Origin: Candidatus Cloacimonadota bacterium | GTDB taxonomy: Bacteria > Cloacimonadota > Cloacimonadia > Cloacimonadales > TCS61 | Direction: 5' to 3' | DNA length: 64,000 nucleotides | NCBI GenBank assembly: GCA_023137125.1 | Contig: JAGLPW010000098.1 | Coordinates: 13,751-77,750, forward strand | Part shown: positions 1-64,000 of the stretch, in pieces | Layout of the letters: every line of letters starts with the position of its first letter | How positions within the stretch are numbered: the stretch's first letter is position 1 | Program-made: the position numbers and the translations under genes | The notes under the pieces: model-generated | What the model saw: only the letters and a program-made list of their open reading frames with translations | Told to the model about the DNA's origin: nothing | Databases searched by the model: none

Positions 1-53
1 TATTATCCAACATCTATTTAAAAAATTTATCCAATAATTCCTAATAGTTGTTT

Positions 54-130
54 ATTCATTTTAATGAATTTTTTAATGACTAGGCAAGGATATAACCATC
101 AAATATCTCCTGACATTCATTTTAATGAAT
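54..130. promoter_or_regulatory. Two identical 16-bp perfect palindromes ATTCATTTTAATGAAT (54-69 and 115-130), 61 bp apart, just beyond the hipT stop
   Basis: Read directly from the sequence. The same core (TTCATTnnAATGAA) recurs in front of hipB with the same 61-bp spacing. Probably an operator pair for an HTH repressor. On the minus strand an ATG at position 12 opens a frame that leaves the window. Confidence 0.45.
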
Positions 131-136
131 ATTTCA

Positions 137-1108
137 TCAAAATTTTTCTGTCATTGCCTTCAATCTATCCAGATAGATTTCTAAGTATTTTTCCTTCCCT
201 TCTGAGCTTAAAAAGGATTGTGAAATCAATTTTTCTACCTTCTCTCTTTTACCTGGAAATTCTAAGATCATCTTTTTTACTCTATTGGATTTAATTTTAT
301 AAAACTCACCCAATTTAATAAAATCTTCAAATCCACAAAAGCCATTATTCTTATAATGTTCAGTCTCAAAATCTTCAAACATATCCAATGCCATTCTGCT
401 TTCATTAGGAAAATGGATATTCGTATTAAGCAGATCATATGCCGGAGAAAGCACAAAATCACTATTGATTGTTTCTATAAGTGAAAAATTTTTCAAATGT
501 GCATCACCATTACCAAAAATATAGTTAAACAGAACTAGTTTAAATAACTTTTCAATCTCGATCTTGGGTGCAGCACAATGATCATGTATAATTTTTCCTA
601 TCTCTTCATAACTAGTTTCATATTTAAAATTGGGACCATCTGACTCCGGTGAAATTCCACCAATTTGACAAAAATCCTCCTGACGAAATTTCTGCCCTTC
701 TCTACGATCAAAACGTTTGGTAATGTAGGCTGATTCACCATCAACAAAATTTATTAAAGCATTTTCTGCTGTTTGAATTTTAAAAATCTGCTTTGCGATC
801 TGCATGGTCAAATGTTCATTAGCAGGAATATCAGCCTGCAAATATTCTATATCTGTATTGGGAACAGGTTTAAGAATATATTCTCCTTCCCTTGTAGTAG
901 GAATCAGATTCTTTCCTGATAATTTTAGGGAGATCTTATCCTGAACTCCTGAAATGGAGAAATGATCGATCTTTTGGTAACGGATAGTTTGAAATTCAGT
1001 TTTTTTTAAATTCAAAATCGGAGATTTTCCCTTAAACATCTTCCGTAGACAGGCATTGCAATATACTTTGTTTTCTACTTGTTTTAAACACCCCATGCAC
1101 ACTCTCAT
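137..1108 (-). CDS. hipT: HipT-type short HipA-family Ser/Thr kinase toxin
   Basis: 323 aa. Carries the HipA kinase core motif GNGDAHLKNFSL and the Gly-rich loop HFSISGVQDK with an S-I-S double serine. The N-terminus has CxxC-x9-CxxC (CMGC...CNAC). It lacks the HipA N-terminal subdomain, which is encoded by the preceding ORF. ATGA start/stop overlap with that ORF. Confidence 0.85.
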   Translation of the reverse strand: MRVCMGCLKQVENKVYCNACLRKMFKGKSPILNLKKTEFQTIRYQKIDHFSISGVQDKISLKLSGKNLIPTTREGEYILKPVPNTDIEYLQADIPANEHLTMQIAKQIFKIQTAENALINFVDGESAYITKRFDRREGQKFRQEDFCQIGGISPESDGPNFKYETSYEEIGKIIHDHCAAPKIEIEKLFKLVLFNYIFGNGDAHLKNFSLIETINSDFVLSPAYDLLNTNIHFPNESRMALDMFEDFETEHYKNNGFCGFEDFIKLGEFYKIKSNRVKKMILEFPGKREKVEKLISQSFLSSEGKEKYLEIYLDRLKAMTEKF

Positions 1109-1422
1109 TTTATTTCCTCAATGATCACACATCCTATTGTATCTACGGTTGCAGTTTTAATAAGCCTAGTAAAATAATCTTTCTCATCAATCTTCAGTTT
1201 ACGAGATTGAATTTTGGTAGCAAAACCTTCCGTTAGCAGTCCGTGAAAAAAAGGGAAAAGCTGTTTAGAGTGAAATTCTTTTTTGCTTTTTGGTAAAGAA
1301 AGACTGATCGATTTGGCAGAATGATCTGATAGATAAGATTCATTATATTGAAAATTATATCCAGAATCTGTTTTCTCTAGGATTCCCGCTAGACGTTGTC
1401 TGAAATAGACATTTGCTTTCAT
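1105..1422 (-). CDS. hipS: HipS-like protein (free-standing HipA N-terminal subdomain)
   Basis: 105 aa. Resembles the HipA N-terminal domain (LFPFFHGLLTEG, compare the HipA LPPFFxNLLPEG segment). Sits between an HTH gene and the kinase with 1-nt and 4-nt overlaps. Confidence 0.75.
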   Translation of the reverse strand: MKANVYFRQRLAGILEKTDSGYNFQYNESYLSDHSAKSISLSLPKSKKEFHSKQLFPFFHGLLTEGFATKIQSRKLKIDEKDYFTRLIKTATVDTIGCVIIEEIK

Positions 1423-1631
1423 TATTCTTCACCTTTTACTTTTATGCTGAGTTCCAATCCTAATACATCACACAATCTATGTATCACCTGCAAAGTAGGG
1501 TTTCCCTTACCCGATTCAATATCGCTGATAGTATGCAATGCTACTTCTGAAATTTCACTCAGATCTTCTTGATTGATCTTCAATATCTTACGCCGATCCT
1601 TGATTATGCTACTAAATTCTTTTTTATTCAT
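1422..1631 (-). CDS. hipB: XRE/Cro-type helix-turn-helix protein (HipB-like)
   Basis: The sequence INQEDLSEISEVALHTISDIESGKGNPTLQVIHRLCDVLGLEL is a classic HTH_3 pattern. I place the start at the ATG at 1631 (MNKKEF, 69 aa), which has a GAGG Shine-Dalgarno. The longer tracked ORF (to 1697) would run through the operator palindrome. Confidence 0.8.
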   Translation of the reverse strand: MNKKEFSSIIKDRRKILKINQEDLSEISEVALHTISDIESGKGNPTLQVIHRLCDVLGLELSIKVKGEE

Positions 1632-1644
1632 CGTTACCTCTTTT

Positions 1645-1719
1645 TTCATTAAAATGAATATCTTAGTATAATATATAATATTACTGGATAAATGCAAGTT
1701 ATTTTTTCGTTTTAATGAA
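1645..1719. promoter_or_regulatory. Operator-like palindrome pair upstream of hipB: TTCATTAAAATGAA (1645-1658) and TTCGTTTTAATGAA (1706-1719), 61 bp apart
   Basis: Read directly. Lies in the hipB 5' region. Related to the palindromes at 54-130 and has identical spacing. Confidence 0.5.
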
Positions 1720-1775
1720 TATATTGCTGTTGCTTAAATTGAAGAGTAGATAATATAAGGATAAAAACAAATACT

Positions 1776-1808
1776 AAAAAAAGCTACAGATCATTGATCT
1801 GTCTTTTT
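1776..1808 (-). terminator. Rho-independent terminator (stem ACAGATC/GATCTGT, loop ATT, flanked by A- and T-runs)
   Basis: Perfect 7-bp stem. The minus-strand reading is followed by a T-run (AGCTTTTTTT). Lies downstream of the 1838-2566 gene. Confidence 0.7.
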
Positions 1809-1837
1809 CCTCATTCAAGTTTAAATGAGGAAATTTC

Positions 1838-2566
1838 TTACAAATTATAGCTTTCAATAATTTTTAGAACAAAACTGTAGAAGCAATATATCATCCCCAT
1901 TTTTAGGATCCCCTCAAAATATGGGATTACACTTATAGAGTTTCCGCTCATCATCAAATATCTTCCAACAAACGCAAAGATGAAGTAGACTGGAACTAAT
2001 AAAATAATTAATGAGAGATAGCGATTTATGAAGAATTTAGGGCTTACGCTCTTGATATTTTTTATTAAATTATTGAACACAAAGATAAACACTACCGTAC
2101 CGATCAAGGCCAGCGGAATATAGACAAGAAGCCAGGAATGACCAAGATGTTCAACATTTATTTTATCTAATAGGGTTGTAGTATCTTCAATTTTCTTACC
2201 TAGCTGTTCCCGCAGTAAGAGTATTTCATCTGCAGAAAGAATAAATGCTATCACACTGAATAATCTGATAAACCATTGCCGGGTTGAACTAATCTTTAAT
2301 TTTTCTCTATCCCCCCAGCCTATTAAAAAGAAACCGGAAGCAATGATCAACATCATAAAGCTGATGAACCAGGTTGCTAGGGAAAGATCATGTGTATAAT
2401 CCAATTGATAAAATACACCATGTATTATCCACATTAGCACTCCCCTATCTTTTACTAGGATAAGCTGAAAACCAAAAAAATATGACATAAAAGAAAAAAT
2501 AATGATCATGAGAATAACAAGAAGGATCGGTGTTTTCATTAATAATAAGAATTCTCTAAACTTCAT
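1838..2566 (-). CDS. Multi-pass integral membrane protein, function unknown
   Basis: 242 aa with about 7 hydrophobic segments. I recognise no family motif. Confidence 0.6.
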   Translation of the reverse strand: MKFREFLLLMKTPILLVILMIIIFSFMSYFFGFQLILVKDRGVLMWIIHGVFYQLDYTHDLSLATWFISFMMLIIASGFFLIGWGDREKLKISSTRQWFIRLFSVIAFILSADEILLLREQLGKKIEDTTTLLDKINVEHLGHSWLLVYIPLALIGTVVFIFVFNNLIKNIKSVSPKFFINRYLSLIILLVPVYFIFAFVGRYLMMSGNSISVIPYFEGILKMGMIYCFYSFVLKIIESYNL

Positions 2567-2593
2567 TTCAATTGCTCCTTTGGTATATTCTCT

Positions 2594-3820
2594 TTAGTGT
2601 GTAGGAACTACAGCTCTGAATAACTCCATTGAACCTTCGATGGAATATTCAGAGATCGCGAACGGGATAAAAATAGATTCTCCCGACTTTAATTCAAGAG
2701 AGAACTGTGACCATTTTATTGACCCCTTTCCTTCTGTACATAGGATGATCTCAGCACTTGAGAAATTCATATTTACAAAAGATTCATCATCTCTTATTAC
2801 AATTTTCGAAAGCTGAAATTCTTTGGCAGATGTTTGATAAATATTTTCATTATTACCTATTTTCGGTTCGACCTTTTTTAAGCCGATATGATCAAAATTG
2901 AGTATCTTTACCAATTCCGGCAGATCAACTTTTTTGGGGGTTAACCCACCGCGCAATACATTATCCGAATTTACCATAATCTCTACACCGCAACCATTTA
3001 AATAGGAATGAAGTACTCCTGCCTCTATGAATAATGCTTCTCCCGGCTTAAGTTTTACTACATTTAAAAAGAGGGGAGAAAAAACTCCCATATCAGTAGG
3101 ATAGATCGCTGCCAGTCTTGTCATCCATCTAAATATTATAGCTTCATGATCATCTCTTGGTTCAAATTCTACAAGCTTATTTATCAAAATACTAACCATT
3201 TTAGTTTGATTATCATTGTGTTTACTCATTAGTTCCAAGAACATTCTTTTCAAATTTCGGGTGCAAGGATCTGTTTCTAGTTCTTTTATGCCAGGAATTT
3301 GATCTTCTAGTTGTAAATATTTAATTCTCTCGACTATCTCTTTGATTGGTTGGAATCCGCACATAGCATCAAAATTGGTTAAAGCACAAATAAGTTCCGG
3401 TTTATGATTATCGTCTTTATAAGTTCTCTCGGGAGAGTTGAGGGGAATATTTTTTTTATTCTCAAGTTTAAAACCTTTAACAGCTTGAGTTTTACTGGGA
3501 TGGGCTTGAATGGAGAGTGGGCTGGCTGCAGCTAACACCTTAAACAGAAATGGTAATCTATTGTTGAACTTATCGGCAATTTTCTTTCCCAGCATTTTAT
3601 AAGGATCATCATTAATGATCTCTAACAATGATTTCTCAGATGAATTTATCTTGATGCGTGAAGGTGCAATAGGATGAGCCCCCATCCACAGCTCGGCCTG
3701 TGGTTCCAAAGAAGCTTCATCTCTCCCTTGTAAATGTGAAATAAATGTTTTGGATCCCCAGCTATATTCAAGTATAGAATTTCTCAACTTGAAGATCCTC
3801 AAAGCATCAGTTTCACTCAT
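2594..3820 (-). CDS. manA: Mannose-6-phosphate isomerase, class I
   Basis: 408 aa. Motifs: AELWMGAHP, LSIQAHP, and HSYLNGCGVEIMVNSDNVLRGGLTPK (type I PMI cupin signature). Confidence 0.85.
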   Translation of the reverse strand: MSETDALRIFKLRNSILEYSWGSKTFISHLQGRDEASLEPQAELWMGAHPIAPSRIKINSSEKSLLEIINDDPYKMLGKKIADKFNNRLPFLFKVLAAASPLSIQAHPSKTQAVKGFKLENKKNIPLNSPERTYKDDNHKPELICALTNFDAMCGFQPIKEIVERIKYLQLEDQIPGIKELETDPCTRNLKRMFLELMSKHNDNQTKMVSILINKLVEFEPRDDHEAIIFRWMTRLAAIYPTDMGVFSPLFLNVVKLKPGEALFIEAGVLHSYLNGCGVEIMVNSDNVLRGGLTPKKVDLPELVKILNFDHIGLKKVEPKIGNNENIYQTSAKEFQLSKIVIRDDESFVNMNFSSAEIILCTEGKGSIKWSQFSLELKSGESIFIPFAISEYSIEGSMELFRAVVPTH

Positions 3821-4008
3821 CTAAGCAATCCCCTTAACAAAATTATTTTTCTATTTTAGCAACTTGGCAACACATCAAATCATATACTGTCTATATATTC
3901 TATATCATATAGGTCAACTATAAAATTTATTGTTTTTTAAACACACTACAGCTCTTTTATGAAATCAACAATTTGATATTCATAGAGCAAGACATATTAT
4001 TGTAGTTC

Positions 4009-5925
4009 TTAATTATTCTTAATGGCGATCTGTTTACCCCTTTTTCTGGGGATAGTAAAAAAGAATTTACAACCGGAATTTAGTTTTGATTCTACCCATA
4101 TTTTACCATTATTCATTTCAATGATCTTTTTAACGATAGCCAAACCAACTCCTGCTGTTTCGGTTTCATCGTGGTTATTTAAAGACTTAAATATCTGAAA
4201 AATGTTCTCAAAATATTTTTCTTCAATACCATGACCATTATCTGCCAAACTGAAGACCCATTCTTTTTCATCTTCATGGCAATCAATAACGATCTGTGTC
4301 TTCGGTTTATTCGAGAATTTTATTGAATTCTCGATCAAATTGGAAAATATCTGACTCAATCTATTTTTATTATAAATTACATTGGGAAGTTCAGCACCTA
4401 AAGTAATAGTAATCTTGGGATGAAGGTTCATAGATAGGATCAAGTTATTTAGTAATTCTGTAATATTTACATTATTCAATTGTTCATTTCCTGTTATGTT
4501 GTAATAGAGTGACAATCCTTCAATAAGCTGATGCATTCTCACAGTTTTGCCAATAAGGAGCTTCATATGCTGTTTCCCATCTTCATCAAATTTATCTTCA
4601 TAATCTTTAGATATCCAATTAGCTAACTTGTTTATAGCCTTCAAAGGAGATTTAAGCTCATGTGAAGTAATATAAACAAAATTTCTAAGTTCTTTATTGG
4701 TCAGAGTAAGATCTTCCAATATCAGATTTCTTTGCTTTTCCACTTCTTTCTGCATAGTAATATTTCTCATTGAACCGATAATCTCGATAGGAAGATCGCT
4801 CTTATCTAACATTAATTTAGCAGTAAGAAAACAGGTAACCGGCATACCCTTTTTACCTTTAATAACTATTTCAAAGTCGTTTACATGCTCATCTTTTCTA
4901 AGAGCTTTCAGGAGGCTATTTCCTTGCTCTTTGTTGTAATATAGATCAACAATAGGTTTACCTATAAGCTCATCACGAGTAAGGTCTGAGATATCCTCAA
5001 TTGAAGGGTTGATCTCTATTATTTTCCCGTCAATATCAACTTCGAAATAGATATCCTGAATGTTCTCAAAAAGTCTTTTATAATTCTCTTCGTTATTTAT
5101 CAGTGTTTTCCCGGAATTTTCTTTTTCCGTTAGATCTTTGCAGCAGATAATAATTGCCGCCGGGGCACCATCATCATCATAAACCATATCGGTGCTAATC
5201 TCAGCAATGAATAAAGAACCATCTTTTCGTTTATCTGAGATTCTTATAACTTTTCCCATCCATTTTTGTATATTTTTCTTAGTAAATTTTGTGCGAACAA
5301 GATCTATGGTAAGTTTAGAAATATCTTCTCCGATCAGTTCAATTTGTGTATATCCATGAATATCTGCATTGGCCTTATTGGTATAGATGATTTTCCCATC
5401 CAGATCTGTCATGGTAACACCTAACCTCATTTTTTCGATAGCATTCTTAAGATTATTAAAGTCAGCTTTCGTGTTCTTCAGCTGTTCAATTTCATAGGTC
5501 AGATTTCTATTGACCACAGTCAATTTTTTAGTTTTTTCTGCAATTATGTTATTCATAGATGCCAGTTCTCTCTCAAGATTCCTCTTAAGGAAAAACCGTT
5601 CTCTTGTGTTGAAGTAAGCAATGATGAAGAAATTAATGAGGGCGATTAAGAATATTCCTAACACGATCTGAAAAAAATTACCTGCCAATAAACCAGGATA
5701 ATTAAGACCCAGCCGCTTGAAGGTTCGTTTAAACTTCTCAGAGATGGTTAAATTTTTATCGAGTCTTTCGGAATCATCTGTTTCAGTGATATTTTCGATC
5801 GAAATGGAATCAATCTTGTTTACTGATTTTATAATATCTTCAATATCCGAATCAGCAGAAAGGGTGATCAGTGAAATCTGAAAAACTATAATGGACAATA
5901 ATATTCTTATGATATTTTTCAACAT
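4009..5925 (-). CDS. Sensor histidine kinase with signal/TM segments, coiled coil, two PAS-like domains, HisKA and HATPase_c
   Basis: 638 aa. H-box ITSHELKSPL. N/G boxes NLIENSIKF, DNGHGI, GVGLAIVKKI. No adjacent response regulator. Confidence 0.85.
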   Translation of the reverse strand: MLKNIIRILLSIIVFQISLITLSADSDIEDIIKSVNKIDSISIENITETDDSERLDKNLTISEKFKRTFKRLGLNYPGLLAGNFFQIVLGIFLIALINFFIIAYFNTRERFFLKRNLERELASMNNIIAEKTKKLTVVNRNLTYEIEQLKNTKADFNNLKNAIEKMRLGVTMTDLDGKIIYTNKANADIHGYTQIELIGEDISKLTIDLVRTKFTKKNIQKWMGKVIRISDKRKDGSLFIAEISTDMVYDDDGAPAAIIICCKDLTEKENSGKTLINNEENYKRLFENIQDIYFEVDIDGKIIEINPSIEDISDLTRDELIGKPIVDLYYNKEQGNSLLKALRKDEHVNDFEIVIKGKKGMPVTCFLTAKLMLDKSDLPIEIIGSMRNITMQKEVEKQRNLILEDLTLTNKELRNFVYITSHELKSPLKAINKLANWISKDYEDKFDEDGKQHMKLLIGKTVRMHQLIEGLSLYYNITGNEQLNNVNITELLNNLILSMNLHPKITITLGAELPNVIYNKNRLSQIFSNLIENSIKFSNKPKTQIVIDCHEDEKEWVFSLADNGHGIEEKYFENIFQIFKSLNNHDETETAGVGLAIVKKIIEMNNGKIWVESKLNSGCKFFFTIPRKRGKQIAIKNN

Positions 5926-6069
5926 TGATCATTCCTTTTATATTATGGCTTTATATTTCGCTTAGCGATGAATAACCGTCAAGCATAACTATTATATTTT
6001 CATAGAACACTAACATATAGCTATAATTGTAAATCTGCTAGAAACAGCACAGTTATACCAATAATGCTC

Positions 6070-6100
6070 AAAAAATAGGACCCGGCAAAAACCGGGTCCT
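6070..6100 (-). terminator. Rho-independent terminator (GGACCCGG CAAAAA CCGGGTCC)
   Basis: Perfect 8-bp GC-rich stem. The minus-strand reading is followed by TATTTTTT. Lies 27 nt downstream of the OmpA-family gene. Confidence 0.8.
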
Positions 6101-6126
6101 ATAAAGTGCAGATTATTTATTATGTA

Positions 6127-7647
6127 TTACTTTGTTCTAAAGAACTCAATACGTCTATTTTTTGCACGTCCAGCTTTTGTTTTGTTTGAAGTTACAGGAT
6201 GATCTGGACCTAAACCTATGGCACGTAATCTGTGCTCTTTAATTCCCTGATTGATCAGATAACGGCGAACAGATTCCGCTCTTTTTCTGGAGAGCTTCAT
6301 ATTTAGTGATCTGGAACCAGAACTATCGGTATGGCCACTGATCTCAAGATACATTTCTTTGTAATCTTGCAAAGTTCTAACAACTTTGCCTAATACATTC
6401 TTTGCACCATCAGTCAGTTCAGAACTTCCAACCTTAAAGTTCACACCATCGAGAACAATAGGTGATTTCTTCTCAAAAATGATTTCCGGTTTCTTGTCGG
6501 GACAACCATCATCATCCATGAAGCCATTAAACGTCTCTGGTTCTAACGGACACTTGTCATCTCCATCCATGAAACCATCACCGTCTGTATCTGCATTTTT
6601 CGGGTCAGTCTGATGAATGAATACCTCATCACCATCATTCAACCCATCACTATCCGTATCAACTGAGTTAGGATCAGTCATGTAGTTATTAACCTCATCA
6701 CCATCACTTAAGCTGTCAGCATCCGTATCAACCGAGATAGGATCAGTATGGTATGTATAAACTTCTTCATAATCATTAACGCCATCCATATCAGTATCGG
6801 CTACATTAGGATCTGTTCCTGTACTGTCTGCACTGATAAATACACCTGTATTTGTTTCAACTGAATCTGCCAATCCATCAGCATCATTATCGTAATCAGG
6901 ACAGCCATCTTCATCTTCGAAATCATCAAAATCCTCAGGAATGAATGGACACTTATCGAGTTTATCTTCAATTTCATCACCATCGGAATCTCTCCAGCCA
7001 CCAAAACGCAGAGTGAAGCCAAAACCTGCTGACAGATTACCTGATTGGACATCGCCTCTGGCAAGAGAACCTGTAGATTCACCGGACATATCTTGATCCT
7101 GGTTAAATATTCTTTGATATTTTACTCCGAAATCGAATGCAACAGTACGAGAAATCTCCCATTCAATACCACCACCAACATTAGCTATAAAATTATTTCC
7201 CGATGTGATCTCAGTACCGGTATCGGTATTTTCACAATTCCACATCATTACGCCCATTCCTGCAGTGATATATGGGATCCAGTTCTGATCTTTGATCAGA
7301 TTATAACGCCCAAAAACAGAGATAGGGATAAATGATGTCTTAAAAGGAGCATCCTCTTTGGAAACCAAATGGCTCATCACCTCTAAAACTTGATCTTTAT
7401 CACGCACTGTAACAAAACCATAGCCAGCTTCAATGCCAATCCCGATTTTACGAGTAATATAATATCCACAGTTGAATTCCCCTAAAATCCTTACTGAACT
7501 GTCATCCACTTCTCCACCGATCAATTTGGTAGCATTGCCATGCAGCCCTGTAAATATTTGTCTTTGAAAAATTTGAGCAAAAACATTACTGCTCATCAAA
7601 ACCATCATAGAAATAAAAACTAACAAAATTTTTGTTTTCTTTGTCAT
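6127..7647 (-). CDS. OmpA-family outer-membrane protein with thrombospondin type-3-like Ca-binding repeats
   Basis: 506 aa. Signal peptide, N-terminal beta-barrel-like region, D-rich repeats (DTDxDGxxDxxE repeated) and a C-terminal OmpA domain (GHTDSSGS...NMKLSRKRAESV). Confidence 0.85.
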   Translation of the reverse strand: MTKKTKILLVFISMMVLMSSNVFAQIFQRQIFTGLHGNATKLIGGEVDDSSVRILGEFNCGYYITRKIGIGIEAGYGFVTVRDKDQVLEVMSHLVSKEDAPFKTSFIPISVFGRYNLIKDQNWIPYITAGMGVMMWNCENTDTGTEITSGNNFIANVGGGIEWEISRTVAFDFGVKYQRIFNQDQDMSGESTGSLARGDVQSGNLSAGFGFTLRFGGWRDSDGDEIEDKLDKCPFIPEDFDDFEDEDGCPDYDNDADGLADSVETNTGVFISADSTGTDPNVADTDMDGVNDYEEVYTYHTDPISVDTDADSLSDGDEVNNYMTDPNSVDTDSDGLNDGDEVFIHQTDPKNADTDGDGFMDGDDKCPLEPETFNGFMDDDGCPDKKPEIIFEKKSPIVLDGVNFKVGSSELTDGAKNVLGKVVRTLQDYKEMYLEISGHTDSSGSRSLNMKLSRKRAESVRRYLINQGIKEHRLRAIGLGPDHPVTSNKTKAGRAKNRRIEFFRTK

Positions 7648-7683
7648 GTACCACTCCTCCTGAATTATATATTTTTCAAATTT

Positions 7684-10600
7684 CTATTTTGCTCCCATAT
7701 CGTTCCTGGAACCATCGGCATCATTATATTCCTCCGCTGGATCTCCGGTATCGATACATGGGGATTCTTCTAATAGATCATAATTTCTATTGGCTGCATC
7801 TTTAAATTTAGGATCAGAATTTATTACTCCCATCTTAAAGAAAAGTGAACCATTATTATTTGTTTTAAAACCATCTTCTGCATTCATAATATTGGAATAA
7901 CTTAAAGCCATTGTAATCTTTCCAAATTTATGGAAACATACTTCTTGAGGAGAGTTGTTCCATAAAATTGAATTAGATATTTTTGGATTTGAGAAACTAT
8001 TGCAATAAATTGCTCCACCAAATTTAGCAGAATTATCGGCAATTGTAAGGTTATGCCAGTAAGAGGTTGAATACTGGGTATATATCCCACCACCATAACC
8101 ATATTCTGTACCAATGACCTCGTTACCTGCTATAACAATTTCGGTGAGTTCCGGGCTTGAATTATAAACATATATCCCTCCACCGAATTCATTGGCTTTA
8201 TTATCTATAATTTCCAATTTGTTAAGAATTGGATTAGAATTACTTAAATAAATTCCACCTCCGTAACCGTGCTTTGTCCCTAAAGAAGAATTATTTTCGA
8301 TCTTCACATTCTCAATTAGAGAGTTGGAATTATAGAGATAGAATCCACCGCCAAATTTCTCTGCATTATTATCTTTTATAATCATATCGCTAATTGTCGG
8401 AGTGGCATTATAAATAAAGATACCGCCTCCACGGGATCCATTTCCGGTTCCATTTTGGATCGTGAAACCGATGAGTTTTGCTTCCTCGGTCTCTTCGCTT
8501 TCAAAATTAACCACACTGCCGGAGCTCTTTCCATCAATAATAGTAGAAGTTATATATGATCTGTCTTCTGTCTCTTGAAATTTAGAGCAGACTGTTATGT
8601 TCTTACCTTCAAAATTTATATTTTCTTTATAGATGCCAGGCTGAACAATTACAACATCTCCCGAGACAGCAAAGTTAATTGCGGATTGAATTGTCGGATG
8701 ATCTTCGGGGACGCGCAATTTTCCAAAATGACATATAGCAGAATATATCTTAGATTCCGGTGAATTATTTCTATTGATATAACTATAAATTCGGTAATAA
8801 TATTTTTCGTGGATATCAATATCTGTATCAGTGTAAGATTCTGAATTTGCAGAGATATTTGCAATTGTTTTAAAATCGGCATTTTCTGTTCTTCTCTGAA
8901 TTTTGAAACCCTCTTCAATATTGCTGTTATCTGTCCAAGCAAGTTTAACCTGTCGATCTGCAATAACCGAAATCTTAAAATCCGAAGGAACGAGCAAGCC
9001 ATAATACTCCGAAACTGTATTTGTATTATGAGAGATATTCATATCTGTAAAGGCGTGAATGCGGTATGAATATTCTACATCGTAATCTAAGTCTTTATCA
9101 ATAAATTCTGTTATGTTTGATTTTACGCTTTTTATCACTCTATAATCAGAGTCGTTTTGGCTTCTCTCGATCTTGTAACCATCCTCAAAATAACAGTTAT
9201 CATTCCAATTCAATTTGATCTTACCGGCAGAGACAATCTCCGCACTTAGATTTGTTGGATGTGGAAATATAGTATTTAAGTATTCAACATTAGAAAAATC
9301 GGAATTGTTGACCGAAGTAGTTGCCTGAACTCTATAATAATAAGTTTTTTCAAACTTTAAGTTATCATCTGTATAAGAAGTTGAATTAGCAGGAAGTTTA
9401 ACAAGAATTTTAAATTCTTCATCCTCTGCTCTCCTTTCTATTTTAATCCCTGTTTCAAATTCACAGTTATCTTCCCAATAAATTGAAGCAGTTCTATCAT
9501 CGAGAATTTCTGAACTCAGATATGAAGGTCCGGGGAAAACTGTTTTTGCCATGATCTCACTTGAATAGTTTGAAGAGTTAGATTTTGTTACTGTTGCAAT
9601 CCGGTAGATATACTGTGTACCATATTTGAGCCCTTCATCCAGATATGAATCTGCTGAAGCTGCGAGTTCTTTGATCAAAACAAAATCTTCCTTTCCTTTC
9701 TTTCTTTCAATTTTGAATCCAGTATCAAATGTACAATTATCCATCCAGGATAATTTTAATGACTGGTCATCTAAAATAAGCACCGAAAGGTAGGTAGGCT
9801 CTGGAAAAATTGTCTTTGCAGATAATATATTGGAGTAGGCAGATTCGGATGCTGTTGTAAAAGCAATTACTCTGTAATTATAGGTTGTGCCAAAAGAGAG
9901 GTTGGAATCTAAGAAGTGTGTAGTATTTGGTTCTAGATCTGCAATTTCTTCAAATTCACCTCCACTTTCCTTTCTTTCCAATCTGTAACCCGTCTCAAAA
10001 GAACAGTTATCTTCCCAATACAATTTAAGTGATTGGTCATCGATATTTTCAGAATAGAGATTCTCGGGACCAGGGAAACCGGTCTTTGTACCGACCTCGT
10101 TAGAATATTCAGATTCATTTACTTTAGAGAGTGCTTTGATCCGATATGTGTATTCATCCCCTAATTGCATATTTTCATCCAGATAATCTCTCTCATCCTT
10201 ATCGAGTTTTATTATTATCTCATACTCTTCATTATTTACTTTCCGCTCAAGAATATACTCATGTGCCAGGGTGGATCTATCTTCCCAATATAGTTTCGCA
10301 GAATGGTCATTTAGGACATCAATATATAATTGTTGGGGTGAAGGAAATAATAATTCTGCCGATGCCGAAGCACTTGGCCGAGATTCATTTATCTCTGTAA
10401 ATGCTTTAATGATATAGATATATGTTTTACCGTCTTCTAATTCAATGTTGATAAAATAACGTGAATTCTTATCTACAATAGCAATTTCTTCAAATTCATC
10501 ATTGCCGGTTTTTCTCTCAATCTTAAATCCACTTTCATATTCATATCCATCATCCCATGTAAGGCGTACAGACTGATCATCTAGAGCTATTACTTTAAAA

Positions 10601-11271
10601 TTTGCTGGTGCAGGGAATTCAGTTTCAACTGTAATTTTATCTGAAGCTAATGATTCATTAAATTCAGATTCAGCCCTTACTTGATAATAATATTTCTCAC
10701 CGACTATCAACCCTTCATCAACATAAATAGTTTCATCGACAGCAATTTTTCCTATTACCACATATTCTGTATCCTTACTTTTCCGTTCAATAATAAATCC
10801 GGTCTCAAAATCGCAGTTATCATGCCAGGTTATTGTTACAGATTGATCATTAATCGGTTTTACACTAAGATCTGATGGTTCGGGAAATATTGTGGAAATT
10901 GTGATCTCATCAGAAAAATCGGATTTTATTTCTTCATCGTAACATTGAACTTTATATGAATAATTAGTATTGAATGTTAGTTCCTCATCAACAAAAAAAG
11001 CTTTATTTGTCTCTAATCTACTGATCTCAGCAAATTCATCATCTCCTTTTTTCCTAAAAAGAATATATCCCGAAATATTCTTTTCTGAACTCTGCCAGCG
11101 TAGAGAAAGCGTATGATCATTTAATGGCTTAGCAGATAGGTTTGCTGGGCGTACAAGAATAGTGACCTCTGTACTAATGGAGTCTTCAGTTGATACAGCC
11201 TCATCAATTTCCTGGGCGAAAATGTTGCCAGCAAATATGATAACAAATACAAAGAATATCCACGTTTTCAC
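7684..11271 (-). CDS. Secreted protein with nine tandem FN3-like repeats followed by a right-handed parallel beta-helix domain; no T9SS CTD
   Basis: 1195 aa with a signal peptide. Nine repeats of about 95 aa (FPxPxxL...DDQSxxLxWxD...GFxIERK...YxYRV). PbH1-like repeats (GGGIYxxNSxP). Ends DMGAK immediately before the next gene's RBS. Confidence 0.75.
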   Translation of the reverse strand: MKTWIFFVFVIIFAGNIFAQEIDEAVSTEDSISTEVTILVRPANLSAKPLNDHTLSLRWQSSEKNISGYILFRKKGDDEFAEISRLETNKAFFVDEELTFNTNYSYKVQCYDEEIKSDFSDEITISTIFPEPSDLSVKPINDQSVTITWHDNCDFETGFIIERKSKDTEYVVIGKIAVDETIYVDEGLIVGEKYYYQVRAESEFNESLASDKITVETEFPAPANFKVIALDDQSVRLTWDDGYEYESGFKIERKTGNDEFEEIAIVDKNSRYFINIELEDGKTYIYIIKAFTEINESRPSASASAELLFPSPQQLYIDVLNDHSAKLYWEDRSTLAHEYILERKVNNEEYEIIIKLDKDERDYLDENMQLGDEYTYRIKALSKVNESEYSNEVGTKTGFPGPENLYSENIDDQSLKLYWEDNCSFETGYRLERKESGGEFEEIADLEPNTTHFLDSNLSFGTTYNYRVIAFTTASESAYSNILSAKTIFPEPTYLSVLILDDQSLKLSWMDNCTFDTGFKIERKKGKEDFVLIKELAASADSYLDEGLKYGTQYIYRIATVTKSNSSNYSSEIMAKTVFPGPSYLSSEILDDRTASIYWEDNCEFETGIKIERRAEDEEFKILVKLPANSTSYTDDNLKFEKTYYYRVQATTSVNNSDFSNVEYLNTIFPHPTNLSAEIVSAGKIKLNWNDNCYFEDGYKIERSQNDSDYRVIKSVKSNITEFIDKDLDYDVEYSYRIHAFTDMNISHNTNTVSEYYGLLVPSDFKISVIADRQVKLAWTDNSNIEEGFKIQRRTENADFKTIANISANSESYTDTDIDIHEKYYYRIYSYINRNNSPESKIYSAICHFGKLRVPEDHPTIQSAINFAVSGDVVIVQPGIYKENINFEGKNITVCSKFQETEDRSYITSTIIDGKSSGSVVNFESEETEEAKLIGFTIQNGTGNGSRGGGIFIYNATPTISDMIIKDNNAEKFGGGFYLYNSNSLIENVKIENNSSLGTKHGYGGGIYLSNSNPILNKLEIIDNKANEFGGGIYVYNSSPELTEIVIAGNEVIGTEYGYGGGIYTQYSTSYWHNLTIADNSAKFGGAIYCNSFSNPKISNSILWNNSPQEVCFHKFGKITMALSYSNIMNAEDGFKTNNNGSLFFKMGVINSDPKFKDAANRNYDLLEESPCIDTGDPAEEYNDADGSRNDMGAK

Positions 11272-11356
11272 ATTCCCCCCTTATTCATTGGAACTATCCA
11301 TAATTTATATTTAATATATTAATAAAATTCTTTTAATGTTTTTATATTTTTAGAAC

Positions 11357-11824
11357 TTATGTTGTCAATAAATTCTTAAGTTTGCTTTTCATGGCATCAT
11401 AATGTGAGCCGTTCCAATAAATCTTTCCGCATTTTTTACATATTTTGAAATCAGAGAAATTATTTCTAACATTTTCCGGGACTAAACCTTCAATTTTTTC
11501 TAATTGAACTTTCCGCAATTTGCTGTTACAATTCAAGCATCTTGAGAATAAAATAACATCCTCTAATTCAATTAAATCCTGCATCTCCAGTAACTGTTTA
11601 TCATATTTTTCTGTACGGATCAATATCCTAGAGAAATTCTCTTTTCTTTTAGAAATTTTATTACTTCTTGTTAGGAACACTCTACGTTCTTTGTTGCAGA
11701 GAGATATCTTTTTTTCTATACTTATGCTTTTGTAAACAGCAGCATCATAACCCAGCATTCGCAACCATTTTGCCAGCTTGCCTAAATTTTCATCTAATAG
11801 AAACTTCTTTCTGTTTTCTGCCAT
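11357..11824 (-). CDS. Mut7-C RNase domain (DUF82-type PIN-like plus zinc ribbon) protein
   Basis: 155 aa. FLLDENLGKLAKWLRMLGYDA at the N-terminus. C-terminal CLNCN...CKKCGKIYWNGSHY zinc ribbon. Confidence 0.7.
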   Translation of the reverse strand: MAENRKKFLLDENLGKLAKWLRMLGYDAAVYKSISIEKKISLCNKERRVFLTRSNKISKRKENFSRILIRTEKYDKQLLEMQDLIELEDVILFSRCLNCNSKLRKVQLEKIEGLVPENVRNNFSDFKICKKCGKIYWNGSHYDAMKSKLKNLLTT

Positions 11825-11829
11825 AAAAC

Positions 11830-12570
11830 TTAAAATCTACCTACTTCAAAGAATGTTTTTACTTCCTGTATATCTGTTTGTTTTGCCTCTTCTAATGTTC
11901 CATTAAATAGCAATCTCCCGTTATCGATAAAAATAATTCTGTCTGCAATACGGTGAATACTGGCAAGTTCATGTGTTACAATTACGATCGTCATATTAAG
12001 AAGATTTTTTAATTTCAGTATAAGCTCATCAAGAGATGCACTTGTTAGTGGATCAAGACCTGCAGAAGGCTCATCACAGATCAAGATATCAGGATCGAGT
12101 GCAATTGCTCTGGCAAGAGCAGCTCTTTTTTTCATTCCACCCGAAAGTTCTGCCGGAACCATATATGTTGCATAACTGAGATTAACCAGATCCAATTTTA
12201 CTTTTATCATTTTTTCTATCACATTTTTAGAAAGCCTTGTATGTTGTTCTAAGGGAATAGCTATATTATCAAAAATACTAAGAGAGTTAAGAAGTGCACC
12301 ATTTTGAAACAACATTCCAATTCTACTGAGAATATCATCAAATTCCTGTTCATCCATATTAGTTACTTCTTTATTAAAGATCTTCACCGATCCTGCAAAT
12401 GGCTGATAGAGTTTAAGTATATTCTTAATAAGAGTGGTTTTGCCACAACCACTGCCGCCCAGAATTACAGTTACTTCCTGAGGATAGATATCTAGAGAGA
12501 TATCTTCCAATATGGTCTCTTCACCATATTTTGCAACTAAATTATTAACCGATATTATTGGTTTTTTCAT
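11830..12570 (-). CDS. mlaF: ABC transporter ATP-binding protein, MlaF-like
   Basis: 246 aa. Walker A GGSGCGKTT, signature LSGGMKKR, Walker B ILICDEP. Overlaps the upstream permease gene by 4 nt. Confidence 0.85.
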   Translation of the reverse strand: MKKPIISVNNLVAKYGEETILEDISLDIYPQEVTVILGGSGCGKTTLIKNILKLYQPFAGSVKIFNKEVTNMDEQEFDDILSRIGMLFQNGALLNSLSIFDNIAIPLEQHTRLSKNVIEKMIKVKLDLVNLSYATYMVPAELSGGMKKRAALARAIALDPDILICDEPSAGLDPLTSASLDELILKLKNLLNMTIVIVTHELASIHRIADRIIFIDNGRLLFNGTLEEAKQTDIQEVKTFFEVGRF

Positions 12571-13640
12571 ATATTAAAATAGAAGATCAAACTATTGATC
12601 GCATCCAGTATAATTATCCAGAAGATCGAAGCAACAACCGCTTGTGTTGTAACTTTGCCAACACCTTCTGCGCCACCTTTCACATTAAATCCGTAGTAAC
12701 TTCCAATTATTACAATAACCCACGCAAAAAAGTAACTCTTTCCCAATCCGATAATCGCATCTCTTATAGTAACGACTTCGATCACTCGATTGATAAAAAC
12801 AGTTGCACTCAGATCAAGATATGTTACAGCTACGATCAATCCGCCAAATATTCCGATCAAGGTTGAAGCTGTAACTAAAAGCGGGATACAGATCGTGATG
12901 GCATGGAATTTGGGAACGACCACATATCTTATTGGATTTATCGCCATCATTTTTAATGCATCGATTTCTTCTGTAACCTGCATTGTAGCTATCTCTGAAG
13001 CAATTGATGAACCACTTCTACCTGCCAGGATTATTGCTGTGAGAATAGGACCCATTTCCGTGACCATCGATATTCCCATGAGATCTGCAACAAATATATT
13101 TGCACCAAATTGTCGCAATTGTGCAGCGGATTGCAAAGCTAGGATCAAACCAAGGATCATTGAAAGCAAGGCGATTATTCCAAGCGCATCCACTCCGATG
13201 AATAGAGCTTGTTGAATTACTGATCCTTTGCGTTGTCCCTTTTTATTAAAAATACCAACAAATGACCAATAGGAAATATCCGCGATCAAGTATATTCCAT
13301 CTTTTATTGATCTGAGAAAATCCACAGATCCCGATCCAAGTTGCGTGAAGAAATCTAATTTATTCTCTGTTTTAACATGTTTTAATTTTGTTGATGTAAA
13401 AGTATTATAGGCTATTCTTACCATTTCATTCATAGAAAGTGACTCATCAGGATTAAGCTCTAATTGTGACAGTATTTCATCTATAAAAGCTATGCCTGCA
13501 CTATCGATCTTTGTAACCTGCTGCAGATCAAGTGTGAAAATAGTTTGATTACTATATTTTGGAAATTCATCATACAAAGCAGGTACGGTGTGCTTTGTAA
13601 GCTCTCCATCAAAGAATAATGATTGTGCTCTATATTCCAT
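12567..13640 (-). CDS. mlaE: MlaE-type permease fused to an N-terminal STAS (MlaB-like) domain
   Basis: 357 aa. The first ~100 aa are STAS-like (TLDLQQVTKIDSAGIAFIDEI). The rest is the MlaE/YrbE permease pattern (ITAIILAGRSGSSIASEIATMQVTEEIDAL). Confidence 0.8.
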   Translation of the reverse strand: MEYRAQSLFFDGELTKHTVPALYDEFPKYSNQTIFTLDLQQVTKIDSAGIAFIDEILSQLELNPDESLSMNEMVRIAYNTFTSTKLKHVKTENKLDFFTQLGSGSVDFLRSIKDGIYLIADISYWSFVGIFNKKGQRKGSVIQQALFIGVDALGIIALLSMILGLILALQSAAQLRQFGANIFVADLMGISMVTEMGPILTAIILAGRSGSSIASEIATMQVTEEIDALKMMAINPIRYVVVPKFHAITICIPLLVTASTLIGIFGGLIVAVTYLDLSATVFINRVIEVVTIRDAIIGLGKSYFFAWVIVIIGSYYGFNVKGGAEGVGKVTTQAVVASIFWIIILDAINSLIFYFNI

Positions 13641-13641
13641 A

Positions 13642-15786
13642 CTATCTCAAGAAATATGTTACTCTTAAGAACAGACTGTGCTCTTTAACCAGATAGTCAA
13701 TTCCAGAATCTTTACTTAATTTTTCTAAATTAAATTTGTAGTCGAGTGAGATATGTTTGAACAAATTCAGATTAAAGGAATTTTCCCATTCAAATGTATA
13801 TTCATCGTTTTCATCAAATGGGAAATAGAAATCTGCATCTGTAGAATAAGTTAGGTTAAAAGGTAGTTGAAAATCACCGACAAGAGACAACTCTGTCCCA
13901 GTAGTATTTGTGGAGACTAATTCGAAGTATTTTCTATGTTCAACATCAGCAGTATCAATAAATGTTTCTGAATCATCATAAACGAAAACATCTTCAACGA
14001 AAGATTGTCTAATTCCAAAACCTGCTCTAAAACTCAAATTCGCTCTGGAAAGATTCAATATCCTATAATTAATACCAATTCCTTCTTTTAATTCTATTGG
14101 GTAAAATGATGGTTTTGTCTTTATCTCATCAGATAGTACACTATCTCCCAAGGCAACTCCATTTTCATCAAATTTTTGGTAATAGAATTCCTTAGAGCTA
14201 TATTGTGTTTCATCGAAGAAATGTGAATTAACATCAAATCTTCCATAAAATCCAAGATCTTTTACAAAATAGTATATTCCTGTATTTTTAAGATCGAATT
14301 CATCTGAAGCAAGCCTGAAATCTGTATCTGTTGTTTTTGAGATCCCAATTGAGATCCCAAGATCAATTACACTTTTCATATTATAAAAAAGTGGGTCTTT
14401 GTCATAAATTAGATAATTCTCCAATTGTGAGTTCATAGTTATGGTAGTTTGGGGATCATCTTCATTTAGTTCATTATCACTGTTCAAATTCCCATTGATA
14501 TGAATTGCGCTTGATAGTTTAAGTGACTCCATTGATGCTGCTAAAAAGCTTTCCTCTAGAATCCCAGCTCCTGCCATATTTGTTGGATTCCCCTCTTCAT
14601 CAGTCTCCATTACAATTGTCATTTTCTGAACACTGCCTTCTTCTATAAGAACTGTTGTGAAATCGGTGTAAGTGTTAAACGGTTCATTATTTATGGTTAT
14701 CTTATAATGTCCCGGTTTTAAAACCCAGACCTTTTCCTGCTCACCAAGTTCTACTTCTGCTGGAAATTCACTACCAAAACTCTCACCGTCTTCTAAACCA
14801 AATAACTCGTAAATCACTTTGGCAAAGTTTCTATTTTTATCAATAATTTGAACTATCAAACAGCCCCAATTGGGTTCTACTATTGTTTTATAGCGCGGGT
14901 GTACTTTAATGTTCTTCTTCGTCATTTTCTGATCTGTATTTCCAGATCCATATTCGATAGAATAGGTACCCTCCATCAATGGTAGGGCTTCCCCAATTTT
15001 GACGGATCTTTCGTAACCATATTTGTCATAGACTTTATAATATGGTTCATTCTCTGTTCTTGTGATTGCTGGAACTAGTAGAAGTCCTTTCCCGCTGTTA
15101 TCTTCTTCAGAATCAAGTATTTCAACCAGTGCTGGATCGATCTCTAAAGGGATATTTTCTTGTGCGATAAGTGCTTGTGGACCATAAGTATTATAAATGT
15201 TGATCTTTGCTGCGAATTTGTCGATCTCATCTAAAATGATATCGTTTATTGTTTGGGCAAAAGTATCAAAATCCTGTTTTAATAATACTCTTTCAACATT
15301 TGCCAAATGAATTATTAATGGTTTTTCCGTATCTTTTTTCCGATATGTAAAATCAATATTTAGTCTTGCTTGATAGAACGTTTCCGAAATATACATTTCA
15401 ATATTATTTATACTTGTATCAATAACATAATCTGGAGTGGAAGTAAATAACTCTCTTTGAGTATTTTTGAACATATTATAGCTATCAAATCGTTTTTTTA
15501 TCAAATTAGGAATTATTTTTGAAAGTTTTACACCCCAAAGATTATTGTCGGAATAGGTAATGCGCGGTCCAAAATGACGAACTACGATCTGTTTTCTATT
15601 ATATGTTCTTGGAACTTTTGTATCTTCGATGTAAACAGATTGGTCGAATGGTTCATCCAACCTGAGTTCATCTTTTTCGCTATGAGAATAATATTCAAGT
15701 ATGAAGTAGTTTCTGGGAACAATGTTTCTTGCCAAGCACCCAAATAAAAATATGATCGATAGACTTAGAACAATTATTTTTTTCAT
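13642..15786 (-). CDS. Large lipoprotein: N-terminal ABC-transport auxiliary-lipoprotein-like region plus a C-terminal beta-barrel-like region
   Basis: 714 aa. Lipobox LFGC. The C-terminal ~300 aa have alternating beta-strand patterns and end in ...LRVTYFLR. Embedded between mlaD and mlaE. Confidence 0.5.
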   Translation of the reverse strand: MKKIIVLSLSIIFLFGCLARNIVPRNYFILEYYSHSEKDELRLDEPFDQSVYIEDTKVPRTYNRKQIVVRHFGPRITYSDNNLWGVKLSKIIPNLIKKRFDSYNMFKNTQRELFTSTPDYVIDTSINNIEMYISETFYQARLNIDFTYRKKDTEKPLIIHLANVERVLLKQDFDTFAQTINDIILDEIDKFAAKINIYNTYGPQALIAQENIPLEIDPALVEILDSEEDNSGKGLLLVPAITRTENEPYYKVYDKYGYERSVKIGEALPLMEGTYSIEYGSGNTDQKMTKKNIKVHPRYKTIVEPNWGCLIVQIIDKNRNFAKVIYELFGLEDGESFGSEFPAEVELGEQEKVWVLKPGHYKITINNEPFNTYTDFTTVLIEEGSVQKMTIVMETDEEGNPTNMAGAGILEESFLAASMESLKLSSAIHINGNLNSDNELNEDDPQTTITMNSQLENYLIYDKDPLFYNMKSVIDLGISIGISKTTDTDFRLASDEFDLKNTGIYYFVKDLGFYGRFDVNSHFFDETQYSSKEFYYQKFDENGVALGDSVLSDEIKTKPSFYPIELKEGIGINYRILNLSRANLSFRAGFGIRQSFVEDVFVYDDSETFIDTADVEHRKYFELVSTNTTGTELSLVGDFQLPFNLTYSTDADFYFPFDENDEYTFEWENSFNLNLFKHISLDYKFNLEKLSKDSGIDYLVKEHSLFLRVTYFLR

Positions 15787-15799
15787 GTCGTATTCTCCC

Positions 15800-16729
15800 C
15801 TAATTCTTTGACCTTATTAGCAGTGATGGATCTTCACTGATCTGCCTGGAAAAATCGTTTAAATAGTCGATCGTTTCTTTCAGACTTTCAATCGTATCGA
15901 GCAGATCCTGCCTGCTTTCAAGATGAGTTGCATCGATGTGAGAAATTGCATTATTTGCATCAATTGTAAGTTTATGAATATCTGCCATGAGTTGTTTCAG
16001 ATCAGAATCTGCAAGCTCTGATGTTATCTTCTGAGTACTTGTAACAATCTTCTCAACTTGACCCGATCCCATGATCGCATCTAATCTTTCTAAAAGAGAT
16101 TTTGTATTCTCAGCTATCTGCTCAAAATCTTCTGTGATCGCTTCTAAACTTGAGACGGTATTAGAGATTGAGCTTTGATTTGCATCGATGATAGTATCTA
16201 CGTTCGCAATAATATTATTAAATCGTTTTGTGTTTTCTTCATTTGTAATGGTATTTAAATTATTAAGAAGTATTTCAAATTTATTGGCAAGTATCTCAGC
16301 CTTCCCTGAAATACTTTCAAGAGTAGATAATCCTGCCAAAATGAAAGAACCTGATTCTAACATCTCTGCTTCCTGTGTTCCACCAGTTATTTCAACTTGA
16401 ACCAAACCGGTAATTCCTATAGGGATCAATGAAGCTTTCATATCTCCCTTAATTGGTGTTCCCGATTTTACACTTGTAGTTACAATGATGTCAGTAATAT
16501 TCTCCGGGTCAATTGAGATATCATCAACTCTTCCAATTCCAATACCTCGATATTTCACCGGTCCTCCGATCTGAAGCCCTGTTACCGATGAATCTTTATA
16601 TCGAATATAATAAATATCACGTTTTTCCATGATCTTTGTACCAGCAACCATGATGAGAAACATGACCATTAAAACGGATATTACGGTAATAAAAATGCCT
16701 AATCTGAATTTTTGCGCTTTAGTTACCAT
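15800..16729 (-). CDS. mlaD: MlaD/MCE-domain protein with a long C-terminal helical region
   Basis: 309 aa. N-terminal TM segment, MCE core (GLQIGGPVKYRGIGIGRVDDISI), then a helical tail. Confidence 0.8.
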   Translation of the reverse strand: MVTKAQKFRLGIFITVISVLMVMFLIMVAGTKIMEKRDIYYIRYKDSSVTGLQIGGPVKYRGIGIGRVDDISIDPENITDIIVTTSVKSGTPIKGDMKASLIPIGITGLVQVEITGGTQEAEMLESGSFILAGLSTLESISGKAEILANKFEILLNNLNTITNEENTKRFNNIIANVDTIIDANQSSISNTVSSLEAITEDFEQIAENTKSLLERLDAIMGSGQVEKIVTSTQKITSELADSDLKQLMADIHKLTIDANNAISHIDATHLESRQDLLDTIESLKETIDYLNDFSRQISEDPSLLIRSKN

Positions 16730-16813
16730 CGATTTCTCCTTATTTATATACTTCTTAAGTAATAGAATATCTTGATGTCAAGTAAAATGCTTGTGTCAAT
16801 TGTTGAACTAGTT

Positions 16814-19800
16814 TTAAAAAATGATTTCTATCCAGATACTAAGACGGAACATTGACGAGGTTGTACCTCGCTTCTTATCTTTACTCCATTCATATTCACT
16901 GGTAAGTCCGGCGGTAATACTTTTACTAAATTTATAAGATGCACCTGGTGTAACACTGTATGATTCCCTATTAATTTCAGTAATTTTTTCTTCTTGGCCT
17001 TTTCTTGTTGTTTTCTCTTTTCCCATACTAAAAGCTACATCTGTTGTAAATTCATTCTTCATATTTGTTCGTTTAAAGAATAAAATTCTTACACCTTTGG
17101 GGTTTGAGAATGACCAAGATAAATTACCATTCATAGATTGAGTAACAGTATGCCTAATATCATCATAACTAACACGATGGCTAATGTTTTCTAGATCAGA
17201 ATAATTTAGAGAAAAACTGCTTGTAATATTATGAACCCAATTCCCATGCCAAGAAATTAATGGTGTTAGATTAACTCGTTTCGATTCTGTGTCAGCTGCA
17301 ATAAAATCGATATCGCCATCCAGAGTTTCCGAATAGACATAGCTGCTTGTAAGACGAGAACTTGTAAGTATTTTATCTGCTCTTATAAGTTTTTCAAATT
17401 CTGTTAGTGTTACAGAAACGTTTGGGAACGTTGTGGATCTTTTTTCAGTACTATTATTACTAATAGTTTTTATAATTTCTTTTGAGTAACCAAAATTTGC
17501 TGATAGATTCCTTATGATCGGGAAGCTGGCTGATGTTGAATAATTGTCGGAAACTACTTTTATAATTATTTCCTTATTTTCTCCCTCTTCACTAAGGATA
17601 TGTGGTAGGCCCAACTGATATAAAAAATTGGGACGTTCGAATCTGTCTTCATATGTTGTACGGTAAGCATTATCATATGAAACACGGATATTGCTTAATC
17701 CGCTTATATAGCTTACTATTGAAGCGAAAGGATTACTTTTGCGCTCCGGCATTGTCATTTGTTCTGCTTCCTGCACTGGTTCCTGCTGTCCATTTTCTTC
17801 ACCTTTTTCTAGATCTTCCGGTGAACCGTCTTTTAAATCTTCATCTCCATTTGAGTCACCTATTTCTCCATTCTCGAATTTTTCAAATTCATCCTTTGGA
17901 TCATCACCACCAAATGGTGTGCTAATCTCTCTTTGTTCAAAAAGTTCTTTCTCTTCTTCTATATGCTCTTGTGCTTGTTCCTGTTCAGGTTCGGATATTT
18001 CTTCTCCATCAACAGTTTCAGAGAACTTTTTATCAAGCCAACTGGCTAGATCTCGTAACATGTCCTGATTTTTCAAAGTAAAATCACCACCAATTCTCCT
18101 GTTAATACCACCTCTATAGTAAAGTGTGTCCTGCGTACCGGATTTCACATGATCATCATCATAGACAACTGAAGCATCTGCATTGAAACTGAATATGTTA
18201 TCAAGGTACTTTGGATCGAAACCGATAGCAATAGTTTGAGTTCTCTCCTTCTCCTCACCAATATTATATCCTTTCCAGTAATTTTTTAGCATAAGATCAC
18301 GTTTGGTGATCAGATCGTATGAAGTTGTAATATCACTAAAAATATCGTAATCTATACCAGAAGTTGTTTCAAATACACGAGTTTTAAATAAATTTGTATT
18401 TGTAACCCAATGTGGAATCGAATCTGTGTAAGTATCCCAACGCCAGGCAAGCGGATCAGTATTCCGTAAAGTTAATGAATTAGATATAGAGTGTGGGAAA
18501 AAATGAAACTTATAATTTGAAAATAATCCAATATCGATCTTCTCTTTGGGAATTGTGAAGTTATAATCATGTTTAAGTGTATATGATAATGTAGTATCAG
18601 CACGAGCAGCATTTGTAACAAACGTTTTCTGAATATTACCACTAAGAGTTGTGTTCTTTATTGTATATGCTAATATTTTGCTTTTGGGTGTTTTCGTTTG
18701 GGTTATTGACAGATCTGCACGATAGGACAGATTATTGTTTGTCTCGCGCTCTTTATCTTCATCCAAAAGATCTTCACGTAAAATATCGGAACCAGCTTTA
18801 AATCTTGGTATTCCAATAGAATGTGCCCTAGTTAAATTAAGTGGAATATTAAAGCCCCATTCTGCCGGCATAAATTTATTTAAATTTATTCTATTCGAGA
18901 TATCGAGATTTGTTTGCTGAATAAAAGACATATCTGTTGTTCTTCTAGCTGAAGATTGAAAATTCTCTGATCTATATTCCAGACCAATACTGAATGTGGA
19001 GAAATCTGCAAAATTGGTTGAAAAATTAACATCAGTGGCAAATCCAAAATCTTCATATGGGTCTGCCACCCTGATATCATCAAAATAAATTCTCCCAGAG
19101 AATTGATTTGATGCTTCTAAACCTAAAGACATTTCTCTAATATCAGACAAACTAGGATTTCCAACTTTTGAAAGTTTGATATCTCCGATATAATAAAATA
19201 CATCTTTTCTGCTATCCAGATTTTTTAATTGTGTGAATTTAGAGAACTCAATCTCAATTTCATTCCAACCATCTTCATTCATAACTGAACTATATTCTTG
19301 TAGGTCCAATGGTTGTTTGATCTCATAATAATTCACAGAATCGGCACCAAGACGAATTATCAGAGAATCTTGTTCCAGCGGAGAATAACCTTCTATAGGT
19401 TTCTCGGCATATACCCAATATCGAATTTTATTATAAGCAAGGAGATTATATGAATCTAAAAAATATTGAGTTACCAAACCATGTTTATCTATGTCCATAT
19501 TATTATAGTCAATGGTTAATGATTGCTCAAGCGTTGCTTCACCTTTCTCTTCGATAACGGTATGTGGGGCAGGTGTATAATGCTGACCCGATTGGTTATC
19601 AGCAATACCAACTTGCATAATTTCGGTATCATCTGTAGCAACAGTACCATCTTTGTTCTTGATAAATCCTTCTTCCCATTTATTACCAACTATATCTAAA
19701 TTTACAATTCTAACTCTAGTACTATCTTCAACTTCAAACCAGATACGTGAAAAACTAATCTTTTTGATATTGGGAACTTCATTTGCATTATCCGTTATAA

Positions 19801-22800
19801 CTCTGTAATTATCGGGATTATGAAGAGGAATTCGGAATAGTCTCCAGCCGTTAAATTCACCTTCCATAAACTCTTCGCCTTCATTCAGACTTACTGTATA
19901 TTCAAAGTAAATATTATCTTCATCCAGAACACCATTATCGTTCAAATCCTCAGAATCGAGTTTTGTATTTCCTTCTGTTCCGTTGATATAAGGATACTCT
20001 TCAGCACCATTTATCACTACCTCTACATTATCAAAATCATCATAAGGGTCATCACCATTCGGGTTACCATCATTATCTTCACCATTAACACCAGGTATCC
20101 TGTCCAATCCTACATCTTCTCCGCCATCATAAATTCCATCAGCTTCTACCAGTCCATCTTCTTTATCGGGTTCATCATTTTCTCCAGGACGATAAAAATC
20201 CTCACTCATTATTCCCAGATCAATATGCATTATTACCGGACGGGTTTCTTGATTGTAGTTAAGTGTATCTACTTTTGCCAGGATCTCGATATATTTCTTT
20301 TTAGAAAAATCTATATCATTACCAATATATTTCATTATGCCTGCCCAATATTTCATGTTTGTTCCGGGCATTCCGATATCGGGAGGTTTTATTTTACATG
20401 CTAATATAGAGACTTTTTCTCTTTCCTCTTTCTCGGTTAAAGAATTGGGATCATAAACATCCCTTGCATACACATCGTTGGGCATATAGTAATTAATATG
20501 AGCTTTACCAAAATCGATAAGATTACCCATTGGCTCAACTGCCGGTCTGCTGGCAAATGACCAGGTACTTCTGGTAATTCCAAGTGGATACATCTCCATA
20601 GTGCTTTCCATATCATCAAGATATGCTTCTTTTTTATCATGCTGTTTATCACTTCCGTATATGCGGGGAAGGCTCATAGCTACTTCCCCTGATAGAGTCA
20701 CAGATGATCTGGTATCAGTTGCTATAAGTGGAAGCCAATCAATGAATTTAGTCATAAATGGTAATTCATAGTCAATTTCTCCATCGATATCAGCCAGGAT
20801 AATACTTCTGTTCTCATTACCTATTTTAGGCCTGTCTTCCCTCACTTTCTCCGATTGATAAACAAAGGTTCCGCCAAGCTTAATATTATCATTAAACTCC
20901 ATATCAGCACGCATTCCAAGAATGGTTTTATTATCCATTGCAAAAAGCGGTTTGAACTGATAATTAATTTTAATCTCTATCTCAGGATCTTTCGCTTCAC
21001 TTGTAAGAAATGTAATCATTCCAAAATCGTAGTCTACAATGAAGTCAATATTCTCTACCAGCTTCCTTTCATCTGTTCCGATCTTGATTATAACACTTTT
21101 TGGTAGAATATTCATCCGCCCAAGTGAAATTTGATCTCTTCCTATCTTACCTTTAACAAAAATGAAATTATTAATTTCATTTGATGGGATATTTTCTTCT
21201 ATATAGATGATCGAGTCATTTAATGAATAAAAGGGTCTTATAAATGGAAAATATATGTAGCCTGCATCGAGGTTTATGGCAGCATCTTCACCATTTATCT
21301 TAAAATCTTTGTTGCTATCCAGTCTTAGATATTCGTTTAGTGTTCTAATACTATCTGTAGTAACTTCCTCGGGGGCATTATAATCTGGTGTTGTACCTCC
21401 AGGAGGCAAAGTGTAAACATTCATTTCAAAGCCATCACTTTTGATATTCTGCATTCCTAAATTGTAAATATTTCTTACTTGCAAGTTCCAGTAATTTTCA
21501 TCATTTGCTTCCTGGTTTCTTATACGCAGCATCTTAGTCTCTACAGGTGAACCAGCATCGTTCCCAACAACTATTCCGTCGTTACGAGTATATGTAATAC
21601 CTATAGAATAAATTTTGTTTATACCTTGTGGCAATGTCATAATTATAATACCGGCTTCATCGTTAACAATATAATCTGTTCCCTCTAGTAGAATATCAAA
21701 ATGATATATGTCTTCTGGATCGTTATAATTCACACCATCAATAGTCATTGTATTATTACTTGCAGATCCGTCATCAAGATAAACTGTAAGTTCTTTGGTC
21801 ATATCGGGAAGCATATTATAGCCATTTTGAGTAAGTTCCCATTTACTAGTAATTGGATCAAGTTTAATTGCGTTATCTTTCCAACCCATTGGATAATCTG
21901 TCCCTTCCTCACCATCTAAATCACTGTAAAGTGAGTACAAAGCAGAGGGTTGTTCAATAAAGTAGTGAGTTCTAGGAACAAAAGCATTACTTCTAAACAC
22001 AGTTGAATCCGCTTGAGAATCACCTGTCCAAGTTTGTGTATTCTTTTTTGCTTCATCTTTACCCATGATCGTAGTTACTCTTAAATTACCAGCCTCGAGT
22101 TGTGTTTTGATACCAAAAAGACCTTCGGATGATGCGCTGTAGCTAATAAATTTTGAACCGGATAATGAGAGAGAAATATTACCTCCATCAATCGTTGTTA
22201 TAATTTCATCTTCATCACCTTCATAATTTATATTGATCTCACTTGGTGTTGGCATTACATTTTCATCGGAAGTAGATTGATGATTTACATTCACATGGAT
22301 CTTCTCACCAATTGTTCCTCTAAGACGCAAGTTAAGATCTTGTCGCATTTCGGGAGTAAAACGGATATTATCATCTCTTTCATCTCCCGGTTCATCACGA
22401 ACAGTTCTTCTACCTGCAAATGTCAATCGCTGACTACCATTAAGATTCAGTCTTCCGGCCTTATCACCCATGAATCTACGTACAGATTTAGGTAGGGCCA
22501 TTTTGGGTAATTTGATAACGATTTCAGGGATCAATCCTTCACTTTGCTCACGATCCTCATCTCCCATAAGTTCCTTACATTTCTTGAGTAATTCTCTTTT
22601 GAAATAGCCATAGAATGCTTCTCTGTAAAAGCTCTCAAGTGATACATATATCGGGGGGTAAAGTTCTATATTATTTAATTCTGCAGTTAGTTTTACAAAT
22701 TGTTCATCATAATCTATCTCTTTATCTGTTTGGATCTGATAAGTGCCCAATTTGTTGTGCGGATAGGCTGTGATAGAAAATCCTTTTTGGAATCTATAAA

Positions 22801-22924
22801 CATCGATTTCGTTATATTTTAATTTAGCTATTCCCCTTATCCTGAATTCCGGTTGGAACCCTTGTGCAAAAGAGAATAAGTAAAACAACAACAATATCGA
22901 GACAATTAATAATTTTTTATTCAT
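16814..22924 (-). CDS. sprA: Giant outer-membrane protein, probably the SprA/Sov-type T9SS translocon
   Basis: 2036 aa. Signal peptide ...FSFAQG. Acidic calcium-site-like segments (DSEDLNDNGVLDEDNIYFEY). Beta-rich throughout, with a terminal aromatic (IEIIF). The window is full of T9SS-CTD cargo. The assignment rests on size and my recollection of the pattern; it was not searched. Confidence 0.55.
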   Translation of the reverse strand: MNKKLLIVSILLLFYLFSFAQGFQPEFRIRGIAKLKYNEIDVYRFQKGFSITAYPHNKLGTYQIQTDKEIDYDEQFVKLTAELNNIELYPPIYVSLESFYREAFYGYFKRELLKKCKELMGDEDREQSEGLIPEIVIKLPKMALPKSVRRFMGDKAGRLNLNGSQRLTFAGRRTVRDEPGDERDDNIRFTPEMRQDLNLRLRGTIGEKIHVNVNHQSTSDENVMPTPSEININYEGDEDEIITTIDGGNISLSLSGSKFISYSASSEGLFGIKTQLEAGNLRVTTIMGKDEAKKNTQTWTGDSQADSTVFRSNAFVPRTHYFIEQPSALYSLYSDLDGEEGTDYPMGWKDNAIKLDPITSKWELTQNGYNMLPDMTKELTVYLDDGSASNNTMTIDGVNYNDPEDIYHFDILLEGTDYIVNDEAGIIIMTLPQGINKIYSIGITYTRNDGIVVGNDAGSPVETKMLRIRNQEANDENYWNLQVRNIYNLGMQNIKSDGFEMNVYTLPPGGTTPDYNAPEEVTTDSIRTLNEYLRLDSNKDFKINGEDAAINLDAGYIYFPFIRPFYSLNDSIIYIEENIPSNEINNFIFVKGKIGRDQISLGRMNILPKSVIIKIGTDERKLVENIDFIVDYDFGMITFLTSEAKDPEIEIKINYQFKPLFAMDNKTILGMRADMEFNDNIKLGGTFVYQSEKVREDRPKIGNENRSIILADIDGEIDYELPFMTKFIDWLPLIATDTRSSVTLSGEVAMSLPRIYGSDKQHDKKEAYLDDMESTMEMYPLGITRSTWSFASRPAVEPMGNLIDFGKAHINYYMPNDVYARDVYDPNSLTEKEEREKVSILACKIKPPDIGMPGTNMKYWAGIMKYIGNDIDFSKKKYIEILAKVDTLNYNQETRPVIMHIDLGIMSEDFYRPGENDEPDKEDGLVEADGIYDGGEDVGLDRIPGVNGEDNDGNPNGDDPYDDFDNVEVVINGAEEYPYINGTEGNTKLDSEDLNDNGVLDEDNIYFEYTVSLNEGEEFMEGEFNGWRLFRIPLHNPDNYRVITDNANEVPNIKKISFSRIWFEVEDSTRVRIVNLDIVGNKWEEGFIKNKDGTVATDDTEIMQVGIADNQSGQHYTPAPHTVIEEKGEATLEQSLTIDYNNMDIDKHGLVTQYFLDSYNLLAYNKIRYWVYAEKPIEGYSPLEQDSLIIRLGADSVNYYEIKQPLDLQEYSSVMNEDGWNEIEIEFSKFTQLKNLDSRKDVFYYIGDIKLSKVGNPSLSDIREMSLGLEASNQFSGRIYFDDIRVADPYEDFGFATDVNFSTNFADFSTFSIGLEYRSENFQSSARRTTDMSFIQQTNLDISNRINLNKFMPAEWGFNIPLNLTRAHSIGIPRFKAGSDILREDLLDEDKERETNNNLSYRADLSITQTKTPKSKILAYTIKNTTLSGNIQKTFVTNAARADTTLSYTLKHDYNFTIPKEKIDIGLFSNYKFHFFPHSISNSLTLRNTDPLAWRWDTYTDSIPHWVTNTNLFKTRVFETTSGIDYDIFSDITTSYDLITKRDLMLKNYWKGYNIGEEKERTQTIAIGFDPKYLDNIFSFNADASVVYDDDHVKSGTQDTLYYRGGINRRIGGDFTLKNQDMLRDLASWLDKKFSETVDGEEISEPEQEQAQEHIEEEKELFEQREISTPFGGDDPKDEFEKFENGEIGDSNGDEDLKDGSPEDLEKGEENGQQEPVQEAEQMTMPERKSNPFASIVSYISGLSNIRVSYDNAYRTTYEDRFERPNFLYQLGLPHILSEEGENKEIIIKVVSDNYSTSASFPIIRNLSANFGYSKEIIKTISNNSTEKRSTTFPNVSVTLTEFEKLIRADKILTSSRLTSSYVYSETLDGDIDFIAADTESKRVNLTPLISWHGNWVHNITSSFSLNYSDLENISHRVSYDDIRHTVTQSMNGNLSWSFSNPKGVRILFFKRTNMKNEFTTDVAFSMGKEKTTRKGQEEKITEINRESYSVTPGASYKFSKSITAGLTSEYEWSKDKKRGTTSSMFRLSIWIEIIF

Positions 22925-22932
22925 CTATTTAT

Positions 22933-23706
22933 TTATTTGCAACAGATTAGATTCAATCCATCCAAAGTTAAGTTTTTATCAATAATATCAATTTCTTTTG
23001 AATCATTGCAGATCAACTCGGCAATTCCGCCTGTAGCAATAGTTTTTATAGTTCCAAGATTCTTATACTCTTTTTTTAGAGCTTTGATAAATCCATCCAG
23101 CATAAGTAAATTTCCTGTAATAATACCGGAAAGCAAGGCATCTGTTGTATTCATTCCCAATAAATGTTCCGGCTTTTGTAGTTGTACATTCGAGAGGAGA
23201 GCAGTTGAATCGAAGAGATTCTTGGCAGAAGTAATTACACCAGGTGCTATTATGGTTCCAAAAAAATGACCATCCTTTCCAACTAATTGAATTGTAGTTG
23301 CTGTTCCAAAATCACAAATGATACAATTAGTTTTGTATTTTGTTATTGCTGAGAATGCATTTACCACAAGATCTGAGCCAATGAAACCGGGATCTTCCAT
23401 AGAAAATTTTAATCCAAGTTCAGAATATGCATTAATAATTTCAAAATCACATTTTAGGTATTTTTTTATTAGATGAGAAAATATCCGTGTAATTTCCGGC
23501 ACAACAGATGAGATCGTGGATTTATTAATTTGAGATAGTATTAATTTGCGGTCATCTGCTAATTGCTTGATAATACTGAAGTATTCATCTTCCGTTTTTG
23601 CTTTATCCGTATTTAAACGCCATGTGTATAGGCATTCAGTATTGGAATAAAAACCCATTACAATATGTGTGTTTCCAATATCAATTACCATATTAATATT
23701 CTTCAT
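22933..23706 (-). CDS. coaX: Type III pantothenate kinase
   Basis: 257 aa. Motifs: VIDIGNTHIVMG, CDFGTATT, IATGG. Confidence 0.85.
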   Translation of the reverse strand: MKNINMVIDIGNTHIVMGFYSNTECLYTWRLNTDKAKTEDEYFSIIKQLADDRKLILSQINKSTISSVVPEITRIFSHLIKKYLKCDFEIINAYSELGLKFSMEDPGFIGSDLVVNAFSAITKYKTNCIICDFGTATTIQLVGKDGHFFGTIIAPGVITSAKNLFDSTALLSNVQLQKPEHLLGMNTTDALLSGIITGNLLMLDGFIKALKKEYKNLGTIKTIATGGIAELICNDSKEIDIIDKNLTLDGLNLICCK

Positions 23707-23858
23707 AAAATTCCTTCCTCTAATTATTAATACATAAATTAGAATATGATAAAAATTGTAAAATAATAATTAATAATATTAATACTTCATAAATATTGAA
23801 ACATTTGGAAAAATCTGTACAGTTCATATCTTGTCAACTAAAGAATAGCACTCATAAT

Positions 23859-23892
23859 AAAAAAAGCCGACAATTAAGCCGGCTTTCTTTTT
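23859..23892 (-). terminator. Rho-independent (bidirectional-looking) terminator, stem AAAGCCG/CGGCTTT
   Basis: Hairpin flanked by an A-run and a T-run. Lies directly downstream of the ferredoxin gene on the minus strand. Confidence 0.7.
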
Positions 23893-23906
23893 AATAAATT
23901 CTTAGA

Positions 23907-24077
23907 TTATAATGTGATCGCTTCTGTAGGACAAGAATCAAGACATGCACCACAATCAACACATTTCTCTGCATCAACAACAGCTTTATCGTCTTTCATT
24001 TCAAGAGCTTCCGTAGGGCATGTATCGATACATGCACCACAACCAATACAAGTTTCGGCATTAATTATTACAGACAT
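23907..24077 (-). CDS. 2x[4Fe-4S] ferredoxin, 56 aa (not in the ORF track; below the size cut-off)
   Basis: My own translation: MSVIINAETCIGCGACIDTCPTEALEMKDDKAVVDAEKCVDCGACLDSCPTEAITL. It has two CxxCxxCxxxCP motifs and a GGAGG RBS 7 nt upstream. The tracked plus-strand ORF 23914-24102 is its antisense shadow. Confidence 0.9.
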   Translation of the reverse strand: MSVIINAETCIGCGACIDTCPTEALEMKDDKAVVDAEKCVDCGACLDSCPTEAITL

Positions 24078-24167
24078 TTTATTCCTCCATCAATCAATTT
24101 GAAGCAAAAATTATTATTCTTTAATTTTGTTCAAGTTATTTTTATAATATTATTTTTTCTGTTTTTA

Positions 24168-24923
24168 TTATTTTGTTAAATTAAAGAAATCACAACCATT
24201 TCCATATGATAACTCAGCAATTTTTTTTGGTGTTACTCCTCTAATTTCCGAGATTTTTTCTATTATATATTGTAAATTTAAGGGTGAATTTCTTTTCCCT
24301 CTTTGTGGATGAGGTGAAAGATATGGTGAATCTGTTTCGATAAAGAATTTATCTTCCGGCACTAATCTTATTATGTTTTCCATGTTTGAATTTTTGTAAG
24401 TAACCGTTCCGGTAAAGGAGATATACCAACCTTTTCCTATTAACTTCTGTGCAAAAACTTCATCACCAGAAAAACAATGAAAAACAACATTTTTTACATT
24501 ATTTCTGCATAAAATGTCATAACAATCTTCGTGTGCATCTCTGTCGTGAACAATAATGGGCATATCTAATTCTAAAGCAATTTTTATCTGCTGTTCAAAT
24601 ACTTTTTTCTGCACATCTTTAGGAGATAGATTTCGATAATAATCTAATCCGATCTCTCCTATCGCAATTACTTTGGGATGTTTTGCTTTCTGGAGGATGA
24701 ACTCAGCATTAAAATCTGTTGCATCATGCGGATGAAATCCTACTGATGCATAGATTCGATCATATTTTTCTGCCAAGTTTATACTTGCATTACAGGTTTT
24801 CTCATCAACTCCAATATTGAGTATATATTCAATACCGCTATTAAAGCATTTTTTTAGAAGTTGCTCTCTATCTTTATCAAAATGTTGGAAATCAAGATGT
24901 GCATGTGTTTCAAATATTTTCAT
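24168..24923 (-). CDS. tatD: TatD-family metal-dependent hydrolase/DNase
   Basis: 251 aa. Motifs THAHLDF, GEIGLDY, HCFSG, ETDSPYL. Confidence 0.85.
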   Translation of the reverse strand: MKIFETHAHLDFQHFDKDREQLLKKCFNSGIEYILNIGVDEKTCNASINLAEKYDRIYASVGFHPHDATDFNAEFILQKAKHPKVIAIGEIGLDYYRNLSPKDVQKKVFEQQIKIALELDMPIIVHDRDAHEDCYDILCRNNVKNVVFHCFSGDEVFAQKLIGKGWYISFTGTVTYKNSNMENIIRLVPEDKFFIETDSPYLSPHPQRGKRNSPLNLQYIIEKISEIRGVTPKKIAELSYGNGCDFFNLTK

Positions 24924-24924
24924 A

Positions 24925-26313
24925 TTACCTCTTATTATTTTCAGCCGGATGCAGGATCATCATTATAAGATCTATCTTATATTCTTTACTTACATGAAAA
25001 AAAATCTCTGCAATATCACATGAACCCGTCTGCGTTCTAGCTACTAAAAAGCCCTTAAACTCTATCGTTCCACTTATTTTTTTTATACTGTCAATTCCGA
25101 AATATACCGTTCTATCATTCCAATATTCATTAAGAAGAAGTAGAATGTCGGAATAAGAATCTGTTTCATAAAGTTCACGTTTATCAGAATAAACAACAAG
25201 TGTTGAAGATGCTTCATCGTGAATCAACAGGAAATTCATGAGTTTGGAACCAATAGCACGATGTTCATAAATAAGTTGTGGAAGATAATTTGCTATATGT
25301 GAAATTTCAGTTTCAGATAAACTAGACATATCAATATTATCAGATCCCAATTTTATTTTCTTTCCATCTAATTCCAGATCATTTAGTGGAAATATATTTA
25401 TCATATCAACACCTTTCTCCAATTCAAAAGAAATATCTCCATCCAATTTATCTTCAAATTTATCAATTTCAAGATACCAGATATTCTTTTCATTTGAGAT
25501 CGAATGGTTGGGAAATTCCAGTGCAAGAAATTCGTGAATATCTTTAATTTTATTATGTAGAAGTTCACGTCGCGGAGGTGTTTCAAAATAATTTCTTATA
25601 TATTCAGCAAGTGTGAGGTCTTTAATTTGTGTTTTTATCTCTTCTTTTTCCGGTTCAATAATTGGAGGAAAATATTTTTCACTTTTAGTAAACTCACATT
25701 TTCTAATTTCCGAGATAATTTCTTTAATATTATAAACCTGAGGAAATGATATCATAAAATCACTCATTTTATCTGAAATAAATATAAATCCCAATGTATC
25801 TACATTTGTTATTAATTCCACAGGTTGTAATTTAAGTCTGGGAATTGGACGTTCTTCCCACATGAGATCCAGAGCATTCTCACCAATTTGTTCTTTGTAT
25901 TCCAAAATAATTTTATTGTGATCTACAAGATCGGTTATGAACATCTTATCATTACAATTCAAACGATAGATAAAGCTTTCAATAAAATTAATATAAGAAT
26001 TTATTTGTTGTTCATCATCTATATAAAACAAAAAGGGGACTATCTCTCTTTGAGAGCTGATCTTCCAATTCTCCCAGTCATACTCCACATTGATCTCTCG
26101 ACCATTTTTATATAGAAAGCTCCTGACTATTTTTTCACTGGTAAAACCTGCTGGGAGATCACCATCAAGTTTTTCTGATTCAAGCCACGATCTATATAAT
26201 TCATACTGATAAGAATTAATAAAGTCACTTGCTTTGGGTTCAAAACCATACAACTTTATAGTAATGAAAACAAATATCGTCATTATTAGAAGCTTATTAA
26301 ATTTATTTGACAT
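24925..26313 (-). CDS. Hypothetical exported or membrane-anchored protein
   Basis: 462 aa with an N-terminal hydrophobic segment. No motif recognised. Confidence 0.5.
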   Translation of the reverse strand: MSNKFNKLLIMTIFVFITIKLYGFEPKASDFINSYQYELYRSWLESEKLDGDLPAGFTSEKIVRSFLYKNGREINVEYDWENWKISSQREIVPFLFYIDDEQQINSYINFIESFIYRLNCNDKMFITDLVDHNKIILEYKEQIGENALDLMWEERPIPRLKLQPVELITNVDTLGFIFISDKMSDFMISFPQVYNIKEIISEIRKCEFTKSEKYFPPIIEPEKEEIKTQIKDLTLAEYIRNYFETPPRRELLHNKIKDIHEFLALEFPNHSISNEKNIWYLEIDKFEDKLDGDISFELEKGVDMINIFPLNDLELDGKKIKLGSDNIDMSSLSETEISHIANYLPQLIYEHRAIGSKLMNFLLIHDEASSTLVVYSDKRELYETDSYSDILLLLNEYWNDRTVYFGIDSIKKISGTIEFKGFLVARTQTGSCDIAEIFFHVSKEYKIDLIMMILHPAENNKR

Positions 26314-26394
26314 AACTATCCTGCTTCACTTTTGTGAACAAGTAAATTGAGTAAGTTAAAAGAGGTCAACCAAATCTATATTTAGGAGCGAATT

Positions 26395-26679
26395 ATGATG
26401 ATCGCTGAAAAAGATAAAAAGAGAATAATGGAATTTTATGAACTAAGTGGAGGAAACTTCAACCTGCGAAAATACCATAAACCAGTTCTGGTTTATGATA
26501 TTGACGATGACAAGGTTAGGTATTCTCTTTGGGAAGAAGAAATCTTGGAAAGATATGGGTTGAAGAACGTGGATGGTTGGGATCACACAGAAAATGTAGC
26601 TTTCTGCCCGGACTGGATGCAGGGTGAAGAAGATGATGATGATCTTGAAGATATTGATCTGGATGATGACGATCTGTAA
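26395..26679 (+). CDS. Small hypothetical protein with a strongly acidic tail
   Basis: 94 aa. AGGAG RBS. C-terminus GEEDDDDLEDIDLDDDDL. Followed by a terminator. Confidence 0.5.
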   Translation: MMIAEKDKKRIMEFYELSGGNFNLRKYHKPVLVYDIDDDKVRYSLWEEEILERYGLKNVDGWDHTENVAFCPDWMQGEEDDDDLEDIDLDDDDL

Positions 26680-26700
26680 TTAATAATTTTATAATTATAC

Positions 26701-26735
26701 AAAAAAGCCGCTCTAAATTGGAGCGGTTTTTTTTA
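26701..26735. terminator. Bidirectional rho-independent terminator (stem CCGCTC/GAGCGG between A6 and T8 runs)
   Basis: Lies between convergent genes 26395-26679 (+) and 26845-27951 (-). Confidence 0.75.
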
Positions 26736-26844
26736 TTCAATATATTCGTTAATCCTTCCTTAAAAGAACAACGTGGAAGATTCCAACCTAAGGCGGGTAA
26801 ACGTCAGGATGACGAAAGAATATACTCTTTAATATTTTACTTAT

Positions 26845-27951
26845 TTATATTAATTGGAAGAAAAGTTCAATTCCTATATCTATTGCTTTTTCGTCAGGAA
26901 GGAATTGAGGTGAATGTAGATCAGCATTATCGTCTTCATTCCCAACTCCCAGCCAGAAAAGAAGACCACTATATTTTTCAGTAAAAAATCCAAAATCTTC
27001 TCCTGTGAAAACCTTCTCGGCTTCTTTGAATATTATCCCCATTTCTTCCGCTTTTCTTTTAAGTTTTCTAAATAGTATTTCATCATTGATAACTTCCTTG
27101 TAATAAGCTTTGTAAATTATCTCTGTATCAACTCCATACTTTTTTGCAATTTTAGATTTCACATTTTCTATTAAAGCTTTTAGAATCTCATGATTTTCAT
27201 TTGTGTATGCACGGAAAGTTCCTTCCAATCTACATTCCGCAGGAACAGCATTCATCACAACACCAGCATTCATTTTACCAAATGCACAAATCACTGGTTT
27301 CCCAATTGGGAATTCTTTTCTTATTTCATTCTCAAGTTCAAGGTAAAATTCTACTCCAGTAGTAAGTGCATTTATCCCTTTTTCAGCAAAAGCAACATGT
27401 GCACTTTTGCCATTGAACACAACCTCTATCTCCTGTGTATTGGCAAAAAATATTCCTGTTTTAGAAGCTGTTTCACCTGTTTTCATTTCACCATTCACAT
27501 GCAGAGCATAAGTTTCTGAAATATCAAATTTATCCAAGATCTTTGTATTTAAAATGCGTGTTGCTCCGCCTTTTCCCTCTTCGGCAGGTTGAAACAAAAA
27601 CAATAGATTCTCACGAACATTTTCAGTAATAACTTTCTCAATTAGCCCAATGAGTATTGTCATGTGCATATCGTGACCACAAGCATGCATTTTTCCTTTA
27701 TGTTCCGAAGAAAAATCGCAATTTGTATCCTCGGTAATTGGAAGTCCATCCATATCTGCTCTGAAAAGTTTGTACTTCCCGTTCCCATGTGAATATTCAA
27801 CTAATATCCCCGGGAAATTGAATGTGTGGATATTCAACCCATTGAGGTTCCCTAATAATTGCAAAATATACTTTTGTGTTTTTATTTCCTCAAATCCAAG
27901 TTCAGGAATTTTATGCAGCTCTTTTCTAATACTGATAAGATCAAACATCAT
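26845..27951 (-). CDS. M20-family amidohydrolase (N-acyl-amino-acid / N-acetyldiaminopimelate deacetylase type)
   Basis: 368 aa. Motifs RADMDGLP, MHACGHDMH, QPAEEGKGGA. Confidence 0.8.
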   Translation of the reverse strand: MMFDLISIRKELHKIPELGFEEIKTQKYILQLLGNLNGLNIHTFNFPGILVEYSHGNGKYKLFRADMDGLPITEDTNCDFSSEHKGKMHACGHDMHMTILIGLIEKVITENVRENLLFLFQPAEEGKGGATRILNTKILDKFDISETYALHVNGEMKTGETASKTGIFFANTQEIEVVFNGKSAHVAFAEKGINALTTGVEFYLELENEIRKEFPIGKPVICAFGKMNAGVVMNAVPAECRLEGTFRAYTNENHEILKALIENVKSKIAKKYGVDTEIIYKAYYKEVINDEILFRKLKRKAEEMGIIFKEAEKVFTGEDFGFFTEKYSGLLFWLGVGNEDDNADLHSPQFLPDEKAIDIGIELFFQLI

Positions 27952-28069
27952 ATTATCCTTTTATTTAATTCTATTTTAGAATTGTGAGTTGTTGGAAATT
28001 CTGTCAATCAAATCATTTACTTGACATGCAAACGGGTGCAAAATTTTCATAGCTATCGTTAATAGTTGT

Positions 28070-28146
28070 GCCCCCGTAGCTCAGCTGGATAGAGCAGTTC
28101 CCTCCTAAGGAAAAGGTCACCTGTTCAAATCGGGTCGGGGGTACCA
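28070..28146 (+). tRNA. tRNA-Arg (anticodon CCT), CCA encoded
   Basis: Folded by hand. Acceptor GCCCCCG/CGGGGGU (G1-U72). D arm GCTC-AGCTGGATA-GAGC. Anticodon loop CTCCTAA. T arm ACCTG-TTCAAAT-CGGGT. 3' end ACCA. Confidence 0.85.
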
Positions 28147-28436
28147 AGCCGTTCATAATCCTATTTGTAACAATATCAATACCTTACATGAACAAATAAA
28201 TAAGATATAATTTGACATAAAAATAATTTATTAATATCTGTTGATATGTTGATTTAGGAATTTCTATGGTTTAAGGGTGATCTTGTGAAACTGAATATTG
28301 AAAGATTATTGGAGTGCCTTATGATATCTATTTTTTCCAACCATCTGAAGGTTACATTTCCTAATATCATATCAAACCAGCATTATAAAAAAGTTTCCAA
28401 TTATGCATTTGAGAAAATTAGTATCATATTAAAATT

Positions 28437-30929
28437 ATGAATAAAATACAAAAACTTTTCCCCAAAATTATCTATTTACTACTTTGCTTATTCTTTTTAT
28501 TTTTTGGAATAAACGGTATTAGAAACCTGAAATTTCGTCCCGTTCTCCCTTTTACTTGGACAACCACCAATAGAGGAATTGCAATAAGTAACATTAATAT
28601 AAAGAATGGATCTTTGGCTAACAGCATCAATATTGGTGATATCCTATTAACTTTAGATGGAAGATCGATAATGGATGTCCGGGAAATTGAATTTTTGGTG
28701 GATGCAAAAAAGACAGGAGAAAGTTTAGAACTAGAATTACAGAGAGAATCTGAAACTTATACTGTTACTCTCATCCTTTCTTCAAAATGGAACAGGAGAT
28801 TCATCTTAACGAACCTTCTGCTGGGAATTTTATTTTGGTTAGTAGGAATATTCATTTATTTCATAAAACCTGCCGAAAAATCAGTTCGTGTTTTTTCACT
28901 TGGTTGTCTGGTGACTTCAGCAGCCATAATGATGGTTTGGTGGAGTTATCCATACAATAATAGCGCAATACAGGATTATTTGCCTTCCTTTTTATATTTC
29001 ATCTTTTATCCCACAATCCCTGCTATCGTTCTCTATTTCTCCTGCATCTATCCGGAAGAAAAAGAACTGCTTCGTAGAAATAAACTTTTTCATTATCTTC
29101 TTTTCATTCCCTGTTTTGCCTTTGTTTTATTATTGGAAGGCAGTTATCTTGCAGCAATAAAACTGGAAACTTATTCCTCTATAAGAACTTTCCTCAATGC
29201 TCTGGTTGCATTCAGAATATATTTCATCTTTTATATGGCATTGAGTATGTTCTGTTTCTTTCGGTCCTACAAATATGCTGTTAACAGGGAAGTACGGAAT
29301 AAAATCCTATGGATTTTATGGTCTATTAGTCTGGGAATAGCACCTTTTCTTTTGCTATGGACACTGCCACTTGCACTTATCCAGCGATCGTTGATCCCCG
29401 ATGAAATCAATTATCTATTCCTTATGATAATCCCTCTAGCAATTTCCTTTTCCATCGTTAAGTATAGATTATTTGATATTGAGATCATTATTAATCGTAG
29501 TATTGTATATCTGTTGGTCACAGGGATTATAGTATCCATTTATCTTCTATTAACTGGTTTTGTTGGATATTTTCTGGGAACAATGAACCCGAACAGAACC
29601 TATATATCGTTCACCATTATCTGTACTCTAATCGCTGCTATTCTGTTCTCTCCCCTCAAACAACGTATTCAGAATCTGGTTGATAAAACTTTTTATCGCT
29701 TGAAATACAATTATCGCTTGGCAGTAAAAGATTTTGGTAGTGCTGTATTCTCTACCCTCGATAAGACCGGATTGCTAAATTTACTGATGGAAAAGATTAA
29801 TGAAGTTTTCCCTGTTGAAGGGATTGCTCTTATTCTAAAGAACCCAGTTTCAGAGGATTACGAATTAAGCTGCAGTTATGGATTAAATAAAAATGAAAAA
29901 ACAGGGCTCCGCTTTAAACAGAACAGCGATCTGATTGAATTTATCGCTGAGCATAAATCTCCTATGATCAGAAAAGGTCGAGAAAGTTTTGCTCCAAGTA
30001 TTGAGTTACCCGATGTTCCTATTCTGAACAAGCTCGGAATCGAAATGCTGATTCCAATCACTTTTCAACATCAACTTTCAGGATTCCTAATTATAAGAAA
30101 AAAATTGTCAAAGGTCAAATTCTCGGAAGAAGATATCAGCTTGTTATCAACTATGCTGGAAGAAAGTTATATTGCCTTGGAACGTCTTAGAATGCAGGAA
30201 TCCATGATCCTGGAGAGAATTGAAAAAGAGAAATTGGAAGAACTCAACGAGCTGAAATCTGAATTCATCTCTCATGTTTCCCATGAACTTCGAACACCCA
30301 TCACAGCTATCTTCTGGTCAATAGAAAATATGCTTGACGGTGTTATTGAAAAACCGGAACCGAAAGTTATCGAATACCTTGAAGGGATCAGGGATAATAG
30401 CAAACACCTGGGTAGAATGATCGAGAACCTGCTGGATATAGCTAAGATCGAAAGTGGAAAAATTGATGTATATCCGGAAAGATTAATTTTGTTTCAGGAA
30501 TTAAACAAATGCTGCAACATTATGCAACCATTTTTCGAAGAGAAAGAAATTAAAATTGAACTATCCTGTCCAACTAAGCTAGAAATGGAAACAGATCCTG
30601 ATTTTTTCAGTACTATTATGACTAACCTTTTAAGCAACGCCATCAAACATTCTCCTCAAGGTAGTGTAATAGAGATTAAAGCAATAAAGATTAAAAAACA
30701 GATTGTGATATCAGTTAATGATAATGGTTCTGGTATCGAAAAATCTAAGCAAAAGAAAATATTCGAGCGTTTTGAAAGAGTGAAAACAGAAAATATAAAA
30801 AATGAAAAAGGACTTGGTTTGGGTTTGTACATTGTAAAGAAACTTGTAGATTTGCAGAATGGAGAGATCAAGGTAAAAAGTGAGATCAAAAAGGGAAGTA
30901 CATTCACAGTTACTTTTCTTGCAAAATAG
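28437..30929 (+). CDS. Sensor histidine kinase with an N-terminal PDZ-like domain, ~10 TM segments, a GAF-like linker, HisKA and HATPase_c
   Basis: 830 aa. H-box SHVSHELRTPIT. Also NLLSNAIKHS, DNGSGIE, GLGLGLYIVKKL. Confidence 0.85.
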   Translation: MNKIQKLFPKIIYLLLCLFFLFFGINGIRNLKFRPVLPFTWTTTNRGIAISNINIKNGSLANSINIGDILLTLDGRSIMDVREIEFLVDAKKTGESLELELQRESETYTVTLILSSKWNRRFILTNLLLGILFWLVGIFIYFIKPAEKSVRVFSLGCLVTSAAIMMVWWSYPYNNSAIQDYLPSFLYFIFYPTIPAIVLYFSCIYPEEKELLRRNKLFHYLLFIPCFAFVLLLEGSYLAAIKLETYSSIRTFLNALVAFRIYFIFYMALSMFCFFRSYKYAVNREVRNKILWILWSISLGIAPFLLLWTLPLALIQRSLIPDEINYLFLMIIPLAISFSIVKYRLFDIEIIINRSIVYLLVTGIIVSIYLLLTGFVGYFLGTMNPNRTYISFTIICTLIAAILFSPLKQRIQNLVDKTFYRLKYNYRLAVKDFGSAVFSTLDKTGLLNLLMEKINEVFPVEGIALILKNPVSEDYELSCSYGLNKNEKTGLRFKQNSDLIEFIAEHKSPMIRKGRESFAPSIELPDVPILNKLGIEMLIPITFQHQLSGFLIIRKKLSKVKFSEEDISLLSTMLEESYIALERLRMQESMILERIEKEKLEELNELKSEFISHVSHELRTPITAIFWSIENMLDGVIEKPEPKVIEYLEGIRDNSKHLGRMIENLLDIAKIESGKIDVYPERLILFQELNKCCNIMQPFFEEKEIKIELSCPTKLEMETDPDFFSTIMTNLLSNAIKHSPQGSVIEIKAIKIKKQIVISVNDNGSGIEKSKQKKIFERFERVKTENIKNEKGLGLGLYIVKKLVDLQNGEIKVKSEIKKGSTFTVTFLAK

Positions 30930-30941
30930 GAGAAAAGGAAA

Positions 30942-32294
30942 ATGAGAAATGAAAAAATATTGATCATTGATGATGATCCTCAGATCCGCATGTTACTTAA
31001 CGACCGATTAGAAATGAATAAATATATAGTAACTCAGGCAGAAAATGGGATACAAGGTCTCGATCTAATCCAAAGAGAAAACCCTGATCTTGTTCTACTG
31101 GATTTGATGATGCCTGAAATGGATGGGATGGAAGTTTTGAATCGGATTAACTGTGAGCATCCCGATCTAACTGTTATCATCTTAACTGCTTTTGGTACAA
31201 TTGAGAAAGCCATTGAAGCCATGAAATTGGGTGCTTATGATTTCTTACCAAAACCTTGTAAACCGGATCATATTCTACTGGTAGTAAAAAAAGCACTGGA
31301 ACGAAAAGGATTTAAGGAAGAAATTCAATTCCTCAAAGACGAGATCGAAAGCCAGTATGATATGTTTATCGGTGAAAGTAAAGAAATGAAAAGAGTAATG
31401 GAAATGGCTCATCGAGTTGCTGCCGGTAAAACTACAGTGCTGGTTGGTGGTGAAAGTGGAACCGGAAAACAACTTCTATCTCGGGCTATTCACGATATGA
31501 GCGATCGCAGTGACAAACCATTTGTTCAAGTAAATTGCACTACACTTTCTGAACATTTACTCGAATCAGATCTTTTCGGACATGAGAGAGGAGCCTTTAC
31601 TGGAGCACACCAGATGAAAAAAGGTCGAGTGGAGATGGCTCACAGAGGGACTCTGTTTTTAGATGAGATCGGTGATTTAACTCCTTCAATTCAAGCTAAG
31701 CTACTCCATTTTTTAGAACAAAATGAGTTTGAACGAGTTGGCGGTATGAGCCCAATGAAGGTTGATGTCCGGGTAATTGCTGCAACTAATAAAAATCTAA
31801 AGGATGAAGTTAAAGAGGGTAAATTCAGGGAAGATCTCTACTTTCGTCTGAATGTTGTAAATCTTACATTGCCACCACTAAGAAAAAGAGCTGAAGATAT
31901 AAAACTTTTAGCACAATATTTTTTAGCAAATTTCAATCGGATTTTACAAAAAAAAGTAAAGAAAATAAATTCTGAAGCTTTGAATATTATGAAAAAATAT
32001 CATTGGCCTGGAAATATCAGAGAACTAGAAAATGTTATTGAAAGAGCGATCGTACTGACACCAGAAGATGTGATCACTCCGGATTTACTGCCTATGCAAA
32101 TGACCAGTGAATCAGAAAAAACACTAAAGGTAGGTCTTCATATGGATGAAGCAATTCTTAAATTCAAACATCAGTTTATTACCCGTACTCTGAAATTTAC
32201 AAATTACAATCAAACTGAAGCTGCAATACTGCTGGATATTCAAAGAACATACCTGAATAGATTGATCAAAGAACTTAATATAAAAATCAAATAG
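30942..32294 (+). CDS. Sigma-54-dependent response regulator (NtrC family: REC-AAA+-HTH)
   Basis: 450 aa. REC domain (DLVLLDLMMPEMDG). Walker A GESGTGK. GAFTGA loop (HERGAFTGA). C-terminal Fis-type HTH. Confidence 0.9.
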   Translation: MRNEKILIIDDDPQIRMLLNDRLEMNKYIVTQAENGIQGLDLIQRENPDLVLLDLMMPEMDGMEVLNRINCEHPDLTVIILTAFGTIEKAIEAMKLGAYDFLPKPCKPDHILLVVKKALERKGFKEEIQFLKDEIESQYDMFIGESKEMKRVMEMAHRVAAGKTTVLVGGESGTGKQLLSRAIHDMSDRSDKPFVQVNCTTLSEHLLESDLFGHERGAFTGAHQMKKGRVEMAHRGTLFLDEIGDLTPSIQAKLLHFLEQNEFERVGGMSPMKVDVRVIAATNKNLKDEVKEGKFREDLYFRLNVVNLTLPPLRKRAEDIKLLAQYFLANFNRILQKKVKKINSEALNIMKKYHWPGNIRELENVIERAIVLTPEDVITPDLLPMQMTSESEKTLKVGLHMDEAILKFKHQFITRTLKFTNYNQTEAAILLDIQRTYLNRLIKELNIKIK

Positions 32295-32321
32295 TCACTT
32301 CTTCGCTTCAGATCCAAAATC

Positions 32322-32358
32322 GGTGTATGATATTTCAGACACAAGTGTCTAATACACC
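32322..32358. promoter_or_regulatory. Nested inverted repeat GGTGTAT-N8-AGACAC-AA-GTGTCT-A-ATACACC; candidate enhancer (UAS)
   Basis: Read directly. Lies 127-163 nt upstream of the sigma-54 promoter at 32485. A second inverted repeat, TGTATA-N6-TATACA, sits at 32446-32463. Confidence 0.4.
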
Positions 32359-32484
32359 ATAACTTTTTCTTTCATTCACTCATACACAATAGAACTTAAA
32401 ATCAATATAGAACACATCGTAAACTCTTGTTTTTAAAGAAGATATTGTATAGTGAATTATACACGAACTCTATGTGAATGACAC

Positions 32485-32500
32485 TGGCACAGTTTATGCA
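32485..32500 (+). promoter_or_regulatory. Sigma-54 (-24/-12) promoter TGGCACAGTTTATGCA
   Basis: Matches the consensus TGGCAC-N5-TTGCW with GG-N10-GC spacing. The AAGGAGG RBS and the ATG at 32528 follow 28 nt later. Lies immediately downstream of a sigma-54 activator gene. Confidence 0.8.
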
Positions 32501-32527
32501 GTAAAGAAGGTTAACAAGGAGGTAGTT

Positions 32528-33079
32528 ATGAGAACCAAATCTTTTTTAGCCATTTTATTAACAGTTGCCTTTCTAATGACATTCAATTGTCAGATTATTT
32601 CAGCCCAAACCGAGAATCCAAACACGCCAATTCGTTTTTCTGAGCGAAACATGGGAGGACCAAGGTTAGGAATAACCTATATTCCAGGTGATGGTGAACT
32701 TGTGCAGAAATTGAAAGATAATGGCATTGGTAACACTATTAGTCAATTCGGCTGGCACTTTGAATACGCAGTCATTCCTGAAGGCGGTGGCCCATCTTTT
32801 GTAATTGAGTTAATTCCGTTGGTTGGAGGTGTTGAATATGGGAAGTTTGTTCCTAGCGCCACATTAGCCATGGGGGTGCGTATGCCAAACGGTATAGAAT
32901 TTGGCATGGGACCCAATTTACTCTATGGTGGCGGAGATAATGTTAACTCGGCATTGGTACTGGCCATTGGGAAAAGTTTTAATTACGGTGGAGTAAGCAT
33001 TCCGATTAACCTTGTTTTTGTCACGAATCCGGATGGCAATAGAGTCTCAGTTATTTTTGGATATGCTATTGCTAAATAA
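32528..33079 (+). CDS. Exported Gly-rich protein, possibly a small outer-membrane protein
   Basis: 183 aa counted from the ATG with the AAGGAGG RBS. The tracked GTG start at 32474 would overlap the sigma-54 promoter. Signal peptide ...QIISAQ. Confidence 0.6.
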   Translation: MRTKSFLAILLTVAFLMTFNCQIISAQTENPNTPIRFSERNMGGPRLGITYIPGDGELVQKLKDNGIGNTISQFGWHFEYAVIPEGGGPSFVIELIPLVGGVEYGKFVPSATLAMGVRMPNGIEFGMGPNLLYGGGDNVNSALVLAIGKSFNYGGVSIPINLVFVTNPDGNRVSVIFGYAIAK

Positions 33080-33084
33080 TTATT

Positions 33085-33109
33085 GGCCCCAAATATCGGG
33101 GCCTTTTTT
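33085..33109 (+). terminator. Intra-operon rho-independent terminator/attenuator (GGCCCC AAATATC GGGGCC TTTTTT)
   Basis: Perfect 6-bp GC stem plus a T6 run, directly after the first gene of the sigma-54 operon. Confidence 0.7.
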
Positions 33110-33144
33110 CAATTTTAAAGAAACAAGATTTTAGGAGGATAATA

Positions 33145-33831
33145 ATGAAAACTCTAATTATGATTCTAATACTGGTATTTTTGAACGAATTATCTGCAGA
33201 TAATGATCGATCCAATGAGCTGCAGTTAGGATTCTATCTCGGAGCAGCAATTTCTCCTGCAGTTAAGGATGCTCACGGTGATCATATAAATTTTTCTGGT
33301 GAATATGAGGACACAGAAATTGGTGATATTAACATAAATCAGAATACGGTTTCGGGTATTAATGCCCGTTATTACTTCAGTGATTATCTAGGCGTCGTGG
33401 TAGATGTGATGTTTGCAACAGCAAAGTTCCCGGAACAGGAAGTTAGTTTACTTGGCTTTGAAATAACACAACCCAAATCTGATCTGGAATATAATTTGTT
33501 GTCGCTTGGGCCTATTGGCCGATATAAAGGAGAAGGAATCTGGCAGAATCTAAATCCATATACTTCTTTTGAAGTATCAATACTTAATGGAACAGCCAGT
33601 GATGTAAACATGTATCCAGATTACGGTGAAGGCGGATCGTCATCTATAGACGGAACTGGATTCAGCTTTAGTATTGGATCACAATACAACCTGGACATAT
33701 TTGTAATTTCAGTTGAATATCGATGTGAATACTTGGATTTGGAAATCGATCATTTTCGCAGCTTCGAAGAAGGAATAAGACTTACTAAGTATGGGTCGTA
33801 TATATGTTTAATTGGTAGTATTCGCTTTTAA
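33145..33831 (+). CDS. Outer-membrane beta-barrel protein (OmpW/porin-like small barrel)
   Basis: 228 aa. Signal peptide, alternating beta pattern, C-terminal ...GSIRF. Confidence 0.55.
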   Translation: MKTLIMILILVFLNELSADNDRSNELQLGFYLGAAISPAVKDAHGDHINFSGEYEDTEIGDININQNTVSGINARYYFSDYLGVVVDVMFATAKFPEQEVSLLGFEITQPKSDLEYNLLSLGPIGRYKGEGIWQNLNPYTSFEVSILNGTASDVNMYPDYGEGGSSSIDGTGFSFSIGSQYNLDIFVISVEYRCEYLDLEIDHFRSFEEGIRLTKYGSYICLIGSIRF

Positions 33832-33860
33832 GAAAAATAAATTTTCAAAGGAGAGAGAAG

Positions 33861-34424
33861 ATGAAGAAAGAAAACAGGGCACCAATTCATGAACAAAAGA
33901 TTCTTGAAGATCCGCAGCAATATACCTGGTTTGCACAGATCAGCAATATTGTCAGGTTGAAGAGGAAATTACCTGAAGATTTCAGTGTTTGGCCACTGCA
34001 GGAGAAAAACAAATCTGAGTTATCTGAGCTATATTCTACTTCTTACTCACGTAAAATAGTTAAGAATTTGGTTGAAGCACAAAAAGAAATGGATCATGTT
34101 TTTCAAAATGAGTATGGTCTGTTAGATTTTTCCGCTTCATTTAATGTTATGCATAAAAACATGATTGTAGCTTCGATTATAACAGTCAAACAAGCTCCCT
34201 GGGATGATACACCATCAGGTCCATTCATCATCGAGCTAATGGTTAAACCCTACCACAGGAGACTTGGAATAGCAGAATATCTCCTTCGACATATTGCAGT
34301 TAATTTAGCAGATAGTGGAGCTAAAACAATTGCATTGAGAGTGATGTCAGATAATATTAAAGCTCTCAAACTTTATCGTAAATGTGGTTTTGTAAGTTGG
34401 GATGACGCTTTGGAAGTAGTTTGA
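33861..34424 (+). CDS. GNAT-family N-acetyltransferase
   Basis: 187 aa. Acetyl-CoA motif A: HRRLGIAEYLLRHI...GAKTIALRV...ALKLYRKCGF. Confidence 0.75.
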   Translation: MKKENRAPIHEQKILEDPQQYTWFAQISNIVRLKRKLPEDFSVWPLQEKNKSELSELYSTSYSRKIVKNLVEAQKEMDHVFQNEYGLLDFSASFNVMHKNMIVASIITVKQAPWDDTPSGPFIIELMVKPYHRRLGIAEYLLRHIAVNLADSGAKTIALRVMSDNIKALKLYRKCGFVSWDDALEVV

Positions 34425-34442
34425 CAAAATGAGGAGAGAAAA

Positions 34443-35681
34443 ATGAAAGAAAAAATATATCCTGATAAACAGAAATTGTATAAACTCCCCTGGTCAACCA
34501 ACGAAAGTCCTATCGGCTGGTTGGAAGTAACCGACATCTGCAATATCCATTGTGAAGGTTGTTACCGTTTAAACAGAGATGGTCATAAACCATTTGAACA
34601 ACTCAAAGAAGAAATACTCCTACTTAAAAAATGGCGTAACTGTGATTCAATTACACTTGCAGGAGGAGAATCGCTTCTACATCCCAATATTCTGGATCTG
34701 GTAAAATTCATTAATAATAAAGGCATGAAAAGTGTTATCATCACAAATGGTGTTGCTTTAAATATGGAAATCCTGCAGAAGCTGAAAAAAGCAGGGTTAT
34801 CAGGTGTCAACTTTCATATAGATTCCACCCAGAACAGACCTGAATTCAAAGGAATCAAGGATGTTGGTGAAGCAGATGTGAATACTGTTCGAGTTAAATA
34901 TGCTAGAATGGTGAAAAAGGTTAAGGGACTTACCACTGGTTTTGGCATTACTGTCGATACAAATAATCTAACAGACATACCAAAATTTGTGCAATGGGGT
35001 ATTGAAAATATCCATGTGGTCAACAGTTTATCTTTTAAAACTTTTCGGGGATTGCTGGTAGAGCAAGGGTTCGAATATTTTGCTGGAAGTAAGAAAATTG
35101 AACTGAAAAAAGATAGTCTTGGTTATACGATTGGTCCGGAGAAGAAAGATAGGATTACAATAACTTCCAGTGATGTATATTCCACGATCAAACAGAATTT
35201 TCCTGAGTATGAAGCAAATTCATATTTAAGTGGAACTAGAGATTATAAGTCGCTGAAATGGATATTGGGAAATGTAATTCTGAACACAAAACATAAACTA
35301 TTTGGTGCTCTGGGAAAACGATCAATGGAGATCATCCAGACAGGTTATCATTTTTTATTCGGAACCTATCCTATTCACACCAAACGTAGATTTGGTAGAT
35401 CATTATTTTGGCTGGCTCTTTTTGATAAAACGGTTAGGAAAGCTTTTTGTAACTGGCTGAAGTATATTCTCGTTTTTCCAATAAGAGTTTTTTATCCGAT
35501 AAAAACACTGAACATCGGAATTGTTCAGCCTCCAGATCTATTACCGGATGGAAGTTGTGATATGTGTGAAGGCTGTCCTGATCTTTGTGTGTTCGAAGGT
35601 AAATTAGTGAATTCCTGTCGGTTAGACGAATACATCAAATACGGTTGTGTACTTCATGTTCACTCAGACACTAATTCTTAA
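34443..35681 (+). CDS. Radical SAM protein with an extra C-terminal Cys cluster
   Basis: 412 aa. CNIHCEGCY (CxxxCxxC), GGESLLHP, and C-terminal CDMCEGCPDLC (Cx2Cx2Cx3C). Confidence 0.8.
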   Translation: MKEKIYPDKQKLYKLPWSTNESPIGWLEVTDICNIHCEGCYRLNRDGHKPFEQLKEEILLLKKWRNCDSITLAGGESLLHPNILDLVKFINNKGMKSVIITNGVALNMEILQKLKKAGLSGVNFHIDSTQNRPEFKGIKDVGEADVNTVRVKYARMVKKVKGLTTGFGITVDTNNLTDIPKFVQWGIENIHVVNSLSFKTFRGLLVEQGFEYFAGSKKIELKKDSLGYTIGPEKKDRITITSSDVYSTIKQNFPEYEANSYLSGTRDYKSLKWILGNVILNTKHKLFGALGKRSMEIIQTGYHFLFGTYPIHTKRRFGRSLFWLALFDKTVRKAFCNWLKYILVFPIRVFYPIKTLNIGIVQPPDLLPDGSCDMCEGCPDLCVFEGKLVNSCRLDEYIKYGCVLHVHSDTNS

Positions 35682-35698
35682 CAATCATAATGGAGGTT

Positions 35699-36242
35699 AT
35701 GATGAAAACAGTAATATTAATTCTATTTTTGTTAATTATAATAACAAATTCGGCATTTAACGCGGAAGCAGACACAACCAAGAAAGCCTGGCTGGAAGTC
35801 GGTTTCGGCATAGGTAAGGTTAATGAAGTGACGAGTGAATGGAGTACCAAATTTGCTTTACTAGACAAAGAAAAGATCTACTCTATTCATTATATTGATT
35901 TCGATACCAATTTTGGACTTATCGGTCCTGTTATGAGGAAAGAGAGAAGTAGGCTTAGGTATTATAATGTTTCAGTTTTAGGAGTACAATACGGGATATG
36001 TACAGGGAGTAAAAAACTGCAGAATGAGTTTATCAGCAGGTTTGTCATACATAACGTTATTTACTGATCGGGATGATGATTCTATTAAGAAAGTAAAAAC
36101 TGTTGGCGTACCCTTATCTGCTGACCTGGACTTACTAATATTCAAATACTTTGGGTTTAAATCTTCTCTAAATATGATTTTAAACTCAGAACGACCACTT
36201 CTCTTTATAAACCTTGGTGTAATGTTGGGCAGACTTAGTTAG
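35699..36242 (+). pseudogene. Small OMP-like gene split across two frames (35690-36067 and 36024-36242)
   Basis: The two tracked ORFs overlap in different frames. Signal peptide in the first, beta-like pattern continuing in the second. An A6 run lies at about 36013-36018, near the junction. Either a frameshift or an assembly error. Confidence 0.4.
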
Positions 36243-36366
36243 GTTAAAATGAGTTTAGAGAGAGTCTTTTTAAATATACATCTAATGAATTACTTTACAG
36301 TTTCTTATACTTTTGATATTCATAACTACAGTTTTAATTTTATGTAGTAAAACTAGGAGAATATGT

Positions 36367-37455
36367 ATGATCTTTGAACGATTATGGAAAATAATCTTTT
36401 TTGTATTGTTAACTATTTTCTCCAGTTTCAGTTCGATTGCTTATGCTGATGCCAATAATCTGAATAAAAAGACTGTGAACCTTTTTCCCATTCTGATGTA
36501 TGATTCGGATATTGGTTTTGGATTGGGAGGGAAAGGTGTAATAAAAAATCAATTCCAAAGAAATGAATCATTTGATCTGATCTTGTTTGGCAGTACAAAA
36601 GGTGAACAGTGGTTTGTGTTCAATTTTTCATTTCCCGATGCTGAATTACGACAGGGCACATTATATTCCTTTTCGTTGGATCTGAAATGTGAATATGACA
36701 AGATATTGAAAAGCAATTTCTTTGGTTATGGAAATAATTCCAAAGACAATAATGAACAATTTCCTAAAGAATTTTTGAAGCTGGAATTAAAATTAGGCCA
36801 TGCATTCACAAAACAAATCATTGGGGAGACAGGAATATTTTTCAATCATACAAGTGTTTATAATTTTGAAAATAACGGTCTGATGTCTGGCAGCATAACA
36901 GGTGCAGGTGAAAACATTACATCATATCTCACATTTCGTTTACGATGGGATACGCGCAATAGCCAAATACATCCTGTTAGTGGGTGCAAAATTAGTCTGA
37001 ATTCAGATTTTACGAGGAAGTTGCTTAGCAGTGATTTTAAATTTAATAGATATCAACTCGAAGCAAATATATACAAAAAATTATTCACATCAGATCATAT
37101 CATTGCTGTACGATTTCTGGCACAACATATCGATGGTTCTGCACCATACTATGAACAAAGTATCATTGGAGGGACCTGGTCTGCCCGGGGATATAAAGTA
37201 GACCGTTTTATAGAGAAAAATATGACCCTGACTTCGCTGGAATATCGCTATCAATTTTATGAGTGGATCGGTGCTGTTTTTTTTATTGATTCAGGACGAG
37301 TCTACAGATCTCTGAGAAAACTCTCTCTGCAGGAGTGGCATAGCAGCTTAGGAACAGGATTAAGGTTCTATCCTGGGACATTTGTTGTTAGATTTGATAT
37401 TGGAGTGAGCAAAGAAGGAACCAGATTCTTCTTCAATTTCGGGCATGTATTTTAA
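36367..37455 (+). CDS. Omp85/surface-antigen (D15) type outer-membrane beta-barrel without obvious POTRA repeats
   Basis: About 362 aa counted from the ATG at 36367 (AGGAGA RBS; signal peptide ...SIAYA). Contains GGTWSARGY, and the C-terminus FFFNFGHVF ends in an aromatic residue. Confidence 0.5.
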   Translation: MIFERLWKIIFFVLLTIFSSFSSIAYADANNLNKKTVNLFPILMYDSDIGFGLGGKGVIKNQFQRNESFDLILFGSTKGEQWFVFNFSFPDAELRQGTLYSFSLDLKCEYDKILKSNFFGYGNNSKDNNEQFPKEFLKLELKLGHAFTKQIIGETGIFFNHTSVYNFENNGLMSGSITGAGENITSYLTFRLRWDTRNSQIHPVSGCKISLNSDFTRKLLSSDFKFNRYQLEANIYKKLFTSDHIIAVRFLAQHIDGSAPYYEQSIIGGTWSARGYKVDRFIEKNMTLTSLEYRYQFYEWIGAVFFIDSGRVYRSLRKLSLQEWHSSLGTGLRFYPGTFVVRFDIGVSKEGTRFFFNFGHVF

Positions 37456-37556
37456 ATTGAATAGCTTCTCTTTATATTAACTACAAGAATTTCCAAAATA
37501 TAGATAATATTATTTTATTCAATTTGATTTAAAGACATTTCGCTCTTCTATTTGAT

Positions 37557-37661
37557 TTAACGAATCTTATTATTATCCATTTCTAAAGCCTTCATAATAT
37601 GGTATATTTGCTGGATTTCTTTTATCAACTGAGTTCGAACTGAGGAGGTTTGGGGGTACCA
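37557..37661 (-). repeat. Copy 1 of a ~100-nt conserved element (second copy at 47026-47127)
   Basis: The plus strand ends ...GAGTTCGAACTGAGGAGGTTTGGGGGTACCA. The minus strand has an open frame, WYPQTSSVRTQLIKEIQQIYHIMKALEMDNNKIR*, with no in-frame ATG at its start. Confidence 0.6.
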
Positions 37662-37685
37662 TTAAGATAAATGCAAACGGTTATA

Positions 37686-38480
37686 TTATGATAATGAAAT
37701 ATTTCTTCTTTTAACTTTGCCGATTTCAACTAATATAACAGAGATATTATCATTTGATCCTCTTTGTATTGCGTATCTATTGAGTGATTCGACAGAAGCT
37801 TTTAAATCATTTATCCCGATAACATAATTATACAATTGAGTTGGATCTGTTTCTCGTTTATCAATTATTAATCCGTCAGAGCATAATAAAAATCCTATAC
37901 TTTCTTTTAAAGAATAGCTTGCTTTTTCCAAAGGGAAGATGTCAGGTTTGTAGATACCAAATCCTAGACATTTGGTTACTAAATGTCCAATATATTTTAT
38001 TGTTGCATCTTCAGGATAATATCCACGTTTTCTTCTGTAATCTTCTATGGCAGAATGATCTTGAGTGATTTGAAACATTGATTGAGAATTGTAATAATAT
38101 GCTCTGCTATCTCCAATATTACCTATAATATACTCGTTCCCCGCAATGAGAATGCAAGTTAAAGTAGTTCCCATACTTTTTATTTCTGTTTTTTTTCTTG
38201 CGATATTCATTATCTCTTTATCAGCAGCCTTTATTGCATTTGTTAGTGCATATTTAAGATCAAATGATGTTAAATGTGAAGAAAAATATTCTTTTAGATA
38301 ATCTTTACATTCCTCTATAGCTATCTGACTGGCAATTTCTCCACAATCCAATCCTCCCATACCATCTGCTATTGCGAAAAAATAAATATCTCTTTCAGAA
38401 TCAATTATTGTTTCAGTAATGGAATCTTGATTAATCAAGCGTCGACCAATAAATGAACGCGCGTATGAAGTAATTTTCAT
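37686..38480 (-). CDS. PP2C-family Ser/Thr protein phosphatase
   Basis: 264 aa. Motifs: NQDS, FAIADGMGG, GDSRAY, LLCSDGL, GSNDNISVILV. Confidence 0.85.
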   Translation of the reverse strand: MKITSYARSFIGRRLINQDSITETIIDSERDIYFFAIADGMGGLDCGEIASQIAIEECKDYLKEYFSSHLTSFDLKYALTNAIKAADKEIMNIARKKTEIKSMGTTLTCILIAGNEYIIGNIGDSRAYYYNSQSMFQITQDHSAIEDYRRKRGYYPEDATIKYIGHLVTKCLGFGIYKPDIFPLEKASYSLKESIGFLLCSDGLIIDKRETDPTQLYNYVIGINDLKASVESLNRYAIQRGSNDNISVILVEIGKVKRRNISLS

Positions 38481-38546
38481 AACTTCCTTATTTCATCAAA
38501 CTGGAAAGGTTGCCTGACCACTCGCAAGTGGTCAGACTAAATTCCC

Positions 38547-40046
38547 TTATTTCATAAGGATCATCTTCTTCGTCTTTTCGAAATTATCGGTTTTAAGTTT
38601 GTAGAAATAAATTCCTGAACTTACATGTTTGCCAGAATCATCTTTTCCATTCCAGATAATTGAATGCTGACCGGCTGATAACTGATCCCTGACAAGCTGT
38701 TTCACTTTTTGCCCTTTGATGTTGTAGATATTAAGTGTGACTTTTGAATCCTCTTTGAGAGAATAATTTATGATAGTGGATGGATTGAAGGGATTAGGGA
38801 ATGCATTTAACAAGCCAAAATCATGTGAAAAGTTAGAAAGTTCTTCCTCCACATTCGTTATTCCTTCTGGTGCAAGTTTTACTAAGTACATATCAAAATT
38901 GGTCCAAGTATTGTTTTCAATCCACCCTCCAAATACAAAACCTCCGTCATCGGTCTGTAGAATTGAATTACATACTTGACGGGTACCTTGTATACCACCT
39001 TCACTCATATATTCCCACTCCGAATATCCTAAGGAATTTGTTTTAATTATTTTACTGTGATGAGATGTTCGACAACAACCAATTTCAGAAAATCCACCAA
39101 GGATATATCCACTATCTGAGGTTTGTAAAACACTTTTACCTTCATCGTAACTCATAGAACCAGAATCATATATTTGAACCCAATCTAAACAAACCCAAGT
39201 ATCAATTTTCATAAGAAACATTTCCATTCCATCATAATAGGGCACGTTCGTATATCCACCTAAAATATATTCACCTTCATCAAATACTTGAATCGAATTA
39301 CAACAATCATGTAAGCCGATATCAATTATCCAAGGCCATTCCAAATTTCCGTAACTATCTGTTTTTACTAGGTAAACATCGGTAGGATCCCAATTACCAT
39401 AAACACCACTGCTCCCACCTAGAATGTATCCACCATCTTCAGTTTTATCGATAGAATAACACCTATCATCTAAGCTATCACCGAATGTCTGTTGCCACAA
39501 CAAATCACCCCAAGAATTAACTTTAAGTAAATACATATCATCTTCACCTGCACCAAAAGAGTCTGTATATCCTGCTAAAACACACGTGCTATCTTCTAAT
39601 GTTAACATAGAGTAGCAGACTTCATCACCGGGACCACCATAAGTTCTCGTCCAGAGTGTATCTCCGTTTGAATCAATTTTAACCAAATAGATATCAAGAC
39701 CACATGCTCCAAAGCTTTCAGTGTATCCAGCAGCTATAAAACTACCTCCAACAGACCTTTGGATTGAATAACATTTATCATTTAATGATCCGCCATAAGT
39801 CCTAGTCCACAGAGAATCACCTAGAGAATCTGTTTTAACTATGTAGAAATCATATATTCCACTGCCTTGAGATTCCTCCGTGATACCAGCCATGATGTAT
39901 CCACCATCATCAGTTATCTGAATCGAATTGCATTCATCTTTTCCTGGACCACCGTACATTCTTGCCCAAAGTGTGTCGGGTGCTTGAGCAAAAGTACATA
40001 TAATAAGAAACAGAAACTCTAATAAAAAAAATATTCTTTTTTTCAT
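38547..40046 (-). CDS. Secreted 7-repeat beta-propeller-like protein with a T9SS C-terminal sorting domain
   Basis: 499 aa with a signal peptide. Seven repeats of about 50 aa (W..TYGG...D.C.SI..T.DGGYI.AGYT.SFGAG..D.YLVK.D..GD). CTD AFPNPFNPSTIINYSL...KKMILMK. Confidence 0.75.
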   Translation of the reverse strand: MKKRIFFLLEFLFLIICTFAQAPDTLWARMYGGPGKDECNSIQITDDGGYIMAGITEESQGSGIYDFYIVKTDSLGDSLWTRTYGGSLNDKCYSIQRSVGGSFIAAGYTESFGACGLDIYLVKIDSNGDTLWTRTYGGPGDEVCYSMLTLEDSTCVLAGYTDSFGAGEDDMYLLKVNSWGDLLWQQTFGDSLDDRCYSIDKTEDGGYILGGSSGVYGNWDPTDVYLVKTDSYGNLEWPWIIDIGLHDCCNSIQVFDEGEYILGGYTNVPYYDGMEMFLMKIDTWVCLDWVQIYDSGSMSYDEGKSVLQTSDSGYILGGFSEIGCCRTSHHSKIIKTNSLGYSEWEYMSEGGIQGTRQVCNSILQTDDGGFVFGGWIENNTWTNFDMYLVKLAPEGITNVEEELSNFSHDFGLLNAFPNPFNPSTIINYSLKEDSKVTLNIYNIKGQKVKQLVRDQLSAGQHSIIWNGKDDSGKHVSSGIYFYKLKTDNFEKTKKMILMK

Positions 40047-40093
40047 ATTTTCCCTCCTTTTAAGGAAATACTAAAAGCATTTGGAATAAAGTT

Positions 40094-41668
40094 CTACTTC
40101 ATCAATATCATCTTTTTAGTTTCTTCGTGGTTGTCTGTCTTCAATTTATAGAAATAGATACTACTTGAAACTGATTTACCGTTATCGTCTTTCCCATTCC
40201 AAACAATTGAATGTTGACCATCTGGAAGTTGATCGTTGACAAGCTGTTTCACTTTCTGTCCTTTCAGATTGTAAATCGTTAATTCAACTTCGCTTTCTTC
40301 GGGTAGCTGATAACTTATAGTTGTAGTTGGATTGAATGGATTGGGATAATTTTGATGTAGTTGTGTAAAGCTTGGAATTACTAAATCATCTACACCAACA
40401 ACATTCTGATTTTCATAAGCTCCCATATCAATTCTTCCACCATAAATACGTGAGTTCCCGGCTAGGTCTAATTCAGGCAGATTTAATCCGGTTGTATTGG
40501 GATCACCGGTATTAACACAAGGTGATAGATCTTGCAGCATAAATGGATGATCTCCTGTTCCAACAAATAATGGGTCTTCGTCAATATTGCCAGTACCTGT
40601 CCAACCATCTTGTATATCCGAATATATCACTGTAACTGAGCCAGAAAAAATATAGATCTGTTCTGGTAAATTATCCCATAAAATGCAATTAACTAAACTT
40701 GAATTGGAACTGATGCTGTTACAAATTCCTCCACCTTGATCATAGGAAAGATTTCCAACTATTGTGCAATTAATGATCTCTGATTGCGAATTCGAAACTA
40801 GAATTCCACCACCAACTCCATCGCAATTATTTCCACTAATTAAGCAGTTGATAATATTTGCATCAGAATCCTGAATAGCTAAACCACCTACATTGTCTCC
40901 TAATGCTGAATTTCCTCTTATGATATTACATACAAATGTTGGAGAACTATTTAGGATTAATACTCCACCAGTTGTTATATTTGAAGAATTGTTTTCAATT
41001 ATGTTATTAATGAAAGTAGGATAACTTAATTCAATTGACACACCTCCAGTATGCCCCTGAGCAAAATTGTTTGAGATGATATTACCTTCAACGTAAGCAT
41101 TGGAGTTTTGGTAGAACTCAAGACCACCACAGTTCAAGGTTGTAGATGTATTGTAGGAAATTACATTATCGATGATCCTGGGATTAGAACTGTAAGCACA
41201 ACTTACTCCTCCAGTATAGTCTGCACTATTTTCAGTTATTATATTGTTACAAATAGTAGGAGATGAGCCACTCATCCAAATTCCTCCAGCAATTGTTCCC
41301 CAACCAGGATCGAGTGTGCCAGTACCTTCTGTAAGTGTAAAACCGATTATAACAGAGGTTGTATCTTCGTTAGATGTAAATCGTACACACGAGCCAAGAT
41401 CAGGATTCGTAGCTTGGCTGCCGTTAATGATTGTGTTTTCGATATGAAGTGGATCAGCATCAATCAGGAAATTACTCGCTACAGTAATCGGCTTACTTAT
41501 AAAATCGATATTTTCAAAATAAGTTCCATCTGCCACCAATACCGTATCTGTGTCGGCAGCAGCGACAATTCCTGCCTGGATCGTCGGTTGATCGGCAGGA
41601 ACGTTGATGATGGTTGAGTACAAACAAGTTGTTATTAACAAAATAAAAATTGGTATTAGCTTTTTCAT
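40094..41668 (-). CDS. Secreted right-handed beta-helix (PbH1 repeat) protein with a T9SS CTD
   Basis: About 524 aa counted from the ATG at 41668 (AAGGAGG RBS). Signal peptide and PbH1-type repeats. DMGAYEN is followed by the CTD NYPNPFNPTTTISYQL...KKMILMK. Confidence 0.75.
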   Translation of the reverse strand: MKKLIPIFILLITTCLYSTIINVPADQPTIQAGIVAAADTDTVLVADGTYFENIDFISKPITVASNFLIDADPLHIENTIINGSQATNPDLGSCVRFTSNEDTTSVIIGFTLTEGTGTLDPGWGTIAGGIWMSGSSPTICNNIITENSADYTGGVSCAYSSNPRIIDNVISYNTSTTLNCGGLEFYQNSNAYVEGNIISNNFAQGHTGGVSIELSYPTFINNIIENNSSNITTGGVLILNSSPTFVCNIIRGNSALGDNVGGLAIQDSDANIINCLISGNNCDGVGGGILVSNSQSEIINCTIVGNLSYDQGGGICNSISSNSSLVNCILWDNLPEQIYIFSGSVTVIYSDIQDGWTGTGNIDEDPLFVGTGDHPFMLQDLSPCVNTGDPNTTGLNLPELDLAGNSRIYGGRIDMGAYENQNVVGVDDLVIPSFTQLHQNYPNPFNPTTTISYQLPEESEVELTIYNLKGQKVKQLVNDQLPDGQHSIVWNGKDDNGKSVSSSIYFYKLKTDNHEETKKMILMK

Positions 41669-41700
41669 AATAGCCTCCTTGTTTATTGAAAATCTAAATA

Positions 41701-41716
41701 GCATAACCCAATCCAA
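41701..41716 (-). promoter_or_regulatory. Candidate sigma-54 promoter TTGGATTGGGTTATGC (weak -24 element)
   Basis: GG-N10-GC spacing. The -12 element, TATGC, is like the three strong sites. It lies 32 nt before the ATG at 41668. A second candidate, TTGGCATAACACTAGCA, is at 41941-41957 (minus strand). Confidence 0.35.
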
Positions 41717-41990
41717 ATAAAAAAATTATTTCTACCAGTAACTTAATTCGTAAAATAATAGGCAGTTACGTGATTTGTGGTTGTTAATAAAAATCTTAAT
41801 TTAAAGCTAAAAAATTCAAGAAGCTTTAGAATTTTATTAAAGTTTCTTTAGTTTTTTTAAATTGACAAGTAATTACATAAAACCTGATTTTGAAAATGGT
41901 TGTAAGATTTATATCTATAAGTTAATAGTTCTATTGTTTTTGCTAGTGTTATGCCAATCAGTGAATTAAATTTTATTACTAAGAGGCATT

Positions 41991-44900
41991 ATGAATTGGG
42001 AAAAAATTGTATCTAAAAAATTGATTGGCAAAGGTACATTTGGAAAAGTCTATAAAGTAACTGATGAAAAAGGCACGATCTGGGCTTTAAAAATAATTGA
42101 TAAACAGTATCATAAGTTTCGTATTCAGTTCAAAAGTGCGTTCGAAATAACCATGAAGATAAATGATATTAATTATGTAAAAGCCTACCAATGGCTCTCT
42201 GATAAAGATGTTAGCTGGGTGATGGAGTATGTGGAAGGGAAACCGATATCTGCCTTAAGGTTCTCAGATGAATTTAATTTAGACGAAATCCTGAAAGTTA
42301 TGATACAGGTCTGTAATGGATTGATGGCACTTCACAGCAAGAATATCATTCATCGGGACTTGAAACCGCAAAATATTCTTCTGAATTCAAATAATATTAT
42401 TAAAATTACAGATTTCGATTTTATAAAAATTGAACAAACCGGAAAACAGATGAGTCAATTTATTGGAACTCCCGCTTATTCATCCCCTGAACATTTTATA
42501 TCTTCTTATGACCTTGATATCAGAAGCGATCTGTATTCTCTCGGTGTAATATTATATGAACTGGTTACAGGAAAGTTACCGATCGAGGGAAAAGATGCAA
42601 AAGAGATAGGAGATAAACATCGTTTAAAACCAATTATATTGCCGACAAAGATCAATCCACTTATCCCTGAAGGAGTTGAGAAAATAATTACAGGATTATT
42701 GGAGAAAAATCCCAAAGACAGATACCAGCATGCTCATGCTGTGGCAATGGATCTATTTAAAGAAATAAAAAATAAAAAAGGTATTAAAGTTAAAGAAGAT
42801 ATTCCCTATTTGTTAAAACCAAGATTCGTGAACCGTGTAATATCATTAAAAACTCTAAATGAATTATCTGATGAGTTAGAGAGTAAAAATGGGAAAGTTG
42901 TACTGGTTCTGGGTGAATCGGGAATTGGAAAATCGAAACTGATCCAGCAGTTTTATCATTACCTGCAATTTCAGAATGTAGATTTTTATTATTCGGTTTG
43001 TAAACTTGTGGAACACTCATTTGAACCGCTATCTTCGATCTTTGAAGAGATTTTATCAGCAAAAACTGAAACTAAGAAACGGAAATATTTCGGAAAATTT
43101 GGTTGGGATCTAATTAAATTTGGAATTTTAGCAGAAAAAGAGTGGATGAATAAAATTGAGAAACCTGTTGAATTAAGCGGTAAGAGTGCTGAAATAAGAC
43201 TGTTTAATACTATGACCAACTTCATTCAAAAAGCAGCAGCCAAACCGCTGGTGATCTGTATAGATGACTTGCAATGGGCAGATGAGATAATCTTGAAGTG
43301 GCTTATCTATGCTGAGAGAAATCTAAAGGAATTTCCTGTACTGATCGTTGGTCTTCACCGTACGGAACAGCTCATTGAAGATTCATTGATCTTAAAAATA
43401 GAAAATCTGATCCAGATAAGAATAAATAATCTAAAATGTGTTGATGTTTCCGATATGATAAGATCCATGCTGGGTAAAAAAAGTTCCAGCAAAGAATTAG
43501 ATAATTTCATTAAAAGTATCATTACCCACACAAAAGGCAATCCATTATTTATCAGGGAGATTTTGTATTATTTGCAGGAAAAGAAAAAGATAACCATAGA
43601 AAATAATAAGTGGAAATTTCCCCTTGATCCGGAAATAAAAGACCTGCCATCAGATATTCACATGATCATTTTAGAAAGGATCCACGAGTTGAGCAGTGAA
43701 ACTTTAATTACTTTGCAGACAGCATCCGTTATTGGTAAGCAATTCAGCTTTGAAATGCTCATGTATATGACAAAGAAAAGTGATAATGAATTACTGGATG
43801 ACCTGATAGACTGCCGGGAAGTAAGTTTAATCGAAGGATCGGGCAATGATTATATCTTTATCCATGATAAGGTTCGAGAAGTTGTGGAGAATGAGGTTAA
43901 AGAGAAATATCCCTCCTTTTGGAAAGAACTTCACTTAAAAGCAGGAGAATTCCTGGAAGAAAAGTATTCTTCCAATCCAGATGAAGTTCTGGATGACATG
44001 GCAAATCATTATCTGGTTGCTGGGATCAGGGATAAATCAGTGAAATATTGCCAGTTGGCAGGAGATAAAGCGGGTGATAGATTTATTTTTAACAAAGCCT
44101 TATATTATTATGGATATGTTAAACAAATTATCAGCAAAGAAAGGAAAAGTATTAATAAAAATGAACAGGAATATACTGAACTTTCTAATCGACTATTTGA
44201 TGTTCAAATTAATATTATTGATATTTTCAGATGGACTGGGCAGTGGGAAAAAGCACTGGAAAATGCTGAGTTTACATTAAAAATGGCTGAAGATTTAAAC
44301 GATAAAAAGTATTTGGCAATTGCATTAAATAAAATAGGACTGCAATATTTCTACAAAGGTCTTTATCGTGAAGCAATGGAAATATTTAGAAGATATCTAA
44401 CAATTGACAGGAAAATTGGGTTTGAACTGGGTAAGTCCACAGCTTATGCAAACATGGGAATTATACATCTAAATCAAGGTGATTTGAAAAAGGCTTTAAC
44501 ATGTTTTGAGAATGAACTGAAAATTGTACGAAAATTGGGAAATATTCGAGAAGAATCTTTTGCTTATGGTTATATTGGTAATGTATATTTCGGTTATGGT
44601 AATCTAACAAAAGCCTGTGAATACTACAATAAAAAATTACATATAGCTGAGAAGTCGGGTGATAAATTGGCAATATGTGAAGTCCTGGGGGATATTGGCA
44701 GTATTTTTTTTAGGAAAGGAAATTATGACAAAGCTATGGATTATTACAAAAAAAATTTAATAATCGCCGAGGAGATCGGATACAAGCGTCGTATCTCTGT
44801 TGCTGTCGGATTAATGGGCAATGTACATTTTGTCAGGGGAGAATATGAAAAAGCAAGGAAATGTTATAATCAGAAAATGAAAATCGCAGAAGCTTTAGAC

Positions 44901-45446
44901 GAAAAACTTAGTATTATAAATTCATCATTAAGTATGGGTAAGATCCATTATTATCAAAAAGAATATAGAAGAGCTTTGGAATATTATGAAAGAGCGATTT
45001 CTCTGACAAATGAAATGGAATTGTGGATAAAGCTTCCATATATTATACTTCAAAAAGCGAAGATCAAGTATGAGCTGAAGGAATATGAAAACGCCCTTAA
45101 ATTTTCCCAAAAGGCAGATCATTTAGCTTATAAAATGAAAAATGAAGTCAGGATTTTTGAGTGTAAGTTAATGAAAATTAAAATCTTATTTAAAACTACT
45201 ATAAATAGAGAACTAAAAATAAAAAATTGCATAGAACCACTTGAGGAATTACTGGAACAAGTAAAAGATGAAGAACAAATAGCTGAAATTAATTATGAAT
45301 TAGCTGTTATGTATAGCGAATTTAAAAAGAAAACTGAAGTAGAAAAACATATAAAAAAAGGAATATCTCTATATGAAAAGCTTTATAAAAAAACTCCTAA
45401 ATTTGAATATAAAAATAAAATGGAATGCTTACAGAATTTAAATTAA
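41991..45446 (+). CDS. Ser/Thr protein kinase fused to an AAA/STAND-type NTPase and a long TPR array
   Basis: 1151 aa. Hanks kinase motifs (GKGTFGKVYK, HRDLKPQNILL, GTPAYSSPE; DFD in place of DFG). P-loop LGESGIGKS, then DDLQWAD. TPR repeats run from about residue 700 to 1000. Confidence 0.85.
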   Translation: MNWEKIVSKKLIGKGTFGKVYKVTDEKGTIWALKIIDKQYHKFRIQFKSAFEITMKINDINYVKAYQWLSDKDVSWVMEYVEGKPISALRFSDEFNLDEILKVMIQVCNGLMALHSKNIIHRDLKPQNILLNSNNIIKITDFDFIKIEQTGKQMSQFIGTPAYSSPEHFISSYDLDIRSDLYSLGVILYELVTGKLPIEGKDAKEIGDKHRLKPIILPTKINPLIPEGVEKIITGLLEKNPKDRYQHAHAVAMDLFKEIKNKKGIKVKEDIPYLLKPRFVNRVISLKTLNELSDELESKNGKVVLVLGESGIGKSKLIQQFYHYLQFQNVDFYYSVCKLVEHSFEPLSSIFEEILSAKTETKKRKYFGKFGWDLIKFGILAEKEWMNKIEKPVELSGKSAEIRLFNTMTNFIQKAAAKPLVICIDDLQWADEIILKWLIYAERNLKEFPVLIVGLHRTEQLIEDSLILKIENLIQIRINNLKCVDVSDMIRSMLGKKSSSKELDNFIKSIITHTKGNPLFIREILYYLQEKKKITIENNKWKFPLDPEIKDLPSDIHMIILERIHELSSETLITLQTASVIGKQFSFEMLMYMTKKSDNELLDDLIDCREVSLIEGSGNDYIFIHDKVREVVENEVKEKYPSFWKELHLKAGEFLEEKYSSNPDEVLDDMANHYLVAGIRDKSVKYCQLAGDKAGDRFIFNKALYYYGYVKQIISKERKSINKNEQEYTELSNRLFDVQINIIDIFRWTGQWEKALENAEFTLKMAEDLNDKKYLAIALNKIGLQYFYKGLYREAMEIFRRYLTIDRKIGFELGKSTAYANMGIIHLNQGDLKKALTCFENELKIVRKLGNIREESFAYGYIGNVYFGYGNLTKACEYYNKKLHIAEKSGDKLAICEVLGDIGSIFFRKGNYDKAMDYYKKNLIIAEEIGYKRRISVAVGLMGNVHFVRGEYEKARKCYNQKMKIAEALDEKLSIINSSLSMGKIHYYQKEYRRALEYYERAISLTNEMELWIKLPYIILQKAKIKYELKEYENALKFSQKADHLAYKMKNEVRIFECKLMKIKILFKTTINRELKIKNCIEPLEELLEQVKDEEQIAEINYELAVMYSEFKKKTEVEKHIKKGISLYEKLYKKTPKFEYKNKMECLQNLN

Positions 45447-45550
45447 ATACCTGATGTTTAATATTTATATGTATCTAATTATTAAATCTAAAAACTTTAC
45501 AAGAATTTTGCTGATTGAAATTTTAAATAAATGTAATTGGAGTATTTATT

Positions 45551-47020
45551 ATGACACGAAAAAAAAAGGATAATTATCATAATTTGTTAGATTATTTATA
45601 TTCATCAGTTGATAATTTCAAACCTGGATCCGCTTATGAATTATTATTAGCGATCTTAAGTGCTCAGTTAAATGCAGATTGCTGCCTTCTTATTAATAAA
45701 TATGAACAGATATTATACAAATCTCCTACTTTAATAGATACTGAGTTCAGTCATACCATTTTAAAAAAGGCAATAGAAAATAATGAATCCTGTTATATTC
45801 AAAATGCTGTAGATGAAAGTGGATTGAAAAATATAGAAAGTATTGCCGGACATATTTTCTTATCTGTAATATGTATTGTTTTGCATGACCAAGATAATGA
45901 AATTGTGGGAGCTTTGTATTTGGATAGACATAACCTGGAAAAGAAGGATTTTAATATTTATGATCTCAGGCAAGCAGAAGAATTTGCCAAAAATTTTTCC
46001 AACATCTTGATAGATGAAGGTCTTGAAAAAATGGAATTAACCAGGTTACGTAATGATTATGGTTTTGAGGGATTGATCGGCAAAAGCGATTCAATGCTGA
46101 GCATCTTCGAACAGATACACAAAGTTGCCCCAACTGAGTCTAACGTATTTTTGCAGGGAGAAACAGGAACGGGAAAAGAATTGGTTGCTAGAGCGATTCA
46201 TAGAAGAAGCAAACGTGCTGATTGTCCATTTATCGCTATCAACTGTTCAGCAATTCCTAAAGAGCTTTTGGAGAGTGAATTATTCGGACATGAGAGAGGC
46301 TCCTTTACCGGAGCAACGAACAAACGGAAAGGTAAATTTCAATTAGCACATAGAGGAACTTTATTTCTAGATGAGATTGGAGAATTGGAGCCAAATCTTC
46401 AAACCAAGATATTGAGAGCGTTACAGGAAAGGGAAATTCAACCGGTTGGCAGTGAGAAGATTGTTAAAGTCAATATACGCCTGATAACAGCATCCAGCAA
46501 ACAAATTACTAATGAAATCCGAAAAGGAAATTTCCGGAAAGATCTGTTTTATAGAATTAATTCCTACCAGATATTTCTTCCACCTTTAAGAGAACGTGGG
46601 AATGATATTATTTTACTGGCAGAACATTTTATCACCAAATATTGTATTGAAAATGGCAATTATATTCCTCCTCCTTATTTCACAAAAAAAGCAAAAGAAA
46701 AACTTCTTTTCTATTTCTGGGAAGGAAACGTTCGAGAAATCCAAAATACTATGGAAAATTTATCAATAAACTATACAGAGGGTAAAATAATAACTGATGA
46801 TCAACTCAAGTTTTACCCTATTGGATCTGATGACACACAAAGAGCTCAAAATAACATTTCATTAAAAGCAGCTGCTGAACAAACTGAAAAAGAGCTTATA
46901 GAATCATGTTTGATAAAACACAATTGGAGAAAGAATAAAGTAATAGAAGAACTTAATACTACTTTTCCGACGTTAGTAAAAAAAATGAAAAAATACGGAC
47001 TGGAGAAAAAATCACAATGA
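45551..47020 (+). CDS. Sigma-54-dependent transcriptional activator with an N-terminal GAF-like sensor domain
   Basis: 489 aa. Walker A GETGTGKE. GAFTGA-variant loop HERGSFTGA. Also RKDLFYRIN and a C-terminal HTH. Confidence 0.85.
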   Translation: MTRKKKDNYHNLLDYLYSSVDNFKPGSAYELLLAILSAQLNADCCLLINKYEQILYKSPTLIDTEFSHTILKKAIENNESCYIQNAVDESGLKNIESIAGHIFLSVICIVLHDQDNEIVGALYLDRHNLEKKDFNIYDLRQAEEFAKNFSNILIDEGLEKMELTRLRNDYGFEGLIGKSDSMLSIFEQIHKVAPTESNVFLQGETGTGKELVARAIHRRSKRADCPFIAINCSAIPKELLESELFGHERGSFTGATNKRKGKFQLAHRGTLFLDEIGELEPNLQTKILRALQEREIQPVGSEKIVKVNIRLITASSKQITNEIRKGNFRKDLFYRINSYQIFLPPLRERGNDIILLAEHFITKYCIENGNYIPPPYFTKKAKEKLLFYFWEGNVREIQNTMENLSINYTEGKIITDDQLKFYPIGSDDTQRAQNNISLKAAAEQTEKELIESCLIKHNWRKNKVIEELNTTFPTLVKKMKKYGLEKKSQ

Positions 47021-47025
47021 AAAGG

Positions 47026-47127
47026 TTAATTAGTCTTTGTTCTATCCCTTTCTAAAGCTTTCATTAATAAGTAAATCTGCTTAATTTCGTTGAGCAATTG
47101 AGTTCGAACTGAAGAGGTTTGGGGGTA
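47026..47127 (-). repeat. Copy 2 of the ~100-nt conserved element (see 37557-37661)
   Basis: Minus-strand frame YPQTSSVRTQLLNEIKQIYLLMKALERDRTKTN*. 7 of the 16 codons that differ from copy 1 are synonymous. Confidence 0.6.
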
Positions 47128-47136
47128 TCATTTATT

Positions 47137-47404
47137 GATTAGGGATGAGGGATGAGGGATTAAAAACGAGATGTGGCTTTGTGAAACAAAACGCATCGGT
47201 TTTATTGATGAGGGATGAGGGGTTACAAATTAGAGATTAAGAAACAAGATGTGGTTTTACGAAGTAAAACGCTTAAGCGTTGGCTTGTGAGTGGAATGAA
47301 CAAACGAAGCAATAATAAACTTAACTTTTTAATAAACTATCGGTTTTTGATGAGGGATTAGAAATTAGAAATTAGAAATTAGGAATTAGGGATTAGGGAT
47401 TAAC
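47137..47404. repeat. Heptamer tandem arrays (GATGAGG / GATTAGG / AATTAGA) interspersed with two hairpin units
   Basis: Arrays at 47137-47161 (3.5 units), 47207-47222 and 47349-47404 (8 units). Each is preceded by (CGG)TTTT(A)TTGAT. Confidence 0.8.
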
Positions 47405-47436
47405 TTAATTTTGTAATATTTCTTATTCATAGAATA

Positions 47437-47472
47437 TAGAAAAGAAAAGTGAAATCTTTTGCAAGATTTCAC
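47437..47472 (-). terminator. Rho-independent terminator GTGAAATCT-TTTGCA-AGATTTCAC followed (minus strand) by TTTTCTTTTC
   Basis: Perfect 9-bp stem. Part of a ~112-nt module that is ~95% identical to 58522-58633. Confidence 0.8.
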
Positions 47473-47532
47473 TTTATATTATATTAACTTATTTCATTAA
47501 GATTTATAAGCCTCAGGCTTACAAGTCCACCA

Positions 47533-50500
47533 CTATTTTAGCAAGATCATTTTCCTTGTGGATGTATAATGTCCAGAACGCATTTTGTGAAAGTAAACTC
47601 CGGATGAAACATTTCTACCGCTGTCATTTTTTCCATTCCAAACTACATTATGAACACTGGCATTCATCTGTTCATCTACTAATTTCTTAACAAGCTGACC
47701 TTTGATGTTGTAGATATTGAGCGAAATCTTAGAATTCTCTTTGAGAGAATAACTTATTGTCGTTGTTGGGTTGAAAGGATTCGGGTAATTATGGTGTAAA
47801 CTTGTATGCAAAGGAATAAGAACATTATCTGAATCCAGAAGGTCGTTCTCTACTATTTCGGAAGGTGCAGAAGTTCCGCTTTCATAAACTGCTGTCACAT
47901 AGTATTTATAATTTCCGCTTGGTGAATTTATTTCGGAGTAATAAGTATTTTCCGTTGTCTGAATTTCAATGAAATCACCTGCATTATAACTTCGGAATAT
48001 CTTGTAATTCAACACATCGGTGTTGGGAGAATCCCAATTCAGACTAAAATTATTTCCCGAAACTGTCAGAGCTAAATTCTCCGGTGGTTCAAAATAGTTG
48101 AGTGTTGTATCGAAGGTTACGGTTTCTCCTGCATTTATTTCAAATGTGTTGGAGATTGTCTCATAACCTTCTAACAAAAATTCTACTGTGTGCGTACCAA
48201 CAGGTAACGGCAAAAAATACTCACCGGTCTCATTCGGAGTTCCGGCAAAAGTAGAAGAAACAATCTGAACATCAGACAATTCACCCGTTCCGTTTAGAAG
48301 TTCAACAGTTCCAGACAAAAAACCATAACTTGGTAATTGATCACCAGTTAATAGGATATTATCAATATTCCAGTTATGAATAGATGTCCAACCTCCCTCT
48401 ATATAATAGAAAGCAAATTGAAATTCATTAGATCCCACATCTTCGTTATCAATTGTCATATCTATTACAACAGGAACAGGATAGGCTAAGTTATTTACAG
48501 GAAGGTCATCAACAATATGCCAGTTACCGAAATTACTTCTTGTCATTAATTGCAATGTGATATCCGAAGCATAGTTATACAATAAATAAATAAAAGAGAG
48601 ATATAATTCGTTTGCTCCGGCAGTATTAATTACCGGACTTATCAAATGTGCCGTATTACCTGAAAAGGAAGAACCATCTAATTTGATCTCAGGTGATGAT
48701 CCACCCGCTTCTGAAGTATTGCTGATTTCCCAAGGATCATCATTGCCACCTGTTTGTTCTTGAGTCCACCCGAGTGAATTATAATCGGAAAAATCTTCGA
48801 CAAGTAATTGCATTTCTTGTGAAATAACCAGTTGAAATACTCCGGTTTCATTAGAATAATTATCCCCTGATATTGTGTAAGAAAATTCTGCAATATGTCC
48901 TACCGGTGCATTTACAGTAGCTGAAATACTAAATACTGCTGAGAAGTTATATTCTGAGGGGCAATTCCCAGTGTAATATTCAAAGGTATTTAGAACAATA
49001 TATTCATCATTTTCCGAAATCGAGATAGTAGCATTTTCCAATTCATCACCACCGGAGTTGAAAAAGTTTAAAATTAGATCAGTAGTCTCTGCAGGATCAA
49101 GATATTGATTATCACCATCATTTATGATTAATCCTGAGTAGTCTATTACCGGAGAATTTATCGGCAAGTTGAAATGAATTTCAAAATTCTGCAGATCCGT
49201 TTCAATATTCATTGTGATCATTGCCAGATGACCGTCCGGACAGTTTTCTGCAATTTCTATCGAAAAGTCGGAAAGATTTATTCCTGAGCTTCCGGCTAAT
49301 ATCCTGTTATAATCCGATTCATCTTGAATAATAGTGATGTATTCATCAGTGGAAGAAATTTGAGTGTGAATATCGTAAGCGGCTAATGAACCAACATTAT
49401 TTAATACAACATCCAGATCTATAGTCTCACCTACATCGGCTGTTCCGCTGTTATCATCATCGTTAATCGTGATTCCACCGAATAAAAGTTGTGCACCTTG
49501 ATGAGTTAAATGCTCCCCTGTAAAGACAATTGCCATTTCATTTTGCAGGGTCTTAGCCGCAACGGGATATTGATTATTACAAGTATATCCGAGTCCGATC
49601 GTTCCATCCGGATTTTCAATTCCTACAGTAGCATACAATCCGTGATCAACAAAAAAACCGCTGTAAGAACCTACATCGACATTATTTACTTCCAGATATT
49701 GCATTTTTATCACACTGTCACCGAGATAAGTAGGATTTGAATCCACATCATAAAGGATTACCTGAAATGTTTCAGGATCATTATTATACTCATTTATCAT
49801 ATTATCCCATTGAATTATAAATGCATCCAAGGTCGTGTCATATCTATAATAGACATCACCTGTTCTCAGATCATCCCAAAAAACTGCGATAATCGGAGAA
49901 GGACCGGAAGGACCCGGAATATTCCAATTCATAAAAGAAGTGTTGTCGGTGTCTCCCGGAGCTACCCAACCGTTTGAACAAATCGATAATTGATCATAAG
50001 TTTCTCCGTAAAACAGGAATTCTATAGGCAAATTGATGGTTGTGGTTTGCCCTGTATTTCCATTATCATTAAAGTTTAAATTAGTACCTGTGTTGCTGAT
50101 ATCGATCCAATCATATTCCGGAGTTTCAACATATCCTACATCACTGTCGTCATAGCAATAATAACCATATTCGTCGGGTCCAAGCGGATTTTCTACAGAA
50201 ACTTCACCAATTGATAACAGAAATGTTTGAACTTCATCATATCCGGCAGCATCAGTAATTGTAAGCAGCATAGGAATCTGCATTCCTGTGATCAATGATA
50301 AATCAGCGGAAATTGTGAATAGATCTGCTGAATTTTCTACACTTTGTCCCGTATTTATATTTCCGTAATTAGCAAAACCATCAATAATCTCAATTCTATT
50401 GTCAGTGCAAGATAATACACCACTAACAGTATTTCCAGAAACTTGCCCGATATTTTCCAGTGTGATCGTCAGGTTTTTCATATCTCCCGGATCGATAATT

Positions 50501-52860
50501 CCGTTACCTTGAATTTCATAATTATTTACCATCATATTGGGAGCAGATACATTCAAAATAAGATTATCAAACCAAACATTGGAATTATCATCTTCGATCT
50601 CTAATGTAAAAATAATTTCTTGTCCACCATAAACATCTCCATCAACCGTGAAAGCAAAATCATCATTAGCATAAGCCGATCCTCCTGAATTTATCGATCC
50701 GTAATCTGCTGAGTTATTGGTAATATTGATGTCATCAGATTCGCAAGACAGAATAGCACTTACGCCGTTTGCTGTAGTCGTTCCATAATTTTGTAACTCA
50801 ATCCCAAAAGCAATTGTTTCGTTTGAATTAATATATCCATCGTTATTCCCGGCAGAATCATCTATTTGAAAATCTGAATGATTAATAAAAACATCATTTT
50901 CAACTATCTCTATTTCAGAAATATTGGGGATAAAATTATGTTTCGTGACGGTAAGAGTTGCTGTTCCTGTTTCTTCGGGTTCAAACGGAAGTAATACAAA
51001 ACCGTTTTCAGCAGAGAAGGCTGTAGTTTGGATGTCGTTCATAACTATTGTAATCCAAGAGCCGGTAATAGCATCACCGTTTGAATCCGTGACTTGAATT
51101 TCCGTAAAGTTGTTTCCGACATTTATTTCGGAAGGTGCAACAACGTATATTTCTTCGGGAATTGCTGTCCATAGATCCAATCCCGGATCACCCATAAGAT
51201 TGTTCCAATATGAAAACTGTGTAACTTTATTAGCCGGATTTTCGGGATAATTTAAATAGAGATCATTTTTAGCATTTACCAAAGCACCACCGAGATTATA
51301 GATACCTTTGGAAAAAATGCCGTGAAAAATCCCTGCATCGACAATATTATTGAAACAAGTGTGCGTATTAGGTGTAGCAGTCGAGATAGCAGCAATTGCA
51401 CCTTTTGGAACACTGGGTGTACCTGCTCTTAAGAAAGCCTCTGAGTAGGAAGTTTCCGAGGCAAAATTACCTGTATTGCAACTAAGGGATACAGCTATGG
51501 GTAGCATAAAACCGTTGTTCAAACTATTTGTGTTACTGTTATCCCAACCGCTCATTCCTGCAAATCCGCGATAATTGAAATAACTTACACCACCGTTTAT
51601 ACCGCTCGTCATCTGTGAAATCCAAGGTCCCGAATATACTTCTGTGACGTCAAAATCGGGATTGTGCTGTAAGATCATATCTTTGATGAAAATATTTGTA
51701 TCGATACAAGATGTCCCTGAAGTTGTCGGATCACCTACGAGTAATGCTTTTTCATACCACTCGGTCTGATCAAGATATGGCTCTTTCTCGTAATGTAAAA
51801 TTTTACTGACTACAGTTTGTAATTCTAAAATTGAATTGAATGATAATCTGCCAATAAATGCGTCTGCCAGGATGTCATTTCCTTCCAACAATGTATAATA
51901 ATGATCTCCTTCTCCACTATCTACATAACCGGTAGGAATATTAAAGCTACCCGATGCATCACCCACCAGGCAGATGAATTCGGGTTTGTTCTCCCAATTA
52001 TCATATGCATCCTGAATATAACTTTTTATTTGATTTAATGATGTTCCGGTTTCGGCAGTACTTGCTGAGACCACATTAAACCCCTTCTCCCTTTTCCAAT
52101 CTGTGAGATATTCCAAAGTAGAAAGTACTGCTGCATTATTAGGATAGATAAATAAATAACTGGGTTGCTGGAATTCATCGTCACGACTTAAGAATGAATC
52201 GTAGTTTAGTAAACTACTTCGGTAAAGAGGTTCAAATGTTCGTGATTTTTTTCTGTCTGTAGTTTTTATGTTAGTTCCGGGATTGCCGTTCACACTAACC
52301 TCAACTTCTATGTTATTGATCACGTGCAACTCTTCTCTATGAGGATCGTATTGAAAGGCATTTACCGTAACAGCTACAATACGATAATCTCGCATAATTA
52401 CCGGCTCTCCGATCTCTACCTGGCTTTGTGGAAAGGATTGACTTCCATTATAAAAATCTTCATCAATTACAAATTCTCCACGATAAGGATTGCTTTTGGA
52501 ACTAAGCGGTTGCGATGGATAAATTTTTGTGTTAGGTATTACTTGTTCATCAATAGAAGTGATATTGAATGATACTTCACCAACATCAGGAATAGCTATA
52601 AGGCGTGTAAAACGCGGTAAATTCGGCTTCCCCTCTTCAATGAATCTTCCTTCATTTTCATAACTGATTTTGCTGAAAACTTCTTCGTTTTCTATAATCG
52701 TTTCCAGATCATAACCATCTAATTCAAACTGAATTGATGTTTGTGAACGGGAAAGTGAATTGTGGTTAAATAATTGAACGTTATTTTCTACTTCTACCCA
52801 AGCTGCAGAAAGAGATAGAACCAAGAAAATAAGTGCTAGTGTAAATATTAATCTTTTCAT
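47533..52860 (-). CDS. Very large secreted C25-like (gingipain/PorU-type) cysteine peptidase with multiple Ig/FN3-like domains and a T9SS CTD
   Basis: 1775 aa with a signal peptide. The N-terminal third resembles the peptidase C25 layout (EFICLVGDASG...GEGDHYYT; VSLSCNTGNFA as a possible catalytic Cys region). CTD NYPNPFNPTTTISYSL...RKMILLK. The family call is from memory of the motif pattern. Confidence 0.55.
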   Translation of the reverse strand: MKRLIFTLALIFLVLSLSAAWVEVENNVQLFNHNSLSRSQTSIQFELDGYDLETIIENEEVFSKISYENEGRFIEEGKPNLPRFTRLIAIPDVGEVSFNITSIDEQVIPNTKIYPSQPLSSKSNPYRGEFVIDEDFYNGSQSFPQSQVEIGEPVIMRDYRIVAVTVNAFQYDPHREELHVINNIEVEVSVNGNPGTNIKTTDRKKSRTFEPLYRSSLLNYDSFLSRDDEFQQPSYLFIYPNNAAVLSTLEYLTDWKREKGFNVVSASTAETGTSLNQIKSYIQDAYDNWENKPEFICLVGDASGSFNIPTGYVDSGEGDHYYTLLEGNDILADAFIGRLSFNSILELQTVVSKILHYEKEPYLDQTEWYEKALLVGDPTTSGTSCIDTNIFIKDMILQHNPDFDVTEVYSGPWISQMTSGINGGVSYFNYRGFAGMSGWDNSNTNSLNNGFMLPIAVSLSCNTGNFASETSYSEAFLRAGTPSVPKGAIAAISTATPNTHTCFNNIVDAGIFHGIFSKGIYNLGGALVNAKNDLYLNYPENPANKVTQFSYWNNLMGDPGLDLWTAIPEEIYVVAPSEINVGNNFTEIQVTDSNGDAITGSWITIVMNDIQTTAFSAENGFVLLPFEPEETGTATLTVTKHNFIPNISEIEIVENDVFINHSDFQIDDSAGNNDGYINSNETIAFGIELQNYGTTTANGVSAILSCESDDINITNNSADYGSINSGGSAYANDDFAFTVDGDVYGGQEIIFTLEIEDDNSNVWFDNLILNVSAPNMMVNNYEIQGNGIIDPGDMKNLTITLENIGQVSGNTVSGVLSCTDNRIEIIDGFANYGNINTGQSVENSADLFTISADLSLITGMQIPMLLTITDAAGYDEVQTFLLSIGEVSVENPLGPDEYGYYCYDDSDVGYVETPEYDWIDISNTGTNLNFNDNGNTGQTTTINLPIEFLFYGETYDQLSICSNGWVAPGDTDNTSFMNWNIPGPSGPSPIIAVFWDDLRTGDVYYRYDTTLDAFIIQWDNMINEYNNDPETFQVILYDVDSNPTYLGDSVIKMQYLEVNNVDVGSYSGFFVDHGLYATVGIENPDGTIGLGYTCNNQYPVAAKTLQNEMAIVFTGEHLTHQGAQLLFGGITINDDDNSGTADVGETIDLDVVLNNVGSLAAYDIHTQISSTDEYITIIQDESDYNRILAGSSGINLSDFSIEIAENCPDGHLAMITMNIETDLQNFEIHFNLPINSPVIDYSGLIINDGDNQYLDPAETTDLILNFFNSGGDELENATISISENDEYIVLNTFEYYTGNCPSEYNFSAVFSISATVNAPVGHIAEFSYTISGDNYSNETGVFQLVISQEMQLLVEDFSDYNSLGWTQEQTGGNDDPWEISNTSEAGGSSPEIKLDGSSFSGNTAHLISPVINTAGANELYLSFIYLLYNYASDITLQLMTRSNFGNWHIVDDLPVNNLAYPVPVVIDMTIDNEDVGSNEFQFAFYYIEGGWTSIHNWNIDNILLTGDQLPSYGFLSGTVELLNGTGELSDVQIVSSTFAGTPNETGEYFLPLPVGTHTVEFLLEGYETISNTFEINAGETVTFDTTLNYFEPPENLALTVSGNNFSLNWDSPNTDVLNYKIFRSYNAGDFIEIQTTENTYYSEINSPSGNYKYYVTAVYESGTSAPSEIVENDLLDSDNVLIPLHTSLHHNYPNPFNPTTTISYSLKENSKISLNIYNIKGQLVKKLVDEQMNASVHNVVWNGKNDSGRNVSSGVYFHKMRSGHYTSTRKMILLK

Positions 52861-52871
52861 TTCCTCTCACC

Positions 52872-53876
52872 TTATTTCAACAAGATCATCTTCTTAGTGG
52901 AAGTATAAGTGCCTGCTTTTATTTTGTAGAAATAAACTCCTGAAGAAACAGGTTTTTTTTCTTCATCGTCTCCGTTCCAGACAATCTGATGTATTCCTGC
53001 ACCAATTTTTTCATTAACTAACGTCTTAATCTTTTGTCCTTTCAGATTGTAAATGTCAAGATTCACAAACGATGACGTTTGTGCAACCGAAAAGGAAATC
53101 GTAGTCGTCGGGTTGAACGGATTTGGATAGTTACCGATGAGGTCAGTTGAAGGTACTATATCGTTTCCTGCACCAGTTCCTGTGTAAGTAAAATCTATCT
53201 CAATAATTTCGGAAGTACCCTCATCATAAACCGCAGAAACACCTGCCAAGTAGGTTTGTTCATTTACCAGGTCTTCAAATTGAAATTCTGTATCTGTGAT
53301 ATTTTCCAGAAATATTGAATCAAGGTAAATGTCATACCCCGTCAGAACTCTGGAAACAGGAGCATCCCAGGTAAAGAGACCTGTTCCTTCATCTACTGCC
53401 AGATTTTCAGGTGGCAATGTCTGATCAAAAGAAGCGATTGCTTCCGGTACCATATTCAAAGCTTGTTGGTAATAATTACTGCCATACATCAAGATATTGT
53501 TGGCTCCTATAACGATAAAGAAAGGGACATATCCATTTCCAAAATCCCAATAATAATCATCAATTTCAGTAGCAAAAGGCATTGACCAACCAATATCTGA
53601 CCAATCAAACGTGCAAATAAAATATATCTCATCCGGGTTTTGAGTTCCCCACCATGTATTCATAAACGGCGCCGCCGTATAACAGCCACCTCACCAATCT
53701 TCTCCCCAGAAAATTAATATGGCTTTACCAGCCGCTGTAAGTTCATGTATCGAATGATATTCACCATTACTGTCTGTCCATGAATAGTCATCGGTAATTG
53801 GCTCGCCAACTTGCCAAACTGCAAACAATGATATTGTCAACAGCAACATAACGAATACTAATAATTGCTTTTTCAT
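52872..53876 (-). CDS. Thioredoxin-fold (TlpA/ResA-like) protein with an in-frame UGA (probable selenocysteine, UGGC redox motif), an FN3-like domain and a T9SS CTD
   Basis: Tracked ORFs 53691-53876 and 52872-53663 are in the same frame, separated only by a TGA (53691-53693) and 9 sense codons. Merged reading: ...GKAILIFWGEDW-U-GGCYTAAPFMNTWW... Signal peptide at the N-terminus. A SECIS-like hairpin lies downstream of the UGA. Confidence 0.7.
53663..53681 (-). other. SECIS-like stem-loop UAUACGGC-GGC-GCCGUUUA, 13-31 nt after the U of the in-frame UGA
   Basis: Four G:C pairs plus A:U extensions with one U-U mismatch. The apical loop GGC places its Gs at +21/+22. The GC-only 13-mer ACGGCGGCGCCGT stands out in AT-rich DNA. 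Confidence 0.6.
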
Positions 53877-53904
53877 GCTTCACTCCTTTTCATTTTTTTT
53901 CTCC

Positions 53905-55818
53905 TTATTTCATCAAGATCATTTTCTTTGTAGAAGTATATACTCCAGATTTCAATTTGTAAAAATAGATTCCCGAAGAAACAGGTTTGTTGTTTTCATC
54001 ATCTCCATTCCAGACAATCTGATGTATCCCTGCATCCATTTCTTCATTAACCAAAGTCTTGACCTTCTGTCCTTTCAAATTATAGATTATCAGCTCTGTG
54101 CTTTCCGTGTTCTCTGTGGTTAAAGAAAAAGAAATCGTAGTAGTAGGGTTGAACGGATTAGGATAGTTTTTAATCATCTGTATGGCACCTTGTGGCAAGT
54201 TTTCTGATATGCCTACGCCAGAATCACCAAAACCTATAACAGAATACTCTTCCAAAATTGTATTATTGATAGTATCATGATACATCATCCGACCTCCAGC
54301 AAAAACTTCTTCTGTAGAAGGATTAATATCAACACTATTACCCCATTGAGGTCCTATTGCTCCCGGAAAGTTTTCAAATTCTTCATCTATCAAACTCCTC
54401 CAATAAACATCTCCTGTTTCGGCATCCAGCTTTACTGTAATCCAATCTTGCATGGTCGGGAAGATAGGGGGTGGAACTGTATAACTTTGAACAGCATTAT
54501 GGGTTTCTCCAGTTGCAATAACATAACCGGAAGGATCAAAAACCATATCATTGAGCCAATCATTTCCATAAGTATCATTTGGGTCTCCATCAAATTCATA
54601 TACCCAGTCTAATGTTCCGTCAGCAGCATCAAATCTTGCAATACAAAAGTCAACTGATAGACTACCATTGCTGAGAGTTTCGTTTGAAACAAAACCACCA
54701 CCAAAAATTGCATCGCTTGCGTCATCATAAACCAGATACTTACAAATATCAGTTGAGTCAATAAGTCCATTTACCGTAGTACTGACCCATAAAAATTCCC
54801 CATCCTGCGTGTCTATTTGTGCAACTGCAAAATCTTTACCGGTTGTTGATCCGGCCGGTCGTGATAAACCACCTACAAACAGTTCATCACTACTGTTCAT
54901 TGTAAGATTCCATGCCCATAGCGGATTATTATATAAACTTGAGGTTCCATTTGTCCATATGATATTACCATCCGAATCTAATTTTATTACAGAATTTTCT
55001 TCAACACCTACTTCTTCAATAAATTCTCCCTGAACATAAATATTTCCCAGATCATCCGTCTCAACATTTCTGCCACTTCCAAACCGTTCCCCAACTTCTT
55101 TCAACCACAACAGGTCACCATCGCTATTCAGTTTATATATGCCGCAGAATTGATGCGGAAAACCCTGATAATATCTTTGGATAAGCGATACAACAATAAC
55201 ATTGTTGTCGTTGTCCGTTGTAACCCCAAATCCCCAATCGGCAACAGGAAGACTAAAATCCCCTGCAAAATGCCGCGTCCATATAGTATCCTGAGTTGTT
55301 CGATCAAATTTAATGACCATAACATTCTGGCTTGAACCCGGGTAATATGACCGACCGGTAATAACAACATTTTCCTCCTCATCAATAACCATATCATAAG
55401 TTTGTCTGGGAAAATGACCTGAAGTTGTTTGATAAATATTCTTGGTATAATTAACATCTCCGTTGGCTGCGTTAAATTCAATAAAGGTGAGACTTTCATT
55501 ATCTTGTGTGCCCACAGTGAGTACGGTATTATTGCCAGGTTCATAATATACTTCATCACATTGACTCCAATCCGAAGGTAAGTCTGTGTAATGCCATAGG
55601 ATTTCAGGCTCAGTCCGCTCTCTCAATCCATGTGAATTTGTGCTGTTGTTGTGAAGTTTCGTAGTATCTGTTTCATACAATTGACTGTCAGGAATATCTT
55701 GTAAGAAACCGTTTTCATCATATTGCATTTCTGCAAAATCATCCATTCTCCATTGTTGAGCATAAATATTTGCTGTAAACAAAAGAGATACCGCCAAAAT
55801 CAAAATTAAATGTTTCAT
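53905..55818 (-). CDS. Secreted beta-propeller-like protein with a T9SS CTD
   Basis: 637 aa with a signal peptide. Repeated W-anchored blades (IWTRHFAG, LWLKEVG, IWTNGTS, LWVSTTV, DWVYEFDG, YWRSLID). CTD NYPNPFNPTTTISFSL...KKMILMK. Confidence 0.7.
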   Translation of the reverse strand: MKHLILILAVSLLFTANIYAQQWRMDDFAEMQYDENGFLQDIPDSQLYETDTTKLHNNSTNSHGLRERTEPEILWHYTDLPSDWSQCDEVYYEPGNNTVLTVGTQDNESLTFIEFNAANGDVNYTKNIYQTTSGHFPRQTYDMVIDEEENVVITGRSYYPGSSQNVMVIKFDRTTQDTIWTRHFAGDFSLPVADWGFGVTTDNDNNVIVVSLIQRYYQGFPHQFCGIYKLNSDGDLLWLKEVGERFGSGRNVETDDLGNIYVQGEFIEEVGVEENSVIKLDSDGNIIWTNGTSSLYNNPLWAWNLTMNSSDELFVGGLSRPAGSTTGKDFAVAQIDTQDGEFLWVSTTVNGLIDSTDICKYLVYDDASDAIFGGGFVSNETLSNGSLSVDFCIARFDAADGTLDWVYEFDGDPNDTYGNDWLNDMVFDPSGYVIATGETHNAVQSYTVPPPIFPTMQDWITVKLDAETGDVYWRSLIDEEFENFPGAIGPQWGNSVDINPSTEEVFAGGRMMYHDTINNTILEEYSVIGFGDSGVGISENLPQGAIQMIKNYPNPFNPTTTISFSLTTENTESTELIIYNLKGQKVKTLVNEEMDAGIHQIVWNGDDENNKPVSSGIYFYKLKSGVYTSTKKMILMK

Positions 55819-55982
55819 AATTTTTTCCTCCTGTTTTTTTTAATTTTCTTTTCATTACATTTTTTCTGCTTATCTACTGCTATCGATACATTAGATTCCT
55901 TTTTCTTTTTAACATTATCGAATTGCTTTAGCAATAAATCATCATCTTCAATTGATAGGGGAATAATCAATTTATCTCTCAT
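55815..55982 (-). CDS. Possible 55-aa Lys-rich leader ORF, translationally coupled (ATGA overlap) to the 637-aa gene
   Basis: My own translation: MRDKLIIPLSIEDDDLLLKQFDNVKKKKESNVSIAVDKQKKCNEKKIKKNRRKKL. GGAGG RBS 6 nt upstream. The ATG lies 37 nt after the sigma-54 -12 element. Confidence 0.4.
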   Translation of the reverse strand: MRDKLIIPLSIEDDDLLLKQFDNVKKKKESNVSIAVDKQKKCNEKKIKKNRRKKL

Positions 55983-56019
55983 TAAAACCTCCACATTTTT
56001 TTATTTGTAACACTTAGAA

Positions 56020-56035
56020 GCATTTGTTGTGCCAA
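56020..56035 (-). promoter_or_regulatory. Sigma-54 promoter TTGGCACAACAAATGC (minus strand)
   Basis: TGGCAC-N5-ATGC with GG-N10-GC spacing. Same TGGCACA-N4-ATGC form as the sites at 32485 and 63284. Confidence 0.8.
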
Positions 56036-56145
56036 TATGCATCGGAAAGGTTAATGATGAGATAATATGCGTGTAACTTAGTTACCGATAGGCAATTACA
56101 GTTACCTCGAAAATTAATATAGAAATAAAGTAGGATTAAAAATAG

Positions 56146-56257
56146 TCGCAAATATGCGAAAATAAATTGTATAATTTACATAATATATGAGTTATCTTAT
56201 TTAATAGCTTGAGGTTAAAAATATTCGCATGAAATTGTGTGATTCGCAAATATGCGA
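56146..56257. promoter_or_regulatory. Two identical 17-mers TCGCAAATATGCGAAAA (inverted repeat TCGCA-N4-TGCGA) at 56146 and 56244; candidate bEBP enhancer sites
   Basis: Read directly. The copies are 98 bp apart and sit 111 and 209 nt upstream of the sigma-54 promoter, directly downstream of the TPR-bEBP gene. An extra half-site, TTCGCAT, is at 56224. Confidence 0.6.
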
Positions 56258-56318
56258 AAAAAGACGACCTATTCTTTCTCTGATTTACCGGTTATATGAA
56301 TGAAGATATACTTTACAA

Positions 56319-58439
56319 TTATTCAGATATTTTCTTTTTTAATATTCTATAGATTTGAGATTTGTTCAATTTTCCAAGTTCACATGCTTTAGGAATATCT
56401 TGATCAGATACATTTAGTAATTTATTTACATATTTCAAATCCAAATCATCACCCATTTTGGTTTTGAATAATTTATAATCTGACCAATCTATTGGAAACT
56501 CATCAATAGAAGCTGTTTCTGTTTTATGAGCCGCAGCAACAAAAAGCTCAATATGAAGCGTATCTTGTCCGCAGAGCAAAACCGCTTTCTCAATTTCATT
56601 TTCCAATTCACGAATATTACCCTGCCATGGTAGTGAAAGCAGATAATTAAGTGCGTCAGCAGATACTGTTTTGATCTTCTTACTGAATTTTTTATTGTAT
56701 TTTCCGATGAAATGATTCACCAGAGGTGGAATATCAATTTTACGCTCTTTAAGAGCGGGAATTTCTATTTTTATTACATTCAATCTGTAAAACAGATCTT
56801 CCCTGAATTCTGAATTGTCTATCATTTCCTGCAGATCTCTGTGAGTGGCGGATATTATTCTGATCGAAACAGGAACAGGTTTTGTGCTTCCTACCGGTGT
56901 GACAGTTCGTTCCTGAATTACCCGCAGCATTTTGGATTGCAGCGAAAGCGGCATATCTCCAATCTCATCCAAAAAAAGAGTACCGTTGTTCGCCATCTCG
57001 ATCTTTCCCTTTTTATTTTTATCTGCTCCCGTAAAAGCTCCTTTTGCATAGCCAAAAAGTTCACTTTCTAAAAGATGCTCCGGAATTGCTGAGCAATTGA
57101 TTGCAACGAAAGGTGAATTCTTCTTATATTTTCTGTGTATTGCTTTGGCAACAAGTTCTTTCCCGCTTCCCGTTGGTCCTGTTATCATCACATTTACATT
57201 ATGCTCTGCAACCATATTTATCATAGAAAAAACATCATTCATTATTTTACTTCTACCAATAATTTCCGGGAAATCAAACTTTTTATCCGCATTGTCTTCA
57301 ATAAACAGGTTATCTATTTTTTGCATTTGAACATTTGCAATTTTTCGTGCTGTTTCAATGTTCAGAATACTTTCTTTAATTTCAAAATATTTTTTTTGAT
57401 ATTTATAAGCTTTTGCAAAATCATCTAATTTAAAATAGATTTCGTTTGCAACTTTAAAGGTATTCAATTTTATTGTTTTTACATTCAATTCTTCTACTAA
57501 TTCTATTGCTTGATCAATATAACTCAATGCTGTATCAAATTTACCTATATAAAAATAAACTTCTCCGAGATTGCAAAGAATTGGTGACCATGAATACTTA
57601 TCCGATTTATCAATGTACTGCTCTGCTTGCAAAAAATAGGTTAAAGCAGATTCGTATTTTTTTTGAATTATATATATTTCACCAATATTATTTAAAGAAT
57701 ATGCTATGAATTTCTTATGATTTTCTTTTTTGAAAATAGTTAACGCCTTCTGATAATATTGATAAGAAAGATCATAATCTTTTGTGGAAGTGTGTGTTAG
57801 ACCAATATTCAAAAAGACAGAGGCTAGCAATATTTGATCATCATATGTTTCACTAATTTCAAGAGCTTTTTGATGATATTTAATTGCTCTATCATATAAA
57901 CCTACACTATTAAAGTTGTTTCCAATATTGGTAAGTGCGGCAATAATATTACGAGTATTATCTTCCTTCTTAGATTCATTTAATAAATAGAAAAGCGTTT
58001 CCAGTGATTTCTCATAATTTCCTACTTCATCATAAGCTCTTCCGAGATTTAAAGCTGAATTTGTATGGAATTTTTTGTCATCCAAAGTAGAACTTGCATT
58101 GAAACTCAAAGTGAGATATTTTATTGCTTCATCAAAACTATTTGTCCTCATGAAAGTATCACCAACATAATAATAACACTTAATAATATTTGTTTTATCT
58201 CCCAGAAGCTCAAAAATTTTGAGAGCTTGCTTGAATAAGCTGTTAGCTTTTAAGAACTCAGAAAGCTGATGGTAACTTATTCCGAGATCATAATAAAGCT
58301 TTGCTCTTTCGGCATCATCTTCTATCAAACTTATTTGTCCTGAAACTTTTACGGCAAGTTTTAGAGATTCTTTGGGAGAATCTTTTAAATTTTTCTTAAT
58401 TTTCTCTATAGATTTATTAATATCATCTTTCCTTTTCAT
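56319..58439 (-). CDS. Sigma-54-dependent activator with a ~370-aa N-terminal TPR sensor domain
   Basis: 706 aa. TPR repeats throughout the N-terminal half. Walker A GPTGSGKE, YAKGAFTGA, REDLFYRLN, and a C-terminal HTH (IPKACELGKLNKSQIYRILKK). Confidence 0.85.
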   Translation of the reverse strand: MKRKDDINKSIEKIKKNLKDSPKESLKLAVKVSGQISLIEDDAERAKLYYDLGISYHQLSEFLKANSLFKQALKIFELLGDKTNIIKCYYYVGDTFMRTNSFDEAIKYLTLSFNASSTLDDKKFHTNSALNLGRAYDEVGNYEKSLETLFYLLNESKKEDNTRNIIAALTNIGNNFNSVGLYDRAIKYHQKALEISETYDDQILLASVFLNIGLTHTSTKDYDLSYQYYQKALTIFKKENHKKFIAYSLNNIGEIYIIQKKYESALTYFLQAEQYIDKSDKYSWSPILCNLGEVYFYIGKFDTALSYIDQAIELVEELNVKTIKLNTFKVANEIYFKLDDFAKAYKYQKKYFEIKESILNIETARKIANVQMQKIDNLFIEDNADKKFDFPEIIGRSKIMNDVFSMINMVAEHNVNVMITGPTGSGKELVAKAIHRKYKKNSPFVAINCSAIPEHLLESELFGYAKGAFTGADKNKKGKIEMANNGTLFLDEIGDMPLSLQSKMLRVIQERTVTPVGSTKPVPVSIRIISATHRDLQEMIDNSEFREDLFYRLNVIKIEIPALKERKIDIPPLVNHFIGKYNKKFSKKIKTVSADALNYLLSLPWQGNIRELENEIEKAVLLCGQDTLHIELFVAAAHKTETASIDEFPIDWSDYKLFKTKMGDDLDLKYVNKLLNVSDQDIPKACELGKLNKSQIYRILKKKISE

Positions 58440-58521
58440 TTCGACCTCACACTAAACTTACTTCAGTATCAAAATGAGTTATTTTTTTGTCTAATGATTT
58501 TTTATTTCTACATATTAAAGG

Positions 58522-58633
58522 GATTAGAGATTAGGGATTAACTTTATTTTGTAATATTTCTTATTTATAGAATATAGAAAAGAAAAGTGAAATCTATTGC
58601 AAGATTTCACTTTATATTATATCAACTTATTTC
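58522..58633 (-). repeat. Conserved 3' module (heptamers + terminator GTGAAATCT-ATTGCA-AGATTTCAC + last CTD codons), paralogous to about 47384-47497
   Basis: About 5 mismatches over ~112 nt by eye. Terminator hairpin at 58587-58610. Confidence 0.8.
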
Positions 58634-60606
58634 AGAAGAATCATTTTCTTTGTTTGTTCAAGGCTACCTGATTTTAATTTGTAGAAATATAAACCACTGG
58701 AAATAGGTTTTCCGTTTTTATCATCTCCATTCCAGACAACCTGATGTATTCCTATATCCAATTTTTCATTAACTAAAGTTTTAACTTTTTGTCCTCTTAA
58801 ATTATAGATTATCAATTCCGTGTTCTCTGCGCTTTCTGTGGCTAACGAAAAAGAAATGGTTGTTGTCGGATTAAAAGGATTGGGGTAATTGCTGATCAGG
58901 GCTGTGGTTGTAAAAATCTCGTTACCAGCGCTCACGATATTAGGTACAAAATCAATTGTAACCATAACAGATTCACCTTCATCATAAACTGCAACAACAC
59001 CGGCTTCGTAGGTAGTTCCATTTATTAGGTCTGTGAATTGCCATTCCGTATCTATAGTGTTACCTTCCTGCTCGCCATCGAGGTAAACATTATAACCTAT
59101 AGGATCTACTGAAGAAGGAGCATCCCAGGTAAATTGTCCGTTAGCTTCATCTACAGTTAGATTTGTAGGAGGAAATAAGGGAGAACTGATCACGGCACCT
59201 ACTGCATCATCGGCATTTACCATCCCATATCCAGTGTACCTATCCCAACCCGGAGTTGGTTCTTCATCGATAATATCCGTAGTAGTGGAAGTGAGATAGA
59301 ACCTAACTTCTGCCGGTGTGAGGGTAGGATTTTTAGATTTGATAAGTGCTGCAACACCAGCAGCATAGGGAGTAGCACAAGAAGTACCAGCAAAGAGCAT
59401 AAAATAATCTCCTTGAGTAAATCCGCTAACTCCGATAACATCAGTAGTTGGAAGAATTGTTGGAGCAACCAGATCAACAGCATCTCGAGCATCTTGGATA
59501 TCAACACCATAACTCGACCCCCACCACATTTGTCCATCACAAGAAGTAGGACTTTTTCTTTCTGCACAAGGAGAAGCTGCACCCACGGCAATAACATGTT
59601 CATCATTTGCAGGATGAGAAATATATGGTTCATTGAAGTTTTGAGTACACGCCAATAGTGTAACGCCATTATCATAGGCATAAGCAATTGCTGCATCGGC
59701 AGAAGGGTTGGAACCTTGCTGTCCTTCGAATCCAAAACTCATACTGGCGATATCGACCCCATAATCTCCGCAATGCGTTAATGCATTGTTAATAATTGTT
59801 TGAGTTACAGCACCATTATAGGGTGAAATTTTTAAAGGCATGATACTACAGCCTCCTGCTACACCAGAAATACCAATTCCGTTATCTACTGCTGCCGCTG
59901 CTATACCAGCACAACAAGTACCGTGCCCTGCATCCATAAAACTATCATCCATCGGGTCATCATCATTGTCTCCGTAATCATAACCGGGAACACAATTATC
60001 GATCAAATCTTCATGATTGTAATCTACACCTGAATCTATGATAGCTATGATAATGTCGGGATTACCATAGCCTTGATCGTCATCCCAGGCCTCTTCTATA
60101 TGAGAGTCAAATCCAATTACTTGTCCGCTTCCGGGTCCGTTTAGCTCTGTATTATCATGTCCCCAGCAGTCATCAAAGTACGGATCATCGGGTGTAACAG
60201 AAAGATAATATATATATTCCGGATTAGCAAACTCGACATATTCATTATTTTTATAATATTTTATTGCATCCTCAATATCTGTTTTTTCGGGAACAAAGAA
60301 TAGGTACCAGCGAGCAAAACCGGTTTGCTGCTCCCAGACTTTATCATTTACTGGTCTGTGGGCCAGGATTATCTTTGTAACGTCATACTCGACATTCAAG
60401 GCATCTAATGTTTCTAAACCTGTTTGATCGATTTGTTCGTTATTTTGAAGTAATGCATTAATCTTTTCGGAAGCTTCTTCATTCAATTTTACTTTGATCC
60501 GATCGGAAGCATAAAGCTTTCTACCGTGACTGTCCAATATGATTCCTGTTGCAAATATAGAATTTATCAATAAAAATAATATAAGAAAAAATATTAATCT
60601 TTTCAT
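58627..60606 (-). CDS. Secreted S8 subtilisin-family serine peptidase with an FN3-like domain and a T9SS CTD
   Basis: About 659 aa counted from the ATG at 60606 (AGAGGAG RBS). Catalytic triad contexts IAIIDSGVDYNH, HGTCCAGIAAA, GTSCATPYAAGVAAL. CTD NYPNPFNPTTTISFSL...KKMILLK. Confidence 0.85.
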   Translation of the reverse strand: MKRLIFFLILFLLINSIFATGIILDSHGRKLYASDRIKVKLNEEASEKINALLQNNEQIDQTGLETLDALNVEYDVTKIILAHRPVNDKVWEQQTGFARWYLFFVPEKTDIEDAIKYYKNNEYVEFANPEYIYYLSVTPDDPYFDDCWGHDNTELNGPGSGQVIGFDSHIEEAWDDDQGYGNPDIIIAIIDSGVDYNHEDLIDNCVPGYDYGDNDDDPMDDSFMDAGHGTCCAGIAAAAVDNGIGISGVAGGCSIMPLKISPYNGAVTQTIINNALTHCGDYGVDIASMSFGFEGQQGSNPSADAAIAYAYDNGVTLLACTQNFNEPYISHPANDEHVIAVGAASPCAERKSPTSCDGQMWWGSSYGVDIQDARDAVDLVAPTILPTTDVIGVSGFTQGDYFMLFAGTSCATPYAAGVAALIKSKNPTLTPAEVRFYLTSTTTDIIDEEPTPGWDRYTGYGMVNADDAVGAVISSPLFPPTNLTVDEANGQFTWDAPSSVDPIGYNVYLDGEQEGNTIDTEWQFTDLINGTTYEAGVVAVYDEGESVMVTIDFVPNIVSAGNEIFTTTALISNYPNPFNPTTTISFSLATESAENTELIIYNLRGQKVKTLVNEKLDIGIHQVVWNGDDKNGKPISSGLYFYKLKSGSLEQTKKMILLK

Positions 60607-60718
60607 TTGCTCCTCTTTCTTTGTTTTGGAGTAAAACAACCGTGTTGTTTTTACATCAACACGGTTGATACGCTCCATATACTATTTCATCAGGATCTGT
60701 CTTGTGAAATCTCTTTTC

Positions 60719-62683
60719 TTATTTCATCAAGATCATTTTTTTGGTTGAAGTATAACTGCCGTTCTTTAATTTATACAGATACATTCCTGATGAAACAGGT
60801 TGATTATTATCATCCATCCCGTTCCAAACAACATTATGATTTCCTTGAGCAAGTGTACTATGAATTAATGTTTTAATTTTTTGTCCTTTCATGTTGAATA
60901 TTTCAAGATCCACAAACGAGGACGTTTGTGGTACAGAGAAAGATATTAATGTTGTTGGATTGAAAGGATTCGGATAATTCTGTTTCAATGAGAATACTGC
61001 ATTCACGACATTATCATCCGTTCCTACTTCCGATACAAGCGTTATGTTCAATGCATATGGCCCTGTTCCTTCCGGTACTTGTACTTCTTCGATAGTTTGA
61101 GAAATGTATCCATCCAGTGAAAAAGTGACATCATAATATCCAGGTATTATTGCCATTGAATAATCTCCGAGTGTATTCGGATTACCAGTAAATAGATTGC
61201 CGGCACTATCTTCAGCCTCAATTAGAACATCTACAACATTGCCGTAACCACCACTTAAAGTAACAGTACCGTAAAGATCTCCTGTTACATATCCTAGAGT
61301 GAAGTCGATATTACTGGTTGTTTCACCTTCTATTACGACTACATTATAGTTAGTTTGAGAAACATATCCAGCCATAGAAGTGGTTATATTATAAGTTCCC
61401 GGCAAAACTTCCAGTGTGTAATTTCCTGATTCATCAGGATTGGTTAATCCACCACCACCGGTAATTACAACATCTTCCACGTTACCGGCACCATTCAAAG
61501 TAACATTACCTTCAATAAATCCGGGATCTCCGGGTTCACCGTCTTCGATTTCTGCCATATACATATTTAAGTTTCCATCTATACTAATTGTTCCTGTTAA
61601 AAGGTAGTTCCCGGAAAACGTAGGAATAATCTCATTTGCAGTGAGATGCGGACTGTGATCGTACACCCTGTCCCAGACTAATGTTCCTTCAGAATCGGTT
61701 TTGATGATGTATATATCCAGATCAGTATAGCTTGTTCCTGTTATACCTGCTGCTAAAATCCCATCATCAGGTGTAGAGAGTATTGAATTTACAAACTCAA
61801 ATTGAGGAAAACCGAAATAACTTTCCCATAGGAAATTCCCATCAGCATCAGTTCTAACAATATAAGAATCCGCACCGCCAGCTCCGTAAGTATATGTAGC
61901 TCCACCGGCAATCAAATCTCCATTGGCGGCTTCGTTAACTGTTTCAAAAATTTCATCATCCATACCGCCGTAAGCTTGCTCCCAAAGAAATGAACCATCT
62001 GCATCGATCTTAACAAGATATCCGTCAGAGCCGCCGGCACCAAATGATTGAGTCATGCCTGCAATTACATAACTCCCATCCTGCGTTTGAATGATTTCCT
62101 TGCCGTATTCAGCCATCATACCGCCGTAATTTTGTGACCACTCTTCAATTCCTTCGGAGTCGATCTTTAGTAGCCGGATATCAAATCTTTGCATAGGATC
62201 TTCGTTTGAAGGCCCAGCAACGAGATAACCGCCGTCATCAGTAGCTAATATCGAATAACCTACCTGGTCATAAATTACTTCATATCTATAGTCCCATTCA
62301 ATGTTACCTCCCGAGTCCCATTTTATTACTAAGAAATCCTGTCCACCCTCCAGAGTTTGTTTATGTCCGGCTGTAACAAAACCTCCGTCATCTGCTTGAA
62401 CTACAGAATACGCTGTCTCAATATCATAATTATCACCATAAATTTGCGACCAGATAAATTGACCGGTCGAAGTTGTTTTCACCAACGTTGCATTTGGATC
62501 GATAGCAATAAACATTAAGCCTGAAACAACAAAATCCCCTTCGTCGGTTTGCAGTACCGAATACCCATATTCTGCACCTCCTAAATCATGATTTGCATCC
62601 CAGATAATATCTCCGGGATTAGCAAAAACCGCTGTTGTGAGCAGTAAACCTAAAATTACCGCTATGAATAATTTCTTTTTCAT
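60719..62683 (-). CDS. Secreted 7-repeat beta-propeller-like protein with two CarboxypepD_reg-like domains and a T9SS CTD
   Basis: About 654 aa counted from the ATG at 62683 (AGGAGA RBS). Seven W..YGG...DGGY..AG...G..D..LVK.D..G repeats. Two GxVTLxGGxGNVxDVxI...GxYxxxxxPGxYxV domains. CTD ...KKMILMK. Confidence 0.75.
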   Translation of the reverse strand: MKKKLFIAVILGLLLTTAVFANPGDIIWDANHDLGGAEYGYSVLQTDEGDFVVSGLMFIAIDPNATLVKTTSTGQFIWSQIYGDNYDIETAYSVVQADDGGFVTAGHKQTLEGGQDFLVIKWDSGGNIEWDYRYEVIYDQVGYSILATDDGGYLVAGPSNEDPMQRFDIRLLKIDSEGIEEWSQNYGGMMAEYGKEIIQTQDGSYVIAGMTQSFGAGGSDGYLVKIDADGSFLWEQAYGGMDDEIFETVNEAANGDLIAGGATYTYGAGGADSYIVRTDADGNFLWESYFGFPQFEFVNSILSTPDDGILAAGITGTSYTDLDIYIIKTDSEGTLVWDRVYDHSPHLTANEIIPTFSGNYLLTGTISIDGNLNMYMAEIEDGEPGDPGFIEGNVTLNGAGNVEDVVITGGGGLTNPDESGNYTLEVLPGTYNITTSMAGYVSQTNYNVVVIEGETTSNIDFTLGYVTGDLYGTVTLSGGYGNVVDVLIEAEDSAGNLFTGNPNTLGDYSMAIIPGYYDVTFSLDGYISQTIEEVQVPEGTGPYALNITLVSEVGTDDNVVNAVFSLKQNYPNPFNPTTLISFSVPQTSSFVDLEIFNMKGQKIKTLIHSTLAQGNHNVVWNGMDDNNQPVSSGMYLYKLKNGSYTSTKKMILMK

Positions 62684-62820
62684 CTTTTCTCCTGTTTTCA
62701 TCTTTTCCTCCAATTTTTTTGCCACAGAGATACGAAGATTGTAGAGATTTTCTCTTTTAATTCCCTTAATCTATGAAATCTGTGAGCCGTTTTTTTAATT
62801 AACATATTCATACTCCTTAA

Positions 62821-63093
62821 TTATAAAAGAAGTGTTCTCTTCGGTGAAATGTAACTTCCGTTAGTTATTTGATAATAGTATATGCCGTTCAGAACTTTAT
62901 TTCCTGAATTATCTGTTCCGTCCCATTTCATATTATGCTCACCCGATTTTATCTTTTCGTTGAGAATTGTTTTGATCAGCTCATTATCAAAATTGTAGAT
63001 CTGAACCTTGGTTTTATATTTTTCCGTTTTTGAGAAAAATAAAATGTTTATCCAATTTTCAATCGGTTCCGGCATACTCCAATGTACTCTCAT
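62821..63093 (-). CDS. Orphan 90-aa protein consisting essentially of a degenerate T9SS/FlgD-Ig-like CTD, without a signal peptide
   Basis: Starts at the ATG at 63093 (GGTGGAG RBS). INILFFSKTEKYKTKVQIYNFDNELIKTILNEKIKSGEHNMKWDGTDNSGNKVLNGIYYYQI...KRTLLL aligns with the CTDs of its neighbours. Confidence 0.5.
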   Translation of the reverse strand: MRVHWSMPEPIENWINILFFSKTEKYKTKVQIYNFDNELIKTILNEKIKSGEHNMKWDGTDNSGNKVLNGIYYYQITNGSYISPKRTLLL

Positions 63094-63283
63094 TTTTTTT
63101 CTCCACCTTTTACACACTTCTATTTTTTTTGAGGTAGGATTTATTCCCCATAAGAACCACAAATCAATCGGTTCGTTTGGAGAACCAACCCTACCATTAA
63201 TAACGAACCAGTTCTCATTGTATTACACCCAGACAAGACGCCACTACATGCAAAAACTTATGCTCGTATGGTGATGATAATCA

Positions 63284-63299
63284 GCATTTGCTGTGCCAA
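63284..63299 (-). promoter_or_regulatory. Sigma-54 promoter TTGGCACAGCAAATGC (minus strand)
   Basis: TGGCAC-N5-ATGC with GG-N10-GC spacing. A leader of about 190 nt precedes the ATG at 63093. Confidence 0.75.
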
Positions 63300-63432
63300 A
63301 GATAATGAAGTGATGTTTTCTCATTTTACAATCGTCATGTAAGTCTGATAAAAATATGAAGTTAAGAAATGATATATTTTTTATTTATTGTGTTTTCAGT
63401 TAAAATAAAAATCTAATTCTGACCACGAAAAA

Positions 63433-63550
63433 GAAACATATTTGTTTCAGACTATAAATAATTTAATTTCTTTTCGGTGTTAATTTACTGTATTCAAATT
63501 AGTTATGCTTGGTAGTTTCTGTTTTGTTTCTTTAGAAACAAAAATGTTTC
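63433..63550. promoter_or_regulatory. Palindromes GAAACA-TATT-TGTTTC (63433-63448) and TGTTTC-TTTA-GAAACA-AAAA-TGTTTC (63525-63550); candidate bEBP enhancer sites
   Basis: Read directly. The GAAACA-N4-TGTTTC copies are 102 bp apart and sit 134 and 236 nt upstream of the promoter at 63284, directly downstream of the second TPR-type bEBP gene. Confidence 0.55.
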
Positions 63551-63604
63551 ATTTTGAACTACATACCTTTATATCTGCAAAATCTGCGTTATTAGTGCTT
63601 TGTT

Positions 63605-64000
63605 TTATGTCTTTTCTTTCTTCAGAAGTCTGTAGATCTGTGCTCGTTCCAAACCACCGTTCTTGCTCGCTTCTTGAACATTATTGCCGGTTGAGATAAG
63701 AAGTTCTTTCACATAAGCAGCATCGAGTTTATCGACAATCCCATTTTTATAGGATTTATATTCCAGCCATTTTATCGGAAGACCTTCAAAAATATTCTCA
63801 GATTCTTTGTGTGATACATCCGTAAAAAGCTCAATATGAAGCATATCTTGTCCGCAAAACAAAACCGCTTTTTCAATTTCGTTTTCCAATTCACGAACAT
63901 TTCCCTGCCACGAAAGTGAGAGCAAATAATTAAGAGCATCTATAGAAACACTTCTGATCTTCTTATTGAATTTTTTATTGTATTTTCTGATAAAATGATT
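63605..64000 (-). CDS. Sigma-54-dependent activator, C-terminal part only (gene continues beyond the window); paralog of 56319-58439
   Basis: NHFIRKYNKKFNKKIRSVSIDALNYLLSLSWQGNVRELENEIEKAVLFCGQD... is collinear with the C-terminus of the 706-aa bEBP. The HTH differs (VQEASKNGGLERAQIYRLLKK). Confidence 0.8.
   Translation of the reverse strand, partial: NHFIRKYNKKFNKKIRSVSIDALNYLLSLSWQGNVRELENEIEKAVLFCGQDMLHIELFTDVSHKESENIFEGLPIKWLEYKSYKNGIVDKLDAAYVKELLISTGNNVQEASKNGGLERAQIYRLLKKEKT

Follow-up and report, generated by a model that had tools for sequence, protein, structure and literature searches.

The PorX/PorY/SigP system of Porphyromonas gingivalis joins an ECF sigma factor with a PglZ-type response regulator and acts mainly on T9SS machinery genes. 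For sigma-54, an input from eukaryote-like Ser/Thr kinases to its activators has been proposed in Myxococcus xanthus, the enhancer-binding activators (bEBPs) there having FHA domains. In Flavobacterium psychrophilum, the remFG-sprCDBF operon, which encodes T9SS adhesin cargo, is transcribed in part from a sigma-54 promoter, and the sigma-54 regulon includes exported proteins of unknown function (PMC9723704).

Here we analysed a window of 64,000 nt from Candidatus Cloacimonadota bacterium (TCS61; assembly GCA_023137125.1, contig JAGLPW010000098.1, positions 13,751-77,750 of the forward strand), in which the cluster of interest occupies window positions 37686-64000. An earlier note had called this a 26-kb island; it is a gene cluster, with the same base composition as the rest of the window and thus no island by that measure. 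We consider it likely that three sigma-54 'switch cassettes' for T9SS cargo stand in tandem here. Each cassette would combine the gene of its own cytoplasmic bEBP with binding sites, a -24/-12 promoter and an operon for exported proteins. The activator would bind 110-240 nt upstream of the -24/-12 element, at a palindrome pair or a single inverted repeat, and the operon products, which have Sec signal peptides and C-terminal sorting domains (CTDs) of type A, would be exported. In cassettes A and B the activator would be a TPR-bEBP, with an N-terminal TPR sensor, expressed from its own non-sigma-54 promoter; cassette C would be a two-gene relay in which a PknK-like kinase-STAND-TPR sensor acts on a neighbouring GAF-like bEBP. 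Use of the sites by sigma-54 holoenzyme, the pairing of activators with palindromes, the phosphorylation step and the signals sensed are parts of this scheme that we infer from sequence.

The proposed layout resembles the F. psychrophilum sprB operon, likewise an operon for a T9SS-secreted surface protein with a -24/-12 promoter in the FCB superphylum (PMC9723704). In Flavobacterium, however, the activators are encoded away from their target, the operon is also served by a second sigma factor and its cargo has a type B CTD (PMC9723704), whereas here an activator gene and an enhancer would adjoin each cargo operon, the activator being TPR-type or kinase-coupled and the cargo consisting of type A CTD proteases and enzymes. 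Sigma-54 wiring of T9SS cargo would be unusual, as the earlier note had supposed, but has a precedent in F. psychrophilum (PMC9723704). The PorX/PorY/SigP system and the Cloacimonadota cassettes would both be regulatory inputs to the T9SS secretion pathway; they differ in that the targets here are cargo genes and the predicted sigma factor is sigma-54, and no PorX-like protein was found among the window's ORFs. With NtrC/NifA/XylR-type bEBPs the activators share the PF00158 AAA+ domain, the GAFTGA loop, a C-terminal HTH and an N-terminal regulatory domain, as well as paired palindromic upstream sites ~100-250 nt from the -24/-12 promoter, but two of them would sense through ~385 aa of TPR instead of a receiver, GAF, PAS or V4R domain. 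We know of no characterised TPR-bEBP, and our literature searches gave no relevant match, either for sigma-54 or rpoN in Cloacimonadota or for enhancer-binding proteins in connection with T9SS.

The sorting domain and the cargo set

Seven ORFs of the cluster share a C-terminal domain of ~80 aa (N[YA][PF]PNPFNP[ST]T ... [KR]KMIL[LM]K), the motif region of which also appeared as a 7-copy DNA repeat in a repeat search of the window. All seven scored 34.7-47.5 bits against TIGR04183, the NCBIfam 'T9SS type A sorting domain' (curated cut-off, 23 bits), and passed the Pfam models PF18962 and PF13860. The domain was strictly C-terminal in each, and by inspection all seven had an N-terminal signal peptide. 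An eighth member had been claimed, a 90-aa protein (62821-63093); we rejected it as T9SS cargo, as it scored 16.6 bits, below the TIGR04183 cut-off, and was without the NPFNP and KKMIL motifs and a signal peptide. The proposed identities of the others agreed with domain matches and an in-frame TGA: a beta-helix protein, a C25 and an S8 peptidase, a thioredoxin-like U-x-x-C protein and three beta-propeller-like proteins, these last with PQQ_2, DUF5122, SBBP and delta-60 repeats, some of the matches being below threshold.

The likely translocon that had been placed ~15 kb upstream was confirmed as a homologue of SprA/Sov, the T9SS outer-membrane translocon (2036 aa; 16814-22924, (-) strand; PF14349 SprA_N), 14.8 kb from the cluster, at 520 bits against the TIGR04189 equivalog model (cut-off, 200 bits). 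The cargo may be exported through this SprA. To our knowledge, there has never been experimental proof of T9SS function in Cloacimonadota.

The shared domain could alternatively be a FlgD-like Ig domain for surface anchoring or protein-protein contacts, in which case these would be envelope proteins and none of them T9SS cargo. Consistent with this, PF13860 (FlgD_ig) scores at least as high as PF18962 on most of the proteins, cassette A and two foreign cassettes open with a lone copy that has no signal peptide and cannot itself be a secretion signal, and SprA was the sole T9SS component seen in the window. We nevertheless regard this reading as unlikely: all seven proteins pass TIGR04183 with the domain at the very C-terminus and a Sec signal peptide on each, the SprA/Sov equivalog lies nearby, and gingipain-like C25 and S8 peptidases, beta-helices and propellers are classic T9SS cargo types. 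The literature, moreover, counts Cloacimonadota among the probable T9SS-bearing phyla (PMC11285876).

Three predicted cassettes

The regulators described in the earlier note, namely a PP2C, a Pkinase + AAA_16 + TPR protein and three sigma-54 activators, were recovered by their Pfam domains, and the sigma-54 contact loop (GAFTGA or GSFTGA) was intact in every bEBP. Cassette A begins with a TPR-bEBP gene whose 3' part lies within the window (63605-64000, (-) strand; AAA_lid_14); the full gene (L011; protein P0003) encodes 704 aa on the full contig, with 59% identity to the 706-aa TPR-bEBP of cassette B. The candidate enhancer for this activator consists of two palindromes, AGAAACATATTTGTTTCA and AGAAACAAAAATGTTTCA, with a spacing of 102 nt (63432-63551); their GAAACA-N5-TGTTTC type is also present in L018 and L020. 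The predicted -24/-12 promoter, TGGCACAGCAAATGCT (63283-63298, (-) strand), matches the consensus and had the top score in the window (23.4, against a random maximum of 18.4) on a PWM built from seven foreign loci only, for which the mean maximum in shuffled DNA was 13.9. An unusually long leader (~180 nt) with a terminator-like hairpin follows, a feature that counts against the proposed scheme. The three products of the operon would be a small Ig-like protein, a beta-propeller and an S8 protease. The first is the 90-aa stand-alone FlgD_ig/CTD-like domain (62821-63093, (-) strand; PF13860, 46 bits), with 36%-identical counterparts at the equivalent position in L015 and L020; the second has 660 aa with DUF5122/delta-60 repeats, CarboxypepD_reg and a type A CTD (60719-62701, (-) strand; TIGR04183); and the last gene encodes an S8 subtilase with fn3 and a type A CTD (58627-60606, (-) strand; 659 aa counted from the called start; PF00082, 151 bits; TIGR04183). 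A terminator search placed an intrinsic terminator directly after it (58584-58613, (-) strand).

In cassette B, the 706-aa TPR-bEBP (56319-58439, (-) strand; PF00158, 240 bits) consists of ~385 aa of repeats matching TPR families, an AAA+ domain with GAFTGA and a C-terminal HTH; its full-length relatives, wherever a source name was given, came from Cloacimonadota/Cloacimonetes. Its candidate enhancer is two identical 17-nt palindromic sites, TCGCAAATATGCGAAAA, 98 nt apart (56146-56162 and 56244-56260), and the predicted promoter, TGGCACAACAAATGCT (56019-56034, (-) strand), matches the consensus and ranked second in the whole window on the foreign-locus PWM (18.0). This promoter would drive genes for a 55-aa protein, a beta-propeller, a putative selenoprotein of thioredoxin type and a gingipain-like C25 protease. 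The 55-aa product of the first gene (55815-55982, (-) strand) is highly charged and has a 56-aa counterpart (32% identity) at the equivalent position in L018; its stop overlaps (ATGA) the start of the gene for a 637-aa PQQ_2/BamB-like beta-propeller with a type A CTD (53905-55818, (-) strand; TIGR04183). The product of the third gene (52872-53876, (-) strand; 334 aa) has a signal peptide, a thioredoxin-like W-U-G-G-C motif, fn3 and a type A CTD. Gene callers divide it into 61 + 263 aa, and reading the in-frame TGA (53693-53691) joins the 61-codon signal-peptide part with the 263-aa ORF. Both the TGA and the reading frame on either side of it are kept in an 84%-identical homologue (L024), and the PDB matches are thioredoxin-family proteins, with U in the place of the first CxxC cysteine in both alignments shown. 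This U-G-G-C protein is likely a selenoprotein, judging from its sequence. It resembles TlpA/ResA-like thioredoxin-fold U-x-x-C selenoproteins in having UGA on the first Cys of CxxC and a signal peptide; it differs from them in being predicted cargo, with fn3 and a type A T9SS sorting domain in the same chain and a C25 peptidase gene directly after its own. Together, these features predict a selenoprotein that is secreted or at the cell surface. The C25 peptidase, directly downstream and last in the operon (47533-52860, (-) strand; 1775 aa; PF01364, 183 bits; PF08126, 99 bits; TIGR04183), is of the gingipain family, with a propeptide, CarboxypepD_reg, fn3 and a type A CTD. Operons A and B are both closed by strong terminators, that of B (47446-47475, (-) strand; terminator and repeat search) lying within a 116-nt repeat whose second copy, at 95% identity, follows operon A.

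Cassette C contains a 1151-aa protein with a PknK-like Ser/Thr kinase, a STAND NTPase (AAA_16) and a MalT-like TPR sensor (41991-45446, (+) strand; Pfam), the same combination as in PknK / MalT-like STAND regulators, and one homologue is named PknK. Across Cloacimonadota a bEBP gene always comes after homologues of this protein. Here it is a 489-aa activator (45551-47020, (+) strand; PF00158, 233 bits) with a GAF-like N-domain, an AAA+ domain with GSFTGA and a Fis-type HTH. The GAF domain ascribed to it is found in fused homologues, but its own GAF_2 match was sub-threshold (E = 0.0014, 19 bits, cut-off 28.6). In these fusions from other phyla (P0146-P0164, ~1470-1810 aa), kinase, STAND, TPR, GAF and sigma-54 AAA+ domains form one chain, and residues 8-436 of the 489-aa bEBP align with 1177-1602 of P0146, i.e. 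end to end with its tail. The conserved adjacency and the fused proteins suggest that kinase and bEBP are coupled; in contrast to the Myxococcus proteins, the partner bEBP would be GAF-like, without an FHA domain.

The target of this bEBP would be the divergent operon, which encodes one beta-helix and one propeller-like protein and a PP2C that would reset the kinase signal. An inverted repeat, AAAAAATTCAAGAAGCTTTA / TAAAGTTTCTTTAGTTTTTT (41809-41857), is the candidate binding site of the bEBP; a TTGACA box facing the kinase gene adjoins it, and a block of ~60 nt at the repeat is near-identical in L021 and L022. The predicted -24/-12 element, TGGATTGGGTTATGCTA (41699-41715, (-) strand; TGGATT...TGC), lies 49 nt before the ATG. 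Alone it is weak (PWM 11.9, within the random range) but its position is conserved, at 50, 46 and 75 nt in L021, L022 and L023. Another element 225 nt further upstream, TGGCAT...TAGCA (41956-41941), is a better match and was rejected as the operon C promoter, being absent from the related loci. The first gene encodes a right-handed beta-helix with a type A CTD (40094-41668, (-) strand; PF13229; TIGR04183), its true start being the ATG at 41668, preceded by AAGGAGG; in L021, L022 and L023, too, the first divergent gene is a beta-helix CTD gene. The second encodes SBBP/delta-60 repeats (beta-propeller-like) with a signal peptide and a type A CTD (38547-40046, (-) strand; TIGR04183, 47.5 bits; PF18962; PF13860). 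The PP2C-type Ser/Thr phosphatase gene (37686-38480, (-) strand; PF13672; PF00481) is probably the last of operon C: the 66-nt gap before it holds a hairpin without a T-run and no GG-N10-GC. In L021, L022 and L023, the related kinase loci, the PP2C was not conserved, which likewise counts against the scheme.

Candidate promoter elements across the window

The earlier note had stated that every gap able to hold a promoter contains GG-N10-GC. This proved false: the element was present in 3 of 12 strand-specific scans (11 distinct gaps), and among the gaps without it are those in front of the PP2C gene, the kinase gene ((+) strand) and the genes for the 489-aa bEBP and the 706-aa TPR-bEBP. The three positive gaps are exactly those leading the cargo operons, and their elements match TGG-N9-TGC in the correct orientation. 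The consensus TGGCAY-N5-WWGCW had 4 matches in 64 kb against 0.33 expected, a number reached in none of 100 shuffles; three are next to a bEBP gene and point towards the genes that follow, and the fourth (41956-41941) is next to the kinase gene, in the divergent gap. At promoters B and A, the paired perfect or near-perfect palindromes lie 112-236 nt upstream of the -24/-12 element. No rpoN was found within the window or in any related locus retrieved, and the presence of sigma-54 in the host is implied solely by four bEBPs.

It is conceivable that the bEBPs are mainly autoregulators or repressors, that the palindromes are another factor's operators and that sigma-54 transcription of the cargo comes on top of constitutive expression, as a minor or conditional addition. 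The gaps are long (336-442 nt) and have room for additional promoters, and the F. psychrophilum T9SS cargo operon has a dual promoter for sigma-54 and another sigma factor (PMC9723704). The gaps upstream of the bEBP genes, however, have no -24/-12 element, and the palindromes are on the cargo side at the classic enhancer distance, which makes this reading quite improbable.

Conservation of the layout in related loci

The order of activator, -24/-12 element and CTD cargo, for which a synteny check had been proposed, was found in all ten external Cloacimonadota loci analysed, namely seven with TPR-bEBP homologues and three with kinase and bEBP (L021, L022, L023). In 7/7 and 3/3 of these, respectively, TGG-N9-TGC stood 28-91 nt ahead of the first gene that lies downstream or is divergent; with a chance of 0.018 per locus this gives a binomial P of about 4e-18, although the loci are all from one phylum, some maybe close relatives, so that the count of 10/10 overstates independence. 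The first large gene of the promoter-side operon was CTD-positive in every one of the ten. At a further locus (L025), the element is present and the locus ends ahead of any CTD gene.

That the adjacency is coincidental, the activators controlling other targets and the cargo genes using housekeeping promoters in genomes crowded with CTD and bEBP genes, appears very improbable: CTD genes are indeed frequent (for example, four to five each in L015, L022 and L023) and sigma-70-like hexamer pairs occur everywhere in the AT-rich window DNA (92 found against 88 expected), so that some may serve as promoters, but at the TPR-bEBP loci the CTD was found in 7/7 first large promoter-side genes against 3/36 genes on the other side (hypergeometric P about 4e-6), the -24/-12 element recurs before the first gene in all ten loci, and the rest of the flanking genes are housekeeping genes of unrelated kinds. 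That sigma-54 controls a part of the T9SS secretome through several separate sensory activators, as the earlier note had proposed, is well supported in silico because the elements are correctly oriented, the palindromes paired, the activator loops intact and the layout kept in all ten loci, and because kinase-bEBP fusions exist.

Predicted T9SS cargo and machinery

The earlier note had described a 26-kb island (37686-64000) with eight proteins ending in a C-terminal T9SS sorting domain (CTD), and had inferred sigma-54 control for at least part of the T9SS secretome. All of the ORFs it named were found in the window, and we counted as a sorting domain a C-terminal stretch of about 70–80 aa scoring above the curated cut-off. 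By this measure seven of the eight proteins stood: they scored 34.7–47.5 bits against the curated NCBIfam model TIGR04183 ('T9SS type A sorting domain', cut-off 23 bits), and all seven passed the Pfam models PF13860 and PF18962, the latter at more than 27 bits. These ORFs lie at 38547-40046, 40094-41716, 47533-52860, 52872-53663, 53905-55818, 58627-60678 and 60719-62725, and their CTD motif region constitutes a seven-copy DNA repeat in the window. Translations read by eye showed a Sec leader of the form MKK...hydrophobic...A/S-type at the true start of 7/7 cargo proteins, the N-terminal leader of a selenoprotein candidate being present only when a TGA codon is read through. The eighth protein, a stand-alone FlgD_ig-like domain of 90 aa by gene calling (62821-63093, (−)), was rejected as T9SS cargo, as it reached 16.6 bits with TIGR04183 and both sequence motifs and a signal peptide were absent. 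The predicted cargo domains were recovered as claimed: three of the proteins are propeller-like, and the others have a beta-helix, a C25 peptidase together with its propeptide, an S8 subtilase and a thioredoxin-like domain.

A T9SS has been suggested for Cloacimonadota from genomes (PMC11285876). The proposed SprA/Sov translocon was identified here by an equivalog match to TIGR04189 at 520 bits, 14.8 kb from the cluster; PorK/L/M/N, PorU, PorV and PorZ were not found within the window. The window comes from a metagenomic scaffold of 112 kb (ENA ERZ23498471, scaffold_40), and its proteins have their nearest named relatives in Candidatus Cloacimonadota/Cloacimonetes MAGs. That the island was horizontally acquired can be dismissed: GC content (29–37% across the window) and skew are the same as in the surrounding sequence, and because composition is unbroken at the cluster, 'island' should be read as a gene cluster and not as an acquired element.

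Predicted sigma-54 promoters and the layout of related loci

The cargo genes fall into three (−) strand operons, A (S8 peptidase and propeller), B (propeller, selenoprotein candidate and C25 peptidase) and C (beta-helix, propeller-like protein and probably the PP2C phosphatase). The assertion that every promoter-capable gap carries a GG-N10-GC element did not hold, as only 3 of 12 strand-specific gap scans (11 distinct gaps) were positive, with a background in the window of about 1 per kb per strand. The positive gaps were exactly those that lead the three cargo operons, and the element was absent from the gaps before the PP2C, kinase, 489-aa activator and 706-aa activator genes. A stricter consensus, TGGCAY-N5-WWGCW, matched the window four times (63298-63283, 56034-56019, 41956-41941 and 32485-32500) versus 0.33 expected. 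The −24/−12 elements oriented toward operons A, B and C lie at 63298-63283, 56034-56019 and 41715-41699, respectively. When scored with a position weight matrix (PWM) built solely from sites at seven foreign loci (described below), the operon A and B sites ranked first and second among 128,000 window positions.

Taken alone, the operon C promoter (TTTGGATTGGGTTATGCTA, 41715-41699), 49 nt before the ATG at 41668, is weak. Its position is conserved in three related kinase loci (L021, L022 and L023), where the counterparts lie at 50, 46 and 75 nt. A second candidate, TGGCATAACACTAGCA (41956-41941 (−), PWM score 14.2), is a good sigma-54 consensus match immediately beside the kinase start codon; it was rejected as the operon C promoter, lying 290 nt from the ATG with no counterpart in these three loci, and this lack of conservation makes it likely that the match arose by chance or represents a second promoter specific to this lineage. 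Between the operon A promoter and its first gene is a leader of ~180 nt (63094-63282, (−)), versus ~50 nt in related cassettes, which carries a terminator-like hairpin at 63190-63166 and may act as an attenuator or be left over from a rearrangement. No RpoN box was detected among the window ORFs or in any fetched locus.

Synteny was compared in ten related loci, all from one phylum: seven encoding full-length homologues (47–54% identity, different metagenomes) of the sigma-54 enhancer-binding activators (bEBPs) with N-terminal TPR repeats (TPR-bEBPs), and three encoding homologues (47–66% identity) of the window's kinase-STAND-TPR protein. The cassette layout recurred in 10/10 of these Cloacimonadota loci. 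All seven TPR-bEBP loci present, on one strand, the activator gene, a gap of 250–450 nt, an optional small gene and at least one large CTD protein, and are flanked by unrelated housekeeping genes; in all three kinase loci the kinase is followed by a 486–504-aa bEBP, and a divergent operon starts with a beta-helix CTD protein. In 10/10 loci a TGG-N9-TGC element lay 28–91 nt ahead of the presumed target operon's first gene, for which, given a background of 1.9e-4 per nt and hence a chance of 0.018 per 110-nt window, the binomial P is 4e-18 across loci that all come from one phylum. An HMM derived from the seven CTDs of the window flagged the target operon's first large gene as CTD-positive in every one of the ten. 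In the seven TPR-bEBP loci only 3/36 genes beyond the activator, away from the promoter, were CTD-positive, and for these seven the link between CTD and promoter side has a hypergeometric P of ~4e-6.

The optional small gene encodes a 117–131-aa receiver domain (L014 and L017), an 88–90-aa FlgD_ig protein or a 56-aa protein. The CTD-like FlgD_ig first genes, which have no signal peptide, are represented by the window's 62821-63093 (−), the first gene of operon A, and by 10458-10730 in L015 and 9389-9655 in L020 (88–90 aa, 36% identity), and a basic protein of 55–56 aa fills the same slot at 55815-55982 of the window and in L018. The product of this small first gene may be a feedback component. 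Scanning metagenome contigs with an alignment of the TPR region gave 80 loci, among which the only family members were L025, where the promoter element also occurs (TTTGGCACAGCTATTGCT, ~240 nt past its TPR-bEBP gene), and L026, apparently the same locus as L015; the remainder were set aside as unrelated TPR proteins. A scan of genome contigs with the 706-aa TPR-bEBP returned generic AAA+ matches only (Acidobacteria and other phyla), which carried no information on synteny.

Activators, candidate enhancer sites and probable cassette duplication

The regulators named in the earlier note were recovered: the PP2C phosphatase, a protein with Pkinase, AAA_16 and MalT-like TPR domains, a 489-aa bEBP, a 706-aa TPR-bEBP beside operon B and, beside operon A, the 3' part of its 704-aa paralogue. 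The PF00158 AAA+ domains of the activators score 233–240 bits, and the GAFTGA loop is present in the 706-aa, 704-aa and 450-aa activators, with GSFTGA in the 489-aa bEBP. For the 489-aa protein the suggested GAF domain gave only a sub-threshold match.

At operons A and B, two 17–18-nt palindromes per promoter lie upstream, within the roughly 100–250 nt expected of activator sites. For operon B both are TCGCAAATATGCGAAAA, at a spacing of 98 nt, and those of operon A are AGAAACATATTTGTTTCA and AGAAACAAAAATGTTTCA, 102 nt apart; TCGCAAATATGCGA and GAAACA-N5-TGTTTC are candidate target sites of the activator HTH domains. Operon C has a 20+20-nt inverted repeat inside a block of ~60 nt that is near-identical in L021 and L022. 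By inspection, the foreign gaps contain palindromes of a related but locus-specific type (TGAAACA-N-TGTTTCA, ATGACACA-N-TGTGTCAT, TGTGACA-N-TGTCACA and GAGACA-N-TGTCTC), as recognition by each activator of its own sites would predict.

Strong intrinsic terminators follow the S8 and C25 genes, at the ends of operons A and B. At these 3' ends we found a 116-nt repeat (47381-47496 for B and 58519-58634 for A, 95% identical) holding the terminator hairpin AAAGTGAAATCTTGCAA(A/T)AGATTTCACTTT, then short repeats of the TAATCCC/TAATTTC type. That this repeat is shared by both cassettes, and that the 706-aa and 704-aa TPR-bEBPs are 59% identical, points to an origin of cassettes A and B by cassette duplication. 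Further GATGAGGG-type repeats occur in the long convergent gap 47021-47532. A separate 107-nt repeat (37557-37663 and 47026-47132, 78% identical), which contains GAGTTCGAACTGA(G/A)GAGGTTTGGGGGTA and had no Rfam match, sits just 3' of two (+) strand genes, an Omp85-like gene and that of the 489-aa bEBP.

Among distant homologues of the kinase-STAND-TPR protein are many of ~1470–1810 aa (P0146-P0164), found in Calditrichota and unassigned bacteria, that combine a Ser/Thr kinase, STAND NTPase and TPR with C-terminal GAF, sigma-54 AAA+ and HTH domains in a single chain; in Cloacimonadota these modules are divided between two adjacent genes. Residues 8–436 of the 489-aa bEBP align with residues 1177–1602 of one fusion (41% identity, E = 1e-90). 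This gene fusion, and the adjacency conserved in 3/3 loci, supports the kinase-STAND-TPR protein and the 489-aa bEBP being a functional pair. The kinase might phosphorylate the bEBP and the co-transcribed PP2C might reverse this phosphorylation; conservation of the PP2C does not extend to the related kinase loci.

The three promoters, the enhancer-like sites and the 10/10 related loci support, in silico, sigma-54 control of T9SS cargo operons via adjacent activators for part of the secretome, and the observation of the earlier note is partly confirmed. Our literature search found nothing relevant on sigma-54 or rpoN with Cloacimonadota, or on enhancer-binding proteins with T9SS. T9SS cargo regulation known so far runs mainly through PorXY/SigP and ECF sigma factors, a range that these cassettes would widen. 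The PorXY/SigP type combines a PorX-like receiver and PglZ with a T9SS-linked ECF sigma factor; the scanned ORFs of the window contained neither a PglZ nor an ECF-sigma domain. One documented precedent resembles the window cassettes in having a sigma-54 promoter on a T9SS cargo operon: in F. psychrophilum, remFG-sprCDBF is transcribed in part from a sigma-54-type promoter, as reporter mutagenesis confirms, and the sigma-54 regulon includes exported proteins (PMC9723704). Because of this precedent the principle is already known; the novelty lies in a cassette layout where each operon has a dedicated activator beside it, of the TPR or the kinase-coupled kind, and in the conservation of this layout across the phylum.

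A candidate selenoprotein and the proposed cassettes

Within operon B, directly upstream of the gingipain-like C25 cysteine peptidase gene, is a candidate selenoprotein (52872-53876, (−)) with a signal peptide, a thioredoxin-like W-U-G-G-C domain, fn3 and a T9SS CTD. Gene callers divide it into 61 and 263 aa, and the apparent 241-nt gap at 53664-53904 is coding: a start at the ATG at 53876 gives a signal peptide and 61 codons, followed by TGA at 53693-53691 and the 263-aa ORF, which would be a CTD protein without a signal peptide unless the TGA is read through. In the one orthologue compared (L024, 84% identical) the TGA at codon 62 and the frame on both sides are kept, with 9 synonymous and 5 non-synonymous changes in the 61 codons before it. 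In two alignments with weak scores, to 3hcz and thioredoxin 2yoi, the U takes the place of the first Cys in CxxC. PDB matches were nearly all to the thioredoxin family, including ResA, at weak E-values of 0.003–1, and sub-threshold Pfam matches over the same stretch were to AhpC-TSA, Redoxin and Thioredoxin_7. A 5-bp hairpin (ACGGC-GGC-GCCGU) begins 12 nt past the UGA and is invariant in L024, and the putative SECIS region folds no better than shuffled sequences (z = 0.31). Searching with the N-terminal domain returned three truncated relatives only and so yielded no Cys-containing orthologues to compare. Neither tRNA-Sec nor selA/B/D was found within the window, where Rfam identified a single tRNA; a tRNA-Sec of a type particular to Cloacimonetes has been described (PMC5330540).

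We consider it possible, if rather doubtful, that much of the Cloacimonadota T9SS secretome consists of duplicating plug-in cassettes, each switching a protease or enzyme set separately, and that one of them joins a gingipain-like cysteine protease to a selenocysteine thiol-disulfide oxidoreductase exported by the T9SS. In such a cassette a cytoplasmic sensor-activator of its own, either a TPR-bEBP or the split pair of kinase-STAND-TPR protein and GAF-bEBP, would be accompanied by a dedicated enhancer palindrome, a sigma-54 promoter, a small first gene whose product is not secreted, and the cargo. The small product, whether a CTD-like Ig, a receiver domain or the 55-aa basic protein, would feed back on the activator, and the exported oxidoreductase would keep the protease or its substrates reduced outside the cell. 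If genuine, the selenoprotein with its CTD would be an unusual example of selenoenzyme export to the cell surface. Cloacimonadota are abundant uncultured fermenters of protein and amino acids in anaerobic digesters and anoxic sediments, and we know of no account of how extracellular proteolysis is controlled in this phylum without genetics; nor do we know of a characterised example of either sensor architecture, the TPR-bEBP family or the kinase-STAND-TPR-bEBP proteins in split or fused form. The conserved cassette makes predictions that can be tested: it specifies the promoter motif, matches candidate enhancer sites to their activators and delimits the operons.

A fourth sigma-54 module, at 28437-33831 (+), encodes a PDZ-histidine kinase together with the fourth activator, a response regulator of the NtrC type. 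Just 3' of the latter is the promoter-like site TGGCACAGTTTATGCA (32485-32500), 27 nt before the ATG at 32528, with a AGACACAAGTGTCT palindrome upstream. This module is predicted to drive genes for outer-membrane-barrel-like proteins, and because its promoter-like site precedes outer-membrane-protein-like genes, sigma-54 promoters here would not be restricted to T9SS cargo. At the left end of the window, 137-1422 (−) encodes a split HipA-like toxin kinase pair, made up of a Couple_hipA N-domain ORF and a HipA_C ORF.

Follow-up and report, generated by a model that had tools for sequence, protein, structure and literature searches.

Does an in-frame TGA in a gene of a Candidatus Cloacimonadota bacterium mark the end of a protein, or the point at which selenocysteine is inserted into it? 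This question is raised by two open reading frames on the minus strand of a 64 000 nt stretch of a Cloacimonadota metagenome-assembled genome (GCA_023137125.1, JAGLPW010000098.1:13751-77750), hereafter referred to as the window. The first-pass annotation had noted that the two frames, of 61 and 263 aa, lie in a common frame and are separated by the TGA and nine sense codons, and had placed the UGA at the first Cys position of a CxxC motif, giving UxxC. The coordinates of this arrangement were confirmed (Table 1), and both read-through translation and alignment bore out the position of the UGA. A single 334-codon frame runs through the locus, with this TGA as its sole interruption and a TAA as the true stop. 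The junction, when read through, is GKAILIFWGEDW-U-GGCYTAAPFMNTWW, with the local context FWGEDW-U-GGC. The two 'broken' frames are predicted, from sequence comparison and modelling, to be one gene for an exported thiol-disulfide enzyme with a catalytic selenocysteine.

Table 1. Coordinates within the window of the predicted selenoprotein gene, its parts and its surroundings
Feature	Coordinates	Strand	Evidence or remark
Predicted complete selenoprotein CDS	52872..53876	minus	334 codons including Sec62; same read-through layout in 31 homologous loci
ORF1	53876..53691	minus	61 aa + TGA
ORF2	53663..52872	minus	263 aa
True stop (TAA) of the selenoprotein gene	52874..52872	minus	
In-frame UGA (predicted U62), first residue of the UGGC redox motif	53691..53693 (motif 53682..53693)	minus	TGA in 31/31 loci; aligned to first Cys of CxxC
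SECIS-like hairpin UAU-ACGGC-GGC-GCCGU-UUA	53663..53681	minus	Pairing, covariation, synonymous constraint, absence in Cys-form
Core 13-mer of the hairpin, ACGGCGGCGCCGU	53678..53666	minus	ACGGC-GGC-GCCGU
Predicted Sec-type signal peptide (MKKQLLVFVMLLLTISLFA)	53820..53876	minus	By eye; conserved in homologues
TlpA/ResA-like thioredoxin-fold domain, residues ~21-150, invariant cis-Pro motif Y-V-P-F-F	53427..53816	minus	PDB profile search, AF2, Foldseek
fn3-like beta-sandwich spacer	53208..53414	minus	Pfam fn3 E 0.0016, sub-threshold (19 bits vs 25)
T9SS type A C-terminal sorting domain	52884..53129	minus	TIGR04183 42.3 bits (cut-off 23); PF18962 32.6 (cut-off 27)
Beta-propeller protein with T9SS CTD, upstream gene	53905..55818	minus	Ends 28 nt before selenoprotein start
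1775-aa C25 (gingipain-family) peptidase with T9SS CTD, downstream gene	47533..52860	minus	Starts 11 nt past selenoprotein stop; Pfam Propeptide_C25, Peptidase_C25
Sigma-54-type -24/-12 promoter-like element TGGCACAACAAATGC	56020..56034	minus	TGGCAC-N5-ATGC; ~200 nt upstream of three-gene cluster
Palindrome TTCGCATATTTGCGA, two exact copies, candidate activator-binding sites	56146..56160 and 56244..56258	minus	0/100 shuffles give 3 matches
TPR + sigma-54 activator (bEBP) gene	56319..58439	minus	Adjacent to cluster, upstream

The protein around the UGA had been assigned to a TlpA/ResA/thioredoxin pattern, and this assignment was upheld by a PDB profile search and by Foldseek on a model of a Cys homologue. 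Pfam and NCBIfam models matched the window protein below threshold (AhpC-TSA 17.8 bits, cut-off 26; ResA 15.9 bits, cut-off 170), and the Cys homologue P0022 reached 26.9 bits against the AhpC-TSA cut-off of 26. The PDB search, which used a profile built from 18 family members, gave thioredoxin-fold redox proteins only among the matches listed, namely 3hcz (a TlpA-like isomerase, E 1e-4), tryparedoxins, ResA and thioredoxins, and U was aligned with the first Cys of the CxxC in these matches (chains of the TlpA-like 3hcz, of tryparedoxins and of ResA). For P0022, the AF2 model had a pLDDT of ~90 over the domain (residues 20-155); when it was used as the Foldseek query, the best matches were to ResA (4nmu, E 1e-7, TM 0.72), to DsbE/CcmG-type proteins and to Etrx1/2, which are surface thioredoxins of the pneumococcus. 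Within the family, C65 is invariant, as is the V-P of the cis-Pro motif GNGYVPFF. With the fold modelled on P0022, these comparisons support a place for the domain among the ResA/TlpA-type extracytoplasmic thiol-disulfide oxidoreductases.

A homologue with Cys in place of the proposed selenocysteine is a criterion for selenoproteins in the field (PMC12013277; PMC1976440). An exhaustive HMMER search of 1.84 billion cluster-representative proteins, queried with the 87-residue sequence that follows the UGA, matched 26 representatives, of which the majority are truncated gene calls. Three spanned the site at full length, with WCGGC in P0022, WCPFS in P0036 and WSPSS in P0026. P0022 was the sole full-length CGGC form among the 26 matches and its Cys aligned to the UGA, which makes this a classical Sec/Cys pair; the codons of the Cys-form (P0022/L028) are TGC GGT GGC TGT. 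With one CxxC representative among 26 clusters, the family is nearly all in the Sec-form.

Homologous DNA was gathered from protein look-ups, from a scan of GTDB species genomes and from a scan of JGI metagenomes. The GTDB scan gave 10 loci (seven labelled Cloacimonadota, including Ca. Tenebribacter mawsonii, two labelled 'uncultured bacterium' and one from an 'Armatimonadota' bin) and the JGI scan gave nine. The set, window included, comprised 31 loci with 23 distinct junction sequences; its sources were the genomes of 10 GTDB species and metagenomes of ENA, JGI and Logan, and protein identity to the window ranged from ~54 % to 100 %. The first-pass annotation had proposed asking whether homologues carry Cys or TGA at this codon; all 31 loci had TGA there, none had TGC, TGT, TAA or TAG, and P0022 had Cys. 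Coding sequence was conserved on both flanks of the TGA, down to ~54 % identity, and the redox motif across homologues was U-[G/P/D]-[G/S]-C. Of the genes, 17 were complete; their true stops are TAA or TAG and in no case TGA. In the window, TGA is the normal stop of four of the 34 long ORFs, so that the codon is not reassigned throughout the genome, and no credible further gene with an in-frame TGA was found in the window or the fetched loci.

Bacterial SECIS elements have a common core, a hairpin of 5/6 bp a few nucleotides past the TGA with an invariant G in the loop (PMC4607533). The hairpin that had been proposed 3' of the UGA was confirmed in its position, with apical Gs at +21/+22 (the U counted as +1), and in its rarity: its GC core 11-mer, CGGCGGCGCCG, occurs exactly once in the window, which has a GC content of 34 %. 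The core 13-mer lies 12 nt past the UGA and has the loop GGC. Across homologues the hairpin takes the form xCGGC-GGC-GCCGy, with a stem of 5-6 bp that is longer in several sequences, an invariant G at +21/+22 and an invariant distance to the UGA. Its geometry (12-nt spacer, stem and loop G) fits the bacterial SECIS core and the minimal E. coli fdhF element; it is referred to here as a candidate SECIS.

Conservation of the pairing was tested on the 23 junctions, aligned without gaps, for a 6-bp helix with a GGC loop. Standard pairs were found in 92.8 % of cells, a level reached by 0 of 500 shuffles, and the covariation score was 0.230 against a shuffle mean of 0.087 (again 0 of 500 as high), with registers slid by 1-3 columns scoring ≤0.105. 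Three pairs covary (45/59, 46/58 and 47/57), through the changes A-U/U-A, G-C/G-U/A-U and C-G to A-U, the last in L018, L030 and L035; one pair is broken in L015. Covariation is limited to these three pairs, and probably to few independent events, because the core of the hairpin is nearly invariant. Two other small helices that were drawn by RNAalifold had no compensatory changes and were not adopted.

Constraint was also seen at synonymous sites. Almost the whole hairpin consists of synonymous choices, superimposed on an Ala-Ala-Pro that is conserved in the protein where helix alpha1 begins. Given the residues T-A-A-P, the codons ACG GCG GCG CCG have a probability of 7e-5 under the window's own codon usage, in which GCG makes up 5.9 % of Ala codons. 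The third position of the four hairpin codons is G in 66 of 68 cells, whereas at other conserved four-fold sites of the domain, where the third position is free, G occurs in 1-5 of 14-18 sequences per site. In the decisive control, the Cys-form, the same Ala-Ala-Pro is written GCT GCT CCT and the hairpin cannot form, which ties the GC-rich structure to the TGA rather than to the protein sequence. The covariation analysis that had been suggested at the outset thus found a hairpin conserved in TGA-forms, with compensatory changes, and missing from the Cys-form.

Thermodynamic folding gave a more mixed picture. The window RNA, when folded alone, favours a competitor in which GGCUG of the spacer pairs with ACGGC (-13.5 vs -9.8 kcal/mol), leaving the hairpin with a probability of ~0, and in per-sequence folding the hairpin is the minimum-free-energy structure in only nine of 18 sequences. 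We infer that the competing pairing would vanish as the ribosome covers the spacer with the UGA in the A site. The junction folded as a single sequence had an uninformative z-score of 0.1. Rfam searches of the whole window (gathering score) and of 53600..53730 (E-value threshold) returned a tRNA-Arg and chance matches, and no SECIS family.

Could the UGA be read through without selenocysteine, for instance by insertion of Cys or Trp via a suppressor or near-cognate tRNA, with the hairpin as a mere stimulator of read-through? Stop-codon read-through is stimulated by 3' structures in other systems, which lends this alternative some plausibility. It is nevertheless very unlikely here: the UGA falls exactly on the nucleophilic Cys of CxxC, where Sec/Cys exchange is the rule (PMC1976440), the hairpin matches the bacterial SECIS core in size, spacing and loop G, TGA is elsewhere a normal stop, and the phylum has been reported with its own, Cloacimonetes-type, tRNASec (PMC5330540). 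Searches for selA, selB, selC and selD within the window and the fetched homologous loci found none, and no tRNA-Sec was found in the window or in 25 loci.

It might also be supposed that the GC-rich 13-mer is kept for Ala-Ala-Pro itself, as a DNA-binding site or as a pause or regulatory hairpin, with the UGA decoded independently. The retention of Ala-Ala-Pro in the protein even in the Cys-form would agree with this, as would the half of the sequences in which the hairpin is not the minimum-free-energy structure. We consider such an explanation extremely improbable, as the rare codon is fixed at synonymous sites in TGA-forms only and relaxed in the Cys-form, pairing is kept by compensatory changes and the distance to the UGA does not vary.

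The pipelines examined, NCBI's included, all divide this gene: its first part becomes an orphan of 61 aa and its second a truncated 'T9SS sorting domain protein'. The second frame is identical to an NCBI protein, which means that the gene is split in the public annotation. The 61-aa piece amounts to no more than a signal peptide plus the opening strands of the fold, and the 263-aa piece has the secretion CTD and lacks a signal peptide. A profile search of 5.8 billion proteins recovered fragments only, of which seven N-terminal ones stop exactly before the U position and three C-terminal ones begin at the first Met past it. The splitting or termination of homologues at this codon, which the first-pass annotation had named as a warning sign, is therefore not random: the same-codon TGA is present everywhere and both sides are conserved. 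That the TGA is a real stop, and the two ORFs a decayed gene (nonsense pseudogene) or separate products, is hardly credible, for although every gene caller annotates the split and an ATG lies nine codons past the TGA, this reading appears effectively refuted by the comparative data, in which 31 loci of 10 or more species share the TGA and none has another stop there, the downstream ATG is not conserved (the first Met of homologues falls at query positions 10, 25 and 37), the downstream piece would carry a secretion CTD without a signal peptide, and termination would cut one thioredoxin fold at its active site.

Taken together, the two frames very probably form one gene, encoding an exported selenoprotein of 334 residues that comprises a signal peptide, a thioredoxin-fold domain with U62-G-G-C65, an fn3-like spacer and a T9SS CTD; selenocysteine insertion would be directed by the SECIS-like hairpin. 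The modules of the protein had been listed as a signal peptide, an FN3-like domain and a T9SS CTD. The CTD stood firmly, scoring above cut-off; the fn3 match was sub-threshold, and the signal peptide was recognized by eye, from MKK, a hydrophobic core and LFA|VW. Every full-length member of the family is laid out in this way: the signal peptide is followed by the domain, in which U lies near residue 62, then by a middle part that varies and finally by a sorting domain at the C-terminus. The middle module differs among homologues (fn3, PKD, beta-helix or CarboxypepD_reg), and the proteins are between 334 and 1064 aa long. The window has genes for at least five further CTD proteins, and T9SS has been described as possibly present in Cloacimonadota (PMC11285876). 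One Sec-form member (L033/L034) has a dockerin in place of the CTD, and its gene lies between those for a C10 peptidase that also carries a dockerin and for a cohesin protein. The arrangement agrees with the cellulosome-like complex reported from Ca. Stygibacter (PMC8542988), a further pointer to a role outside the cell in association with proteases.

The gene had also been placed in a sigma-54 operon with proteases, of which the first half is plausible and the second weak. A -24/-12-like element, palindromes and an adjacent activator gene lie upstream (Table 1), and these features fit a sigma-54 operon, although only suggestively; the element has one mismatch to the consensus, and matches as good as this are not significantly enriched in the window. 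The possibility that the 1775-aa downstream neighbour is the T9SS sortase PorU was ruled out, since the PorU model was matched by the CTD alone. Across the family loci no conserved synteny with the C25 peptidase was found and neighbours vary, which leaves the link to proteases weak.

The proposed mechanism runs from decoding to activity outside the cell. With the UGA in the ribosome, the 12-nt spacer would lie within the mRNA channel and the mini-hairpin, with G21/G22 in its loop, would be exposed at the channel entrance. There it could recruit SelB.GTP.Sec-tRNASec, in a manner analogous to the minimal fdhF SECIS of E. coli, whereupon selenocysteine would be inserted and translation would go on. 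Sec-type export followed by T9SS sorting may then deliver the enzyme to a site of action outside the cytoplasm, where it would be active as a thiol-disulfide oxidoreductase: the U62 selenolate would attack substrate disulfides and C65 would resolve the intermediate. Its most likely partners would be the co-encoded secreted C25 and S8 peptidases, for which it may open disulfide-bonded protein substrates, or hold the cysteine peptidase reduced. From the comparative data and from fold, motif and context we infer SelB-dependent selenocysteine insertion, Sec and T9SS export, and extracellular disulfide reduction or isomerization on behalf of the peptidases.

A bolder proposal is that this would be the first selenoprotein family in bacteria targeted beyond the outer membrane, by a T9SS CTD or a dockerin, and that anaerobic protein degraders use an extracellular selenolate disulfide reductase. 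We put this forward tentatively, as a possibility that is rather unlikely on present evidence. Dockerin-bearing relatives would be placed in a cellulosome-like complex with peptidases, and the reductase would open disulfide-bonded substrates or activate secreted cysteine peptidases. The family would stay almost only in the Sec-form because there is no dedicated reductase outside the cell. In a full-text literature search, no paper came up that connects selenoproteins with type IX secretion, which is weak negative evidence.

Whatever its final location, the predicted protein can be compared with systems that are already known. Thioredoxin-fold UxxC selenoproteins are the commonest bacterial class, and include those described as 'Prx-like thiol:disulfide oxidoreductase', 'thiol:disulfide interchange protein', 'thiol-disulfide isomerase-like' and 'DsbA-like' (PMC1976440). 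The Cloacimonadota family shares with them selenocysteine in place of the first Cys of CxxC, an AhpC/TSA- or TlpA-like fold, a Cys homologue and an intragenic SECIS 3' of the UGA; since selenoproteins of this build are the commonest in bacteria, the kind is already known. It is set apart from those classes, going by their descriptions, in matching no NCBIfam or Pfam selenoprotein model and being unannotated in NCBI, in its fusion to spacers and to a T9SS CTD, which some members replace by a dockerin, and in being almost exclusively Sec-form and so far confined to Cloacimonadota-type genomes. With ResA, TlpA, CcmG (DsbE) and Etrx1/2, the last of which are surface-exposed, it shares a thioredoxin fold with an N-terminal beta-hairpin, a cis-Pro loop, the W-C-x-x-C context and a location, here predicted, outside the cytoplasm. 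Those proteins, however, use Cys, are fixed at the cytoplasmic membrane by a membrane or lipid anchor and depend on CcdA/DsbD for their reduction, whereas the Cloacimonadota protein has a predicted selenocysteine and combines a signal peptide, predicted to be cleavable, with a signal for outer-membrane secretion. In only one homologous locus (L013) was a CcdA-type gene seen near a family member.

Similar comparisons apply to the RNA element and to the export route. The conserved loop G of the fdhF SECIS is G23, and its counterparts in the Cloacimonadota hairpin are G21/G22. In E. coli, the minimal fdhF SECIS is an upper stem-loop with ~11 nt between it and the UGA; like the epsilonproteobacterial 5/6-bp core (PMC4607533) and the candidate SECIS, it is a short hairpin within the CDS, at a fixed short distance past the UGA, with a conserved G in the loop. 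The candidate SECIS differs from the other two in its three-base GGC loop, its all-GC stem, the lack of a bulged U and a lower stem that is not conserved. As in T9SS type A cargo such as the gingipains, a signal peptide, here predicted, is combined with a TIGR04183 domain above cut-off, and the gene lies among genes for CTD proteins that include a C25 peptidase. It differs from gingipain-type cargo in coming from a phylum whose T9SS function is putative.

In summary, this appears to be a genuine, previously unannotated selenoprotein family whose decoding mechanism is the ordinary bacterial one. What is unusual, on the sequences compared, is the combination of an almost exclusive Sec-form with modules predicted to target the protein to the outer membrane or the extracellular space. 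The pipelines examined split the gene, with the result that the whole family is mis-annotated across Cloacimonadota. The locus provides a clean natural case of a putative SECIS written in synonymous sites, with a Cys-form as control, and would be useful for training predictors of bacterial SECIS elements and selenoproteins. Cloacimonadota are abundant in anaerobic digesters, landfills and anoxic waters; the family would add a selenium requirement to these organisms, and selenium dosing matters in digesters. It also suggests that selenocysteine chemistry may take place outside the cell, beside secreted peptidases.

TGA did not serve as a true stop codon in any complete member of the family of predicted exported thioredoxin-fold selenoproteins: the reading frame ends at TAA or TAG in all 17 (the window gene and its homologous loci). 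Among the window's other long ORFs, TGA terminates 4 of 34. One family member, at locus L017 (JABMPU010000168.1), strongly resembled the one at L014, a Cloacimonadota locus; its contig carries the bin label Armatimonadota and was probably mis-binned.

Our study revealed a single full-length homologue with the Cys-containing motif CGGC (L028), which is directly followed by a separate AhpC/TSA-Redoxin gene (160 aa). The SECIS-like hairpin is missing from this Cys-form, because its Ala-Ala-Pro codons are written GCT GCT CCT. A paralogue at L029 has the single-Cys motif CPFS, and a Sec-form paralogue lies immediately downstream of it on the same contig. In the representative P0026 the motif is SPSS, which is redox-dead. 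At L013, the selenoprotein gene is followed after approximately 750 nt by a DsbD_TM/CcdA-type gene; this was seen in one species, and the encoded protein could supply reductant to the thioredoxin domain before secretion.

Coordinates of features at the homologous loci and in the window
Feature	Location	Strand	Details
DsbD_TM/CcdA-type membrane electron-transfer gene	L013 4814..5623		Pfam E 1e-41
Full-length Cys-form homologue with the AhpC/TSA-Redoxin gene that follows	L028 3001..5120		CGGC motif
2260-aa paralogue	L029 236..7018		CPFS; Laminin_G, PKD and CTD
Sec-form paralogue	L029 7317..8816		TGA at 7500
Palindrome TTCGCATATTTGCGA	window 56146..56160 and 56244..56258	(-)	two exact copies
Sigma-54-like -24/-12 element	window 56034..56020	(-)	
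Second -24/-12-like element TGGCACAGCAAATGC	window 63284..63298	(-)	
Sec-form member with C-terminal dockerin	L033 1501..2826; L034 466..1791		

The window region 38547..62701 is an island of predicted secreted hydrolases and dedicated regulators, with at least six genes whose products carry a T9SS type A C-terminal domain (CTD), including an S8 peptidase, a C25 peptidase and beta-propeller proteins, interleaved with two sigma-54 activator genes and a gene for a 1151-aa Ser/Thr kinase-TPR protein. The two palindromes are located approximately 110 and 210 nt upstream of the first -24/-12-like element and may be bound by the TPR-containing sigma-54 activator encoded next to them. The second, nearly identical element lies upstream of another cluster of CTD-protein genes (60719..62701 and the S8 peptidase gene, 58627..60678), which hints that the T9SS cargo genes form a sigma-54 regulon.

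Furthermore, in the Sec-form member at L033 and L034 the T9SS CTD is replaced by a dockerin, and the gene is flanked by a dockerin-bearing C10 peptidase on one side and a cohesin/BACON protein on the other. This suggests that the selenoprotein domain has also been recruited to the cellulosome-like complex known from Ca. Stygibacter (PMC8542988).

Follow-up and report, generated by a model that had tools for sequence, protein, structure and literature searches.

In the PspF-PspA and HrpS-HrpV circuits, a bEBP is controlled by a small protein from its own regulon, and the sites that bEBPs occupy are typically spaced by two to three helical turns. For type IX secretion (T9SS), dedicated control is exemplified by PorX/PorY-SigP of Porphyromonas, in which an ECF sigma factor and a two-component system act on the genes of the secretion machinery. 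Sigma-54 has been tied to protein sorting in the PEP-CTERM system PrsK/PrsR/PrsT, where a sigma-54 promoter and an upstream activator motif precede the genes with the sorting signal, and many dispersed genes share a single motif; a histidine kinase partners the activator, a response regulator with a receiver domain, and the TPR component is a lipoprotein in its own right (Haft et al. 2006, PMC1569441). Literature searches found no paper connecting sigma-54 or RpoN with T9SS cargo, and neither the TPR-bEBP family described here nor its tie to such cargo.

The locus assessed here lies in a 64,000-nucleotide stretch of DNA (the window) from an uncultured member of the Cloacimonadota that also encodes the T9SS translocon SprA. 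Judged from sequence comparison and structure prediction, it is likely to be a self-contained, enhancer-dependent (sigma-54) transcription unit with T9SS cargo. The mechanism itself would be the standard enhancer-dependent one; what differs is the regulator family, which is uncharacterised and restricted to Cloacimonadota, and a fixed layout of two dyads. A sequence-only reading of the window had proposed, on the minus strand, a bEBP gene, two identical 17-mers 98 bp apart with a half-site, a sigma-54-type promoter, a GGAGG with an ATG, and four closely spaced genes running to 47533. All of these elements are present at the positions it gave (Table 1), the gene being borne out by its ORF, Pfam matches and motifs.

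Table 1. Features of the module and its surroundings, in window coordinates
Feature	Coordinates	Strand	Product or detail	Basis
Terminator-like hairpin upstream of the bEBP gene	58613..58584	minus	near-identical to the hairpin ending the operon	fold -13.5 kcal/mol, z = -5.8
TPR-bEBP gene	58439..56319	minus	706 aa	Pfam, translation, homologs, AlphaFold models, fold search
Distal putative enhancer dyad	56260..56244	minus	TTTTCGCATATTTGCGA	sequence; 16/17 kept in L004
Extra half-site	56234..56224	minus	TTTCATGCGAA, TGCGA at 56229..56225	adjoins distal dyad
Proximal putative enhancer dyad	56162..56146	minus	TTTTCGCATATTTGCGA	sequence; 17/17 kept in L004
Palindrome	56085..56073	.	GTAAC-TAA-GTTAC	sequence
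Sigma-54-type promoter	56035..56020	minus	TTGGCACAACAAATGC	sequence, matrix, conservation
First ORF	55982..55815	minus	55 codons, Lys-rich tail, without signal peptide
Beta-propeller-like protein	55818..53905	minus	637 aa, T9SS CTD	Pfam PQQ_2, FlgD_ig, Por_Secre_tail
Candidate selenoprotein cargo	53876..52872	minus	335-codon frame	translation; Por_Secre_tail (Pfam, NCBIfam)
Gingipain-like C25 peptidase	52860..47533	minus	1775 aa	Pfam Peptidase_C25 1e-53, Propeptide_C25, Por_Secre_tail
Terminator-like hairpin and T tract, end of cargo operon	47475..47446	minus		fold -14.8 kcal/mol, z = -6.9
Paralogous module 2	63550..63284	minus	downstream of second TPR-bEBP gene

The regulator

Pfam assigns Sigma54_activat (1.8e-71), TPR_12 (8e-38) and AAA_lid_14 (1e-22) to the regulator. 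A TPR superhelix of nine repeats (aa 1-376) is followed by a flexible linker (371-393), the sigma-54 AAA+ domain (393-559, with GAFTGA at 467-472) and the AAA lid (564-642). The translation shows GAFTGA together with Walker A GPTGSGKE and Walker B LFLDEIGD, and the columns of all three motifs are invariant across 24 homologs. Among NCBIfam equivalogs none reaches its cut-off, the best being PrdR (353 vs 795); for the PrsR model the score is 310, below its cut-off of 502.6. The C-terminal helix-turn-helix that the sequence-only reading had assumed stands at the level of fold only: Pfam HTH_8, a PDB sequence search and an hhalign comparison with the C-terminus of an HTH_8-positive bEBP from the window all left it undetected. 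The C-terminal domain was modelled by AlphaFold with a pLDDT of 88, and aa 652-701 are predicted to form a three-helix DNA-binding domain resembling those of Fis and NtrC4. The best matches in the fold search were the DNA-binding domains of NtrC4, NtrC1, ZraR and Fis, almost all of the top 30 being of this type (TM 0.62-0.64, rmsd 1.1-1.2 A), with Foldseek E-values that are weak (>=0.65) because the domain is short. The full-length AlphaFold model has low confidence in the AAA+ part.

The control region

Both dyads share the core TCGCA-TATT-TGCGA. The centre of the distal dyad lies ~217 bp upstream of the promoter GG and that of the proximal dyad ~119 bp, i.e. at roughly -242 and -144 from a transcription start predicted near 56008. 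Within the window, the 17-mer has just these two matches, even with three mismatches allowed, and a scan for TCGCA-N4-TGCGA with at most one mismatch again returns only these two intergenic sites. In 236 kb of family loci, the family dyads occur almost exclusively in their cognate intergenic regions, with two strays; unrelated loci totalling 1.38 Mb give a background of 0-0.15 per 100 kb. The half-site sits inside a block, CAATTTCATGCGAA, and extra half-sites also follow the distal dyad in paralogous modules of the GAAAC type (the window's second module, L086 and L173). The GTAAC palindrome is present as the sequence-only reading had described, but a functional role for it is not supported: only 8 of its 13 bases are kept in the orthologous locus L004, nine of the 13 family loci lack the GTAAC/GTTAC motif in the corresponding stretch, and it is probably a chance occurrence without function.

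The promoter has the GG-N10-GC spacing (GG at 56033-56032, GC at 56021-56020). With a matrix trained on 11 promoters from other contigs, none from the window, TGGCACAACAAATGCT (56034) scores 23.1 bits and ranks second among 128,000 window positions. Ranks 1-3 all go to intergenic sites that directly follow bEBP genes, each in the correct orientation, and shuffled sequence yields 0.08 matches of at least 16 bits. No rpoN gene was found; the window, L001 and all other fetched loci lack an RpoN box.

The cargo operon

The GGAGG (55992..55988) stands 5 nt upstream of the ATG at 55982, and 37 nt separate this ATG from the promoter. The stop codon of the 55-codon ORF overlaps the start of the propeller gene as ATGA, and the gaps that follow are 28 nt (propeller gene to 335-codon frame) and 11 nt (335-codon frame to peptidase gene). 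The small ORF has no match in Pfam or NCBIfam; L004 and L085, whose downstream cargo gene is a different one, preserve its length, frame and ATGA overlap, and it travels with family modules but is missing from some loci (L167, L169). The 335-codon frame contains an in-frame TGA at 53693..53691, in a W-U-G-G-C context, with an fn3 domain and a T9SS CTD, and is a candidate selenoprotein. The upstream hairpin belongs to a repeat of roughly 150 bp and divides the module from the paralogous module upstream. A second bEBP gene (489 aa, 45551-47020), in which HTH_8 is recognised, is convergent to the operon end.

Conservation across the family

The activator of L004 is 81% identical to that of the window. 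Between the two loci, 33 of 34 dyad bases are kept against an overall intergenic identity of 71% (binomial P about 1.4e-4), with 62% identity in the DNA between the sites and 53% upstream of site 1. The block around TTTCATGCGAA is perfectly kept, as are 13 of 15 bases of the -24/-12 element, the L004 promoter reading TGGCACAGTAAATGCT.

The same order of TPR-activator gene, two dyads, sigma-54-type promoter and T9SS cargo genes recurs in 13 family loci on many contigs, which are evolutionarily related and so not fully independent of one another; in all 13, the TPR-bEBP gene is followed by Por_Secre_tail genes on the same strand. A spacing of 98-103 bp between the dyads holds for 12 of the 13, and the dyad centres lie 217-245 bp (distal) and about 116-143 bp (proximal) upstream of the GG, with proximal values of 119-121 bp in L004, L167 and L169. 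In the window's second module, dyads GAAAC-N6-GTTTC (63550..63535 and 63448..63433, 102 bp apart) precede the promoter TGGCACAGCAAATGC at 63298..63284; the regulator gene exits the window end, and L001 shows the paralog in full (704 aa, 59% identical). Since ~100 bp corresponds to ~9.5 helical turns, the two dyads would lie on opposite faces of straight DNA, and this fixed two-dyad geometry is unusual, departing from the close-packed arrangement usual for bEBP sites, which counts against the enhancer reading.

Across the 13 loci, the dyad sequence varies together with the recognition helix at the C-terminus of the adjacent TPR-bEBP. The helix ERAQIYRLL goes with TGAAAC-N6-GTTTCA (five loci), DRAQIYRLL with GAGAC-N6-GTCTC, NKSQ[IL]YRIL with TC[GA]CA-N4-TGCGA (three loci), PKSQIYRIL with TCTCA-TATT-TGAGA, and [GA]RTQ[VI]YRLL with TGACAC-N6-GTGTCA.

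Alternative explanations

The dyads could instead be operators of another DNA-binding protein, whether a repressor or the bEBP encoded at 45551-47020, whose recognisable HTH_8 and convergent position lend this some appeal, as does the failure of Pfam to find the helix-turn-helix of the TPR-bEBP itself. Such an owner is nonetheless unlikely, for the dyad sequence changes with the TPR-bEBP's own recognition helix and the dyads keep a fixed position beside the TPR-bEBP gene, the distal dyad of L166 even lying inside the gene's 3' end, whereas the 489-aa bEBP is absent from the called genes within up to 7 kb of the regulator at the other family loci. Very little probability attaches to the idea that the 17-mers work at the RNA level, as hairpins that weakly terminate the bEBP mRNA or stabilise its 3' end, and not as DNA sites. 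Both copies do fold at -6 to -7 kcal/mol (z about -3.3), a terminator scan flags the proximal one (a 5-bp stem, then CTATTTTTAA), and the bEBP gene has no other terminator after it. However, the stems span merely 5-6 bp, against 12-13 bp in the true terminators of the locus; the distal copy lacks a T tract and that of the proximal copy is unconserved (CTACTACTAA in L004), and two copies ~100 bp apart at a fixed distance from the promoter are not what terminators would lead one to expect.

It is also conceivable, and highly improbable, that a chance GG-N10-GC lies beside a local duplication and that transcription of the operon relies on a sigma-70-type promoter or on polymerase reading through out of the bEBP gene. 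Consensus sigma-70 hexamers are indeed found all over this AT-rich region, but no more often than in shuffles (15 seen vs 17.4 expected), and neither the ranking of the sigma-54 site nor its presence at 13 loci fits coincidence; when the 336-bp intergenic region was shuffled 20,000 times, an exact direct repeat of at least 17 nt arose twice. No strong terminator separates the bEBP stop codon from the sigma-54 promoter, so read-through transcription could contribute. The proposal that the 17-mers are the enhancer through which the adjacent TPR-bEBP drives the T9SS cargo operon, already made by the sequence-only reading, draws its support, all of it computational, from four independent comparisons: the footprint in L004, the 13-locus architecture, the covariation of helix and dyad, and the promoter ranking.

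Proposed mechanism

Under enhancer-dependent control, the TPR-bEBP would be made from its own transcript, bounded upstream by the hairpin at 58613..58584, and dimers of its Fis-type C-terminal domain would bind both dyads and the adjacent half-site. A ligand, probably a protein or peptide, may act on the nine-repeat TPR domain such that the AAA+ domains form an active ring, which DNA looping between dyads and promoter would bring to the sigma-54 holoenzyme at TGGCAC-N5-ATGC. There, the GAFTGA loops would touch sigma-54, with ATP used for promoter opening. The resulting transcript would carry the 55-codon ORF and three T9SS cargo genes (propeller, thioredoxin-like UxxC protein and C25 peptidase) and end at the downstream hairpin.

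Comparison with known systems

The TPR-bEBP resembles NtrC/NifA-class bEBPs (such as NtrC4 and NtrC1 of Aquifex, ZraR and NifA) in its AAA+ domain with GAFTGA and its Fis-type dimeric C-terminal DNA-binding domain. It is also like them in having dyads that precede a GG-N10-GC promoter by 100-250 bp and a gene that adjoins the target operon. Unlike that class, it has as its sensor a TPR superhelix of ~376 aa rather than a receiver, GAF, PAS or V4R domain, its dyads are fixed ~100 bp apart, and its targets are T9SS cargo genes. With PspF-PspA and HrpS-HrpV it shares a sigma-54 operon whose first gene encodes a small cytoplasmic protein that, by analogy, could feed back on the activator; for the 55-codon ORF, however, no homology to PspA or HrpV was found, and it is not universal in the family. 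Dedicated transcriptional control tied to type IX secretion is common to this module and PorX/PorY-SigP, whereas the former appears to be sigma-54 based and to act on cargo operons. As in the PEP-CTERM system, the targets carry a C-terminal sorting signal for dedicated export or sorting and TPRs belong to the regulatory set; in the present case, however, the T9SS CTD takes the place of that signal, the TPR forms part of the activator itself, there is no kinase, and every TPR-bEBP paralog comes with a dyad sequence of its own and would act in cis on its neighbouring operon.

A sigma-54 activator with a TPR domain

The minus-strand bEBP gene of the sequence-only reading is present as an ORF (see the table of features), and on the basis of domain content and motifs its 706-aa product is a bEBP. 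The protein, hereafter TPR-bEBP, matches Pfam Sigma54_activat (PF00158; 1.8e-71 over aa 393-559) together with AAA_lid_14 and, over aa 40-330, numerous TPR families. Its Walker A (GPTGSGKE) and Walker B (LFLDEIGD) motifs are both invariant across 24 homologs, and the sigma-54 contact loop, GAFTGA (aa 467-472), is invariant in the family alignment. No named bEBP equivalog (PrdR, PrsR, NtrC, NifA, NorR, RtcR and others) was reached, since 25 of 25 listed NCBIfam models scored below their cut-offs (353 against 795 for PrdR, 310 against 503 for PrsR and 308 against 559 for NtrC).

Within the last 103 aa of the protein, HTH_8 was absent at E <= 0.01 in Pfam, a PDB profile search with the C-terminus gave no helix-turn-helix match, and hhalign against the C-terminus of an HTH_8-positive bEBP from the window was negative. 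The AlphaFold model of the last 62 residues (aa 645-706; pLDDT 88.3) has three helices, arranged as a long helix followed by a helix-turn-helix, and its best Foldseek match in the PDB is the DNA-binding domain of NtrC4 (prob 0.97, TM 0.62-0.64, rmsd 1.1-1.2 A), followed by Fis, NtrX, NtrC1 and ZraR. Additionally, NCBIfam alignments to PrdR, PrsR, NorR, GlrR and LuxO extend to aa 701-703. As modelled, the C-terminus is a Fis-type helix-turn-helix that is recognised by its fold and missed by sequence methods. In the full-length model, the TPR domain is confident (aa 1-376; pLDDT about 90), the AAA+ core is of low confidence, and a flexible linker (aa 371-393) joins the TPR superhelix to the AAA+ domain.

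The exact protein also occurs on metagenome contigs, among them the 112-kb ERZ23498471 scaffold_40. The full length of the protein is spanned by no more than about 25 clusters at 90 % identity (660-711 aa, 44-81 % identity), and close homologs, wherever a source is named, are labelled Candidatus Cloacimonadota or Cloacimonetes, which makes the family small and, it appears, limited to the Cloacimonadota lineage. A contig scan with the full-length alignment, using the AAA+ motifs as patterns, returned generic bEBPs from many phyla, and its sole Cloacimonadota locus (L020) differs in architecture from the family; a metagenome contig scan with a TPR-only alignment recovered L085-L087 as true members, the others being unrelated TPR proteins.

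Features of the module in the window
Feature	Position	Strand	Description
TPR-bEBP gene	58439..56319	-	ORF of 706 aa
17-mer dyads, TTTTCGCATATTTGCGA	56260..56244 and 56162..56146	-	found by sequence search
Sigma-54-type promoter, TTGGCACAACAAATGC (TGGCACAACAAATGC)	56035..56020	-	GG-N10-GC spacing, intergenic
Terminator-like hairpins	58613..58584 and 47475..47446	-	12-13-bp stems, -13.5 and -14.8 kcal/mol

The promoter and the sigma factor

The proposed sigma-54 promoter, with its GGAGG and an ATG, is likewise present, the GG-N10-GC element ending 37 nt before the ATG at 55982. A scan of the window for TGGCAC-N5-WTGC gave exact matches at 32485(+), 56020(-) and 63284(-), all of them intergenic, facing the next gene and lying directly downstream of a bEBP gene. 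With a weight matrix built solely from 11 promoters at family loci on other contigs, these three sites are the top three of 128,000 window positions (24.8, 23.1 and 18.1 bits), the cargo-operon promoter ranking second at 23.1 bits; the fourth match (16.0 bits) is intragenic, and shuffled sequence yielded 0.08 matches of at least 16 bits. The promoter is kept at orthologous and paralogous loci, 13 of the 15 bases of its -24/-12 element being identical in the ortholog L004, and the family consensus, TGGCACA-N4-WTGCT, matches the classical sigma-54 consensus. A six-frame search for the RpoN box (RRT[VI]xKYR) found no match in the window, the locus L001 or all 1.64 Mb of fetched loci. Given that the 64-kb window contains three full-length GAFTGA bEBP genes as well as a partial paralog, beside conserved promoters, rpoN is probably present elsewhere in the genome.

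Paired dyads as the putative enhancer

Both of the identical 17-mers reported 98 bp apart are in place. Allowing up to three mismatches, the 17-mer has no other match in 64 kb, and a scan of the window for TCGCA-N4-TGCGA with up to one mismatch returned the same two sites only. When the 336-bp intergenic region was shuffled 20,000 times, a direct repeat of at least 17 nt arose in just 2 cases. The dyad centres precede the promoter GG by 119 and 217 bp, within the range of about 80-250 bp for bEBP enhancers. In L004, which comes from another metagenome and has an activator of 81 % protein and 84 % DNA identity, the sites keep 16 of 17 and 17 of 17 bases at a spacing of 99 bp versus 98 bp, and the half-site block CAATTTCATGCGAA is also retained; identity is 62 % between the sites and 53 % upstream of site 1. 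Conservation of 33 of 34 dyad bases, given 71 % overall identity, has a P of about 1.4e-4.

The same arrangement recurs across the family set, i.e. 13 loci holding TPR-bEBP genes. In every one of them a sigma-54-type promoter and Por_Secre_tail genes come after the activator gene on its strand, and a distal dyad precedes the GG by 217-245 bp. The proximal dyad, seen in 12/13 loci with that of L165 uncertain, precedes the GG by 116-143 bp and is 98-103 bp from the distal one. The dyads keep a far more constant distance from each other than from the promoter, and in most family loci, the window included, extra half-sites adjoin the distal dyad. The L166 activator has a C-terminal extension, so that its coding sequence takes in the distal dyad (9100-9117) at its 3' end.

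The sequence of the dyad changes with that of the recognition helix, as tabulated below for the window and the homologous loci on other contigs. For L169 and for L170/L171/L173, the expected dyad type was stated from the helix sequence before the result was obtained. Within 236 kb of family loci the dyads are paired and nearly all in their cognate intergenic region, with two strays, and the background in 1.38 Mb of unrelated loci is 0-0.15 per 100 kb. Covariation in 13 loci and this restriction to cognate intergenic regions indirectly support the predicted binding of TPR-bEBP to the dyads.

Pairing of recognition helix and dyad across the family
Helix	Dyad	Loci
ERAQIYRLL	TGAAAC-N6-GTTTCA	window module 2, L086, L173, L171, L170
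DRAQIYRLL	GAGAC-N6-GTCTC	L166
NKSQ[IL]YRIL	TCGCA-N4-TGCGA or TCACA-TAAT-TGCGA	window, L004/L085; L167
PKSQIYRIL	TCTCA-TATT-TGAGA	L169
[GA]RTQ[VI]YRLL	TGACAC-N6-GTGTCA	L168, L172
DRTQIYRLI	GTGACA-N4-TGTCAC	L165/L087

Two other readings of the intergenic region were weighed. A terminator scan flagged the proximal 17-mer, and the dyads were considered as terminators; this was rejected, given weak stems of just 5-6 bp and a T tract that lacks conservation. The GTAAC-TAA-GTTAC palindrome, which had been listed as a part of the module, keeps 8 of 13 bases in the ortholog and is missing from the interval in 9/13 family loci, and a role as an IHF-like or other site was rejected for lack of conservation. 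The proposal that the 17-mers are the enhancer of the adjacent TPR-bEBP, which would then drive expression of type IX secretion system (T9SS) cargo, is supported by the comparative evidence of footprint, architecture, covariation and specificity.

The cargo operon

All four of the closely spaced minus-strand genes proposed for the operon are present. A 55-codon ORF overlaps a 637-aa propeller gene by ATGA, and downstream of the latter are a frame of 335 codons with a TGA inside it (W-U-G-G-C) and the gene for a C25 peptidase of 1775 aa. The three larger proteins all carry a T9SS C-terminal sorting domain (CTD), based on Por_Secre_tail matches in the propeller (8e-7), the 263-aa part (5.5e-8) and the C25 peptidase (2.3e-8) and on TIGR04183 (43 bits, cut-off 23). 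T9SS machinery is encoded by the same organism, as an SprA_N-containing, 2036-aa SprA translocon protein (16814-22924). Within the interrupted frame (52872-53876, minus strand), the in-frame TGA (53693..53691) has a thioredoxin-like W-U-G-G-C context, with a signal peptide upstream and fn3 and CTD downstream; this T9SS cargo may be a secreted selenoprotein.

The two near-identical hairpins flank the regulator gene and operon on either side. They sit within a repeat of ~150 bp, roughly 95 % identical, that follows both cargo operons (58480-58640 and 47340-47500, minus strand) and includes both the terminator hairpin AAAGTGAAATCTTGCAAWAGATTTCACTTT and a series of CTAATCC/CTAATTT heptamers.

A first gene that travels with the regulator

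In L004 and L085, the 55-codon ORF is kept in length, frame, Shine-Dalgarno sequence and ATGA overlap, and the next cargo gene is not orthologous to that of the window (53905-55818), the CTD alone matching. Since the small ORF is retained while the cargo differs, we assign it to the regulatory cassette and not to the cargo. The first cargo gene has been exchanged between orthologous regulator cassettes (84 % DNA identity), so regulator, enhancer, promoter and small ORF act as a portable unit.

Similar small, Lys-rich proteins are encoded by the first ORFs of L086 and L171, with an in-frame extension in L166. In window module 2 (the paralogous module upstream), L173, L165 and L170, the first ORF encodes an 88-91-aa CTD-only protein without a signal peptide; in module 2 this gene occupies 62821-63093 on the minus strand, and in all four the product is essentially a FlgD_ig/Por_Secre_tail CTD of ~90 aa without a passenger domain. 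Such proteins would be cytoplasmic, and the 55-aa product itself has no hydrophobic signal sequence. A stand-alone receiver domain replaces the small ORF in L168 and L172, and a small ORF is absent from L167 and L169. Several first ORFs of paralogous modules share an N-terminal M-x-x-[KH]-[WL]-x-x-P with acidic residues after it.

Other putative sigma-54 loci in the window

In module 2, promoter and first ORF are separated by a leader of about 190 nt (63090-63272, minus strand), versus 45-64 nt in homologous modules. The leader has strong predicted structure (-48.4 kcal/mol, z = -3.65) and no match in Rfam, and may be either inserted sequence or a regulatory RNA. An Rfam scan of the window found one tRNA and nothing else. 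At 41991-45446 (plus strand), one gene encodes a fusion of Ser/Thr kinase, STAND ATPase and TPR repeats, and a 489-aa bEBP gene (45551-47020) follows it. This unit (region 41717-47020) diverges from two T9SS cargo genes (41667..38547, minus strand), and the intergenic region shared with them holds a weak GG-N10-GC site, TGGCATAACACTAGCA (41956..41941, minus strand; 12.2 bits); possibly, the region is another cargo module under sigma-54 whose sensor is of a different kind. Finally, 28437-33079 (plus strand) contains a PDZ-containing histidine kinase and an NtrC-type response regulator, then a nested palindrome (32326-32361) and the promoter at 32485. Downstream of this third sigma-54 promoter is an operon whose products include outer-membrane beta-barrel, Omp85 and GNAT proteins and a radical-SAM enzyme.

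Proposed mechanism and its alternatives

An enhancer-dependent switch of the standard kind is the best-supported account of the module. Dimers of the Fis-type domain would occupy both dyads, about -144 and -242 from a transcription start predicted near 56008; a signal at the TPR superhelix would let the AAA+ ring assemble, and the ring would loop to the sigma-54 holoenzyme, whereupon the promoter would be opened. We infer this binding, looping, signal and start site from parts, conservation and covariation that are seen directly. The mechanism is thus of a known kind, and where the observation itself is confirmed, the interpretation draws its support solely from comparison between loci.

Two features invite variations on the standard switch. 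The fixed dyad spacing of ~100 bp, roughly 9.5 helical turns, and the extra distal half-sites together suggest, speculatively, a single hexamer assembled over bent DNA from dimers at both sites. In such a non-standard enhancer complex, two dimers would sit at a composite distal site, and a third, at the proximal site, would complete the hexamer. The small ORF product is possibly a TPR ligand or anti-activator. On a fuller form of this idea, which we consider improbable, the TPR domain would be the receptor for the signal-peptide-less first-gene protein (the 55-aa ORF product or, in paralogs, the 90-aa CTD-only protein) in a feedback circuit following the logic of PspA-PspF or HrpV-HrpS; if true, it would link transcription of the cargo genes to the status of type IX secretion. 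The dyad spacing, which could reflect the non-standard complex, hints at such a circuit, as do the linkage of the first ORF to the cassette and its N-terminal motif, which recurs in several paralogous modules. A TPR peptide receptor of the RRNPP type was rejected, as the 55-aa ORF is without a signal sequence, the regulator is an AAA+ sigma-54 activator and the ORF is missing in some loci. The standard switch remains the preferred reading.

Significance and comparison with known systems

In many Bacteroidota-related bacteria the main degradative enzymes are among the T9SS cargo, and, to our knowledge, control of cargo expression is known for a few cultured species only. In the literature searched, we found nothing linking sigma-54 or RpoN to T9SS cargo, nothing on sigma-54 or on the control of cargo expression in Cloacimonadota, and no description of TPR-type bEBPs; the family and the class of its targets, the helix-dyad pairs private to each of the tandem paralogs, the fixed two-dyad geometry and the co-travelling ORF are likewise not described there. 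Judging from the sequence comparisons, at least some cargo operons in Cloacimonadota would be under tight sigma-54 on/off control, each by its own TPR-type activator from the gene directly upstream. Since recognition helix and dyad have both diverged among the paralogs, the family offers a ready-made helix-to-site specificity table for Fis-type domains, and the paralogous modules are a clean example of duplicated regulatory modules becoming insulated.

Compared with textbook bEBP cases, the fixed spacing of ~100 bp between dyads and the extra distal half-sites are departures. The closest conceptual precedent is the PEP-CTERM system, in which an activator motif and a sigma-54 site precede genes sharing a C-terminal sorting signal, and whose regulatory set includes a TPR protein (PMC1569441). 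However, the PEP-CTERM activator is a response regulator with a kinase partner, and its TPR protein is a separate lipoprotein (PMC1569441), whereas in the modules described here the TPR domain is part of the activator itself.
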